From Mobula hypostoma (lineage: Eukaryota), in assembly GCF_963921235.1 (NCBI RefSeq), contig NC_086097.1:81098001-81162000 (forward strand): DNA of 64,000 nucleotides. The letters run 5' to 3'. The notes under the pieces were generated by a model, which had not been told where the DNA came from, did no database searches, and worked only from the letters and a program-made list of their open reading frames with translations. The stretch's first letter is position 1. Every line of letters starts with the position of its first letter. This document shows, in pieces, positions 1 to 64,000 of the stretch. The position numbers and the translations under genes were made by a program.

Positions 1-1010
1 GGCAGGTATTAAAGGCAATGGAGTTGAGGTCACAGGGCGCCTGGATGAAATGGGATCTTCCCAAGCGCAAGATCACTTGGGCAGAGCTTTGGAGGCTGGA
101 GCCCTTCCACATTTCTTTCCTCCTGCGGCCTGTGTATGATACCATCACAGTTGCACACATGGGGGCTGACAGAGAGCCCTAATGGCAAGCTTTGTAGTCA
201 GTAAGGTTCAGTGTCACACATACTGTCAGGATGCAAAACAGCTTGAACACAAGAACGGTATAGCTGGCAGCACGACAAGGTCCTGCTGTCCCTTGCTGAC
301 ACACTGGAGTGGCAGAAGTGTAAAAAGAGACCAGCTGGCAGACAGGCAAACAGGGCAGTCATTTTCATCAAGGAGAGGGCCACGCTAGTCATATCAAAGA
401 GGCCTAAATTTAATCTGCTGCAAACTGCCAAATCATGGGAGAAGAGGGTCATTGTGGGGAGGAAGCTGCAGTTCCCGGAGGTGGTACAAACCACACTTTG
501 ACCAGATATCGTACTGTGGTCCACCAAAGACAAGAAAATCATCCTGGTGGAGCCCACAGTACCATGGGAGGAAGAATGTGAGGAGGCTCACGAGAGGAAG
601 GCCCTGAAGTACCAGTCCTTAGTCCAGGAGTGCAGGGACAAAGGACGGCAGTTGTGGCTATTTCCCGCGCAGATTGGCTCTAGAGGGTTTCTGGCAAGGT
701 CAGCATGGAGGTTGCTCTCTACGCTGGGCCTTGATGAAAAGAACCAGAACCAAGCAGCTCACAGGATGGGGGAGGAAGCAGAAAGAGCCTCTTGCTGGAT
801 ATGGAGCAAGCGAGAGGAGTTGAGGTGGAACTCGGAAGCAGATGGGCAGTGACTTGGCCACCACTGCCGACCCAACAGCTAGAGAGTGTAGTTGTTAAGG
901 GATGAAACACTCTATGAAGGCTGGGAACCACATGATGACATCTGCTCCTGCCCAAAGGCCATGGTTACCTCATCAGGTAACTGTAGAGAGCACCCCGGTA
1001 TATGATGCAA
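1..1010 (+). mobile_element. HERO-like (R2 superfamily) non-LTR retrotransposon, decayed 3' part with zinc knuckle and restriction-like endonuclease
   Basis: Joined frames read QGAWMKW..RKITWAELWRLEP..ISFLLRPVYD, KLC..SHILSGC..RYSWQHDKVL, TTL*PDIVLWS..IILVEPTVPWEE..AHERKALKY..SRGF. Stop at 850-852, then a probable 3' UTR. Contains stops and frameshifts; the element runs off the window start. Confidence 0.85.
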
Positions 1011-1814
1011 AATCTTTGCTAGATTCCTGATGACTCTCAGACCCAACTGAAATCCCTTTCCCATCGTTGCTCTATTATTACATCAATCTCTCTGAAAAAT
1101 TACCACCTGATTTCAATCCCACTTTTTCTATATCAAAGTAATTATCAAACGACAAACAGCTCTTTAACTGTTCCTCAACTCCTACCAACCCGATTCATTT
1201 TTACAAATTTTTTCATATGTAATCATTCTCAAATAAATGCATGAATTTATCTCAAACAATTATACATAGGAAAACAGATAACAAACAGTCCCCTGGGCAA
1301 CATTCTAAAATAATTCCCCATCCCCACCCAATTAACCTACACAATGACTTCAGACTTACTAGAGTGGGATTTCCTCCATTTACATTAGAGTTGCCTTTCA
1401 CAGCTCCAAGTGCTGGACAACCATGGTTGCATATTTGCAATTGCTTGAAATTCATCAATGCAACCATAATCTTCTGTCTACACATTTAATGTAACTGGGA
1501 GTCAGAACCATTATTGTATGCCTTCAGAAGTAATGCAGGAAGTCACTTATAAATATTACTCTATATGCACTGTGTTGTTTATGCTAGATGTTACGCACCA
1601 CAAATGTGTCTGGTATTAAGGTGTATTAATCAATTGTATACACTCCAGTCATTTCATTGCATATATAAAAGGCATATTATTGATAAATTGCTGAATACTT
1701 AAAGCTCTAGCTATAGCTGTTGAGCCTTCAGTGAAATCTTAAAGTAAGCAGCAATAACAAAACAGGAAAATTAGTGTGACATAACACCACCACTGGACTA
1801 AAGATACATTTATA

Positions 1815-2497
1815 TTAGATTAGATTATGAGGACACTCAGTCCTCGTTTATTGTCATTTAGAAATGCATGCATTAAAAAATGATACAACGTTCCTCCAGA
1901 GTGATATCACAAGAAAACACAGGCCAAACCAAGACTAAAACTGACAAAACCACATAATTATAACATATAGTTACAACAGTGTAAAGCAATACCATAATTT
2001 CATAAAGAGTAGACCATGGGCATGGTAAAAAAAAAAGTCTCAAAGTCCCGATAGACTTGTCATCTCACACAGGTGGCAGAAGGGAGGAACTCTCCCTGCC
2101 ATGAACCTCCAAGCACCGCCAACTTGCCGATGCAGCACCATTGGAAGCACCCGACTGCAGTGGACTCTGAGTCCGTCCGAAAACTTCAAGCCTCCAACCA
2201 GCCCCTCCGATACAGACGCTCCAAGCATCATCCTCTGCCAAGCGCTTCGACCTCGTCCCGGCCGCCGATCAACAAGCAAAGCCGAGGACTCAGGGCCTTC
2301 TCCTCCAGAGATTCTGGACCACACAGTAGCAGCAGCAGCGAAGCAGGCATTTCAGAAGTTTCACCAGATGTTCCTCCGTGCTCTCATGTCCATCTCCATC
2401 AAATCAGGATTGTACACGGCACACTACTTGACAAATAACAGACATCACCACCAGAGTGGCCACTGCGAGCTGCATCACGCCGCCATCTTCTCCTCTC
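1815..2497 (-). mobile_element. Non-autonomous LINE-derived retroelement (SINE-like), copy A
   Basis: On the minus strand it starts near AAGATGGCGGCG and ends AATGACAATAAA..GAGGACTGAGTGTCCTC (hairpin) followed by (AATCT)n. Colinear with 2952-3569 in reverse complement. Confidence 0.75.
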
Positions 2498-2639
2498 GCC
2501 TTACCTTACTAAACTAAGAGCATACAGCTGTCTTGTAAATGTATTTGACAGATCATAGCCACAGGGAAATGACAATAGCGAGAAAAATGGTGAAAGAGGA
2601 CTACAGAGAGAAGGAGTGAGAAAAGGAAGGGGAGCCTCC

Positions 2640-2783
2640 CACTCCAACTTTCAAATCTCCTACTCACTCTTCCTTCAGTTAGTCCTGACGAAGGGTCTCG
2701 GCCTGAAACGTTGACTGCACCTCTTCCTAGAGATGCTGCCTGGCCTGCTGCGTTCACCAGCAACTTTGATGTGTGTTGCTTGA
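2640..2783 (+). mobile_element. Penelope-like element pseudo-LTR fragment with hammerhead motif
   Basis: Matches the 3' unit of the GIY-YIG-bearing copies at 5005-5980 and 28185-28822. Confidence 0.85.
2681..2716 (+). ncRNA. Minimal type-I hammerhead ribozyme motif
   Basis: AGUC-CUGACGA-AGGGUCUCGGCCU-GAAA-CGUU-GACU: stem I AGUC/GACU, core boxes CUGANGA and GAAA, a stem II hairpin, and palindromic ACGU in place of stem III. Confidence 0.75.
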
Positions 2784-2951
2784 GGAAAACTTTGTGGCTT
2801 CTCAAACTGTCGTTTCGGGGACAGATATTAGCCTAGAATCAGACTCAAAGCTCCGCTAACATGAATCATCCCCAGGTTTAAACCAAAACTTATCACCCTG
2901 ATTTAAAGGTCATAACTATCCTAAGACAACCCGAAGGCTTGAAGGGTGGAA

Positions 2952-3569
2952 GGAGGAGAGAAAGCAGCGCGCCGTGAATGCGCAGCTCTCCGGTGAAAAA
3001 TGATATCGTATCTGTTAAATAGAGGCCGTGGACAATTCTGATTTGATGGAGAGGGATGTGAAAGAACAGAGGAACATCTGGAGAAATTTCTGAAATGCTC
3101 ATTCGCTGCTGTCATACTGCATGGTCGGGGATCTTCCAGAAGGTAGGCCTCAAAATCCCCGGTTTTGCCTGCTGTTGGCGACAAGATTGAGGTCGAATCG
3201 CTCGGACAGAGATGGCGCTCAGTACTCGGTGTCGGAGAGCTGATTCGGAGGCTCGAAGTTTTCGGATTACTCAGAGATGGATTGTGGTCGGGCATGGCAG
3301 GAAGAGTTTTTCTTCCTTCTCCCGTCTGCATAAGATGTGGGACATTTGAGAGATTTTGAACTTTTACTGTGCTCATGGACTTCTTCATCAAGTTATGGTA
3401 TTGTTGCACTGTTGTAACTATATGTTATAATTATGCGGTTTTGTCAGTTTTTTCAGTCTTGGTCTGTCCTGTGTTTTGAGATATCACACCGGAGGAAATA
3501 TTGTATCATTTCTTAATGCATGCATTACTAAATGACAATAAAAGAGGACTGCGTGTCTTCATAATCTAA
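2952..3569 (+). mobile_element. Non-autonomous LINE-derived retroelement (SINE-like), copy B
   Basis: Diverged reverse complement of 1815-2497. Ends AATGACAATAAAAGAGGACTGCGTGTCTTCATAATCTAA. Confidence 0.75.
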
Positions 3570-4315
3570 AGAGGAAATGAAATCTGTCTAGAACTCCACC
3601 TGAATTGAGGAGTGAAAGAAAAGGATTTTGAATTCAAAACCCTGAGCTGTTTGTGGAAGAGTTTGTATAAATAGTGTATTTCATGCCGGACATGATGCAC
3701 TGGATTAGTCCCCATTTACAAACTCTATTTAAAGTAATATTCCATTTCCACTGAAATCTTAGAATAGAGCTTCTAGATGAATGGTTATCAGCAGGAAGCA
3801 GAAAAAGAACGCTGACAGCAAAACCGACAATGAACAACTAACAATTTCGGATCATTTTGCCAACTGCTACTTAGGAAACCACGTTTAAACTAGACTGATT
3901 TTGCAACATGCTATTAAAGCTGACTTTGATATGCATAGAAAAACCTTGAATGCATGCATGTGCTTTTGCAAACAGCACCTTGCCTAGAACATCAATTTGC
4001 AACCAATAGCAATGATATCACACAACAGATGGTCTGCAGGAAACATTCCTATTCATGACATGTTCTATAAAAGTTTAAAACATACATCCTTCATTGTTAT
4101 CTGATTTATCTTACAATTCTAAGGCAAACATTGGTAGCATATTAGCCAACTCTAATGACAAAGACCGGGATTCAGATACACAGAGGCTGTTTATTAACAT
4201 ATCAACAACTAGCAACATCTACAAAACCCAGATAAGAAACTGAATATTTCTTCTAAATCCATCACATAATTTTAGTCCTATTTCAGCTGTTAAAAAATCA
4301 GAAAGAACAGAATAC

Positions 4316-4474
4316 CTTTATGGCAGATTTCGATCGACAGTAACAAATTGCAGCAACTTTGAATTCTGCGTGCTGAAGTGATTGGGGCGTCAAAAGGAAG
4401 TGAGCTATTGATCACATCAGTGAATGCTTCCGTTAAATTCTCAGCTTTTAGTTTCACCACGTTGGTGACCACAT
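4316..4474 (-). CDS. Candidate internal coding exon (159 nt, phase 1-1) of an unidentified gene
   Basis: ttttctaag|AT GTG GTC...CAT AAA G|gtattc. Open frame VVTNVVKLKAENLTEAFTDVINSSLPFDAPITSARRIQSCCNLLLSIEICHK in unique DNA that retains CpGs. No homolog recognised. Confidence 0.25.
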
Positions 4475-5004
4475 CTTAGAAAATGCTGTAATTACAACAT
4501 TTGCATATCTTCCAAAATGATTACCACTCTTTTAAACTACTCAAAATGTCAGAGCAACACCTTATGTAAAATTGTTCTGCTATTTGTTGCTCTATCATTT
4601 CTCTTCCTAGTGACATAATAATTAGTATTGATTGGCAAAGTTATTTTTAAAGAATATCCCCCAAAATAAATCTACTTTAAGAATTAATCACTGAAGAATA
4701 TTTTGATTTCTAAGACAGAAAGAAACCATCCAAAAATACTTAAATTCTCTTAAAGGTTGATTGAAGATTGAACAGAATGCATAGCATTCTTTCCCCAAAG
4801 GTTTCCAGAATAACTAAATGATTCAAGCATTTCTCTTGCCCTAATTTCAAGTAATATGCTGTTACTGAAACCATCTACTGCTGAGAGAAAGAAGGTTAGG
4901 TATCATAGAGTTATAAAGTCATAGAACAGTACAGAAACAGGCCCTTCAGTTCATCTAGTCTGTGCCAAACTATTTCTGCTCTTACCCCATCCTCCTGCCA
5001 CCCT

Positions 5005-5980
5005 ACTAGGGATAGCGTTCTTCTTATCCTCACCTACCACCTCACCAGCCTCCGAGTCCAGCACATAATTCTCTGCAACTCCCGCCTTCTCCAACAGGAT
5101 CCCACCACCAAGCACATCTTTCCCTTCCCCCAGCTCTCTACTTTCTTCAGGGATAGCTTTCTACGTGACTCCCTTGTCCATTCATCCCTCCCCACTGATC
5201 TCCCTCCTGGCACTTATCCTTGCAAGCAGAAAAAGTGCTACACCTGCCCCTAACCACCATTCAGGACACTTCACCTGTGAGTCTGTTGGGGTCATATACT
5301 GTGTCTGGTGCTCCCGGTGTGGCCTCCTGTGTATCGGTAAGTTCTGACCTACACTGGGAGACCACTTCACTGAGCAGCATCCGCCAGAAGAATCAGGATC
5401 TCCCAGTGGCCACTCATTTTAATTCCACTTCCCATTCCCATTCTGATATGTCAATCCTCTGCTGTTGCAATGAGGCCACACTCAGGTTGGAGGAACAACA
5501 CCTTATATTCTGTTTGGATAGCCTCCAACCTGATGGCACGAACATTGATTTCTCGAACTTCCGGTAATGCCCCACCCTCTTCATCATTCCCCATCCCTTT
5601 TCCCTCTCTCACTTTATCTCTTTGCCTGCCCATCACCTCTCTCTGGTGGTCCTCCCCGTTTTTCTTTCTTCCATGGCTTCTGTTTTCTCCTGTCAGACTT
5701 CCCCTTCTCCAGCCCTGAATCTCTTTCACCAAATCAACTTCCTGGCTCTTTACTTCATCCCTCCCCCCCCCCCCCCCACAGTTTCATCTATCACCTCGCT
5801 CCCCTCCCCCACCATTTAAATCTACCCAACTTTCTTTTTCTCCAGTCCTGCTGAAGGGTCTCCACCTGAAATGTTGACTGTACTTTTGTTTCCCTATAGA
5901 TACTGCCTAGCCTGCTGAGTTCCTTCAGCATTTTGTGCGTATTGCCTGGATTTCCAGCATCTGCAGATTTTCTCTTGTTT
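5005..5980 (+). mobile_element. Penelope-like element (Neptune-type) 3' fragment: GIY-YIG endonuclease remnant plus pseudo-LTR with degenerate hammerhead (5843-5880)
   Basis: PPGTYPCKQKKCYTCP..HFTCESVGVIYCVWCSRCGLLCIG and PVATHFNSTSHSHSDMS..RLEEQHLIF..LQPDGTNIDFSNF; then CAGTC-CTGCTGA..GAAA-TGTT-GACTG. Confidence 0.85.
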
Positions 5981-7202
5981 ATTATTCTGCCTTGTCACAT
6001 TGACCTGCATCTGGAGCACAGACCCCCAGGATCCTCTCGTCTATGTACTTAATCCAAATTTCTTTTAATGCTGAAATCACACAAAATGCTGGAGGAGATC
6101 AACTGATCAGGCAGCATCTATGGAAATTAATGAACAGTTGATGTTTCAGGCTGAGATCGTGCTCTCTTTTCCACCCTAAAAACCTGTGATGATGCTTTGA
6201 AGGAATTATGAATCAGTATTCCAAGATTCCACCATTCTACCATACTACTCAGTGCCCTACCATTCACCATGAAAATACGACTCTGGTTTGCTCTCCCAAA
6301 TTGCAATACCTCACATTTGTCCACATTAAATTCCATCTACCATTTTTCAGCCCATTTTTCCAGCTGGTGCTGATCCCACTGCAAGTTTTGATACCCTTCC
6401 TCACTGTTGACTCTACCCCCATTTCTCGATGTCACCCACAAATTTGCTGATCTAGTTTACCACATTTTTATTCAAATGACAAACAGCAATGGCTTCAACA
6501 TTGATCCCTGTAGCACACCACTAGCCACATGTCTCCAGTCAGAGAGGCAACAATCTACTGACACTCTCTGGCTTCTCTTGTAAAGCCAATGTTGAATCCA
6601 ATTTACTTCCTTATCCTGAATGACAAGTGACTGAACCTGCTTGACCAATCTCCCACATGGTAACTTATCAAAGGCCTTGCTAAAGTCGATGTAGACAACA
6701 ACCACTTACTTTCCTTCATCAACTTTCCTGGTAACTTCCTTGAAAAGTTATATAAGATTGGTTAGGCATGACCTACCATGCACAAAGTCATGTTTACTAT
6801 CCTTAATCAGTCCCTGTCTGTCTACTTATTAATATATCCTGTCCCTTTGAATTGCTTTCAATAACTTACACGCTACATATCTCCGGCTCACCAGCATGAA
6901 ATTTCCCTTCTTATTCTTGGAGTTTTTCTTGAACAAGGGAACATTAGCTATTTTCCAGCACCAAACCCGCGGCTAATGAAGTTTTAAATACCTTTACTGG
7001 AGCCCCTGCAGTTTCTACACTAGCCTTCCACAAGACACAAAGGAACATGTTATCAGGCCCTGTTGATTTATCTACTCAAATTTGTCTCAAAGTCAGTAAG
7101 CACCTCCTCCTCTATGATCCGTACATGGTCCCATGACCACACTGTGATTTTCTCTCAGTTCCATAGACTCTGTGTTCATCTTGTAAGTAAATACAGATGC
7201 AT

Positions 7203-7360
7203 AGAAACTCTGCAGGTCAGACAATATCTATGGAAATGAATAAACAGTCGACATTTCAGGCTTAGACTCTTCAACAGGACTGCAAAGGAAGGGTGAAGAT
7301 GCCAGAATAAAAACGTGAGGGGGAGAGCGAGGAGAAGAAAGACAAACTAAAAGGTGATAG
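7203..7360 (-). mobile_element. Penelope pseudo-LTR fragment with hammerhead variant (7245-7282)
   Basis: Minus strand CAGTC-CTGTTGA-AGAGTCTAAGCCT-GAAA-TGTC-GACTG, inserted in a CR1. Confidence 0.75.
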
Positions 7361-8094
7361 GGTCTCAATATCTCTTGAAAAACCAAATTTCTTCAAACCT
7401 GTTAGCCTTGCCTTTTATTCTGACAAAAACATACCAACACTGTACTCTCAAAATTTCACTTTGAAGGCCTCCCACTTACCCAGCATTCCTTTGCTAGAAA
7501 GCAAACTATGTCAATCCACATTTGCCAGATCCTTTCTGATACCATCTTAATTGACCTTTCTCCAATTTGGAATCTCAACCCAAGGATCAGACCTATCCAT
7601 AATTATCTTGAAACATGCTTGACGAAAAGAATATGCCAACTAATGGGTATGAATTTTGTGCCTGCTTGTGTGTAAATAATGATTCGTGCAACAATTATTT
7701 TACTTTGATAGAAATACCTTTTATATTCTATTGTGTATAAACAATAAACTAAAATAGCCAGCTTGATTCTACAGGTAATATTTGGCCGGTGACTCGCTTT
7801 GAAATACAAACGTTTGTAGGATTGGCAGAAGTTATAACAACTGCTGTTTTGGGGTCAAATTAAAATGGTAGTCTGGAAGGTTAGACACATCGAAGCATGA
7901 AGACATAACCTTTCAATGAACCATAAAGGCATACATTTGAAATTTTATATTTAACATTTTTTAAAATTCCAAATTAAATCAACCGAGGGCCGTGACAGAT
8001 ATTTCTGTTGAAATTGAAGTGCACACAAGAGCCTTGTAAAGGAATGTGCTATATAAAAAAACATAGAACTATCCTGTCATGCAGTTAGAAAGTC

Positions 8095-8618
8095 CATTAC
8101 TGTGCAAGTGTCTTAAACTAGGGTGCCTAAGACATTTGCACAGTATCATAGTAATCCTATGTATTGCACTGTAATCCTGCTACAAAACAAAACAGATTTC
8201 ATTACATATGTGAGTGATGATAAACCTGATTCTGATATGGGTCTCTATTGTGGACAGAGTGGGAAAGGGTAGGGAGAGGGGAATCATGTTGGGAATAGGG
8301 GAAGACAGAGAAGAGGGATCAGAAGGCAGTAGAGAGGCATTCCATAATGATGAATAAACCAATTGTTTGGAATCAGTGAGCTTGCCTGATCTATCAGGGC
8401 TGGGTGAGTCTGCACCCTTGCCAACCCCCAACCCTGGCACTCCTTCTCTGCCATTTGTCCCACATCCCTCCCCCGGCACACCACCATCACCAATATTCTT
8501 TGCTCCCACCAGATTTGCAAATTCGGTCTCCTCTCCACTTTGACAAATACAGTACCACACAAAAGAATTAGGCACCCTAGCACCATATATATGTGCCTAA
8601 CATTTTTGCACAGCATTG
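8095..8618. mobile_element. Composite non-autonomous Tc1-like element bounded by two palindromic mini-MITEs
   Basis: 8095-8148 (TACTGTGCAA..TTGCACAGTA) and 8550-8618 are each self-complementary and mutually inverted (TAGGGTGCCTAA / TTAGGCACCCTA). The interior includes a LINE-type 3' tail (..GATAAACCTGATTCTGA). Confidence 0.6.
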
Positions 8619-8778
8619 TACTTTCCAAGATTTCTACTGCAAGATACCGGATAATAAAATTAAACAACTGGATACTTTAAAAGGAAGTTAGCACCTATTT
8701 TGATTCTCCAATAGGAAATAGAAAGAGACCATATTTCATGTTATTTCTCTAGATTAATATTTCTCAGATGTTGCATTT

Positions 8779-9272
8779 TGGGATTAAAAAATATAGAGAT
8801 CAACAATCCTTTTCCAATTTGTATTTGACCCAAACATCATGGGCTTTAATGATGTTTTCAACAAGATGATCCCTTTTAACATAGTCATATGGTTTTACAT
8901 TTGGGGAATCACTTGGTGTATTGTAGCAGGCACTTCTTTTACCTTCTATCTGTCATGACTGAAACCACAAGTCCCCTGCAAATATCCATGGCAAAATGAT
9001 ATATCTTTAACTCCTTTCATTCATCAATGACAATACTTTCCACAGAGATACTGAAATGGGATTGGTTTTCAATATGAAGCTTCCTTGGGATTAAAAATTA
9101 TAGAGATCAACAGTCCTTTTCCAGTTTATCTCATCCAAGCATCATGCACTTTCATGATGCTTTATCAGGATGGTCCCATTTCTTTACGCAGTCAGGCGCC
9201 TTTATATTTGGAGAATGGTTAGTTGAATTGTAGCATGCACCCGTTTTGCTCTCCATCTGTGATAACAGAACT
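8779..9272. repeat. Old diverged direct duplication (~190-bp units at 8779-8965 and 9085-9272)
   Basis: Both units start TTGGGATTAAAAA.TATAGAGATCAACA.TCCTTTTCCA and stay colinear to ..ATCTGT.AT.AC.GAA. Confidence 0.85.
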
Positions 9273-9894
9273 TCTCAGAAAATAGAACAGGACTTCTATC
9301 AGAATGCAGCTGAGAAAGAGTAGCCAAAAAACTCCCAATTTAGTGTTTTAATGCTTTTAAGATGGCTCAAATCTTCACCTGAAACCGGAGGTCATCATAA
9401 ACTTTAGAAAATATAGCGAGCAGAGTGCATTTCAAGTGTTTTATTACGTGGCCTTCTGTGTGATTCTAAGGCAGGGAGCTTTCTGTTTCAAGGTACAATA
9501 GAAATATGAAGAGAGTTGAATACAGATTAACCTTGTTCTAATTTCATGATTGAGAAGGATTGAGGTTGTGAACTTCTAACATCCACACACCAGGTGATAA
9601 ATCTACAACAAAAGTTTTCCATGCCTTCTTTGAAAGCCGAAAACATTTACCCATTGAAGGGCCGTGAATTTCTTTATTCCCAACTCCCCAACACATTCAG
9701 ATCCTCTGATAAGTGTGCAATGGACAAGGAAATCTATGTATTTTATGATAACCTTCATCTCACACCTGATGTTTCAAAGTTGTCTTATGATTATTTCCAG
9801 AGAACTCCCAATTCCCTGAAGAAAGATAACACCATTTTGAAATCACACTGATGCAGGAAATCACGCCTCATTGCTTTTTATTCTATTTATTCTT

Positions 9895-10650
9895 TTTTTT
9901 GGGTTGAGGGACACTGTTAGCAATGTCAGCATCATTGTCAAACCGTAACTGCTTAAGAGAAGGAAGCAGTGAGCCACTGTGAAGTTCTCAACTGCTGAGA
10001 TATTGCCAAATGGGGAGTTCCAGGACTCAGACCAAGAGATACTGAAGAAGCAAATGGCATACATCCTTCTGAGGAGGATGTGTGGCAAGGAGGGGAACCT
10101 AGCAGTGGTGATGCTTTCAAGCAGTTGTTGCCCCATCCTTTCTTGGTGACAGATGCACAGTATTTTGGAGGTGGTGTTGAGATAACCTTGGTGACTGTTT
10201 TATAAACAGCATATTCGGCAGTCATGGTTTTCCGGTGGAGAAAAGAAAGGATGCTTCAGTTGATGAATGGGTGCCAAGCTCATGACTGTTGTTGGAATTG
10301 TTCTCCTCATGCAATGACACGTGCTGGCTCACACCTTGTAGATTGGAAAAAGGCTCTGAGGTATCAGGGCATGCTGCAGTATACCCTGCTCTTGTAGATA
10401 CAGATTTGCTGTGGACACCCCAGTTGAATATCTTGGAGGACACAGTGGAAGATAACTGAGTCCAGGACACTGTTCAGAGGAATTCCTCCAGTGGTGTTCT
10501 TGGGTTGGGATAATTGACTTCTACCAAGCACATCCACATTCCTCATGGTGAGGTTTAACTCTGCTCATTTGACAACTTCCTTGATGCCCATTGAATTCAG
10601 GGTTGTCTGTGCTCACTAGACCTACATTTGGCCAAGTGCTACCTTGATAG
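9895..10650 (-). mobile_element. Ancient, heavily decayed CR1-group LINE remnant
   Basis: Higher-GC block with residual similarity to the 3' RT region of LINEs as I recall it; no intact motifs. Confidence 0.4.
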
Positions 10651-10924
10651 AAGCACTTAACTGAAGTACATGAACAATGAATATGGTTTTTATTTAGTGA
10701 TAATTATATGACATTCCAGATATTAAGTGAATTTAAACAATAGATTTAAGGTCAACTATATGAATTGTTACTAATCCAGTAATGTAACCACCTTTGACTT
10801 AATTATTACATGGTACAGTCATCATCCCTGCTTTCTTAAAGTGCCTTCCCAGTGCCCAATTCATATTTATTTCTATTAAGGAAGTGTTCAAGATTATATG
10901 GAAGAAAAAATGTGATCTTCTCCC

Positions 10925-11375
10925 TCTTTACAAGGATGTTGCCTGGATTGGAGGGCGTGCCTTATGGGAATAGGCTGAGCGAACTTCGCCTTTTCCCCTT
11001 GGAGTGTCGGAGGCTGAGAGGTGACCAGATAGAGGTGTATAAGATGATGAGGGGCATTGATTGTGTGGCTAGCCAGAGGCTTTTCCCCAGGGCTGAAATG
11101 GCTAACACAAGGGGGCATAGTTTTAAGGTGCTTAGAAATAGATACTGAGGGGATGTCAGGGGTAAGTTTTTCACACAGAGTGGTGGGTACATGGAATGCA
11201 CTGCTGGCGGCGGTGGTGGAAGCAGATACAATAGGGTCTTTTAAGAGCCTCTTAGATAAGTATATGGAGCTTAGAAAAATAAAGGGTTATGCACTCAGGA
11301 AATTCTAGATTAGGTTACATGGTCGGCACAACATTGTGGGCTGAAGGGCCTGTAATGTGCTGTAGATTTCTATAT
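10925..11375 (+). mobile_element. CR1 LINE 3' fragment
   Basis: FTRMLPGLEGVPYGNRLSEL.LFPLE.RRLRGD.IEVYKMMRGID..TRGHSFK; 3' UTR GGGCTGAAGGGCCTGTAATGTGCTGTAGATTTCTAT. Confidence 0.9.
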
Positions 11376-12199
11376 TTAATTGAGGAGTTAACCTAAAATC
11401 AGGCATGTTTTCAGGCTTCCTTCAATTTTACTCAATGTGAGGGTTCTATTTTGCCCCAAATGCAGCAAAGGGCTTGTTTCTATGAGTACCTGCAGCATGG
11501 TTTGGTCAGATTACTGGTTTTTCTGCTCATCCATAGTGAGCCCATCAATATTATAGCTGTCTCTACACGCTTGAGCTGAATGGTTATCAGACAGAGCATA
11601 AATGAAGCTCAGCTTTCATTACTTTAGCTTTGCTTCACATGACCAATGACCAAAAACAGCCTCAATGATCCAGTCCAGCCAGGCAAAGATAAGACACGGA
11701 GAGAAATTCAGTGCTGGATAGCGACATCTTATCCTCAAATGCTATCATTCCAGTTATTATTTTCTATGCATGAGTTCTCTTTTTCAAATTAAAGGAAGCC
11801 CTTTTGGGAAATCAAAATTGCTTGCTAAGGATTTTACCCTTCTTACTAATATGTTCAAAGTTGTGTTTATTGTGACTGATATTATGGTTATGTAAGAGGC
11901 ATATTAAGCTGAATTTTAATGCAGTAAATTTGGTGTAATAAGTCTGTCCAGTTCTTGAAAAGTGAGTACAAGGAGTAATTATTTAACAGATTGTGAATAT
12001 GAATAATCTATATTTCCACAGAGAACACCAGGCATGTTAATTAGGAAGTGTGTACATATTTAGGTTAGCTTGATAGTTGTTCATTATTAATAGTGATGAT
12101 TCGTGTGACTGTTGTTAGGTTTTTCATTATAACTGTATGATTGCATCAGTTACTTTGGTTTATTCGTCTAACTATACAGATCCCAAGCATGTTATTTAT

Positions 12200-12665
12200 T
12201 AATTTCCATAGATGCCGCCTGACCTGCTGAGTTCCTCCAGCATTTTGTGGGTCTTGCCTTGGTTTTCCAGCATCTGCGATTTTTTCTCATGTTTGCCATT
12301 TATGAAATCCTATTTCCCCGATATACCCACTCTAACATCCCACTTCACCCAGTCGTTACCAGCTATGTCTTCAATTTAGAACATAGAAAATCTGTAGCAT
12401 GCTACAGGCCCTTCGGCCCATAATGTTATGCTGACCATATAACCTACTCTAGAAGCTGCATCTGGAATTCCTTCACTAAGTCTAACTTTGCATCCTCTTT
12501 TAAAAAGCCTCTTAAACCCCACCCTCCCATCTTGTTAACCAAGCTATTAGTTACTACACCACATGATCTGTCCTGATGAAGTGTTCAGGCCTGAAAAATT
12601 GACTGTTTATTCCCATCCACAGATGCTGCCTGACCTGCTGAGCTCCTCCAGTACATTGTGTATTA
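12200..12665 (+). mobile_element. Two Penelope pseudo-LTR fragments (12200-12295; 12568-12665 with CTGATGA..GAAA) flanking a minus-strand CR1 tail (12375-12470)
   Basis: GATGC.GCCTGACCTGCTGAG.TCCTCCAG unit occurs twice; CTGTC-CTGATGA-AGTGTTCAGGCCT-GAAA at 12568-12596. Confidence 0.7.
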
Positions 12666-13966
12666 CCCACCTTCTCACTACCTTTAACTTAACATCCATA
12701 TTTTCCCCTCCATTTACACCTCTGAAGAAACTTGCAAAGGTGTCAGCAAGGCAAGCAGTGGCTTAGTTCCTGCTAGTGCTTCGCTTAAAATCAACAGTCA
12801 AACTTTGGAAGTGGACATGCAGGTGTAACCATATTCCACATGAAACTGAACAAATAACTGGGCATGGCCATAAACATTTTAGTGGAGTCAGCCTCAACAA
12901 TTAGATAGTTCAGTACAACATAGAGGGCTGAAGGGTCTGTTCTATGTTTGAAGGTTCCTGAATCTGGTGGCTAATGTTGATATTTATTTCCTGGACAATG
13001 CAACCCAATCAATAGATGTGATTGGCCAGGTTGGCTGCAAGCCTTGGTACCAATTTAAAATAATCACCTGGATTGCAGAGAATTTCGAAGGTAATTGAAA
13101 AATAAATTGTGCCTAAATTTCTCATTAATATACTACTTGAAGAGTGAAAATCTTACAGTGGCCTACAATAGATACACTGGCAATGTGGATTTTAAGAGTT
13201 CCTAAGGCTGTTATGTTCCTGAGCAGTTAATTATTTTGACATATTAGCACAATTAAAGTTTTATGAAAGCATTACTGCTATTTGTTTGCAAGGTTTAACC
13301 AGACCAATGGCTGCACAGCAATTCATTTCAATCTCCGTCTATAATGGTCATGGTTTTCTCATGGTTAGATGACCTTTCAGCACCCATTTCCTCTGAAGCA
13401 CAAAAAGGAACAGGTCATTAACTGGGAAAACATGCAGCACTCATCAGCCTTCACCAAATATCATCATGTTTTGTAGCTGATGTAACTGAACTCATAATGT
13501 GCTCTCTAAAGTTTATTGCATGCACTCAGTGACATTTCAGCAAGGCTGGTGAAAGGGCTTTAGCTTGCAGTTGTGTGCGTAATAATAAGGCAGCCAATCT
13601 ATTAGATCTAATAAGTTTCAAACAACTGCCAGTCAAGATCTCAATTACACTAATGAAGAAAGTCATACAATTACCCTTCAAAAATATCTATTGAACAGAA
13701 AATATATGACAAGGATTCTTCAGCTGGCTGTATATTGAGAAACATCAAGGACACAGGTCAAATCCCTTGAGCAGAATCCTCCTGAAAAGTTCTTCTTGCA
13801 CTGAACCTAAGGACCAACGAATCTCAATAATAACTGAAGGGGGAAGAAAAACCTACAGCTTTGTCAGCAGTTCAGTGAGGGTAATGGTGCACTGTGAATT
13901 ATTTTTAAAAATATGTGCACCCACCGCACTGTTTTTTGTTTATCAGTCTTAATAACATCCTTGCAG

Positions 13967-14083
13967 TGTTAGTGATAGTGAACTTGAACAATTCAAAGGC
14001 ACCCAGCCACTATCACCTCTACCTGCTTATGAACCAGAAGTAAACAGATTTGAAGCAGGCAGTCAACAAGCTGTGCAAGAAAG
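13967..14083 (+). CDS. Candidate internal coding exon (117 nt, phase 2-2) of an unidentified gene
   Basis: acatccttgcag|T GTT AGT...CAA GAA AG|gtaaac. Open frame VSDSELEQFKGTQPLSPLPAYEPEVNRFEAGSQQAVQE in unique DNA. Confidence 0.3.
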
Positions 14084-14529
14084 GTAAACAGTTTAAATAC
14101 AGATAGGGCTGCTTCTCCATCACAATTTATTCTGACCTCTGTAATTTACAGTGTTGCAGCAAGCTGTGCCCTGTTGAAATCCCAGCAAAGCTTTTTAGTT
14201 TTGTTGTCACAATACCAACAGATGGCTTGTTGCCCTGCTCCGAATTGTTTATTGGGCCAGGTCACAAAACAAATGCCAGATGGTCCTGTTGCATGTGTCG
14301 CTAGAAGCAGTTAAAACACCAAAGGTAGTATGCTCTCCTTTTACCCTGGTCTCTCCGTTGAGCCAGCGGGTCAATCAGTTTAGCTGAAGGCTTGGATTTA
14401 CGCTGTCTGACCCCAGAAAATTTTCTAGCAGCCATAGCTGCTGAAACCAGTATGGTTTCATTTATTTCATGAGAGGTTGCTGATTTTAATTAAAAAGGTG
14501 GGTTTAGATTTTTTAAATATACAGACAGT

Positions 14530-15620
14530 AACAGCTTCCAGGTAAGGTAGTGATTCGCTTGTATTTCTTCCAAACCTGTATGCTGCATTAGGTGTTCTCA
14601 ATATGGTCTCTTCTACAATGAAGAAGCCAAGCACAGAGTGGGCAATTGGCAATGAATAAGACTGTAGAAGCTAGAATATGAAAAAGTGAGAAATGCTGAA
14701 AGAATTCAGCCAGTCAAGCCTCTTCTCAGAAAAAAAAGCAACCAATTAACATTTCAGCCTGAGGACACCACATCAGAACTGAGAAAGGGAGAAGAAAATT
14801 AAATTGTCGAGCACCTACTCTCAGTACACAGGACTGACCCTGGGTATCCGGAGCCTGCCACTTCAATTCCCCATCCTTTTCTCACTCTGTTCTCTCTGTC
14901 TGTGATCTCATCCACTATTACAACAAGGCCCAACGTAACAGCTCAACTGTGTACACTGCAGTTTGCATTTGTTGAAAGTTGGAGAATTCATTATTGCATT
15001 CTCCAACTTTGGATAACTGTCTCTGTCAGAACTGTCCATTTTTGCCTGCCAGTTTTCCACCAATACAAAGGGGCATAACTTTAAGGTGTTTGGAGGGAAG
15101 TGTGGAAGGATGCCAGAGATTTCATACGGAGTAGTAGGTGTGTGGAATCCACTGTTATAGAGACTTTTAGATAGGCACGTGGATGAAAGGAAAATGAAGG
15201 ACTATTTGGGAAAACTAATAGGGTTGGGCACAACACTGTGTGCTGAAGTGACTGCACTGTGTTGTGCTGCTCCATGTTCTATTTTTCCCTTCCCCTTTCT
15301 TCCTCAAATGTAGATCCTGCCTTGCTGGGCATTTCTGACTCTACAACCATAGCAGCACACTGTACAAAGGAGCTTGACTACCTTTTTTTTAAATGGTCTT
15401 TTTATTTTTTCAGCCATATAAGAAAAATTCCTTTTCCTCAACTTATTGCCCTCCCCATCTTGTCTGCCACACAGACAAACTTGTTTCTGTCTTTCTCAAG
15501 TTGAATGAAGGGCCTCAAACCTGAAACATTAACTGTTTCTCCTACATTGACGATGCTTCACTGATAAAGTTTTTAAGCATTCACAGCTTTTATTGCAAAT
15601 TTAAAGCATCTACAGTATCT
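14530..15620 (+). mobile_element. Very old Penelope-like GIY-YIG/pseudo-LTR remnants with a nested CR1 3' end (15060-15285)
   Basis: Degenerate matches to 5005-5980 (CACTTCAATTCCCCATC..; TGAAGGGCCTCAAACCTGAAACATTAACTG); CR1 3' motif AGGGGCATAACTTTAAGGTG. Confidence 0.55.
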
Positions 15621-16549
15621 CTTGAATTTTGAGAAATAATGCTATTTTAAATTAATCGGCAGTGGCTTAAAGTTTTTATTTTAATTTTGTATTTTCTGTT
15701 TTACAATGTTTCTGATAAGGCTGGGACCAAGGATTGAGTCCCAGGGGAGAATGGATAGTGACTCAGAGGCAGAGCAGATGACCCACAAGAAAACAGGTTG
15801 TTTCCACTATCTGCATATCACAAGCCAAAATTAGAAGACTATTAGCTTATATGTATTAAAAAATAAAAATAGAAAGCATTAGTAACCCTCAGTTGGTCAG
15901 GCAGTATCATAGAAAGAGAAAGAGAGCGAGAAGTTTCAGGTCAAAGAACCTGGAATGAGAATAAACACATTATTCTTAAGGTCCAGAGAGAATGGAAAAG
16001 AGATGGATCTCTTTGAAAAGGTGAGGCTAGAGCTGCCAGGTTGAAAAGTGTTGACGTATTTTTTGGCTGACAGGTTAATGAAGGAAGTTAGAGAGAAAGA
16101 AAGCAAAGGAACATCGAAAGACTGAAATGCAGAGGCATTGGAAACGTCTGTGCTTGTAGAGGGAGAAAAACTGAATCAATATTACAGAAAATTGTTTTTT
16201 TGCCTATTGTCTATTGTAGTAATAATTTACAAGGAGCCAAGTCATCTTTAATTGATTTCCACTATCAATGTTTGTTACAGACACTGGATATTTGAAAATT
16301 ACATTCAACTGATATCAATGGAAGGTTGTTATTAGCAATGTCAACAGAAGCAATTTATGATTCAAGATAATAGTTTAATTTTAGTTATCTTACTGTACTA
16401 GTGATCACGATCTTGAAGTTAAAACTCCATTCCATACCATAAAAATGTAAAGAAAAATAATGAGGTAAATATGGAATGAGAAATTTAAATCAGGAATATT
16501 GATTATGAAACTAACAGCTAGTGATAAAGAAACTGATTCCCCAATGTAA

Positions 16550-17120
16550 AAACATAGAATACAGGAGTTGGAATCAACCATTTGACCTTTTGAGTCTGTT
16601 TAGCCATTCAGTTTGACCAAAGCTGATTCAGACCTCAAAAACATATTCCCACTTTTCCCCATATTCATTTATTCTTTTTGCATCCAAAAGTTACCCTATT
16701 CTTTTGAAAACAGTGAGTGACTAGGCCTCTGCAGCCCTCTGAGGTTAACCACCCAGAGTGAAGAAACATTTCCTCACAAAAGCTGTAAATCTCTTGTCTG
16801 CAACCGCTCAATCTGGACACCCCAGTCAGAAGGAACAACATGCTCATGGCTCATGATCCAGTCTATCAGAGTTTAATAAGCTTCAATATGATCACTTCTC
16901 ATTCTTCTCGGCTTCTGTGAGAACTACCTAATTTCTCCTTGCAGTCCAGTCCCGCCATCCCAGGAATCAATCAGTTGAACCTTCACTACATTCCATCTAC
17001 AACCAGGTAAGGAGACCAAAACTGCACACAATACTCCTGAGGTGGTTTCACCATGCCTTGAGTAAAGTTTCACTGACAACCTTGTTCTTGTACTCAAACA
17101 TCAAGAGGATTTGGTACCTG
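16550..17120 (-). mobile_element. Decayed CR1 LINE 3' fragment
   Basis: Colinear with the young CR1 at 54763-56206 (CCATCCCAGGAATCAATC, GACCAAAACTGCACACAATACTCC). Confidence 0.75.
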
Positions 17121-18537
17121 TGTGAGAACATCACTTGAGTACCAAATTTCCATTCGACTCCTTCACTTTATATTACAGGGAAGAAACGACATCCTTGAAA
17201 GGATTGACCTATGAATCCAGATCTATAGAAATGTGGGAAGGATTCCCTGAAAGTCAAGAAAGCCATCTTACCATTTCAACTTCAAGTTGGGGATGGACCA
17301 TGCAAAACTGACTATAGCAAGGATTCAGTAACAAGAGGCACACACAACCGAGCTGTCTGAGCAACATTATTTGTCAGGAACATCTGTGTTCTGGTGTCTA
17401 CAAATTAGTCAGCCACTTCCTGATTTATGAACATTGTCACAATACTGCCAGTTTCCATGCACACCCACCTTTGAGATAGAAACTAGTTTACAGATTTGTT
17501 GGTACATCGATGTTCAGACAGGAAAGCTGACCTGAGCATCCTCAGCAGTGATTCCATATTCCACGATGATATGAAATGAAGCATGGATTGCAATACCTCT
17601 CTGGTGCATTCTGCAAGTTGTCCCTGCTCTTCACATGCATCAGTATTGTTGAATGCCACATGAAGACTGTGCTGAGAGATGCAAAAGCACAGGATGTATA
17701 CTGGGTGGGGTATTTCCACCACTAAAGTAGGCTTGGTTACATTCAGCAAGCCATGGCTGAATGGTTATAGTGCATTAACCATTGATTTCATTAACATAAG
17801 AACCAGCCTTAAAACAATCCAAACGTAATTTACAAACAAAAATCAGTTTTGAAATTACAAGGACAGAGGCATAAGTAAATCTAGTTGTCCGTGAAGAGAA
17901 CAAACTATAGGCAGATAATGGGAGGCCACGTAGGAGACACACTTTGGAACAAATACTCTCAACAGATACGTACACAAAGATATCTGTTAAATTATGAAGC
18001 AAAGCAAATGAGACATTCTCATATACGTTGGTGAAATGTACAGATGACAGAGAGAGATTAACTGTATCACATTGAAATTACTAACGTGAAAGGGAAGTGT
18101 GATATTCATTGATACCAAGGAAATAATAGATGGAATTCTCTCCATTAGAACAGGCATCAGAAATAACAGAGACAGAACTGTGCACCACAGATAGACAGAC
18201 ATAGCAGACAGGAGACTCGATGATTCCAACCCCATACTGAGGCCAAGGTGGTTCCAGTGCCTTTTTTGTCACTTGGTAGTTGTCATATTTCATCTGTGAA
18301 TCAATGCGATTGGGGCATTTGTAGTTCTGCAGAAAACTGTGGAAAAGGAAGATATTTTGGAAATCTGAGTTTTGTCCTCACAAGCTATCAGAATATTGAT
18401 GTGAACTACCTTGCCTCAACAAAAGATGTTTGAATATTCAAAAATGCTCTTGATACAGTTTTTTTTAGTTCATTCATCTTGTCAGCTATTTTTATGATCG
18501 CAAGTCACTGCGGGATACTAAGAATGTCAAGTATTCA

Positions 18538-19392
18538 GAAGACCATATGACCATAAGACATAGGAGCAGAATTAGGCCATTCAGCCCATTGAGTCTGCTC
18601 CACCAATCCATTATGGCTGATCCCAGATCCCACTCAACCTCATACAGCTACCTTCTTGCCATTACCTTTGATGCCCTCACCAACCAGGAAACTATCAATT
18701 TGTGCTTTAAATATACGCACGGTCTTTGCCCCCACAACTGTGTGTAGCAGAGCATTGCACAAATTCACTACTCTCTACCTAAAAAAACTCCTCCTTAACT
18801 CTGTTTTAAAGGGTCACCCCTCAATTTTAGGCTATGCCCTCTAGTTCACAACACCCCCACCATAGGAAACATCCTCTTCACATCCACCTTATCTAGTCCT
18901 TTCAACATTCGGTAGGTTTCAATGAGATCTCCCCAGCAATCTTCTAACTTCCAGTGTTTACAGACCCAAAGCTGCCAAACACTCTCATGTGTTAACCTCT
19001 TCATTCCCAGAATCATCCCTGTGAACTTCCTCGGGACTCCCTCCAATGACAACACACCCGTTCTGAGATATGAGGCCCAAAACTGCTGACAATATTCCAA
19101 GTGCAGCCTGACCAGTGTCTTATAAAACCTCAGCATTACCTCCTTGTTTTTATATTCTATTCCTCTTGAAATAAATGCCAACATTGCATTTGCCTTCTTT
19201 ACCACAGACTCAGCCTATAAATTATCCTGGGAATCTTGCACAAGGACTCCCAAGTCCCTCAGCACCTCTGATGTTTGAATTTTCTCCCCAGGGATAGTCT
19301 GCACTATTGTTCCTTTCACCAAAATGCATTACCATACATTTCCTAACACTGTATCCCATCGGCCATATTTTTGTCCATTCTTCCATTTGTCT
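18538..19392 (-). mobile_element. CR1 LINE 3' fragment
   Basis: ORF 18846-19205 VKKANAMLAFISRGIEYK..YKTLVRLHLEYC.QFW; (AGACCATA)n-type tail. Confidence 0.9.
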
Positions 19393-20089
19393 AAGAAATT
19401 GGATTTAATTACCTGTTTGTTCTTGTATGAATAAAAAAATAATAAAACAACTTGATGTTTTGAGTTTGGGGAGATGCATCTACCTGGTGTCCCTGTACTT
19501 GTGCTGTTAAATCTATAGCTCTGAACTCTGAGTGGCTCTCTCAACATTACAGCAGCATTATTGAGCTGACTAAGCTGCTGTCAGTCTTGGTTTAATGTGA
19601 GCTGTGAAATACAAGGCAAAATCCTACTTGATTTTGTCCTTTAACAGTTTATTTCTCTCAGATGCTTGTCCATAACTGTGATGATACCAGCAGTCATTGG
19701 ATAAACCTTATCATAAAAAAATCAAACTCAATTTTTGTTTACAATTTTTTTTGATGAGGTTGACTTGGACTCAGAAGGCATTGTGCTTTGACTTGTCTAT
19801 CTTTTGAACAGATTAGAAGAGATTCACAAACATTGGTCATGGAGAACTAAAATGTTTCTGGTTAAAAGTTGTCATGTATGTCATTTACTTATCTGGTCAG
19901 TTGTTTCCTTCTGTCTGCTGTACTGTCCTAAATCAGTGGTTATACTGATCAAACATCTTTGTTGAGACAAGGTAGTTCACATTAATAGTCTAATAGCTTG
20001 TGAGGAGAAAACACAGATTTCCAAAATATATTTAATTTCCTTAATTTTCTGTCGAACTACAAATGCCCCAATGGTTGAATTGGCCATAT

Positions 20090-23000
20090 GGTCATAGAAC
20101 ATCTCAGCATAGAAACAACAGGCTATTCTGCCCAACAAGTCTGTGCTGACCATTAATCAGTCTAGTTCCATCGATATGCACCCAGACCATAGCCCTCCAT
20201 GTAATTACCCAGAATTTCTCTTACAAGTTGAATTCAAACCCGCATTCACTACTTTCACTGACAGCTCATCACACACTCTCAACTCACTCTGAGTGAAGAT
20301 GTTCTCCCTCATGTTCCCCTTAAACCTATGATCTCTCGCCTTTAACCTGTGATCTCTAGTTGTGGTCTCACCAAACCTCAATGGAAAAAGACTGTTTACA
20401 TTTACCCTATCAAAATTTTTTATCCCTCTATCAAATCTCCCCTCAATCTTCTGCACCCTAACCTATTCAAACTTTCCCTATAACTCAGGGCCCCATGTCC
20501 CAGCAACATCCTTTGATAGAATGCAGAGAAAATTTACATTTTTCATATAGGTAGGTGACCAAAACTGTACATACTCCAAATTAGGCCTCAACAATGTCTT
20601 AAACAATTTCAACATAACATTCAAACTCTGACACTCAATACATTGAATGAAGGCCAATGTGCCAAAAGCCTTCTTTACAAACATATTCATTTTCAAGGAA
20701 TTACGGACCTGTATTCCCAGATCCCTCTGTTTGACCATACTCCTTGGTGTCCTACCACACACTGTGTAAGAGCTGCCCAGATTTGTCCTCCCAAAGTGCA
20801 ACACCTCACACTTCTCTGCATTAAATTCCATCTGCCATTTTCATACCATTTTCTACCTGGTTCACATTCTGATGCAAGTTATGACAACCTTCCTCGCTGT
20901 CCACTGCACTCCTAATCTTGGTGTTAGATGCAAATTTGCCCATCTAGTTTACCACATTGGCCTCAAGATCATTGATACAGATGTCAAACAACAACAGTCC
21001 CAGCACTGATCCCTGCAGCACACCACAGGTCACAGTTCTACCACTCTCTGGTTTCTCCAATGAAGCCAATGTTTAATCCAATTTACTACTTCATCTTGAA
21101 TGCCTAATGACTGAACCTTCTGAACCTCCCATGTAAAACCTTGTCAAAGGCCTTGATAAATTCTATGTATATAACACCCACTGCCCTGCCTTCAAATTTC
21201 CTGTAACTTCCTTGTAAAACTCTACAAGATTGGTTAGACATGAATTACCATGCACAAAACCATACTGATTATTTCTATTCAGTCTCTGTTTATCCAAATA
21301 ATTATATATCCAGTCTCTTAGAATACCTTCCAATAACTTTCCCACTATTGATGTCAGGCTCACTGACCTATAATTTCCTGGTTTATTTTTAGAGCCTTTC
21401 TTAAACAATGGAACAACATTAGCTATCCTCCAGTCCTCTGGCACCTCACCTGTGGCTAAGGATGTTTTAAATATCTCTGCTAGGGCCCCTGCAACTCTAT
21501 ACAAGCCTCTCACAGAGTCCAAGGGAACACACTGTCAGGCGCTGGGGATTTATGCACCCCAAGTTGCCTCAAGACAGCAACCACCTTCTCCTCTATAATC
21601 TGTAAAGGTTCTGTGACCTTGCCACTACTCTGCCTCCCATCTATAGACTCTATGTTTGTCTCCTGAGTAAATATAGATGCAAAAGATCCATTTAAGATCT
21701 CCCCCATCTCTTTCGGCTCCACACATATATTACCACACTGATCTACCAGAGGACCAATTTTATCACTTACTATCCTATTGCTCTTAATACATCTGTAAAA
21801 GCCCTTAGGATTCTCCTTCACCCTGTCTGCAAGAGGAACCTCATGTCTCCTTTCAGCCTTTCTGATTTCCTTATAATCCTCAAGTACCTCATTTGTTCAT
21901 ACCTGCCTATACCTGCTATGCACCTCCCTTCTTTTGCTTAAACAGGGCCTCAATGTCTCTTAAATTATGGAACGAAGGTGCCGTAAACCTATTATCCTTG
22001 CCTTTTATTCTGACAAGAACATACTCTCAAATTTTCACTTCAGAAGGCCTCACATTAACCAAGTACGCCTTTGCCAGAGAACAATCTGTCCCAATTCACA
22101 TTCACCAGACCTTTTCTAATACCATAAAAATTGGTCTTTATCCAATTCAGAATCCCAATTCGAGAACTAGACCTATTCTTTTACATAATTATCTTGAAAA
22201 TAATGGGCATTATGATCACTGGAGGCAAAGTGTTCCCCTACATAAACTTCTAGTACCTACCCTGTGTCCTTCCATAATATGTGATCTCGTATCAAACTCA
22301 CTCTAGATGGGACTCTTGTGTACTGATTAAAGAAATAATTTTTAACTTATCTATCGAACTCTTCCCCATCCAGTCCTTTTATGCATGGATTTCCCAGTCA
22401 ATATGTGAAAAGTTAAAATTACCTTCTATCACAACCTTATCTTTCTTGCGACAGTTTGCAATCTCTCTACAAATATGCTTTTTTAAATTTATTGCTGGGT
22501 GATTTTTAATATAATCCCATTAATGAGGTCATATCTTTCTTACTCCTCAGTTCTACACATAAAGCCTCACTGGATGAGTACTTCAGTCTGTCCTGTCTGA
22601 GCATTTTCCCTGACTATTACTTCCACCCCTCCCCCTTTCAACACTCCCACTCTATCACATCTAAATCAACAGAACCCCAGAATAATGAGCAACTGGTCCT
22701 GCCCCTCCTGCAACTAAGTCTCACTTGTCTCCCTTTCTCGTCACCATTTACACCTCGGACTTCAACTACTGCACAGAGTCTTGTCATCTTCAGAAGTTTT
22801 CTGATGACTCTGCCATAGTTGGATGCATCAGCAAGGGAGATGAGGCTGAGTACAGGGCTACGGTAGGAAACTTTGTCACATGAAGTGAGCAGAATTATTT
22901 GCAGCTTAATGTGAAAAAGACTAAGGAGCTGGTGGTAGACCTGAGGAGAGCTAAGGTACCGGTTACTCCTGTTTCCATCCAGGGGGTCAGTCTGGACATG

Positions 23001-23870
23001 GTGGAGGATTACAAATACCTGGGGATACGAATTGACAATAAACTGGACTGGTCAAAGAATACTGAGGCTGTCTACAAGAAGGGTCAGAGCCGTCTCTACT
23101 TCCTGAGGAGACTGAGGTCCTTTAACATCTGCCGGACGATGCTGAGGATGTTCTACGAGTCTGTGGTGGCCAGTACTATCATGTTTGCTGTTGTGTGCTG
23201 GGGCAGCAGGCTGAGGGTAGCAGACATCAACAGAATCAACAAATTCATTCATAAGAACAGTGATGTTGTGGGGATGGAACTGGACTCTCTCACGGTGGTG
23301 TCTGAAAAGAGGATGCTGTCTAAGTTGCATGCTATCTTGGTCAATGTCTCCCATCCACTACATAATGTACTGGGTGGGCACAGGAGTACATTCAGCCAGA
23401 GACTCATTCCATCGAGATGCAACACAGAGCATTATAGGAAGTCATTCCTGCCTGTGGCCATCAAACTTTACAACTCCTCCCTTGGAGGGTTAAACATCCT
23501 GAGCCAATAGGCTGGTCCTGGACTTATTTTATAATTTACTGGCATAATTTACATATTACTATTTAACTATTTATGGTTCTATTACTACTTATTATTTATG
23601 GTGCAACTGTAACGAAAACCAATTTCCCCTGGGATCAATAAAGTATGACTATGACTAATGGGTACAATATCATCATTCCATATGCTGACCCATGCCCTAA
23701 GCTCATCCACCTTTCCTACAATACTCCTTGCATTTAAATATATGCAGCTCAGAAATTAGTCCCACTATGCTTAACCTTTTGATACCTGACTTTGTTTGTA
23801 GGCTAAACAACATCTTCCTCCACAACCACCAACTACCTGATCTGGTACTCTGGTTCCCATCCTTCTGAAA
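20090..23870 (-). mobile_element. Long decayed CR1 LINE (APE+RT), split by a Rex1/Babar insertion at 22726-23656
   Basis: VPEDWRIANVVPLFKKGSK.KPGNYRSVSLTS, KENPKGFY, MEFNAEKCEVLHFGR. The host sequence resumes at 23657. Confidence 0.9.
22726..23656 (+). mobile_element. Rex1/Babar-clade LINE, 5'-truncated, relatively young
   Basis: LQKFSDDSAIVGC; ORF 22899-23510 LNVKKTKELVVD..YKYLG..GQSRLYFLRRL; ends CAATAAAGT(ATGACT)2. Confidence 0.9.
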
Positions 23871-25104
23871 CTCTCAGTTACTCTCAATCAACTCTCAGAC
23901 GCTGATAATATATCACGACGAGGACCCAAACAAAATAACTCCAGAACAATACAAGAAAAGAACATCTGAGCACAACAGAGGATATTAGATTTAAGATGAA
24001 AGTAAAGCTTCTTCTTCCCAAAAGTGTTTCTCTCATTCATTTCAGTTCCCAAAGCACAAGTCCCTCACAGCCGGCAAACTTACTATTGGTCTGAAGCTAC
24101 TGCAGGAACACACTAGTTTTTATGCTCCTTCTGAAAGACCAACCCCGATGCAAACAGTTTGTAGTAAGTCTTTGCAGGCTGAGCAAACAGAAAATGAACG
24201 CATTCCATGGGGAGGATGTATAGACTCCTTACAGAATGGTGCCTGAATTGAACTCTCAACTCTGGAATGCCCCAAGCAGTGAATGAATCATACTAACTAC
24301 TACACCACCATGAAGTCCGTATGACACCACAAACTCAATAGTTAGATCAGGGTCATATTTTCTCAGTACCTGCCATGAAGCAAACACAATTCATTCTTGT
24401 TTTTACTCCTGTGAATAGTATCTCTAAGTCACTTCTAATATTAACAGTGGCAAAATGGTACTTCTGTACTACTAATTCCCTATAAGGCTGTAAACTTATT
24501 TATCTTGCCTGACAGTAATCTCTCAGTATGCTTGATTAGCTTAATCTTCATTAGAATTAATCCTCATTCACTCTGTTTTTACATATAATACAGTCACTTT
24601 ACAACCTCCTTAGTTGCACATTGGTTGCTTTTCTCATCTGAACCCAGTTACCATCCTCTGCATTATTCAGTACAATTAATTCACAACATAGCAGGTAATA
24701 TCTACTAAAGCACAATTAAAGGACAGTAAGTAGTTTGCAGGCGAAGATGATCTTTGAAAAACAAAGGGGAAGCCTTAGTCCTGTTAAATTGTGTAGATTT
24801 TCCTGCTATGGATCAATACAATTCTTTGCTTGGAAATCTAATGACAGTGGTTGCAAGCTGCAAACAATAGGCTTAGATTCAAGCCCAAACTGTGAGCATT
24901 TTGCCTCCATTGTTGTGCCAATTATGCTGCAGCATTCAATATGATATCTTGTCTCACAGTACTGCGAAGTTTTTCTCTGTCAACAAAATGAATGACATTC
25001 TGCAAGAACAAAAAGCATTTAGAAATGGCTGCAAAATAACAATGGTAACTTTTCAAACAATTTGCTTTAACCTTGGGCATTTTTTGAAAATAGTTATCCA
25101 TATA

Positions 25105-25562
25105 CACTCAGTAGCCACTTTATATGGTACACCTGCTCTTAATGCAAATATCTAATCAGCCAACCAGATGGCACCAACTCAATGCATAAAAGCATGCAGA
25201 CGTGATCTAGGGGTTTAGTTGTTGTTCAGACCAAACATCAGAATGGGGAAGAATTGTGATCAAAGTGACTTTGGCTGTAGAATAATCCTTTATATCAGAT
25301 GGGGTAGTTTGAGCAACTCAGAAACTGCTGATCTCCTGAGATTTCTGCACAAAACAGTCTTACAAATTTACAGAAAATGGTGTGAAAAATAAAAAAACAT
25401 ACAGTCTGCAGCAGTTCTGTGGGCAAAAACACCTTGTTAATGAGAGGGGTCCGAGGTTCATACTGACACAAAAGCAACAGTAACTCAAATAACCACGCAT
25501 TACAACAGTGGTTTGCAGAAGAACATCTCTGAATGCACAACATGTTAAACCTTGATGTGGAT
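25105..25562 (+). mobile_element. Tc1-derived non-autonomous element (left TIR plus transposase N-terminus)
   Basis: TA-CACTCAGTAGCCACTTTAT start; colinear with 32557-33095. Confidence 0.8.
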
Positions 25563-26368
25563 ATAAGTCATATAGGTCAGTGATAATAAATCTCCATTCT
25601 ATTGATAGTCCAAGATTTTAAACTTCTTTTAAACATAAAGTCAAATAAAGCAAGAGTATCAAAGCATATAGCTCCATTGTAAGGGACAGAGAATCAGAAT
25701 CAGATCTATTACCAATGTCTTACATGACATGACATTTGCTGCTGTACAGTGCAAAGACATTAAGTTACTACAATTTAGATAAATATGTTTAACTCTACTC
25801 AACTATTCACCAAGGTGTTGCAAAAAATGAAGTGCTCCAATGTCGGTATGCATAATTAATCTCTGCTTTGTGTTTTGAGGGAACTATTTCTCTGAAATGT
25901 ACCATAAATTGCTGCTTCACAGTGCGAAGACCTGTTTAAACATGGCAAACACTAGATAGAGTTAGGCATAGGCAAGTATAATTCTACATGAAATGTTTCC
26001 ACTCAGTTGGATCCTCTTCAGAATTGATGTGAATGTGTAATCACATTTTATAACCTTTGGAGATTAATTTAGTGAGTTATTTCATGCATTAGTGGATGCA
26101 CTTGATAATGAAAATTTTCACAAGATTGTGGATCTGGAGATGTAGCACATGTAATTAGTTAACTAACAGTGCAACTGTTACTTTTCCAACTCCATTCAAC
26201 CACTTCAACACTAAGCAAGTACAAGATGCATACTCAGGTGGCTTAAAAAGTAATTAACTTCTCTGCATTGTACACACACATATGCACACACTCATATGCT
26301 GTTGATAACTTTCATCAAATAACAATGGCTGACTGGTACAGAAGCAGAAATGACAAAGGCTCACTCAC

Positions 26369-26374
26369 CTTTTC
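26369..26374 (-). other. Candidate 6-nt microexon GAAAAG
   Basis: Minus strand: gtttaatttcatgctgagtcaagtcagggttctctttcctag|GAAAAG|gtgagtga. Confidence 0.3.
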
Positions 26375-27384
26375 CTAGGAAAGAGAACCCTGACTTGACT
26401 CAGCATGAAATTAAACCTGTTCAAAGGTGAACAATCTAATAAGTGACATTGGCATAATTGAAATGTTATGATGATAAGCATAAGCCAATAATCTGTCAGC
26501 GTGTTTTGCACTCAAGTGAAACTTAGAGACAGCATGTCATGTTCAAGATGGAACATCCAATAAAATCAAACACAGATTACCCGAGTAATTAATGACAGAT
26601 AACCCACTTTAAATAAACACTCAAATGTTAAAATAATTTAATCTATCTTGCAATGAGGAAATTTTACAGAAAATGCAAAGTCAATTCAATGGAAAAGTTT
26701 GAAGAAATTGTTAATAATTATTGATCAAAGCTGAAACTTCAACATCGCTTAATCTTTTATATTCAGATGTATTTCCATCATTTTGACTTACTTCAAATAG
26801 ATATCTTTGTGTTATGGAAAGGCAATATAAATCAACAATTGATACCCAGATGGTACAGAATCACCGCAGAACCAGCATCAGCATACCAGCATATGTTAAT
26901 CAGCATCAATGATTATGACAGAAGTAACAATTGTTTGAGTGTTGACATGTATCTGTTGAACTGCATTTCTGTAACCATGTACAAACCCCTCTAAACTGAC
27001 TTAAGCCAACAGTCCAACTATTATTAAGTTAAAACATCCTTCTTTAAATATGGTCTTTTCCATGCTGATCTGAAGAGGCAGTGGTTTAAAACAGCTTTTT
27101 GAGAGCTTATTTATTACATTACTTATCAGGTGAAGAAAAATTCAACTGACAGAAAATATCTTCCCAAATCGATTTTTGTTTCTCCACTCTCATGAACGCG
27201 GCACCCATGTTTCTGGCTCTTGCTTCTGAAATAATGGTATCCAATAAGTTATCTTATTTTCTTATTTATTCCCCTGAGGCAGTCACATTATGTAATACTT
27301 CAGAGCTTATTGTTATTATATTGCAAGATATCATTTCAAGAAGAATATTTTGGCATTGGAGAGGATGTAGCATGTTGCCCTAAA

Positions 27385-27830
27385 CTCAAGATTTAAGATT
27401 GTTTAATGTCATTTCCAGTACACGAGTGTAAAGGAGAACAAAATCATTGGTACTCCAGATCCAATGCAGCGCAAAAAAAAGGAACACAATAATAATAAAA
27501 AACACAACAAATATAAATACATATGAAAGCTTACATACAATAGATTGATTGCACGTCCATAAAGTGAAGCTAGGCACAGCAGCGACAGTACGTAAGGCGA
27601 CTGACAGGAAATAATAAAGTAGTGGCTGGGTGGCGGGGGGGGGGGATTGTGGAGAGGTGGATAGTGGGTGGATCTGTTTAATCAGCCTTATTGCTTGTGG
27701 AAAGTAACTGTTTTTGAGTCTGTTGGTCGTTGTGTGGTTCCTGATGGGAGTGAAAAAAATCAGTCCATGAGCAGGGTGGATGCAAGACTTCATGATGTTA
27801 CTGTCCCTTTTCCAGCACCTTTCTGTGTAT
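27385..27830 (-). mobile_element. Rex1/Babar-type LINE 3' end
   Basis: IHPAHGL..TNRLKNSYFPQAIRLI; same family as 63490-63850. Confidence 0.75.
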
Positions 27831-28184
27831 CTGATACTGGAGCTAAGAGTTAAAATATGAGGGTATCAGGAAACACCACTTCAGTGTTAACAGTCTGGAA
27901 AATCTCTGTAAGTTGTTGATGAAGCTGAGCAAACCAAGGCAAGTTAGGACAGACAGGGTAGTTGGGTGATGGAATAGGTGGAGGTATTGATCAGTTACTA
28001 CCTGACTGAATAACAGAACAGGCTTGATGAATGTGAGTCTCTCTTGTGTATATGAACAAGCAGAGTATGAATGGGAAGCAGAGTGTGCTGATACATTATT
28101 AAAGGAAAAGTACTTTTCTCAACAGCTCGAACAATCCATTGGCCCCCCCTGGGGTGAAGGGAGAAGGGGAGAGTTGTTTAAGCA

Positions 28185-28822
28185 CGCAAACACGAGGAAT
28201 TCTGCAGATGCTGGAAATTCAAGCAACACAGATCAAAGTTGCTGGTGAACGCAGCAGGCCAGGCAGCACCTCTAGGAAGAGGTACAGTCGACATTTCGGG
28301 CCGAGACCCTTCATCAGGACTAACTGAAAGAAGAGCTAGTAAGAGATTTGAAAGTGGGAGGGGGAGGGGGATTTCCAAAATGATAGAAGACGGGCAGGTG
28401 GGGGGGATGGAGCCAAGAGCTGGACAGGTGATTGGCAAAAGGGATATGAGAGGATCATGGGACAGGAGGCCCAGGGAGAAGGAAAAAGGGGAGGGGGGAA
28501 AACCCAGAGGATGGGCAAGGGGTATAGTCAGAGGGACAGAGGGAGAAAAAGGAGAGAGAGAGAAAGAGTGTGTGTATATAAATAAATAATGGATGGGGTA
28601 CGAGGGGGAGGTGGGGCATTAGCGGAAGTTAGAGAAGTCAATGTTCTTGCCATCAGGCTGGAGGCTACCCAGACGGAATATGAGGTGTTGTTCCTCCAAC
28701 CTGAGTGTGGCTTCATCTTTACAGTAGAGGAGGCCGTGGATAGACATATCAGAATGGGAATGGGATGTGGAATTAAAATGTGTGGCCACTGGGAGATCCT
28801 GCTTTCTCTGGCGGACAGAGCA
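28185..28822 (-). mobile_element. Penelope-like element 3' fragment (GIY-YIG C-terminus plus pseudo-LTR), well preserved, with TSD
   Basis: DLPVATHFNSTSHSHSDMSIHGLLYC..RLEEQHLIFRLGSLQPDGKNIDFSNFR; flanked by TTGTTTAAGCA(C/T)GC at 28174-28187 and 28823-28836. Confidence 0.9.
28286..28321 (-). ncRNA. Minimal type-I hammerhead ribozyme motif
   Basis: AGUC-CUGAUGA-AGGGUCUCGGCCC-GAAA-UGUC-GACU: canonical core, GGGU/GCCC stem II, GUC cleavage triplet. Confidence 0.8.
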
Positions 28823-29671
28823 TTGTTTAAGCATGCTGTTTGGGAAGGCAAGTGTGGAAGGCGATAGGCTTTTTTTCTGGCCCTATAATAACCTAGACTA
28901 GGTGTGAGGATGACTCCTTCTCCAGGTATGAGATGGGCAGACCAGGTTTTGGATTGCTGAGTTAGTTGTGTACACTTGCCTGTTTGCTCTGTGGATTTAG
29001 ACAGCAATCCTAACAACGGAAATAAACTTGCTGCCAACATGAAAGGACGATGAAACAAGAGCATAGATGGAGTTAAGATAAAAACAGATATGATCAAATT
29101 GCATGAAAAAGCCTTGCATAACTTAATACATGTAAATTCAACAAATGAAGAGGAGCTGTTTTCAAGAAATTACTGGATTGAAAGAATGTAAAAGAGATGG
29201 TACACACTAGGAGCTGAAGATAGCAAGGTGAGGTATTTAGTGTCGTTACTGCTCTTTTCCAAGGGCATGTATGAGGGATAGAAACTAGAGTTCACTTGGC
29301 ATCTGAAGCAGCAAAGTGGTTGGACGTGGAATGAACTGTTTTAAAATGTACTGGAGTGCAGAGCATGAAGGATTATCAAGGAACAGCTGCCTGTGAATAT
29401 GTAGTAGGGAAGAGGAGGCAGAGATGGAGATTACTAGCAGAGAATGAGTAGTCAAAACAGTGAGGAAAGATATTTTCCTAATGAAGGGTCTTGGCCCAAA
29501 ATAATGAGTAATTTCCCTCCATAGATGACTTGCTGAGCTCCTCCATCATTTACTGTGTTTTACTCAATATGTTCTGCAGAATCTCTTGTGTTACAGATAT
29601 TTTGACGTGGGAAGGCAAAAAATCACCATATAAAAAGGTGAGGGCAAAACAACCGGATGTGGTATTTGTAA

Positions 29672-29801
29672 TGTGACAAGAATACACATAGATTAAGATG
29701 TTAGCTGTCCTGTGTGATCAGCAGTTGGTCTGCCACCTGTCTTCAGGAGAGAGAGAGATAAGGAAAACAATGGAGCAGCATTTGGAGATGTGTAATGAAG
29801 G

Positions 29802-29849
<48 letters not shown>

Positions 29850-30568
29850 ACAGAAAGAGGGAGCTGTCAAGAGCGGCTCTCCCTTTGAACCCTGAACTGT
29901 TTGAAGTGATGAACAGGCGATACCCCAGCAGGGGGATAAAAAGGGACAGGTTCGCTAAGGCAGGACACACACGACACCCGAGGTAACGAGACCCTGGAAG
30001 CGGTGCGACTCTCACAAGTCGGTGGGAAGCTTTTGGACAGCTGATCACGGGATCAAGCCATAGATGCTCAGGGTGGAAAGGCACGATCGGCGGGAACCTG
30101 GTGTGTGTCCACCCTTGCCTGGGTGCCAGGTTCACCGCAGGGAAACGATTCGTATCTGGAAACGGAGGGGTCATGGTCGGTGACCTCAGATGACATCACA
30201 AAGGGCTCGCACGAAAGTTGACTGCGAAGGTCTGTGTGTGGAAGCCGCTTGAATATTCATTCGTTTTGCTCTCTCTCTCCTTCCCCCCACTGTCTGCGAA
30301 CTGAACTGAACTAAATTGAACTGAACTTTGCGTCACTTTGAAATTGGTCATTTACCCCTAGACAACGATAGAGTTTGATTGACCCTGTTATATTAATTCT
30401 GTGTACATGTATGTTTATCATTGCTGAACTGTTGCATTTATTATCCTTTTGATTAGAGTAGTGTGTTGCTTGTTTCTTTAATAAAATTTTCTTAGTTCTA
30501 GTAATCCAGACTCTAACTGAGTGATCCATTTCTGCTGGTTTGGCAACCCAGTTACGGGGTACGTAACA
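29672..30568 (+). mobile_element. Solo LTR (897 bp; Gypsy- or ERV-type)
   Basis: Termini TGTGAC...GTAACA; 4-bp TSD GTAA at 29668-29671 and 30569-30572; TATA-like GATAAAAA near 29935; AATAAA near 30480; CpGs retained. Confidence 0.85.
29805..29847. repeat. (GA)n microsatellite inside the solo LTR
   Basis: About 21 uninterrupted GA units. Confidence 0.95.
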
Positions 30569-32244
30569 GTAAGCAAAACAGTAACAGAGGGCAAAGTGTG
30601 ATATTTGATCCAATCATCCAAGCAGCTTGAGTGGGATTGGTTGAGAAGAGTGAAATTTTGATGTGAGCTAAGGTGATACCAGTGTAGTAGCAAGTAAACC
30701 CGCGATGCCAGTATGATCATACATAGTTTGGTTACAAAAGGGTTGTGTGAACATACAAGTGAAAAGCTGTAAAGCAGCAAAGAACAAGCAAACTAGAAGC
30801 CTGAAACCAGACCCCAACCAACTGAGAGAAGGGGAATGAAGACTAGGATTTGGCTTCCCACCTGTCCTGCCTCCATTAAATCCTGATGAGGTGGGTGAAG
30901 TTGTTTTATGAGTCTCACTTAAGCTTAACCCACCGTTTTAACGGATGTTGCCAAGTTCACCCCCAGCCCACAGTGCACCTGCTAAGGTTTTAGCAGTTGC
31001 TTTTCACATTGGCTGAAAATGTTGAGATCCTTAATTGTGAAAAACACCTAAAAAACAAATATAAGACAACAAAAGTCTAGATCAGATGGCAAAAGTTTTT
31101 AGATCCATCAGCTGAAACATTATAATTCTTTTAAAAAGACTATTACACATCCATGACGTGACTGATTGTAATAAAACAACCAACAAAATAAATTATTCCT
31201 TGCCTTTCCTCATCTCATAGATATGACAGAAATTCAATGTAAATAACTTAAGATAAAATAAATTATTGATTCACATTTACAAAATGTCTTTCTGTCGTAA
31301 ACCAAGGTATCCATTCTATCGGCTGGTAATATTTAGTTACTGCTACCAATAAAGGAGAAAAAACTGCTTTTATAATGAATCTCCCCTTTGTTATTTTTGC
31401 ATTTTTGTTAATATTGCCTGGGAGAAATTTGACTGCAATCATTGATTCGCCATTGGGGAACGAACTGATTATAACTTAATTCAAATTTCAGAATGATTGA
31501 AGAGGGAAGAAAAATTGTACCTGGGAGACAGAATAGTAATTTCAGCAACAACTATAAGTAAAACAGAGCCAAAATAATTTGAGATTTGGCTAGTTTTACA
31601 GGCTTGCTTTCAATTGTTCAATTAATTTGAAGAGACCAAGGCCACATCTGAATAAATAGATTAAAGCCAGGATAGAATGAGGAGTGGGCTCTGATTTCTA
31701 ATGACTGTAAAATATGCCTTGATTATAATAATTTCTTATATTTTTGTCATCCATTTTTAAAGCTTTCATTGTTACTGTCAAGATAAATTTATTCAAGACT
31801 CATTTACTCTATGTCATACATAGTGCATTGTGTTAACATAAAAAAAATTCTGATCAGGTAATCTCTAGTCCAAATCCTGATAATTTCGCAAATGCAACAG
31901 TGTTAAAGTAAAGCAGGTTAATGAATATGCACCAGAAAACATAATCCCACCCTGAAAAATCGACAGCAGTGAAGCAAAGCTTTTAGAGAGGACATGAGAC
32001 TAAGCAAATCCAGAAAGGAGAGGAAAAGGCTGAAGGAAAATATAACAGCAACTTAACAGTTAAGCTGTTGTCTTCATTGCCTGTTTTATTTGTGCTGCTT
32101 TCCTCACTATCTCCATGCCAACCACCCAACACTACACAGACTGCTTTCTGCACACCCCCACCCGCACCGCGTCTCAATTCTTCTCTGACATTACTTCCAC
32201 CTTCGCCTCTCGAGTTCAGTTGCTTCTTTTCTCTGCACTTCAAG

Positions 32245-32310
32245 TGGAAATGATCAGTGTCACGGGAGGAAAGGATGCAGCTGATAACGAACAGGCTCCA
32301 TTACACAGAG
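32245..32310 (+). CDS. Candidate internal coding exon (66 nt, phase 1-1) of an unidentified gene
   Basis: cttcttttctctgcacttcaag|TG GAA ATG...CAC AGA G|gtaggt. Frame EMISVTGGKDAADNEQAPLHR; long pyrimidine-rich upstream tract with CpGs. Confidence 0.3.
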
Positions 32311-32556
32311 GTAGGTGCGCTGAATACTTGGCGGATGTAGGCTGACAGTCAGAATGAGGGACATGTGTGGTAGTTGTCACCAGGACACAGAGACAACAAT
32401 CCAATAGACAGAAGAGAATACTCAAAACGGGAAAGATGGAAAAATGACCAAGTTGATTACGTAAGGATAATATTGTTATTGGAGGTTGAAGAAATAGGTG
32501 GGTGAATAATCCAAATCTCAAATCTTACTGACGAAATCACAAGGTTTTTCTTTCTA

Positions 32557-33095
32557 CATGCAGTAAAACACTTTATTAGGTACATCTGCTTATTAATGCA
32601 AATATCTAATCAGCCAATCACGAGGCAGCATCTCAATGCATAAAAGCACAGTCCAGAGGTTCAGTTGTTGTTAGACCAAACATGACAATGGGAAAGTATG
32701 TCATTGAAGTGATTTTGGCCGTGAAATGATTGCTAGTGCCAGATGGAGTGGCCTAAGTGTCTCAGAAACTGCTGATCTGGGATTTTCGTGCACGACAGTC
32801 TCGCGAGTTTACAGAGAATGGTGCAATAGACAAAGAAATGTATAGTGAGTGGGAGAAAATGCTTTGTTAATGAGAGAGGTCAGCGGAGATTGGCCAGGCA
32901 ACTTCAAGCTGATTGGAAGGTGATAGTAACTCAAATAACCACACATTACAACAGTGGTGTGCAGAACAGCATCTCTGAATGCACAACATGTCAAACCTTG
33001 AAGTGGATGGCCAACAGCAGCATAAGACCACACACATACACTCAGTGTCCACTTAATTAGGTACCTCCTGTATCTAATAAAGTGGTTACTGAGGG
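32557..33095 (+). mobile_element. Tc1-derived non-autonomous element ending in a palindromic mini-MITE (33039-33095)
   Basis: Transposase N-terminal remnant SETADL..TVSRVYREW..SGRK..NERGQRRLAR..TQITTHYNSG; end CTCAGTGTCCACTTAATTAGGTAC..TCTAATAAAGTGGTTACTGAG. Confidence 0.8.
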
Positions 33096-33179
33096 AAGGA
33101 ATTAACACCTTATATTTTCATGTTGTAATTAACTGAGTAACAGACATTACAACATAAATTTGTGGTCAGCGAATGCTAT

Positions 33180-34385
33180 GGTTTACTCAATGATTCTTTC
33201 TACACATCAGCATATAGGAGGGAGATGAAAATCTGGATCAGTAGTGCTACAACAACAAGCTCTCATTCAATGTCGACAAGACCAGGGAACTGACTATTGA
33301 CTTCAGAAGGAGGAAACCAGATGTTCATGAGCCATTCCTCCTTGGGGGATCAGAGGTGAAGAGTGTCACTAACTTTGAATTCCTGTGTTATCATTTCAGA
33401 AGACCTGTCCTAGGCCCAGCACTCTAGTGCAATTATGAAGAAATCATGGCAGGGCATCTACTTTCTTAGAAGTTTGCAAAGATTTGGCATGACATCTAAA
33501 ACTTCAAGTAACTTTTAAAGATACGCAGTGGACAATATATTGACTAGTTGCCTCAGGGCCTGGTATGTAAACACCAAAGTCCTTGAATGGAAAAACATAC
33601 AAAAAGTAGTGCAGCGACACACACAAAATGCGGGTGGAACGCAGCAGGCCAGGCAGCACCTACGGGGAGAAGTACAGTCGATGTTTCGGGCCGAGACAGT
33701 CCTGACGAAGGGTCTCGGCCTGAAATGTCGACTGCACCTCTTCCTATAGATGCTGCCTGCCCTGCTGCGTTCCACCCGCATTTTGTGTGTGTTGCTTGAA
33801 TTTCCAGCATCTGCAGATTTTCTCGTCTTTGCGTTTTTAAAAAGTAGTGGATACGGCTCAGTCCGTCGTGGGTAAAGCCCTCCCCACCACTGAGCGCCTC
33901 TCATAGAGGTTGTCGCAGGAAAGAAGCATCCATCATCAGGGATTGCCACCACCCAAATCATCCTCTCTTCTTGCTGCCGCCATCAGGAAGAAGGTACAAA
34001 AGCCTAAGGACTCATACCACTAGGTCTAGGAAAAGTTATCACCACTTAACTATCAGACTCTTGAACCAGTGGGATAACTCCACTCAACTTCACGTTCCCC
34101 ATCACTGAACTGTTCCCACAACCTATGGACTCACTTTCAAGGACTTTTCATCTCACGTTTTAAAAATCTATTGTGTATTTATTTAATATTATTATTGCTT
34201 ATCTTTTATATTTGCACAGTTGCTGTATTTTGCACATTGGTTGCTTGTCTGTCCTGCTGAGTGCGGTCTTTCATCGATTCAATTATGGTTCTTAGATTTA
34301 CTGAGTATGCCTGCAAGAAAATGAGTCTCAGGGATGTGTATGGTGAAATATATGTACTTTGATAATAAATTTACTTTGTACTTTG
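33180..34385 (+). mobile_element. Rex1/Babar LINE 3' fragment, host of the palindromic mini-Penelope
   Basis: Colinear with 47395-48275; tail GATAATAAATTTACTTTGTACTTTG. Confidence 0.85.
33612..33838 (+). mobile_element. 227-bp fold-back mini-Penelope insertion with hammerhead motif (33697-33734) and 11-bp TSD
   Basis: Arms 33613-33697 and 33712-33796 are reverse complements; TSD AAAAAGTAGTG at 33601-33611 and 33839-33849; CAGTC-CTGACGA-AGGGTCTCGGCCT-GAAA-TGTC-GACTG. Confidence 0.9.
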
Positions 34386-34877
34386 TAAATCCAATCAATT
34401 CTGACAGATTCTAGTCATTTCTAATCGATCAGAAATTCTATTAAAAATTCTGCTTGCATGATTATCAAATAGTTTCTGGAAACCTGTACTGCTGATAAAA
34501 GACTTTCATCTATTTCTCATCAGAATGACTGCCTTATAAAATTCAACTAGACCGGTAAAACCCAATCATCTCTTTTCATTTGTCCTTACAATGTAGGAGG
34601 AAGCCAATTTGCCCATTGAGTCCATATTGACTTTGAGAGCAATCTCATCAATTCAATTCACAATTTCCCTTTCATCTATTGTGTCACAAATGCCCATAAC
34701 ATCAATAACTTCTCAATTCTCCTTCCATCCAACAACATCAGAGACAATTTACAGCAACCAATATGCCTTAGAGATGAGAGAGGAAACTTGAGGAAGTCCA
34801 CACAGATACAAATAAAGGTAAAAATTCCACATTGAAGTCAGAGTTGAACGTGAGTGCTGTGCTGTCTCTTTTTGAAT

Positions 34878-37850
34878 GAATCAGAATCAGGTTTATTATC
34901 ACTGGCATGTGACATGAAATTTGTTAACTTAGCAGCAGCAGTTCAATGCAGTACATAATATAGAAGAGAAAAGTAAATAAAAATAACAATAATAAATAAA
35001 TTACACTATACCTATACTGAATAGTTTAAAAAAACGTACAAAAACTGTACAGTATATTAAAAAAAGTGAGGTAGTGTCCAAGGGTTCAATGTCCATTTAG
35101 GAATCGGATGGCAGAGGGGAAGAAGCTGTTCCTGTATCGCTGAGTGTGTGTCTTCAGGCTTCTGTACCTCCTACCCAATGGTAGCAGTGAGAAAAGGGCA
35201 TCCCTGGGTGCTGGAGGTCCTTAATAATGGACGCTGCTTTTCTGAGACACTGCTCCCTGAAGAAGTCTTGGGTACTTTGTAGGCTAGTACCCAAGATGGA
35301 GCTGACTAGATTTACAACCCCCGCAGCTTCTTTCAGTCCTGTGTTGTAGCTCCCACATACCAGATGGTGATGCAGCCTGTCAGAATGCTCTCCACGGTAC
35401 ATCTATAGAAGTTTTTGAGTGTATTTGTAGACATGCCAAATCTCTTCAAAACTTCTAATGAAGTATAGCCACTGTCTTGCCTTCCTTTTAACTGCATTGA
35501 TATGTTGGGACCAGGTTAGATCCTCAGAGATCTTGACACCCAGGAACTTGAAACTGCTCACTCTCTCCACTTCTGATCCCTCTATGAGGATTGGTATGTG
35601 TTACTTCATCTTACCCTTCCTAAAGTCCACAATCCGTTCTTTCATCTTACTGACATTGTGCCAGGTTGTTGCTGCGGCACCACTCCACTAGTTGGCATAT
35701 CTCACTCCCGTACGCCCTCTTGTCACCACCTGAGATTCTCCCCACAATGGTTGTCTCATCAGAAAATTTATAGATGGTATTTGATCCATGCCTAGCCATG
35801 CAGTCATGTGTATATAGAGAGTAGAGCAGTGGGCTAAGCACACACCCTAGGGTGCGCCAGTGAGGAGGATATGTCACCACCAATCCACACAGACTGTGGT
35901 CTTCCGGTTAGGAAGTCGAGGATCCAATTGCAGAGGGAGGTACAGAGGCCCAGGTTCTGCAACTTCTCAATCAGGATTGTGGGAATGATGGTATTAAATG
36001 CTGAGCTATAGTCAATGAACAGTATGCTGACATAGGTGTTTGTGTTGTTCAGGTGGTCTAAAGCCATGTGGAGAGCCATTGAGATTGTGTCTGCTGTTGA
36101 CCTATTGTGGCAATAGGCAAATTGCAATGAGTTCAGGTCCTTGTTGAGGCAGGAGTTCAGTCTAGTCATGACCAACCTCCCAAAGCATTTCATCACTGTA
36201 GATGTGAGTGCTACCGAGTGATAGTCATTAAGGCAGCTCACATTATTCTTCTTCGGCACTGGTATAATTGTTGCCTTTTTGAAGCAAGTGGGAACTTCCA
36301 CCTGTACCAGAGGGAGGTTGAAAATATCCTTGAATACTTCTGCTAGTTGGTTGGCACAGGTTTTTCCAAGCCTTCAAAGCTTTCAGAACTTTCAAAGTGG
36401 GCATAGAAGGAATTGAGTTCATCGCTGCCATTCATGCTATTGGGTTTCGCTTTCTAGGAAGTAATGTCTTGCAAACCCTAACAGAGTTGGCGTGCATCTG
36501 ATATCACCTCCAACCTCATTCAAAATTGTCTCTTCACCCTTGAAATAGCCCTCTGCAAATCGTACCTGGTTTTCTGCTACAGGCCTGGCTTACCAGACCT
36601 GAATGCCACAGATCTAGCCTTCAGCAGATGACGTACCTCCTGGTTCATCCACAGTTTTTAGTTTGGGAATGCACAGTAAGTCTTTGTAGGCACACACTCA
36701 TCCACACAGGTTTTAATGAAGTCAGTACAATTGCAGCATACTCATCCAGGTTCGAAGATGAGTTCCTGAATACAGTCCAGTCCACCGATTCAAAGCAGTA
36801 CTGTAGGCGATCCTGCGCTTCCCTTGTACATACCTTCTTGGTCCTCACTACTGGTGCTGCAGTCTTCAGTCTCTGCCTATACTCAGGGAGTAGAAGTACA
36901 GCCAGGTGATCAGACTTCCCGAAGTGAGGGCGTGGAATAGCACGGTAGGCATTCTTGATGGTGGTGTAGCAATGGTCCAATGTGTTGCTTCCTCTGGTAT
37001 TGCAAGTGATCTGATGATGAAAATTGCTTTAGTGATTTTTTCAGACTGGCCTGGTTAAAATCTTCCAAAACGATGGTGAAGGCGTTAGGATGCACTGTTT
37101 TGTGCATGTTGATCCCATTGCTGAGATCATCTACAGCTTGACTAACATTAGCCTGAGATGAAATGTATACTGCTACCAAAATGACCCCAGAGAACACCCG
37201 CAGTAGGTAAAAAGGACGGCACTTAACTGCTGGATATTCCAGGTCTGTTGAGCAGAATTGGGACAGCACTGATATATTTGTGCACCAAGAAGAGTTGATC
37301 ATGCGGCATACTCCTCCACCTCCGCATTTGAGAGACTCTATAGATCTATCCTGACAGTGTATAGTAAACCCGTCGATCTGAATCGCTGCATCCCGTATGG
37401 AAGGAGTTAACCAGGATTCTGTGAAATAAAGGTCCTAATGTCCCTCTGATTCAGCACACTAGCTGTGACATCATCGATGGTATTCACCAGAGACTGCACA
37501 TTTGCTAGCAAGATAGTCGGTATAGCGAGTTTAAAACCCCATTTCCCTAAGCACACTTGTAACCCTTCTCTGCACCCGCACTTCCGATCACAATCAGTGT
37601 TGTTTCCATCAGTTTTAAGCAGCGATAGTTCGTTTAAACGCATTAAAACATTTTTGTTAATTTTACTGACCTTGGAAGCAGCTGTGCTTTGTAGCGCTAT
37701 CAGGCTGAAATGGGAATACTTAATCATATCCATTGAGTGTACTGCTGCTCCTTGAGTTGCTCCTAGGCACCCCGGAATGTACAGATTCATCATCGGTACC
37801 TTGTACTCATTCCAGTGCACACTGTTGCCCTGATACAAAAAACTTCGCAC
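34878..37850 (-). mobile_element. Near full-length decayed Rex1/Babar LINE (APE + RT)
   Basis: LLANVQSL, VYISSQAN, EDFNQA, HFGKSDH (APE); [50 protein letters not shown] (RT); (GATTCT)n tail; internal deletion near 36300-36400. Confidence 0.92.
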
Positions 37851-38263
37851 CACCAATAAATATTTCTATCTGGAGTTGTTTGGCATCTCTCTTTCCTGTA
37901 CTCCTCAAATGCAAAGGAATCAAGACTTAGATTTATATACGATTGGGATGCAGAGCCCATTGGGATTAGATTTATTAAGAGAAATGTAACTCTTAATAAA
38001 TATTTTAAAATATTAGAGCTCCATAGCTGATAGATGGACCTTTACTTCCCCGATAATTACCACCAAAGGTTAGAGGATTAGCCTGTTTTTATAAAATGAT
38101 GGCTAATAGAATTACTTAACTTTCATTTTACTGGGCATGTTCAGCTATAGACTAGACTCCGTTTCAAGTCCAACTTCAAGTTTATTGTCATCCAACATAT
38201 AGATGTGTACTTCGAAATGAAACAATGTTCCTCCAGAACAAGGTGCACAACATGGTACATATA

Positions 38264-39870
38264 CACTGGCATGCAAAATTTTGGGCACCCCGGTCAAAAT
38301 TTCTGTTACTGTGAATAGTTAAGTGAGTAGAAGATGAACTGATCTCCAAAAATCATAAAGTTAGAGAGGAACCATTCTTTTCAACATTTTATGCAAGATT
38401 AGTGTATTATTTTTGTTTTGTACAATTTTAGAGTGAAAAATGGAAAGGAGCACCATGCAAACGTTTGGGCACCCCTGGAGATTTTAGCTCTCAGATAATT
38501 TTTACCAAGGTCTCAGATCTTAATTAGCTTGTTACCTCTATGGCTTGTTCACAATCATCGTTCGGAAAGGCCAGGTGATGCAAATTTCTAAGCTTTATAC
38601 TCCTCAAACCTTGTCCCAATAATCAGTAGTCATGGGCTCTTCTAAGCAGCTGCCTAGCACTCTGAAAATTAAAATAAATGATGCCCACAAAGCAGGAGAA
38701 GGCTATAAGAAGAAGTTGTCAGGTAGCTGTTTCCTCAGTTTATAATGTAATTAAGAAATGGCAGTTAACAAGAACGGTGGAGCTCAAGTTGAGGTCTGGA
38801 AGACCAAGAAAACTTTCCGAGAGAATGGCTCGTAGGATTGCTAGAAAGGCAAATCAAAACCCCTGTTTGACTGCAAAAGACCTTCAGGACGATTTAGCAG
38901 ACTCTGGAGTGGTGGTGCACTGTTCTACTGTGCAGCAGCATCTGCACAAATATGACCTTCATGGAAGAGTCGTCAGAAGAAAAGCTTTCCTGCATCCTCA
39001 CCACAAAATCCAGCATCAGAAGTTTGCAAAGGAACATCTAAACAAGCCTGATGCATTTTGGAAACAAGTCCTGTGGACTGATGAAGTTAAAATAGAACTT
39101 TTTGGCCGCAATGAGCAAAGGTATGTTTGGAGAAAAAAGGGTGCAGTTTCATGAAAAGAACACCTCTCCAACTGTTAAGCACGGGGGTGAATCGAACATG
39201 CTTTGGGCTTGTGTTGCAGCCTGTGGCACGGGGAACATTTCACTGGTAGAGGGAAGAATGAATTCAATTAAATACCAGCAAATTCTGGAAGCAAACATCA
39301 CACCGTCTGTAAAAAAAGCTGAAGATGAAAAGAGGATGGCTTCTACAACAGGATAGTGATCCTAAACACACTTCAAAATCCACAATGGACTACCCCAAGA
39401 GGCGCAAGCTGAAGGTTTTGCCATAGCCCTCACAGTCCCCCGACCTAAACATCAAAAATTTCGAAAAACTGTGGATAGACCTCAAAAGAGCAGGGCATGC
39501 AAGACGGCCCAAGAATCTCACAGAACTAGAAGCCTTTTGCAAGGAAGAATGGGTGAAAATTCCCCAACAAGACTTGAAGGACTCTGAGCTGGCTACAAGA
39601 AGTGTTTACAAGCTGTGATACTTGCCGAAGGGGGTGTTACTAAGTACCGACCATGCAGGGTGTCCAAACTTTTGCTTCAGGCCCTTTTCCTTTTTTGTTA
39701 TTTTGAAACTGTAAAAGATGGAAATAAAAAAATAATCTTGCTTAAAATATTGAAGAAATGTGTAATCTTTAACTTCATGCCTTTTGAAAATCAGGTCATC
39801 TCTTACTCGCTTAGCTACTCACAGTAACAGATATTTTGACCAAGGGTGCCCAAACTTTTGCATGCCACTA
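38264..39870 (+). mobile_element. Full-length decayed Tc1 transposon, IR/DR type
   Basis: TA TSDs at 38262-38263 and 39871-39872; ~210-bp inverted termini (TGGCATGCAAAA.TTTGGGCACCC) with inner repeats near 38455 and 39660; inserted in a LINE 3' tail. Confidence 0.95.
38632..39650 (+). pseudogene. Tc1 DDE transposase, frameshifted
   Basis: MGSSKQL..GEGYKK, RSGRPRKLS, VLWTDEVKIELFG, TVKHGG, QQDSDPKHTS, PSQSPDLN, GGVTKY; several frameshifts and stops. Confidence 0.93.
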
Positions 39871-40274
39871 TAAGTCACACACAATACAAAAGTAATATTA
39901 CCACAAATAAATTAACAAATAATAAGATGCATTTATGACACAAGCCAAAAAGTAAACAATATAACACTACTTCAATGACCACAGCACAACTGAGGTTAAG
40001 TTGGTTTTGACCAGCAACATCTGATGAGTTCATGTTCCTGCTCAATGTTACTACTAGTCTGCACAAACATTATTTGCAAACTAAACAAAATTTTAAAAAA
40101 TGCAAATACATACAGAAAATGCTGGAAACACTTCTTATGTGAGGCAGCATCTATGGAAAGAGAAACCGAGAAAAAGTTTCTGGTTTAAGATTTGCAAACT
40201 AAGACTTTCTGATTAGGATCTTCATGCTTGGCCTCATGAATGTTTAAAGCATTTTCTGTGTTTATTCAAGGACC

Positions 40275-40780
40275 AAAGCATTGGTGCAATCATGAAAAAG
40301 GCATGCCACTTCTCTGGTCCTTCAGGAGTTTGAAGATATTTGGTATGTCACCAAAGACTCAGATATTTCTATAGAGGTATAGTGAAGAGCATTCTGACTG
40401 ACTGCATCGCAGCCTGGTATAAGCATCCAATGTACAGAATTGCAAAAGGCAAGTTGTGGAGTCAGCCCACTCCATCACGAGCACAACCCCCTGCCATCAA
40501 GGATATCTTCAAGAGGTGGGGCCTCAAGAAAGCAGAATCTATCATCAAGCATTCTCACCGTCCAGGGCATGCCTCCTTATTATTACCATTAGAGAGGCGG
40601 CTCAGGAGCCCGAAGACCTACACTCAATGATTTAGGAACAGCTTCTTCCCCTCCACCATCAAATTCCTGAATGGTCCATGAGCACTACCTCATTATTCCT
40701 TTATTTTTATTTTTGCAATTTAGAGATTTTTTTTGTCATTGCTGCAGAACAACAAATTTGATGTCTAATTCTGATTCTGT
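40275..40780 (+). mobile_element. Rex1/Babar LINE 3' fragment, preceded by a degenerate fold-back Penelope unit (40105-40270)
   Basis: FYRGIVKSILTDCIAAWY..LKKAESIIKHSHRPGH; (ATTCTG)n tail. Confidence 0.8.
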
Positions 40781-41274
40781 CATTTTGTAATATTAACCAA
40801 GTGGCATTAGTCAATAACACTGAATGATTAAAGTGGTTCAAACATTTCCACCTTGCTCACAATGATGGTTCAAAAAATTATAACAATGCACTCCCCTTTC
40901 ACCTACCACTGCTCCTTGGACAGAATGCAAGATACCCTTTGACCTTCTTACTACTTGCCATCACAAATTTTATTTTGACACAAGACTTCTAATTCTCTAT
41001 GGGATAAAGTTAAAAATAGGGGCCAATTAATGAAATTAAGTGTCATTAGTGTAGTGTCTCTCGCTTGTCAAATGGATAGTTTGGGGTCTAAAACACCTGG
41101 CTATCCAGAAGTTCCTTTGCCGATGCAGAAGTATTTTTAGCAAACATTTTTTTAAAATCAAACATTTAGTTTCTTAACATCTCAAACCATCTAAAATGTC
41201 TGAGTAGAAAATTATTTATTATGATGAGCATTTTCCTTCTTCTTTGTTCTTTAAATATGAAAGGAAAAATCCAT

Positions 41275-43195
41275 CACTGGAACCCCTGCATTTGCTTGCT
41301 AACTACATATTGGAGTTGACAACACCATTATCTTCCTGCTTCAACGGACTTACATCCATCTGGATGAGCCAGGCAGCACTGTGAGCATCATGTTCTTTGA
41401 TTTCTCCAGTGCTTTTAACAATATACGACCTGCTTTACTAGGGAGTAAGCTCATGGAGATGCAGGTGGATGCACCACTAGTGTCCTGGATTACTGTCTAC
41501 CTGTCCAAATGGTCACAGTATCTGAGATTGCAGAGCTGTATATCAGATACTGTGGTTAGCAGCACAGGGGCACCTCAGGAGACTGTCCTGTCCCCCTTCC
41601 GGTTCACCATCTGCAACTTCGACTTCAGATACAACTTGGAGTCCTGCCACCTGCAGAAGTTTTCGGATGATTTGGCAGATGTGGGCTGTATCAGCCGAGA
41701 TCAAAAGGCTGAGTACAGAAGAGTGGTGGACAACTTTGTTGAGTGTCTTGTGCTGAATCACCTGTAGCCCAAAATCACTGAGACAAAGGTGTTGGTGGTG
41801 GACTTCACAAGAACCTAAGAACATAAGAAATAGGAGCAGTAGTAGGCCATCCAGCCCATCAAGCCTGCCCCGCCATTCAATAAGATCATGGCTGATCTGT
41901 TCGTAAACTTAGCTCCATCTACCTGCCTTTTCCCCATAACCCTTAATTCTCTTACTATGTAAAAACCCGTTTCTTAAATATATTTAATGAGGAAGCCTCA
42001 ACTGCTTCCCTGGGCAGAGAATTCAACAGATTCACCTCTCTCTGGGAAAAACAGTTTCTCCTCATCTCCGTCCCAAATCTTCTCCCCTGAATCTTGAGGC
42101 AATGTCTCCCAGTTCTAGTCTCACCTAAAAATGGAACCACTTTCCTACTTCTATCTTATCTATACCTTTCAGAATTTTGTATGTTTCTAGAAGATCCCCT
42201 CTCATTCTTCTGAATCCAGAGGGTACAGTCCCAGGCGACTCAATCTCTCCTCGTAGGTTATCTCCTTCATCCCCAGAGTCAACCTGGTGAACCTCCTCTG
42301 CACTGCCTCCAAAGCCAGTATATCCTTCCTCAAGTATGGAGACCAGAACTGCACACAGTACTCCAGGTGCGGCCTCACCAGTACCCTGTATAGTTGCAGC
42401 ATGACCTCTCTGCTCTTGAATTCAATTCCTTTGGCAATGAAGGACAACATTCCGTGTGCCTTCTTAATAACCTGTTGTACCTGCAAGCCAACTTTTTGCG
42501 ATTCTTTGATTGTAAGGAAGGTGAAAACACCTTGCATTTCCATCTCCAACAAGAGAACAGATGTGGAAGGCATCTAGGACTACAAATACTTGGGAAATCG
42601 CCTGGACAATAAACTGGACTGGACTAAAAGTTCAGGGGTTCTGTACAAGGCCAGAGCCAACTATATTTCCTGAGGAGATTCCAGTCATTCAATGTCTGCA
42701 GTACTATGCTGCAAATGTTGTACGACTCAGTGGCAGCCAGCATTCTATTCTACGCTGTGGTCTGCTGGGGCAGCAGGGGGAGAGCAGCTGACACCAAGAG
42801 GATCGATAAGCTTGTCAGGAAGGCAGGTTCTGTTCTGGGGGTGTAACTGGATTCCCTGGTGGTTGTGTCTGAGAGGAGGATGCTGCAGAAGCTACAGAGT
42901 GGTATGGACAATCCTTCTCATCCTGTCCATGACGTACTGGCCAAACAGGAGCACAATCAGTAACAGACTGAGTCCACCGGGGCACACCACTGAAAGCCAC
43001 AGGAGATCCTTTCTCCCCGTGGCTATAAAACCCTACAACTCCTCCTCCTTAAGCACGTAAGCATATGGTTTCATTGCACATCTGTGTTTTGCAATATTAC
43101 TTTTTAATGCACATTTTGTATTTTAAAGTATATATTTCTGACTGAGCAACCTTGCAACAATAATTTCCTTTGGGATAAGTTAAGTTTTATCTTAA
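41275..43195 (+). mobile_element. Rex1/Babar LINE RT fragment split by a CR1 insertion
   Basis: FFDFSSAFNNIRP..STGAPQETVLSPF..LQKFSDD; resumes at ~42510 and reaches RRSFLPVAIK.YNSS. Confidence 0.9.
41808..42504 (-). mobile_element. CR1 LINE 3' fragment nested in Rex1
   Basis: KGIEFKSREVMLQLYRVLVRPHLEYCVQFWSPYLRKD; (AAGAACAT)n tail. Confidence 0.92.
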
Positions 43196-43889
43196 AGCAT
43201 GCACAGGACAAGACCACTGAACTTCCTAAGTCATTCAAAGCATTAATCATGAAAAAAAAAGAGAACAGCATAAACATATTAGCAGGATCTGCAACTTCAT
43301 CCCATGTCTAAAGCTAACCAGAAATACAAACTGTATAAGTGACAATATATACACTTCTTAACTGGAAAAACTGAGAGAAAGAGTGCAAGAAAGAGATTAA
43401 ATTACACCCACATTGTCCTTCTGTCTTTGAAAATGTGATGAAATTGTCAACACCCAATTTGTTGAAGATTCAAAGTCTATATCTCCCACTGTGCAAATTC
43501 CCAGAGATCCTAGAATGAGCATCTTGCTGACATTCCAAAACTAAAACATACTTCACTCTGGTATTTAATGCATCACTTCATAACAGACATTTAATTCAAT
43601 CCTGTGCTTCCCATCTATACAGAAACCTCCTGATTCATGTAATGCATTGATGGACTAAGTAGAAAGTAACTTAAAGCATGGTATTAACAAGATTATATTT
43701 ACTTAGAGATTCACTTTCAGCTGTATTCAAATTATGTATGGTGCCGCTGCAAAGTGAGTCAATTTTCTAGGGAATACAGTTATAGGTTAATTGCTGCCTA
43801 AATCCAGAATCAAGTCACATCCTTACACCATGACAAAGCAAAAGGAATCTACTTAATTTGCATTCCATAACTTTAACCTCAGCATGAAG

Positions 43890-45020
43890 GTTAGATTAGG
43901 CTGTTAAACCAGATAAGAGCCCATGGCATTACAAGAAAGATAGTAGCCTCAATAGAACATTGGCTGAATGGCAGGAGGCAAAGAATGGGAATAAAGGGAT
44001 TCATTTTGGATTGGCTGCCGGTGACTAGTGGTGTTCCACATGGGTCTGTGTTGGAACCGCTTCTTTTTACATTGCATATCAATGACTTGAATGATGAAAT
44101 TGATGACTTGTGGCCAGTTTTCAGACAATACGAAGATAGGTGGAGGGGCAGTTAGTGTTGAGGAAGCAGAGAGGCTGCAGAAGGGCTTAGACAGATTAGG
44201 AGAATAGGAAAAGAGGTGGCAGATGGAATATAATATTGAGAAATTTATGGTCATGCACTTTGGGAGAAGGAATAAAAGAACAGACTATTTTCTAAGCTGT
44301 CAGAAAATTTAAAAAACTGAGGTGCAAAGGGATTTGGGAGTCCTCGTACAAGATTCCGTAAAGGTTGCAGGTTGAATCGGTGGTGAAGAAGGCAAATACA
44401 ATGTTTGCATTCATTTCAAGAGGAGTAGGATATAAAAACAAGGATGTAATGCTGAGGCTGTATAAGGTACTGGTGAGACCTCGCTTGGAGTATTATGAGC
44501 AGTTTCGGCCTCTTATCTAATAAAGAATGTGTTGACATTGGAGAAGCTTCGAAGGAGGTTCACGAGACTGATTCCGGGGTTGAAAGGGTTATCATATGAG
44601 AGCGATTGAAAGCTCTGGGTCTGTACTCACTAGAGTTTAGGAGAATGAGGGGGAAATCTCATTGGAAACCTATCGAGTGTTGAATGGCCTAGACAGAGTC
44701 GATACGAAATGGATGCTTCCTTTGGTGGGGTGATCCAGGACCAGAAGGCAAAATTTCAAAATAGAGGGACGTCCACTTAAAACAGAGATGAGGAGAAATT
44801 TCTTTAGCCAGGGGGTTTGAAGCTATGGAATTCATCGCCACCATAGGCAGCTGTGGAGGCCAGGTCTTTGGGTGCATTTTAGGTGGAGGCTGGTAAGTTC
44901 TTGATTGGTCAGGGTGTGAAAGGTTATGTTAAGAGGGAAATGAATCAGCCAAGATGAAATGGTGGAGCAGACTCAATGGGCCGAATGGCCTAATTCTGCT
45001 TCTCTGTCTTGTGCTCTTAT
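43890..45020 (+). mobile_element. Decayed CR1 LINE RT/3' fragment
   Basis: WLNGRRQR..VTSGVPHGSVLEPLLF..INDL..FSDNTKIGG; 3' UTR ATGGGCCGAATGGCCTAATTCTGCT. Confidence 0.9.
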
Positions 45021-45384
45021 TAATTTTCTGATGTCAACGCATCATGATGTTCCACCTACGACCCTAGGAAATATAGAACAGTACACCTCAAGAGAATAAC
45101 CGTGTCAAACCTCAATAGCAACACCAGGATGAACAATAAATTCTTTATACTTATGTGAAGGTCACACAATTCTATCGCTGAGCAGGATTTCAATAAAAGG
45201 AGACAAATAGCAAAAGCATTCATGTCACACAATAACTTTTCCTCCCCCTTTCATCTCATTCAAAAAGCTGCATGGTTGAAGGTATTTTTATGAAAAATAT
45301 CAGATGTGAAAAGGGATTGCTTTTTACCTCAAGTATCTGGCAAATGTTTTGTTGGAATAATGCTTAATCACATAAAATATTCAA

Positions 45385-45760
45385 CGAGGCTGTAGGCTCA
45401 TTTTGGGGGGCTTTGAGGTTCATGATCCTGGATTCTGGTTACTCTTTTCTTTGGCTGTTTGATCGTGGTGATCAATGCTTCGGCAAAGAATGGCCCCAGT
45501 AAAGAATGGCCCCATGGTCTGCACTGGGCTAGTGCCGCCATGTTGATCTGAGCCAAACAAATTACCGGTTTGTTGTTTGATATCCTATGTGTCGTTTGTT
45601 CGCTTTTAGCTGTTTACACAATCTGTTTTTTTTTCGCACACTGGGTGTTTGATACTTTCTTGAATGGGTTCTTTGTTTCATGGCTGTCAGCAGGAGAACA
45701 AATCTCAGAGCTGTATTCCATATACATACTTATATCGTAAGTATTCTTTAAATCTTTGAA
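45385..45760 (+). mobile_element. SINE-like or LINE-tail repeat with Rex1-type 3' end
   Basis: 3' part resembles the tail at 34270-34385 (..AATCTCAG..TGTA..ATACTT..CTTTGAA). Confidence 0.5.
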
Positions 45761-46818
45761 CTGGCAATATTACTGGGGCACATAGACCTCTAGCCTAAGT
45801 AATGTGTAATTGTTCTGGCCATATTCTCTATTTGGCAGCCATGATAAACCACTCTTTCCCTTCCTCTCCCAGAAGCAAGGGGTTCCTTCATTTGCTTTGT
45901 GTTTCTGAGTTTCTCTTGTATAACATCCAAACACTACCTTCCACTTCTGGCTTGTGGTAAGCTGAAAATCTATCAAATGATTCACCCAAAAGTATCTACT
46001 TAACAGCACCAACCTTTTTCCTCAACTCATAATGCTCTATCTGATGGTTTAGAAATATTGAGAGGAACCAATTCTCACATTATTGCACATAGTAAATGGA
46101 CAATATTTGAGTATCAAGATGCTTGTTGATGTACTGCACAGTGCCTAATTTTTATATGCAACTAATTATCAAGTTCAGAAAGTTAAGTTGATAATTTAAG
46201 TTAGGACTTCATTGACTATATAACATCTCCAGTAATTTTCAGCCAATAATATGGTATGCAAGTGCAATGACCATAGTAACCTGTGAGATGCACCTTCTAT
46301 AGCAAATAATTAAATGAGCAGGTATGGCTGGATTTAGACACCTCTTTCTGAGGCAAAACACTACTATTCAGCTGTTTTTACAGACCTGACAACAGAGTTT
46401 TGTAGTCAATTCCAGAAATAAATTTGGCAGCAACACAAGTGGGTGGGATAGAACAAATAAATTAATGGTTAATCTCAGTCACCAGTGTTTACCCTGTTCA
46501 TAGTTATTTAGCTTACTGAGAGAATGTATCATTAAGAATGATTTATAATTTCACAATTCCCTTTTGTTGCTTCATTCTAACAGCAGAATCTATGATCCAT
46601 GAAGTTAATTATAAACATGAAAAAATGCTAAGCCTACATAGGTAGAGCTTGCTTTGCTGTCAAATAGCATACACAGAAATTGAACCATCTATGTGTAAAG
46701 TATAAAGTAAGGTCACAACTTTTTCCCTAACTCTAACCTAGTTAGGTCAGTTGTGATCATAATTGCATTTACTTCACCCTCAACTGAACACACTGAATGA
46801 ATTTCAAACAATGCCAAA

Positions 46819-47044
46819 AGGCACATCTTTGTGAAAATCCCCATGGGGAAAATGATAACCTGAAGTTAAACTCTCTGATACCATTGAAAACATCAGGGCT
46901 AGGATTCTGAACAATGAAGCTATTTTCCCTGATTAGCAATGGCTGAACGTTGTTAGAAAAGAATTGGACAATGGCCATACACTTTCCAACAATAACCAGT
47001 GGAAGGAATCAAGTTTACACCTGGTGTTAAGAAAATGGGGGGGA
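46819..47044 (+). pseudogene. Intronless ubiquitin pseudogene (single unit)
   Basis: With one 2-nt frameshift near 46861: RHIFVKIPMGKMIT-EVKLSDTIENIRARILNNEAIFPD*QWLNVVRKELDNGHTLSNNNQWKESSLHLVLRKWGG; 42/76 identities to ubiquitin by hand alignment; start ATG reads AGG; one internal TAG. Confidence 0.92.
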
Positions 47045-47394
47045 AAAAACAAGCTAAGTACAGCGAATGGTTCCAAAAAGATCCTACCTGGCCAGGGAGT
47101 ATGACCGGGACTTACAGGAGATCAAAGAGTCCAGAAAGCGAAGATTCCCTAAGGCTCATGCTGAGGATTTTCCAGCTTTATCCCACCTCAGCCAGGCTCA
47201 TCTAGAATTAGGATGCGTGCTTATATATTCTGAGATTTGGAACAAAAAGGTAATCTATTTATATTTAAAATTATTTTATTTAATTTCATTCTTTTTAATT
47301 ATTCCACACTGTTTTGATGGAGTAGATTGCACAGATGACTGGCCACTGAGAATCACTGCTACATTACATACGTGAGTATGTTCAACTCCTCCAC

Positions 47395-48275
47395 AGTTCA
47401 AATTACAAAGTAAAATTTACATACATGTCACCACACACAAGCCTGAGATTCTTTTTCCTGCAGGCATACTTAGCAAATCTATAGAACAGTCACTGTAAAC
47501 TATAAACACCAGGAACTGTTAACTGTAAAAAAAATGTGCTGATGCAGAAATAAATAAATAGCAATAAATAACAAGCATGAAATAACAATATAATAAAGTC
47601 CTTAAATGAGTGCAGTTATCCCCTTTTGTTTAAGAGCCTGATGGTTGCAGGGTAGTAACTGCTCTTGAACCTGGTGGTGCAAGTCCTGAGGCACCTGTTC
47701 CTTCTACCTGATGGCAGCAGCAAGAAAAGAGCCTGGCCTGGGTGGTGAGGATCTTTGATGATGGATGCTGTTTTTCTATGGCAACGTTTCATGTAGATGT
47801 ACTCAATGGTTGGGAGGACTTTACCCGTGATGTACTGGGCCGAATCCATTACCTTTTGTAGGATTTTCAACTCAAAGGCATTGCTGTTCTCATACCAGGC
47901 TGTAATGGAGCCAGTCAGCACACTTTCCACCACACACCTATAGAAGTTTGCCAAGGATTTTGAGGACATGCTGAACCTCTGCAGACTCCGTAGTAAATTG
48001 AGGCACTGTTGTGCTTTCTTCGGAATAATATTTATATGATGGGTCCAGGACAGGTCTTCTGAGATAGTGACACCCGGGAATTTAAAGTTACTGACCCTCT
48101 CCACTTCTGATCCACTGACCTTTGCTGGCTCATGAACCTCTGGTTTACCTCTCCTGAAGTCCACTCCCAGTTCCTTAGTATTATTGACATTGAGTGAGAG
48201 GTCGTTGTTATGAGAGCACTCAGCCAAGTTTTCAATCTCCCTCCTGTACGCTGGTTCATCACCCCCTTTGATACA
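47395..48275 (-). mobile_element. Rex1/Babar LINE 3' fragment
   Basis: ORF 47616-48305 LSLNVNNTKELGVDFRR..FKFPGV..FYRCVVESVLT..RFKSSYYPATIRLLN. Confidence 0.92.
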
Positions 48276-49229
48276 GCGTGCGCAATGTAGTTTAGGTACA
48301 TGCACAACTCCTCCGGAGGCCTCACACTAAGGCTTTGGCTGATTTTTTTGGTCTATTATTGCCCAAAGCCTCTTTAATTAAATTAGAGTAAGTTCATGTT
48401 TTAAAATACTTTACAGTAATTTTTATAGTTTTGAATATCACTAATTATGATAACTCCTTAGTTATCCAATAGTGCAATCCAAGAGGTGAGGTGGCATCCC
48501 CATCCTTGGGTATTCCAGGGATGTGACTTTAGCAGTTTGTCAGCCAAAACCTTCTCTTCTGTGAAACATCACAAATCTACACCCAGGGACAGACAGTCAG
48601 CTTCCCTTAACCCACCTCATATCCAGCCTGGGTTAGGCATAGGGGAGCAGAGACTACAGGTAGAAATTCTAAGCAGTGGTTCAAATCCAACACAATACAA
48701 CCTCTTCCTTGTACTGCACTATATTTTGCTTTTCCAGTTAACTTATTCCAAATTACTTATTTCAAACAAAACAATTGAGCAAATCTTACACATGCAGCTA
48801 TTTTCAAATTCAGCAGAGATTCGATTTACTGAGATTGAATGCACGTTGGAAACATCGCAAAATGAATTCATTCAGCCTCTTGTGTCAAAGCTGTTCAATC
48901 AGTACAGACAGCTCCTCAAAGGAGACATGGACACTTTGAAATAAAGCCTTTGATATACTGAGAATAGAAAACATTCTATTTACTTATTCTGCTTTCAAAA
49001 TCATCTAGTTCCCATTTTTTTTACTTATTTAAATGTGCAACATTATTAGTAATGCCAATCACTGTTATAAAGCCTGACAGCTACAGAAATATACTCCAAA
49101 ATGCTCTTTTGAATGTTTTAAATTCTGCCTTTGGATAAACAAGTTTCAAGAGAAGCATGTAATATCCAAGGATGATAATTTTGTTCATGTCCCAATATTC
49201 GAGTTAAAATTTTGTCTCCAACTTGATGC

Positions 49230-49950
49230 CATGAACATCTATTTCCCCATCCCCCGGCAATTTCTCCCCATTCCCTTTAATCATATCATTTTCCATTCAC
49301 CATTTTGGTTCACCTACTGCCCCTTCTCTTCTCTTCACCTACCTATCACTCCCCTCTCGTGCTCCTCCTCCTTCTCTTTCTTCAATGGTTCATTCACACT
49401 GACTTCACTCTCTCAAACGCCACACCCCTAACTTAAACCTTCCTTGGTAGCAAAAGCAAATTTCCTGTTAGAATATTGGCCCTTTCCGGTTCATGTGCAA
49501 ACCGTCCATCTTGTACTGGTCTATCCTAGAAAATATACCATTGGTCCAAGAACCTAAATCCCAGCCTTCTGCACCAACAATTTAGCCACATACTTACCTG
49601 ATCCAAATTTTTATTCCTGGACTCAGCATGTGGCACTGGGAGTAATTCACAGATCACTTGCCCTTGATATACCTCACTTTAATGTCTTATTTATACTCAT
49701 TCTGCAGGACCTCATCTCTTGCTTTATCTACAGAACATCATTTGTACCAAGATGTATAATAATCTCCATCTTTTGACACTTCCCCTCGAGAATTTTCTAC
49801 AGCCACTCAGAAACATCTTTGGCCCTGCTAGCTGGGAGGCATCATGTCAACCTGACACCTCTTCACATAACATGTCCCCCTTACCGTTGGGTCTCCTATC
49901 ACCATCGTTCTGACTGACTGCACCCTTTACCTGTTCCTGACCCCGTGACC
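49230..49950. mobile_element. Old Penelope 3' remnant (+, 49230-49420) and probable CR1 ORF1 remnant (-, 49430-49950)
   Basis: The first part is colinear with 5520-5680. The second resembles CR1 ORF1-region sequence from memory, with only weak motifs. Confidence 0.45.
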
Positions 49951-51150
49951 ATGCCTCTCCAATTCAGCCTCTCCAGGTGAAGGTGAGAAACTCTCATCAT
50001 CAATCTCAGCAATGCCAACATGAAAATAAAGGGTTCAAATTTGCGAAGAAATGACAGCATCACTCTGCTTCTGAAGACTCCTGTCATGGCCACGCCAAGA
50101 TGGAAATGCAAAAATTCCTGATGGTCACTTGCCAGCAACTGGGCTCTGCCACGTGGAGTCTGACAGGCCCCAAATTTGCAGCAACCCCTCAGCATTTACA
50201 CTGGGGAATCAGCTTGGACAACCTGGATGAAATTAGATGGAGCAAGGATCCTATTTCGTACATTTAAATGGAGAATGAGAACAGAGATCAAGGTGTTTGC
50301 ATTTTTTTGATCGATTGTTTTTTTTTGCTTTATTTAAGTTAAAATATTACTTAATACTTTGATTTTTATTGTTTAAAGATTTCTCATGAGAGACACGCTA
50401 TGTGCTTTGACAGAGCTGACAGTTGGAAGATCAAGGCTGTGGAGAGCAGCTGTCTGCCAAAAGCCATCTAGTGATTTTAAGTGTAGAGCTTGCTTTGTTG
50501 ACTTTGCCTAATTTTATTTTGATTTCCAGTGCTCTGACAATATGTGCTTAATTATAAATTCCAACATCTCCTTGCACTGATGTCAGGCTTTATTTTTATT
50601 TCTCCATCATCAATTCCATATCGTCCACTGCTGAGCAGTGTTTTAATCCTTGCCCATTGACAACACCTTAATCCACCTGGAAGCACTCAAATGCCCATAT
50701 TGGATAACTAGAATATTCTCTGATGATTTTTATTACAACTATGAACTAAACAATTTCTTCAAAAGATAGCTATACCCAAACCAGGTATATTGAAACAGCT
50801 ACTCAGTGAAATATAACCTACTGTCTGTGAATAAATAGCTTGCAGATTATCCCTGAGATCAGGAAAACAGAGGATTATTTGCAGCACATTAAGGTTCAAT
50901 AGGCTGAGTAGCCATGTGTTAAAAGAAGGCTTGAATTCATACGAAAAGCAAGAAATCTAATAATTTGCCTCAGAAAAGCAACATTCTTTCTATCTTTCTC
51001 TGCAGATGACTGCTCTTTATGACTGCAAATTTCTCCACATCAGGCAGCATTCCAGAAAATAAATTATCTTAACAGTGAGGTGGATTACTAGAATGATAAT
51101 TTGGGGACATATCACCAGAAAGTAGCGACTCGTTGTGAAATCATCAAATA

Positions 51151-51953
51151 CAGTGAATTCTGGTTAATCTGGTCTCATCAGGACCAGCACATTTCAGTCC
51201 AATTAAGCGACTGCCCCAATTGGCCAAAGTTTCATGGAAATAGTTAGAAAGGTATAAAAAATACTCGAGCTGAGTAACAAATTATATATTTCAATGAAAT
51301 ACAGATCAAATTAGAACACTATCATAACTACTATAGTACTATAATACTGTGTATTAGCTCCTAATAGTTGTTGACAAAGGAATTAATTCAGTATTTGCTG
51401 ACGAATTCTTTTGATTGATCGTAAATGAACAAACTCAGTGCAGACACCTAGTGCAGATAGTGAACTGTGTTTGACAATTGCTTCCGCCGAAGCTTCATTC
51501 TAATTGTAGCATTCAAGATGATTGTCGATATCTTCAAATTCTTCATAATTTCTAACTTATTGAAGCAGCGAAATCATATCATTTTCACTCCTGGCCATTT
51601 CTGGCATCTCAAAGTCTGAATGCTTGAAACTACAGTGAGCAAAATAGTTAATGCTTATAACACGACAACTACAGGTGACAAAAATCACTGCTTTTTGAAC
51701 ACAAACTTGCAAATGACTCTATCTAAAAACTGTTTACTCTAAGCGCAGTGCAGTGTCTAGCAGCCACATGACATGCACGCGATTGACGCTAGTTAGAAAA
51801 TGTTGGGCGGCAGTCGCCAATTAATCAGCATATTGTCCCAAGAAAACAAAGGGGGTCACAGCAATTTGCTGGAGTTGGCTTTGTTCTTCAAGCATTGCTC
51901 CATATAAGTGACTGCCCCGAATAACTGATCGTGCAATTATGCAGAGTCCATTG
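51151..51953. mobile_element. Tigger/pogo-type non-autonomous DNA transposon
   Basis: TA-CAGTGAATTCTGGTTAAT ... ATTATGCAGAGTCCATTG-TA imperfect TIRs; internal minus-strand acidic remnant NYEEFEDIDNHLECYN. Confidence 0.75.
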
Positions 51954-53185
51954 TATTCCCATTTGGAACCACAGCAGCTGAAATCTGCAACCACGGTCAC
52001 AGGTATTTCAGTAAGCAACATTGCTTCAAGATGTTGTAAAATCTATTGAACTTTAAAACCAGCAAACTGTGTACAGCAGACCACTCAGGTAGCCAGGGCG
52101 GTTTCCATTATTTAAGGAAGCACGGTTACCACGCAGGTAAAAATGAAATGCAGGCCCTGAGGGCTCCACTCCCTACTTAATATACAGACCCTGGAAACTA
52201 AAATTGAACATCTCAGAGCAGGACTACAGAACCAAAGGGACATCAGAGGCTGCTGTGTACTCTGTCTCACAGAGACATGACTCATACCCTTAGCAGTGGT
52301 GCAGCCCAAGTGTTTCACCATCTATTATGTGGTCTGGACGACGGAATCAGATAAAGGCAGAGATGGTAGAGTTTGCTTCATGATTAACTTATCTTGGTGT
52401 ACAAATATGGCAGTTCTGACTCAGTCCTGTTCCCTGACCTGGCAGTCAGGTGTCGTCCATTGCCTCTGCCGAGGGTGTTCTTCATCGTCACCCTCCACAC
52501 TCAGCCAAAATTAGGCTGACATTGTGATCGACAGTCATGAGACGGCGCCTCCTGGTGCCTTCCAGACCCCTGTGGCAGACTTCAACCAAGCCAGGTTGAA
52601 GAAGTCTCCAACCCAGTACCACCAAGATGTCACCTGTGAAACTGGAGTAGCCAACATACTTGCCCACTCTTACACCGCCCACAATAATGCTTACTATGCC
52701 ATCCCACAGCCATATTCATCAAGTCCAATTGCTTGGTTGTACATCTACTCCTAACATACAGACAAGGACTGATGTTAGCAGCACCAGTGGTGGGATCCAC
52801 AAAGGTATAGTCAAGGGTACAGCACTGACAGGAATGCTTCGAATCAGTGGACTGGATAATATTGATGGATTCATCTTTGGCTCTGAATGAATATGCCACA
52901 GTCAGCACTGACTTCATTGTGACTGTGTGGATGAAGGCGTGCCTTCAAGAACATACCAGACATACCCAAAATAGATATCCAATAATGAACCAGGAGATTT
53001 GCAGTCTACTGAAGTCTAGATCTGTGGCATTCAAGACTGGTGATCAAGAACTCTATACGAAAACCAAGTACAACCTACAGAAAACTATCATAAAAGTGAA
53101 AAAGCAATTTCTAGTGAAGTTGTAGATACAGTCAAATACACATCAACTGTGTCCTATATGGCGAAACATAACATTATAAATGGTT

Positions 53186-53380
53186 GCAACACACACAAAA
53201 TGCTGGAGGAACTCAGCAGGTCAGGCATCATCTATGGAAAAAGTACAGATGATGTTTTGGGCCAAGACCATTTCGCAGGACGCACTTCTTTCCCTAGATA
53301 CTGCCTGGTCTGCTGAGTTCCTCCAGGATTTTGTGTGTGTTGCTCGGATTTCCAGCTCCTGCAGATTTTTCTCCTGTTTG
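53186..53380. mobile_element. Fold-back mini-Penelope insertion
   Basis: GCAACACACACAAAATGCTGGAGGAACTCAGCAG.. is inverted against ..CTGCTGAGTTCCTCCAGGATTTTGTGTGTGTTGC; the host LINE reads through when the insert is removed (AATGGTTG|TGATGC). Confidence 0.85.
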
Positions 53381-54762
53381 TGATGCTTTACTCCCAATGA
53401 ACTCAACACCTTTGATGCATGCTTTGAAAGGGGAGAATAAAACTGTACCTGTGTGAATCCATGCAGTACCTGGCGACCCTATGCTATCTGCATTGGAGGT
53501 TGACGTTAGAACATCTTTCAAGAGAGTGAACTGTTACAGAGCCTCAGGCCCTGATGGTGCACCTGGCAAGGCACTGAAAGCTTATGCTAATCAACTGGCA
53601 GGAGTGTTCAAGGCCATCTTTAAGCTCTTAATACTGCAGTTAGAGGTTCCCAACTGCTTCAAAAGGGCATCAATTATACTGATGCCCAAGGAGAGAAAGG
53701 TGAAATGCCTCAACAAATATTGTCTGGTAGCACTCACATTAACTGTGATGAAGTGCTTTGATAGGTTGGTCATTGCTAGAATTAACTCCTGCCTAAGCAA
53801 CAACTTGGAGCCACTGCAATTGCCTTCCGTTTAAAGCATATGTAATCCCACTGGCTTCCCCCTCGGCCTTGGACCAGCTGGACAACAGTAATACCTACAT
53901 CAGGCCACTGTTTATTGATTACAGCTCAGTATTCAACATCATCATTCCTTTAGTACTAATCAATAAACTTCAAAACCTGGGCCCCTGTTCCACCCTCTGC
54001 AACCAGACTCTCAACGTCCTCATCGGAAGACCAGCCAATGCGGATCAGAAATAACATCTCTTCCTCCTTGACAGTCAACACGGGCGCACCTCAAGGATGC
54101 GTGTTCAGCCCGCTGCTCTACTCTCCCTGTTCCCTCTCTACTCTCTCTCTACACTCAGGACTGTGTGGATAGCCGCAGCCAAACACCATCTATATATTCA
54201 CCGATGTCACTGGTAGAATCTCTACAGAAGTGAGATGATCAGCTGGTTGAGTGGCATTGCAACAACAACTTTACACTCAGCATCAGTAAGACCAAGGAAT
54301 TGATTGTGTACTTCAAGAAGGGGAAGTTGTGAGAACACACACACCCGTCCTCATCAAATGGTCAGCAGTGGAAAGAGTGAGCAGCTTCAAGCTCCTGGGT
54401 ATCAACATCAGAAAGGATTTACCCTGGGCCCAAATATTGATGCACTCATGAAGCAGGACTCCAGTGGTTATACTTCATTAGGAGTATGAGGAGATTTGGT
54501 ATGTCACTAAAGGATGGAGAACATTCTGACTGTTTGCATTACTATCTAGTACAGAGGCTCCAGGATTGAAAACAAACATGCAGACAGTTGTAGATTCAGC
54601 CAGCTCCATCATGGACATTACCTTCCCCATCACTGAGAACATCTTCAAAAGGCAATGCCTCAAAAAGGTGGCATCCATCATGAAGGATCTTCACCATCCA
54701 GGCCATGCCCTCAGGTATTGGAGAGGAGGTCAAAAGCCTGGAGACTCACACTCAGCATTTTG

Positions 54763-56206
54763 GAAACATAGAAACATAGAAACATAGAAAATAGGTGCAG
54801 GAGTAGGCCATTCGGCCCTTCGAGCCTGCACCGCCATTTATTATGATCATGGCTGATCATCCAACTCAGAACCCAGCCTTCCCTCCATACCCCCTGACCC
54901 CTGTAGCCACAAGGGCCATATCTAACTCCCTCTTAAACATAGCCAATGAACTGGCCTCAACAGTTTGCTGTGGCAGAGAATTCCACAGATTCACCACCCT
55001 CTGTGTGAAGAAGTTTTTCCTAATCTCGGTCCTAAAAGGCTTCCCCTCTATCCTCAAACTGTGACCCCTCGTTCTGGACCTCCCCAACATCGGGAACAAT
55101 CTTCCCGCATCTAGCCTGTCCAATCCCTTTAGAATCTTATACGTTTCAATCAGATCCCCCCTCAATCTTCTAAATTCCAACGAGTACAAGCCCAGTTCAT
55201 CCAGTCTTTCTTCATATGAAAGACCTGCCATCCCAGGAATCAATCTGGTGAATCTTCTTTGTACTCCCTCTATGGCAAAGATGTCTTTCCTCAGATTAGG
55301 GGACCAAAACTGCACACAATACTCCAGGTGTGGTCTCACCAAGGACTTGTACAACTGCAGTAGTACCTCCCTGCTCCTGTACTCGAATCCTCTTGCTATA
55401 AATGCCAGCATACCGTTCGCCTTTTTCACCGCCTGCTGTACCTGCATGCCCACTTTCAATGACTGGTGTATAATGACACCCAGGTCCCGTTGCACCTCCC
55501 CTTTTCCTAATCTGCCACCATTCAGATAATAATCTGTTTTCCTATTTTTGCCACCAAAGTGGATAACTTCACATTTATCCACATTAAATTGCATCTGCCA
55601 TGAGTTTGCCCACTCACCCAACCTATCCAAGTCACCCTGCATCCTCCTAGCATCCTCCTCACTGCTAACACTGCCACCCAGCTTCGTGTCATCCGCAAAC
55701 TTGGAGATGCTGCATTTAATTCCCTCATCCAAGTCATTAATATATATTGTAAACAACTGGGGTCCCAGCACTGAGCCTTGCGGTACCCCACTAGTCACCG
55801 CCTGCCATTCTGAAAAGGTCCCGTTTATTCCCACTCTTTGCTTCCTGTCTGCTAACCAATTCTCCACCCACACCAATACCTTACCCCCAATACCGTGTGC
55901 TTTAAGTTTGCACACTAATCTCCTGTGTGGGACCTTGTCAAAAGCCTTTTGAAAATCCAAATATACCACATCCACTGGTTCTCCCCTATCCACTCTACTA
56001 GTTACATCCTCAAAAAATTCTATGAGATTTGTCAGACACGATTTTCCTTTCACAAATCCATGCTGACTTTGTCCGATCATTTCACCGCTTTCCAAATGTG
56101 CTGTTATCACATCCTTGATAACTGACTCCAGCAGTTTCCCCACCACCAACGTTAGGCTAACCGGCCTATAATTCCCCGGTTTCTCTCTCCCTCCTTTTTT
56201 AAAAAG
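54763..56206 (-). mobile_element. Young 5'-truncated CR1 LINE
   Basis: Perfect (GAAACATA)3 tail, intact 3' UTR, uninterrupted RT frame. Confidence 0.97.
54866..56149 (-). CDS. CR1 ORF2 reverse transcriptase C-terminal portion (427 aa, truncated copy)
   Basis: QHGFVKGKSCLTNL, YLDFQKAFDKVPH, SGVPQGSVLGP, SKFADDTKL, RDLGV, RPHLEYC, RRLRGDL. Confidence 0.95.
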   Translation of the reverse strand: MVVGKLLESVIKDVITAHLESGEMIGQSQHGFVKGKSCLTNLIEFFEDVTSRVDRGEPVDVVYLDFQKAFDKVPHRRLVCKLKAHGIGGKVLVWVENWLADRKQRVGINGTFSEWQAVTSGVPQGSVLGPQLFTIYINDLDEGIKCSISKFADDTKLGGSVSSEEDARRMQGDLDRLGEWANSWQMQFNVDKCEVIHFGGKNRKTDYYLNGGRLGKGEVQRDLGVIIHQSLKVGMQVQQAVKKANGMLAFIARGFEYRSREVLLQLYKSLVRPHLEYCVQFWSPNLRKDIFAIEGVQRRFTRLIPGMAGLSYEERLDELGLYSLEFRRLRGDLIETYKILKGLDRLDAGRLFPMLGRSRTRGHSLRIEGKPFRTEIRKNFFTQRVVNLWNSLPQQTVEASSLAMFKRELDMALVATGVRGYGGKAGF

Positions 56207-56718
56207 TTCTTCTCCTTCGCCATCAGGTTCCTGTACGGTCTATAAACCCCTGAACATTACCATGAACAGTTTGCTCTTTTTTGTACTATTTATTTGTTTT
56301 TTTAATACTGATTTCTGTAACTTAGTAATTTTTATGTATTGCACTGTACTGCTGCTACAAAACAACAAATTTCACAACCTGATTCTGATTATGATTCTGG
56401 AATTTCAAATTATGGACCTCACTGGGATACTCTATTCAAAGTAATTGCTTGCTAACAACAGTCCAAGAATCTGCGACAACAGTTTGTAATTAATGTGAAT
56501 AATATGTTAAATGCCTGAAAGAATTTTCAATGGGAGACCATGCTACAAATAGCCAGCAGATATCTGAGCAGAAGAAATGTGCACTTTCTCTCTCTCTAAA
56601 GCTAGCCCACTACTGTATGAAATGCAAATGTGAACTCACAAATTATTTGGTGAGAAAAATCCTTTAATATAAAAACGAGACTTGTATATTTCCAGTTCCT
56701 TAATATTGTTATAACCAG

Positions 56719-57056
56719 GGGTAGTAGTGAGGATAAGCTCCCACTACCTATTAAATACTCCCAATGGTGTGCATCTCAAATAACCTCTGACAACTAAGTC
56801 AAACTCCTGGCTTTCATGTGTAGCTTAGCTACTCAGTCCAGCGGAACTGTTTCTACTGACGAGAGAAGGGGTAAAGGAGGGTTCCGGGTGACTTAAAACC
56901 AGTCACTTTGTGCAGATGGAACTTGTCAGCCATGGTCAGCAGCTTACCTAGGAGAAAGAAAACTCTAGTCTCAGACCTCTGTTGCCTTGTGGCTATACCC
57001 ACTCATGGGGATGGCTTTGGGAGTAAACCCTGATGAAAAATCTACAGCTAGAGTCC
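56719..57056 (+). mobile_element. Structured interspersed repeat resembling an RTE-clade 5' UTR
   Basis: GC-richer block with several short hairpins (GGTAGT/ACTACC; GTGACT/AGTCAC). Family assignment is from memory only. Confidence 0.4.
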
Positions 57057-57639
57057 GCTTTTTTTTTGAAAATCAAAAGAAAACTGCCAATGCTGTTTAA
57101 CTGAAATAAAAAAAACAGAAAATGCTGGCAAAGCTCAGCAGACAAGACAGCATCTAAAATATTGACTAGTTCTCTTTCCATTAGTGTCACTCACCTCGTG
57201 AGTTTGACCAGCATTTTTTGCTTATATTCCAGATTCCATTTTTCTTTTGTTTAGATTTCAGTTTTTTTCAATGACATCCAGCCAATTGACAATGCAAATA
57301 ATCACAAGTAAAATATTCCCATGGCTACAAATGACCTGGTATAATTTTACAGGGTCTAGGCTGAGGAAATACAGTCTTACCTCAACACACAGTCATAAGA
57401 GCGAAACTCAGTTGGAGCATTTCATCTTTCAGAGCTGGGCTGTCAAATCCTAGTGGAAACAAAAAAACAACATGAAACTCTATTCCATATGTCCAAGGAC
57501 ACTGTTACTTAGTTACTGGCAACATAAAAAGGGCTTGTGCTCACTTGTAACTTTTCCTATAAAAAACATGTTTACAACAATGACTCAGATGTTAACTGAC
57601 TTAAAGGAAAAAATTTTAAGTCTGATGGTGCTCAACACA

Positions 57640-58385
57640 GAGTGAAGAATGACCAGGTAAATTACCTGAGTAATAGGCCCAGGCATGGGGAGTGAGGGCA
57701 GATCTTCAAAAAGGCTTCAGTAAGAAACCAAAGGTGAGGACAGGTAAGGTTTTATTTTGCTGTTGATCCTTAATACTTGATTCAGTGGAGACAGGGTGGT
57801 AGATAGGACAGTGGAACACTTCTCCTGCAAGGTGTGGGAAGTCAAGGCATCTCATGGACTCCCTGATGTCTACATCTGTAGGAAGTGCACCCGAGTGCAG
57901 CTCCCAACAGACAAGGTAAAACCTGGAAAGCTGAGTTCAGGTGTTCTGAATTCAGGTTTCCTATAAAAAACATGTTTTTTTATAGGAAAAGTTAACAGTC
58001 TTTTAAGTTAACAGCTGAATTCAGGTTTCCTATAAAAAACATGTTTTTTATAGGAAAAGTTAACAGTCTTTTCCCATGATTGGAAAGTCCAACACCAGGA
58101 GGCACAGATTTAGGGTGAAAGGGGAAAAGAGTTAGAAGGGACCTAAGGGACAACTTTATCCAGGCAGAAGGTGGTGAGAATATGGATTGAGATGCCAGAT
58201 GAAGTGGTTGATGTAGGTACAATAGTATCATTTAAAAAAAAACACTGGGAAATTATGTCGGGGCAGGGCTTAGTGATGTGACCAAGCACAAGCAATTGGG
58301 ACTAGGTGGTTGGGCACCTGGTCAACAGGGACTCTTTAGGCTGACTGGATTGGACTGTATCATGCAGTATTGCTCTACAACTCTA
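57640..58385 (+). mobile_element. Internally deleted CR1: ORF1 N-terminus joined to the 3' end through a palindromic filler
   Basis: SCKVWEV..PDVYICRKCTRVQL (ORF1 zinc-finger-like) at ~57810-57915; CR1 3' region from ~58060. Confidence 0.7.
57946..58072. repeat. Tandem duplication of a ~58-bp unit containing a 32-bp palindrome
   Basis: Units 57946-58004 and 58015-58072. TTTCCTATAAAAAACATGTTTTTTATAGGAAA is perfect at 58026-58057 and has one extra T at 57957-57989. Confidence 0.95.
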
Positions 58386-60050
58386 AATAGGCAGAAGAAT
58401 CAAAATTATTTGGCTGGCTCGTTTTGCAAACTCCTATTCATCAGCCAATTAAAATCATCAGATTATATTACAATATTATCTTTATTAACCATGAGCCATC
58501 AAATGCCAAGGTTTAAGATGACAGCAAATGCAAATTGAGTAAGTAAAGTGAAGCTTTGTTCAAGGTAGCAAAAGTTTATCATCTTTTGCCATTGCTGAAC
58601 TTCGGCTCATGGTCCAGTGAGAACTAACTAACTAATTTAGTCACCAGCTTCCAAATCTATGAAATGCAAAGCACAAAGAATCCAATTTTCTAGTAATAGG
58701 GACTATTTGTCTAGACTGTATCAATAAGCCAAGCCATCTGATTAGCCTCTTAATTAATGCAGGCAAGAATATTGCACATAGCCCATGAACAGCTGAATTA
58801 TTTCAGGTTCCCACAATGGCAATTATGCTTCTTTGAAATCTATGGTAGACAGTTGTCTTTAGCACTTTCAACTCTGTTCTGTGAGAGCTACTGTCAAAAA
58901 CAGCTTAGCATATGGGAATCAAGTCAATATTCTTAATACTAGACCTAGGTGATGTCCACTAAGAATGTGCTTACTTAATCCAGTTCACCAAATAATGCTG
59001 TTTGGCAAAAAAAGATTGCATCAGAGTACTTCATCAGCAACAAGTCTGAGCCTAACACTCTTCCTCCCAGTTAATTTTCATTCCTGGCAACATCCATCCA
59101 CCTTGCAACTTGAGCTGGATGAGGCACAAGAGGCTATTCCACTGAACAAAACAACAAAGCAAAATTTGATGGACACAGATTTTAAAATTATGCAATTCTA
59201 ACTTGCACAGAGATATAGCGTAACTGCTGATTCAGCAAGATTTTGATTAATTGGAGGCTGATCAAACCCTGTTAATTTATTTTGCACACTAAGAATACTT
59301 GCATCTACTTATGAGCAGCAAACCATAGGCAGGAGCAAGGTAGAAGACACATTGGGACAGATGGTTGAAGTGTGTGCATTTTAAAGGGGATGGGGGGGCA
59401 GGTGCACTCTCAATCAGGGACAATATCACAGTTGCACTCAGTTGGGACATAACAGAGGGCTCCATCCACAGAGAGATGCAATCACTCTGGTGCAATTATG
59501 CTACAGATATCTCGATAGTCACATGGTCCTGGAGGATCACTGTTTCGTTTTTACTGTGTACTGTACCAGCAGTTATGGTTGAAATGACAATAAAGGCGAC
59601 TTGACTTGACTTGACTCGACTTAACAATGAGTAACAAATATCCAGGTAGATTAGGGGAAGGTGTGAAAAGTAACAGGATTTTTGTCATGGGTGACTTCAA
59701 TTTCCCTAATATAGACTGGGATCTCCTTTCTGTAAAGAAGTTTAGACAGAGCAGAAATAGATAGGTGAAGAACAGTATATAGATAGTCCAACCAGAGAAG
59801 GGGCTAATACTGCACCTGGTGTTCATGAGCCTTGCCATTGAGCTTTCATTGGGAGAACAGTTCAGGAACAGTAATCACAAATCCTTAAGTTTTAAGATAG
59901 TGAGAGTTAAAAATGAATATGGGCCTGGCAGGAAAATATTAAATTGGAGCAGGGCAAATTACAAGAGTATTGTAACCTGGGAGAGTTAATTGGAACAACC
60001 ATTTTGGGGGCAAGTCCACATCTGATATGAAGAGCATTTAAAGACCAACT

Positions 60051-60130
60051 ATGGGAGTTCCCAACCTAGGGTCCAGATACCCCTTGCTTGATGGTATTGG
60101 TCCATGGCATAAAAAAGGTTGGGAACCCTG
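60051..60130. mobile_element. Short hAT-like MITE
   Basis: Inverted termini GTTCCCAACCT / AGGTTGGGAACCCTG around a ~45-bp spacer. Confidence 0.7.
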
Positions 60131-60503
60131 AACAACAGAGTACAAAACAGATATGTTCTAGTAAGAATAAAGGACAAGGATGGCAAGTTAAGCGAACTTC
60201 AGATGTCGAGAGAGGTGATGAATTCAGTCAAGTAAATGGAAGCATAAGTATATTAGGAAAACCATGAGAGCACAGAATTAAAGACAATCCCAAGGCATTC
60301 AGAATGGTTAGGACCCCCCCCCCCCCACCAAAGGATAAAGGATGAATAATATGCCTGGAGGCAGAGGATTAGAGTGAGGACCTAAATGAGTACTTTGCAT
60401 CAGTATTTACCAAGGAAAAGACATGGAGACTAGGAACATCAACGTGAAGCATCGTACTTTGCTTGGGCATTTCTGGATAAAGGAGGAGGTAGCGAAGCAG
60501 GAA

Positions 60504-60637
60504 AGTCCCGATGAAGGGTCTCAGCCCGAAACATCAACTGTTTACTCTTTTCCATAGATGTTGCCTGCCCTCTGAGTTCCTTCAGTATTTTGTGTGTGTT
60601 GCTTGGATTTCCAGCATCCGCAGATTTTCTCGTTTGT
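60504..60637 (+). mobile_element. Penelope pseudo-LTR unit with mutated hammerhead
   Basis: AGTC-CCGATGA-AGGGTCTCAGCCC-GAAA-CATC-AACT followed by the standard 3' unit. Confidence 0.85.
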
Positions 60638-60760
60638 AAAGAATGGGGGTATGTTGGATCTCTTAAAGAACACGAAGGTGGATAGTGGTCAATAGAACTT
60701 ATTCTGGCTAGAGGTCTGTGGTGCTCCACCTGGATCCAGTCTGGGACTTCTGCTGTTTGT

Positions 60761-60829
60761 TACATATATATATACACACACACACACACATATATATACA
60801 CATATATATACACATGTATATGCATATAT

Positions 60830-60875
<46 letters not shown>
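60761..60875. repeat. Compound (CA)n/(TA)n microsatellite
   Basis: Alternating purine-pyrimidine run of about 115 bp. Confidence 0.95.
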
Positions 60876-63489
60876 GCAAGACATGGAAGGGTTGGTTAGT
60901 AAGTTTGCAGACAATGCAAAAATTGGTAGCATTGTAGCTAGTCAGAAAACTGGCAAAGAATACAGTGCGATATAGATCATTTGTAGACATGAGCAAAGAA
61001 GTGGTAGTTGGCGTTTAACCCATCCAAATGTGAGGTGTTGCATTTTGGGAGAACAAATATAAAGAGACAGTACACTGTTGATGGCAAGTGGGATCTTGGA
61101 GATCCATTGTTCCCTAAAAGTGACTACGTAGGTTGGTAATGGTAAAGAAGGCATATGATATGCTTGCCTTTATTAGTCATGGAACTGAATTCAAGAGTCC
61201 GGAAGCTAAGTTGCACCTTCATACAACTCTAGTTGGGCTGCATGTGGAGCATTGCATTCAGTTCCCCATTATAAGATGTCAAGGCTTTGGAGAGGGTACA
61301 CACAAGGTTTACCAGAGTGCTATCAGGAATAAACGGCATGTGGTATTACGGGATGCTAGACAAACCTTTGCTGTTTTTTTCTAGAGCAGCAGAGGCTGAG
61401 GGGATTTCTGATTTAAGTTTATAAGATTATGAGAGGCATAGATAGTGTAGAGTTTCTTTTTCCCCAGGTTTGAAATGCCAAATAGCAGAAGGCATGCATT
61501 TAAGGTGGGGGGCGGGGACAAGTTCAAAGATGATGTGTTGGCAAGTTATTTTTTAAACACAGGGAGTAGTTGCTGCCTGATTGGAGGTAGAGACAAATAT
61601 GGTAGGGGCAATCCAGAGGCTCTCAAACAGGCACGTGAATGTGCAGGAAATAGAAGGATATACACATATGCACATGTCATTCCTAATTTGATCAGTTCAG
61701 GAAACATTATGGTCTGAATGGTTGACTGTTCCATGCTGTGCTCTACTGCTACTTAAAAACACTTTTATACTGCTACTTTCTACTGTCACAACATATGAAC
61801 GACTCAATTAGGCCATTCAATTACTTAAATCCATTAATCTAGTTTTGACATTTTCTATCAATTCTCAATGGTTTTTAACTTTAATCTTCAAGTTGTATCC
61901 CATTATCCTGTACAGCACTATCAGAAGAAATAATTTTGCTTTACCCTTTCAAATCTTTTGAGTGTTTTAAATATCTTAAATGTAATCACTCCTTAGTCGG
62001 CTATTCAGTTAAATATATCAAATGGATTACTCTGGTAATCCAAACTAGTTCAACAGAAAGAAAATATCCGCACTGAAACCTAACCTTTCACTCAAGTATT
62101 TCAAAAAGACAACTAAGCTGCTGCTTGCAATGCCAAAGAGTCGACAGTGGATTTGATGACTGACTCCATTGTCAAGAATTGGTCTCAATGACTCTTGTAT
62201 TAACTAAACTTTGAATCAAGATTGCATTACACACACACTCCTCAGCTTCCAGCCCATTTTTTCTAAGCCTTCTGTTCTTCAGTTATACATAAAGGCACAA
62301 TCCATATCACATACTTCTGACCTTGGTGAAACACAGCCTTATTCTTTTTTGATCCTGCAATGGCTGTGATGAATTTAGTTTCACAATTTTTTTAGTTTAT
62401 TTGGTAACTCAGCAAACATCTTACACCATTAAGCTGGGGAACAGACAATTTTTGATAATTGGCAAAGAAATTCTTGAAGAGTTTCCCCTTTTGACTAAAA
62501 ACACAGGGTAATATAAATAGAAAAAGCGTAAGTCAGTTAGGTCGTCTAATAGAAACAATGTGAGTAAGCCTCAACTAGATTCAGGCTTCAGAATGTGGAA
62601 GGCCAGTGAGGACTTGATTATCTAGAAATACATTCCCAGTTGGTCGCACTAAGATATAAACCAAATACAATGTGTTATTCCAAAATTCATTAAATTCTGT
62701 ACAGAATTTCAGAGGTCAGTATAACGCACTGATACTTCTTTGTTTTGTATTTAACACTGCCAACAAAGGGTGAATTTCAAGGCAATTTTCTTTATATCAA
62801 GTAATACGCATCTGAATAAGGGATGGACAGGTTGTTTATTACTTAAATTAAGACAAGCTGTGATTTAAGTTTTGAAAGTGATTGCCCAGTAGCTTCACCC
62901 ATTACGAAATAAAGTGGTTTCACAAGATCACATCTTTCTCAAATAAAGCGTTTCCACATCCAAAACAACTGAGGGAACTTACAGTATATGATATTCAACA
63001 ACATACAGTAAATGAGAATTGCAATATTCACTTTGTACATCAAAGGAAAGCATGTTTATCCTGGATTATAGCATCAGTCAGTAGGTAACAGCCCCTACAT
63101 TGACTCCAGTTTGTATGTAGCATGATCAAAAAAAGGAACAACTGGTATTGCCTAATCCAAGAAGGAATTTAATGGTGATGCAGTGCCACTGACAGACATC
63201 AAAATGGCAAATATCACCAGGTAAACCAGATTTCAAAGTACTCACAGCAGATTTCTGAAGTTTTTCTGCAATGCCATCAATGAGGTAACTCTCCAATAAC
63301 CCCTGTAATCTCTTTACATCTAGTCAGATTTTAGATAAATTATAGCATTTGTGAACACAAGCCAAATGATAAAGAGCAGCACAATAGTGGTGTACTTTGA
63401 AGGGGTAAGGGCACAGAAAATGTGACACAAATTATTATGATGATGCCACTTTATGCTCCGGGTTACGAGAATTTTGATAAACCACTAAA

Positions 63490-63850
63490 AGCTTTGATTT
63501 AACATTGTTTAGTAGCATTTCCAGGACATGTGTAAAGGAGAACAGAATATTTGTAACTACAGATCTGATAATGCAGCATATAAAAACAGATTAAAATAAA
63601 TAACACAATAACTTAAAAAAAGAAACACAATATAAATATAAGAGACAGCTTATATACATCGATTGAATGTGTGTACATGAAGTGACACTAGGTGCAGCAG
63701 TGTCTGTATGTAAGATGACTGACAGGAAGTGATAAAGTAGTGGTTGTCGACGGTATGATCAGCTGGGTTAGTGGGTGGAGGTGCTGATTCATCTTACTGT
63801 TCAGGGAAAGTATTGGTCCTGGTGTAGATGCGCCATAGCCTTCTCCCTGA
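63490..63850 (-). mobile_element. Rex1/Babar-type LINE 3' end
   Basis: Colinear with 27385-27830 (GTGTAAAGGAGAACA.AAT..). Confidence 0.7.
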
Positions 63851-63931
63851 GGAAAGTGCCTCAAACAGGCCATGATGTACCGTGTATTTTTCCCCAGGCT
63901 ACAAAATTTACTTTCAAGTTCTTGATGAATT

Positions 63932-64000
63932 AAGACCATAAGACAAAGGAGCAGAAGTCAGCCATTCGGCCCATCGAATCTGCTGCGCCATTTTATCATG
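63932..64000 (-). mobile_element. CR1 3' tail running off the window end
   Basis: AAGACCATAAGACA..GGAGCAGAA..GCCATTCGGCCCATCGA, matching 18538-18600. Confidence 0.8.

What the first reader, a model, noticed from the sequence alone, without database searches (positions are those of the whole stretch)
2681..60637. Dispersed family of Penelope pseudo-LTR units carrying a minimal hammerhead ribozyme (~15 copies in 64 kb)
Seen: a recurring unit with consensus (C)AGUC-CUGAUGA-AGGGUCUCGGCCC-GAAA-CGUC-GACU(G). Best copies are 2681-2716(+), 28286-28321(-) and 33697-33734(+). More decayed or partial copies lie near 5843, 6135, 7245, 12205, 12568, 14745, 15500, 15930, 29475, 40110, 53240, 57115 and 60504. 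Two copies are attached to a GIY-YIG endonuclease remnant; most have no coding sequence. The variants AUGUC and ACAUC are the two CpG-deamination products expected from ancestral ACGUC. Established: Penelope-like elements carry minimal type-I hammerheads lacking stem III, proposed to cleave as dimers via a palindromic tetranucleotide, and retrozymes are non-coding hammerhead-bearing retroelements. Inference: this is a very high-copy, largely non-autonomous ribozyme-bearing family that may still be able to cut host transcripts.
Basis: partly seen in the sequence, partly recalled or inferred. Interest (0 to 1): 0.75.

Follow-up and report, generated by a model that had tools for sequence, protein, structure and literature searches.

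The report
Penelope retroelement hammerhead tails in ray
The repeated motif is a real minimal hammerhead ribozyme sequence, but it sits in the broken 3' ends of a known kind of jumping gene (a Penelope-like element) in a ray genome, and the copies look like decaying leftovers, not working RNA scissors.

Summary
The unit is real: all 16 listed places hit a profile (18 hits; 0 in a reversed control). The motif fits the published minimal hammerhead of Penelope-like elements (PLEs). Only 3 of 18 hits pass a hammerhead descriptor (chance 0.03 per window), and each of the three has damaging changes.

The copies are 5'-truncated and inverted insertions of an autonomous Neptune-type PLE of rays, not a retrozyme family. 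Two are framed by 11-bp target duplications, three touch GIY-YIG remnants, there is no tandem array, and endonuclease sequence is about half as deep as the ribozyme in DNA runs.

CpGs in the dimer palindrome and at the cut site decay symmetrically (5:5, 4:3), as in dead DNA, whereas G8 and G12 were kept. Cutting of host transcripts is unlikely.

Extra lead: a splice acceptor lies at the ribozyme's 5' edge, and five clusters of ray gene models carry this unit in frame. Copy number may reach 10^5-10^6. New member of a known kind.

The parts
2635..2784 (+). Tail-less pLTR copy. Hammerhead 2680-2717 (C3 at 2685) has an intact core and ACGU, but G10.1-U11.1 and a GUU cut triplet.
4879..5982 (+). 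Longest 5'-truncated copy: RT thumb/linker with CX4CxxC, GIY-YIG endonuclease broken by stops, frameshifts and deletions (stop codon at 5565), pyrimidine-rich UTR, hammerhead 5843-5880 (A6 changed), tail.
6076..6161 (-). Copy with only the 3' half of the hammerhead
7198..7334 (-). Copy with UTR end and hammerhead (A6 changed), no tail
12198..12297 (+). Downstream part and tail only, no hammerhead
12565..12680 (+). Decayed copy: core boxes kept, palindrome and stem II damaged
14533..15016 (+). Old GIY-YIG remnant in two pieces (14533-14646 and ~14806-15016), split by the 14781(-) copy
14692..14800 (-). Old copy with decayed hammerhead (A9 changed), inside the endonuclease remnant
15497..15560 (+). 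Decayed hammerhead, probably the 3' pLTR of the 14533-15016 remnant, with another repeat in between
   Evidence: linkage inferred from order and spacing
15888..15935 (-). Doubtful fragment
   Evidence: E 0.15
28185..28822 (-). 638-bp 5'-truncated insertion: endonuclease C-terminus (28622-28822, 88% identical to a Mobula protein over the aligned stretch), UTR, hammerhead 28285-28322 (core intact, AUGU instead of ACGU), tail. 11-bp TSD at 28174-28184 and 28823-28833.
29476..29589 (+). Decayed copy starting at the hammerhead's 5' edge (G5, G12, U16.1 changed)
33612..33838 (.). One head-to-head insertion: inverted tail-less arm (33612-33700, -) plus direct arm with tail (33697-33838, +; hammerhead 33697-33734). 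11-bp TSD at 33601-33611 and 33839-33849, inside a LINE fragment.
40108..40183 (-). Old fragment, 3' half of the motif and downstream part
   Evidence: E 5e-4
49212..49391 (+). Endonuclease C-terminal end and UTR without a hammerhead
   Evidence: E 1e-4; sequence
53180..53385 (.). Second head-to-head pair. The tail-less minus arm carries a dead hammerhead; the plus arm with tail starts within a few bases of the predicted cut site. The arms join in helix I. No TSD found.
57108..57225 (.). Probable third, older head-to-head pair; the plus arm is weak (E 0.004 in a local search, about 1 window-wide)
60501..60636 (+). Solo copy from the hammerhead's 5' edge to the tail (U4 changed), in a CR1-like LINE, with a degenerate 12-bp TSD (3 mismatches)

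Best explanation
These are dead 3' ends of a Neptune-type, endonuclease-bearing Penelope-like retrotransposon that amplified massively in a myliobatiform ray. The element's RT-GIY-YIG protein nicks the target and starts reverse transcription inside its own RNA at one of two sites about 35 nt apart (with or without 'tail'). It usually stops early, so every copy shares the 3' end and has a variable 5' end; some are joined head-to-head to an inverted tail-less copy. The minimal hammerhead is part of the pLTR. It was under selection in the master elements, where it probably cleaves tandem transcripts as a dimer or with help from the element's protein. After insertion each copy is a lone monomer that decays neutrally, mostly at its five CpGs. 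Shown here: anatomy, TSDs, protein family motifs, decay pattern. Taken from papers: internal RT start, tail, protein-assisted cleavage. Inferred: clade name (from motifs only), activity of the master's ribozyme, inactivity of the copies.
For: The linker fragment hits 5 RT-EN proteins of Hypanus and Mobula at 62-71% identity. These carry RYIDD-type RT, PCxxxxCxxCP linker and VIYC..C..LYIG endonuclease motifs; P0002 hits Pfam GIY-YIG at E 5e-4, below the curated cut-off. Full-length relatives of 750-920 aa carry the DKG motif; two of them, scanned against Pfam, match RVT_1. 107 of the 112 relatives with the GIY motif also have the linker (154 proteins examined). 11-bp TSDs frame two insertions. 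Both clear inverted pairs have the tail on one arm only, as described in PMC3846280 and PMC8557442 (passages). Endonuclease depth is 0.53 and 0.47 of ribozyme depth in two DNA runs. CpG decay is symmetric at 15.2/16.2 (5:5), 17/1.1 (4:3) and the loop (3:4), but skewed at C7-G8 (8:0) and C11.1-G12 (9:2); pooled 17:2 against 12:12, Fisher p=0.009. Contig alignments break off at both ribozyme edges (28284: 1987 contigs; 28321: 1449 in X1), so subfamilies share the ribozyme and differ in its flanks.
Against: No full-length element or partial tandem lies in the window and no genome was available, so the master is seen only through gene-model proteins. TSDs were sought at 7 loci and 4 (8 different loci): 2 exact, 1 degenerate, the rest none or only 6-bp chance-level matches. 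4-5 copies start right at the ribozyme's 5' edge, which simple random truncation does not predict. Non-CpG core positions change less than the downstream part (6/89 against 99/656, p=0.03); this could be read as selection on copies, though non-core ribozyme positions are equally conserved (11/178) and subfamily differences inflate the downstream count. Depth sums of contigs are not copy numbers (tool warning).
Confidence: 0.85

Rival explanations
1. Besides truncated copies there is a discrete short non-autonomous element (about 140 nt, from the ribozyme's 5' edge to the tail), or short cDNAs made from the 5' end of the PLE transcript, mobilised by the PLE protein.
For: 33697(+), 53286(-), 60504, 29476 and perhaps 12568 begin within about 3 nt of the helix I 5' edge, with non-element sequence upstream. 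In DNA run X5, 490 contigs leave the reference at 28320 with long (median 255 nt), unrelated (agreement 0.33) sequence. The edge reads like an initiator (CCAGT/TCAGT; consensus recalled).
Against: The short copies are close to the long ones in sequence (33697 is about 90% identical to 2681 and 28286). Two of the five starts are inversion junctions. Only 24 of 2544 loose-end rows were shown, so there is no background rate. cDNA fold-back at helix I would give the same end point. The count was made after the pattern was noticed.
Confidence: 0.25
2. The units are non-LTR retrozymes that spread as self-cleaved circular RNAs from tandem arrays.
For: Retrozymes derive from PLE pLTRs and were found in the one chondrichthyan sampled (bioRxiv 10.64898/2026.07.22.740005). 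One contig in a presumed RNA run goes back 104 nt from 28321 to 28218, and one contig in each of three runs repeats 34 nt of the ribozyme.
Against: No tandem array of the unit among 9 rows. Same-strand copies are 2.9-27 kb apart. The copies include ~105 nt beyond the cut site and end at PLE tail positions. The joints are single contigs at 80% likeness, which the tool flags as often false.
Confidence: 0.07
3. Dispersed copies still cleave host pre-mRNAs, as trans dimers or with help from the PLE protein, and so affect host expression.
For: 3 of 18 hits keep all 11 core bases and both stems. The family is abundant in contigs of presumed RNA runs (RNA status is a guess). Three ray gene models contain the whole ribozyme in sense (P0155, P0156, P0157). 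Protein-assisted cleavage is shown for an Anolis PLE (PMC11167929).
Against: Neutral-looking CpG decay at the palindrome and the cut site. Folding probability <=0.01 in genomic context for all three; even alone, two of them prefer a rod that pairs G5 with H17 (0.78, 0.95). No strand bias (9 plus, 9 minus among the 18 hits). Monomers were inactive and dimers weak in vitro (PMC4209133). 8 of 9 Xenopus dimers did not cleave (bioRxiv 2026.07.22.740005). No RNA-seq reads ended at the Anolis cut site (PMC11167929).
Confidence: 0.07
4. The hammerhead likeness is coincidence.
For: No Rfam hammerhead match; folding z-scores of isolated motifs only -0.5 to -1.4; no significant covariation within the window's copies (74 of 500 shuffles reach the score).
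Against: All core boxes, the extra base after A9, G10.1-C11.1, the palindrome and NUH match the published consensus. The position in a PLE pLTR is the expected one. The descriptor chance rate is 0.03 per window. Copies of one family are not expected to covary.
Confidence: 0.02

Closest known systems
Minimal hammerheads (min-HHR) in pLTRs of metazoan PLEs (Cervera & De la Pena 2014, PMC4209133)
   Same: Matches the Fig. S3 consensus (U-rich, NNN CUGANGAH G...C GAAAN palindrome NUH NNN); no helix III; mostly single motifs of truncated PLEs; close in layout to the Acropora, Ixodes and Crassostrea rows.
   Different: No cartilaginous fish among the rows of Fig. S3 or Table S1 that I read. Density here is far higher than the 4,000 and 9,000 motifs reported for coelacanth and Xenopus.
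Neptune clade of EN+ Penelope-like elements (as defined in PMC8557442)
   Same: C-terminal GIY-YIG after RT, CX2-5CxxC linker, CCHH-type endonuclease residues, pLTR, inverted 5'-truncated copies, 30-40-bp tail on one end.
   Different: Clade assigned by motifs, not by an RT tree with named references; Nematis also has a linker finger. No microsatellite targeting at the two TSD-defined sites.
PAc (Poseidon of Anolis carolinensis; PMC11167929)
   Same: Ribozyme about 100 nt upstream of two 3' end points that define the tail.
   Different: Poseidon lacks the linker finger. PAc's ORF starts inside the ribozyme; no ORF start was shown here.
Non-LTR retrozymes (PMC7229834; bioRxiv 10.64898/2026.07.22.740005)
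   Same: Type-I hammerhead, PLE-related, many non-coding monomers.
   Different: Defined by tandem repeats with a ribozyme in each unit; none here. Copies here are linked to coding sequence and show PLE tail and inversion anatomy.
Drosophila virilis Penelope intron (PMC2377424; PMC4209133)
   Same: There the intron's 3' end maps to the 5' end of helix I; here a pyrimidine tract plus AG ends at the same place.
   Different: No donor site or spliced PLE transcript shown here.

Membership tests
PLE minimal hammerhead | Core boxes CUGANGA and GAAA, NUH triplet, stems I and II, no helix III | tested here: met
   3 of 18 hits pass the descriptor; control mean 0.03
PLE minimal hammerhead | Palindromic 15.1-16.1 tetranucleotide, G10.1-C11.1 pair, extra base after A9 | tested here: met
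   ACGU in 77-78% of DNA depth; C11.1 is the majority in DNA runs (U in 41-43%); extra A in 11 of 12 copies. No single window copy has all features.
PLE minimal hammerhead | Located in the pLTR downstream of a PLE ORF | tested here: met
   About 280-300 nt after the endonuclease stop at 5843 and 28286
PLE minimal hammerhead | Self-cleavage as dimer or with protein | not testable with these tools
   Only contigs were available; they cannot show RNA ends
EN+ Penelope-like element | Single ORF with telomerase-like RT and C-terminal GIY-YIG | tested here: met
   Window holds thumb/linker/EN remnants only; RT and EN lie together in ray homologues and in full-length relatives
EN+ Penelope-like element | 5' truncation, inverted adjacent copy, optional 30-40-bp tail, TSD | tested here: met
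EN+ Penelope-like element | Partial-tandem full-length copy flanked by two pLTRs | not testable with these tools
   None in the window; no genome held
Neptune clade | CX2-5CxxC linker between RT and EN | tested here: met
   PCKQKKCYTCP at the end of 5008-5250; 107 of 112 GIY-bearing relatives
Neptune clade | RT phylogeny with named Neptune elements | not tested
Non-LTR retrozyme | Tandem repeats with an intact ribozyme in at least two consecutive units | tested here: not met
   None in the window; rest of the genome not examined
Non-LTR retrozyme | Expression as circular monomer RNA | tested here: inconclusive
   One 'goes back 104' contig in one presumed RNA run
Rfam hammerhead families | Covariance-model match | tested here: not met
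   None among 13 matches at E<=1

The most novel reading that the evidence does not exclude
Rays carry some 10^5-10^6 copies of one hammerhead-bearing Neptune terminus, perhaps the most numerous ribozyme motif in a vertebrate genome. Its 5' edge is a working splice acceptor, the vertebrate counterpart of the Penelope intron end at helix I. The unit then acts like Alu in primates: it is spliced into host mRNAs (C-terminal or internal exons in STARD3NL, SIRT3, COASY, MAPK15 and one uncharacterised model), sometimes with the whole ribozyme in sense, where PLE protein or a second copy could switch on cleavage. Genomic 5' junctions piling up at the helix I edge and at the cut site would be a fossil record of RNA processing in vivo, which no study I read has shown for a PLE ribozyme.
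Probability: 0.2. Interest if true: 0.6.

Novelty: new member of a known kind. Interest (0 to 1): 0.27.

Why it matters
The kind is known since 2014, so the catch mainly adds a ray Neptune family at unusually high density. Its value is statistical. Whether PLE hammerheads cleave in vivo is still open (PMC11167929 found no RNA ends at the site), and a family with this many copies allows the question to be asked from DNA alone: a peak of insertion 5' ends at the cut site would show that cleaved RNA was a template. The acceptor at the ribozyme edge, and the long perfect hairpins made by head-to-head insertions, are likelier routes to host effects than cleavage.

Tried and rejected
Whole-genome census: no genome held.

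Degenerate motif scans of metagenome contigs and viral contigs: 0 loci each.

Rfam: no hammerhead.

Pfam on window fragments: no GIY-YIG hit on the 5 endonuclease-region frames or the 2 (too short or broken); identity rests on homologues.

Sequencing runs: no RNA holder listed on record; all 24 runs are contigs. The two-fold step in depth across the cut site in presumed RNA runs (2.0 and 1.7, against 1.3 and 1.2 in DNA) is not used: contigs cannot show RNA ends.

Joints at 28319 and 28321 towards the endonuclease region are single contigs, some also in DNA runs; not used as splice evidence. A donor-like GTAATG at the 5843 endonuclease stop is not the family norm (no such change at 6% or more in the DNA runs); dropped.

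2681 and 5843 lie 3.2 kb apart on one strand but are not the two pLTRs of one element: they belong to different subfamilies and there is no RT core between them.

An ORF start in the ribozyme or tail: no match to N-termini of 154 proteins.

Covariation within window copies: not significant.

Host gene in the window: 15 candidate frames gave no convincing Pfam family, so intronic orientation could not be tested.

Absence of G8 and G12 changes from the 40 variant rows shown is not counted, since 49 rows were hidden.

Lunse, Weinberg and Breaker (PMC5785218) is not held; I saw only its title in a reference list, and it may include cartilaginous-fish examples. Repbase and Dfam could not be checked. 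bioRxiv supplements (which name the chondrichthyan and its families) are closed. Literature searches for this family in sharks or rays listed no paper on it; this is not proof of absence.

Full report
1. Observation. The repeat is real. Single-copy searches find 13 loci. A profile from 9 copies finds 18 loci at E<1, 17 at E<0.01, and none in the reversed window; the seeds are refound when left out. The unit is about 140 nt: a 38-nt motif and about 105 nt downstream. A descriptor after Cervera and De la Pena passes exactly 2681, 28286 and 33697, against 0.03 per resampled window. Of the 18 hits, 11 span both core boxes or nearly so, and 7 of these have a changed core base; 4 hold only the 3' half and 3 none of the motif. 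So about 15 copies of the unit is right, but 15 ribozymes is not. Rfam finds no hammerhead.

2. The motif. It reads helix I (5 bp), CUGANGA, one extra A, a 4-bp stem II with a 4-nt loop, GAAA, CGU-C, helix I. This matches the consensus in Fig. S3 of PMC4209133 (main text parts 1-3 of 4 and supplement parts 1-2 of 3 read), including the extra base, G10.1-C11.1 and the palindrome. No cartilaginous fish appears in the rows I read. Laying contigs of four runs on 28130-28850 shows C at 15.2 in 77-91%, C at N7 in 68-85% and U at 11.1 in 41-63% of depth (40 of 89 variant rows shown). Alignments of other subfamilies break off at both edges of the motif (28284 and 28321), so the ribozyme is the shared island.

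3. What carries it. Upstream of 5843 lie frames for an RT thumb, a PCxxxxCxxCP linker and a GIY-YIG domain, broken by stops and shifts. The linker piece hits five RefSeq proteins of the rays Hypanus sabinus and Mobula hypostoma at 62-71%, and the 28286 remnant is 88% identical to the Mobula one. The host is therefore most likely a myliobatiform ray (inference). Relatives of 750-920 aa carry DKG, RT, linker and GIY-YIG; 107 of 112 with the GIY motif have the linker. By the definition in PMC8557442 (passages) this is Neptune-type; Nematis is not excluded without a tree. A third, older remnant at 14533-15016 precedes the 15500 copy, and a fourth at 49212-49391 has no ribozyme.

4. Insertion anatomy. 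The 28286 copy is a 638-bp insertion that starts inside the endonuclease and is framed by an 11-bp duplication. The locus 33612-33838 is one insertion, also with an 11-bp duplication, inside a LINE whose two halves are colinear with another copy at 47987-47696. It consists of an inverted arm without the last ~35 nt and a direct arm with them. 53180-53385 has the same build, and 57108-57225 probably too. Head-to-head inversion and a one-sided 30-40-bp tail are described PLE features (PMC3846280, PMC8557442, passages), and PMC11167929 (parts 1-2 of 4 read) ties the tail to two internal RT start sites. No tandem array of the unit exists in the window. In two DNA runs the endonuclease end is 0.53 and 0.47 times as deep as the ribozyme. 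These facts fit truncated copies of a coding element, not a retrozyme in the sense of PMC7229834 (passages) or bioRxiv 10.64898/2026.07.22.740005 (parts 1-3 of 5 read). The latter already reports retrozymes in its one chondrichthyan and PLEs in five vertebrate classes.

5. Are the copies alive? The ancestral motif has five CpGs, and 43 of 106 letters at them are changed, against 6-7% at other ribozyme positions. At the palindrome (5 TG: 5 CA), the cut site (4:3) and the loop (3:4) decay is symmetric. At C7-G8 (8:0) and C11.1-G12 (9:2) it is not (pooled p=0.009). The simplest reading is that active masters varied at N7 and 11.1 but kept G8 and G12, while inserted copies then drifted. Non-CpG core positions differ less than downstream ones (6/89 against 99/656, p=0.03), but that comparison is confounded by subfamilies and by how seeds were picked. 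The three best copies each have a lesion: GUU and G-U at 2681, AUGU at 28286, both U11.1 and AUGU at 33697. Alone they form stems I and II (0.91-0.98), often as an inactive rod; with 40 or 100 nt of flank the stems fall to 0.01 or less. The 33697 copy pairs with its own inverted arm (-160 kcal/mol, z -17). No same-strand partner is nearer than 2.9 kb. Published monomers do not cleave and dimers cleave weakly (PMC4209133); the Anolis ribozyme needs the protein, is dispensable for insertion in vitro and leaves no RNA-seq ends (PMC11167929). Host cleavage is therefore unlikely, though untested.

6. Copy number. One copy per ~3.5 kb and 3 descriptor-positive motifs per 64 kb would give about 10^6 and 10^5 in a genome of a few Gb (size recalled; one window only). 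Depth over the unique flank is 0.7-1.1 million-fold, which the tool says is no copy number; I take it as an order of magnitude only. PMC4209133 reports 4,000 motifs in coelacanth and 9,000 in Xenopus.

7. A lead beyond the finding. The six copies that keep their native upstream sequence have 15-18 pyrimidines in 20 bases before an AG that ends two bases before C3; 3.9% of 8706 AGs in the window reach 15. In D. virilis the Penelope intron ends at helix I (PMC4209133; intron described in PMC2377424, passages). Searching with one translated frame of the unit found five ray protein clusters (2 of 3 candidates; 5 of 1087). Three begin the match at the same residue, VSPDEG; in two of them the preceding residues are unrelated to the element, and in the third two residues could be element-derived. 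In Hemitrygon MAPK15 a 26-codon stretch from the downstream part is present in isoforms X1 and X2 and absent from X3 and from Hypanus. These are gene predictions seen as proteins only, so exon borders are inferred, and some exonisation is expected of any repeat this abundant. Four or five window copies also start at this same edge, and one arm starts at the cut site; a transcript start, splicing or cDNA fold-back at helix I could each explain this.

8. Comparison and verdict. It works like, and meets the sequence criteria of, the PLE minimal hammerhead in an EN+ PLE pLTR; activity was not testable. It fails the tandem criterion for retrozymes in this window. Earlier scan notes reached the same overall view for this and related genomes; they are unchecked AI notes and are not counted as support. 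My searches listed no paper on this ray family, but Repbase, Dfam, Lunse et al. and the bioRxiv supplements could not be seen. Verdict: correct catch, new member of a known kind, interest 0.27; the acceptor and junction lead has perhaps a one-in-five chance of being worth 0.6.

Noticed in passing
window 28319-28325 (-), 5826-5845 (+) and four other copies: Pyrimidine tract plus AG at the ribozyme's 5' edge, a candidate splice acceptor; the unit appears in frame in five clusters of ray RefSeq models (XP_072132000.1, XP_062913069.1 STARD3NL X3, XP_072906100.1 SIRT3 X6, XP_072105350.1 COASY, XP_072911354/5.1 MAPK15 X1/X2).
   Followed up: partly
window 33697, 53281, 60504, 29476, 12568: Four or five copies begin within about 3 nt of the helix I 5' edge; run X5 shows 490 contigs leaving the reference at the same place.
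   Followed up: partly
window 53275-53290: The two arms of the inverted pair are joined through the helix I sequence, and the plus arm starts at about the predicted cut site; a possible trace of cleaved RNA or of cDNA fold-back.
   Followed up: partly
window 33605-33800 and 53180-53350: Head-to-head insertions form long near-perfect hairpins on either strand (-154 and -94 kcal/mol); likely sources of double-stranded RNA if transcribed.
   Followed up: partly
window 14533-15016: An old endonuclease remnant of the family is interrupted by an inverted copy of the same family's pLTR.
   Followed up: partly
window 54866-56239 (-): 457-codon open frame of a CR1-like LINE reverse transcriptase (Pfam RVT_1, E 3e-33), a young copy.
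   Followed up: no
window 38678-39154 (+): Tc1/mariner transposase N-terminal part (HTH_Tnp_Tc3_2, E 1e-18).
   Followed up: no
window 57925-58060: AT-rich palindromic repeat, MITE-like; gives sub-threshold plant miRNA matches in Rfam.
   Followed up: no
window 22884-23510, 35834-36373, 47616-48326, 41303-41767: Fragments of another LINE family (RVT_1 and ALKBH8_N-like C-terminal domain); one such fragment is the target of the 33.6-kb insertion.
   Followed up: no
window 198-852: Frame 502-852 resembles the C-terminal restriction-like endonuclease region of R2/R4-type retrotransposons (recalled likeness; Pfam gave only a weak DUF).
   Followed up: no
window 47058-47375 (+): Frame beginning VQRMVPKRSYLAREY looks like a host exon; no Pfam family found.
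   Followed up: no
window 1027-1052 (+) and 34504-34523 (-): Two further CTGATGA...GAAA matches lack hammerhead stems and fail the descriptor; chance level.
   Followed up: yes
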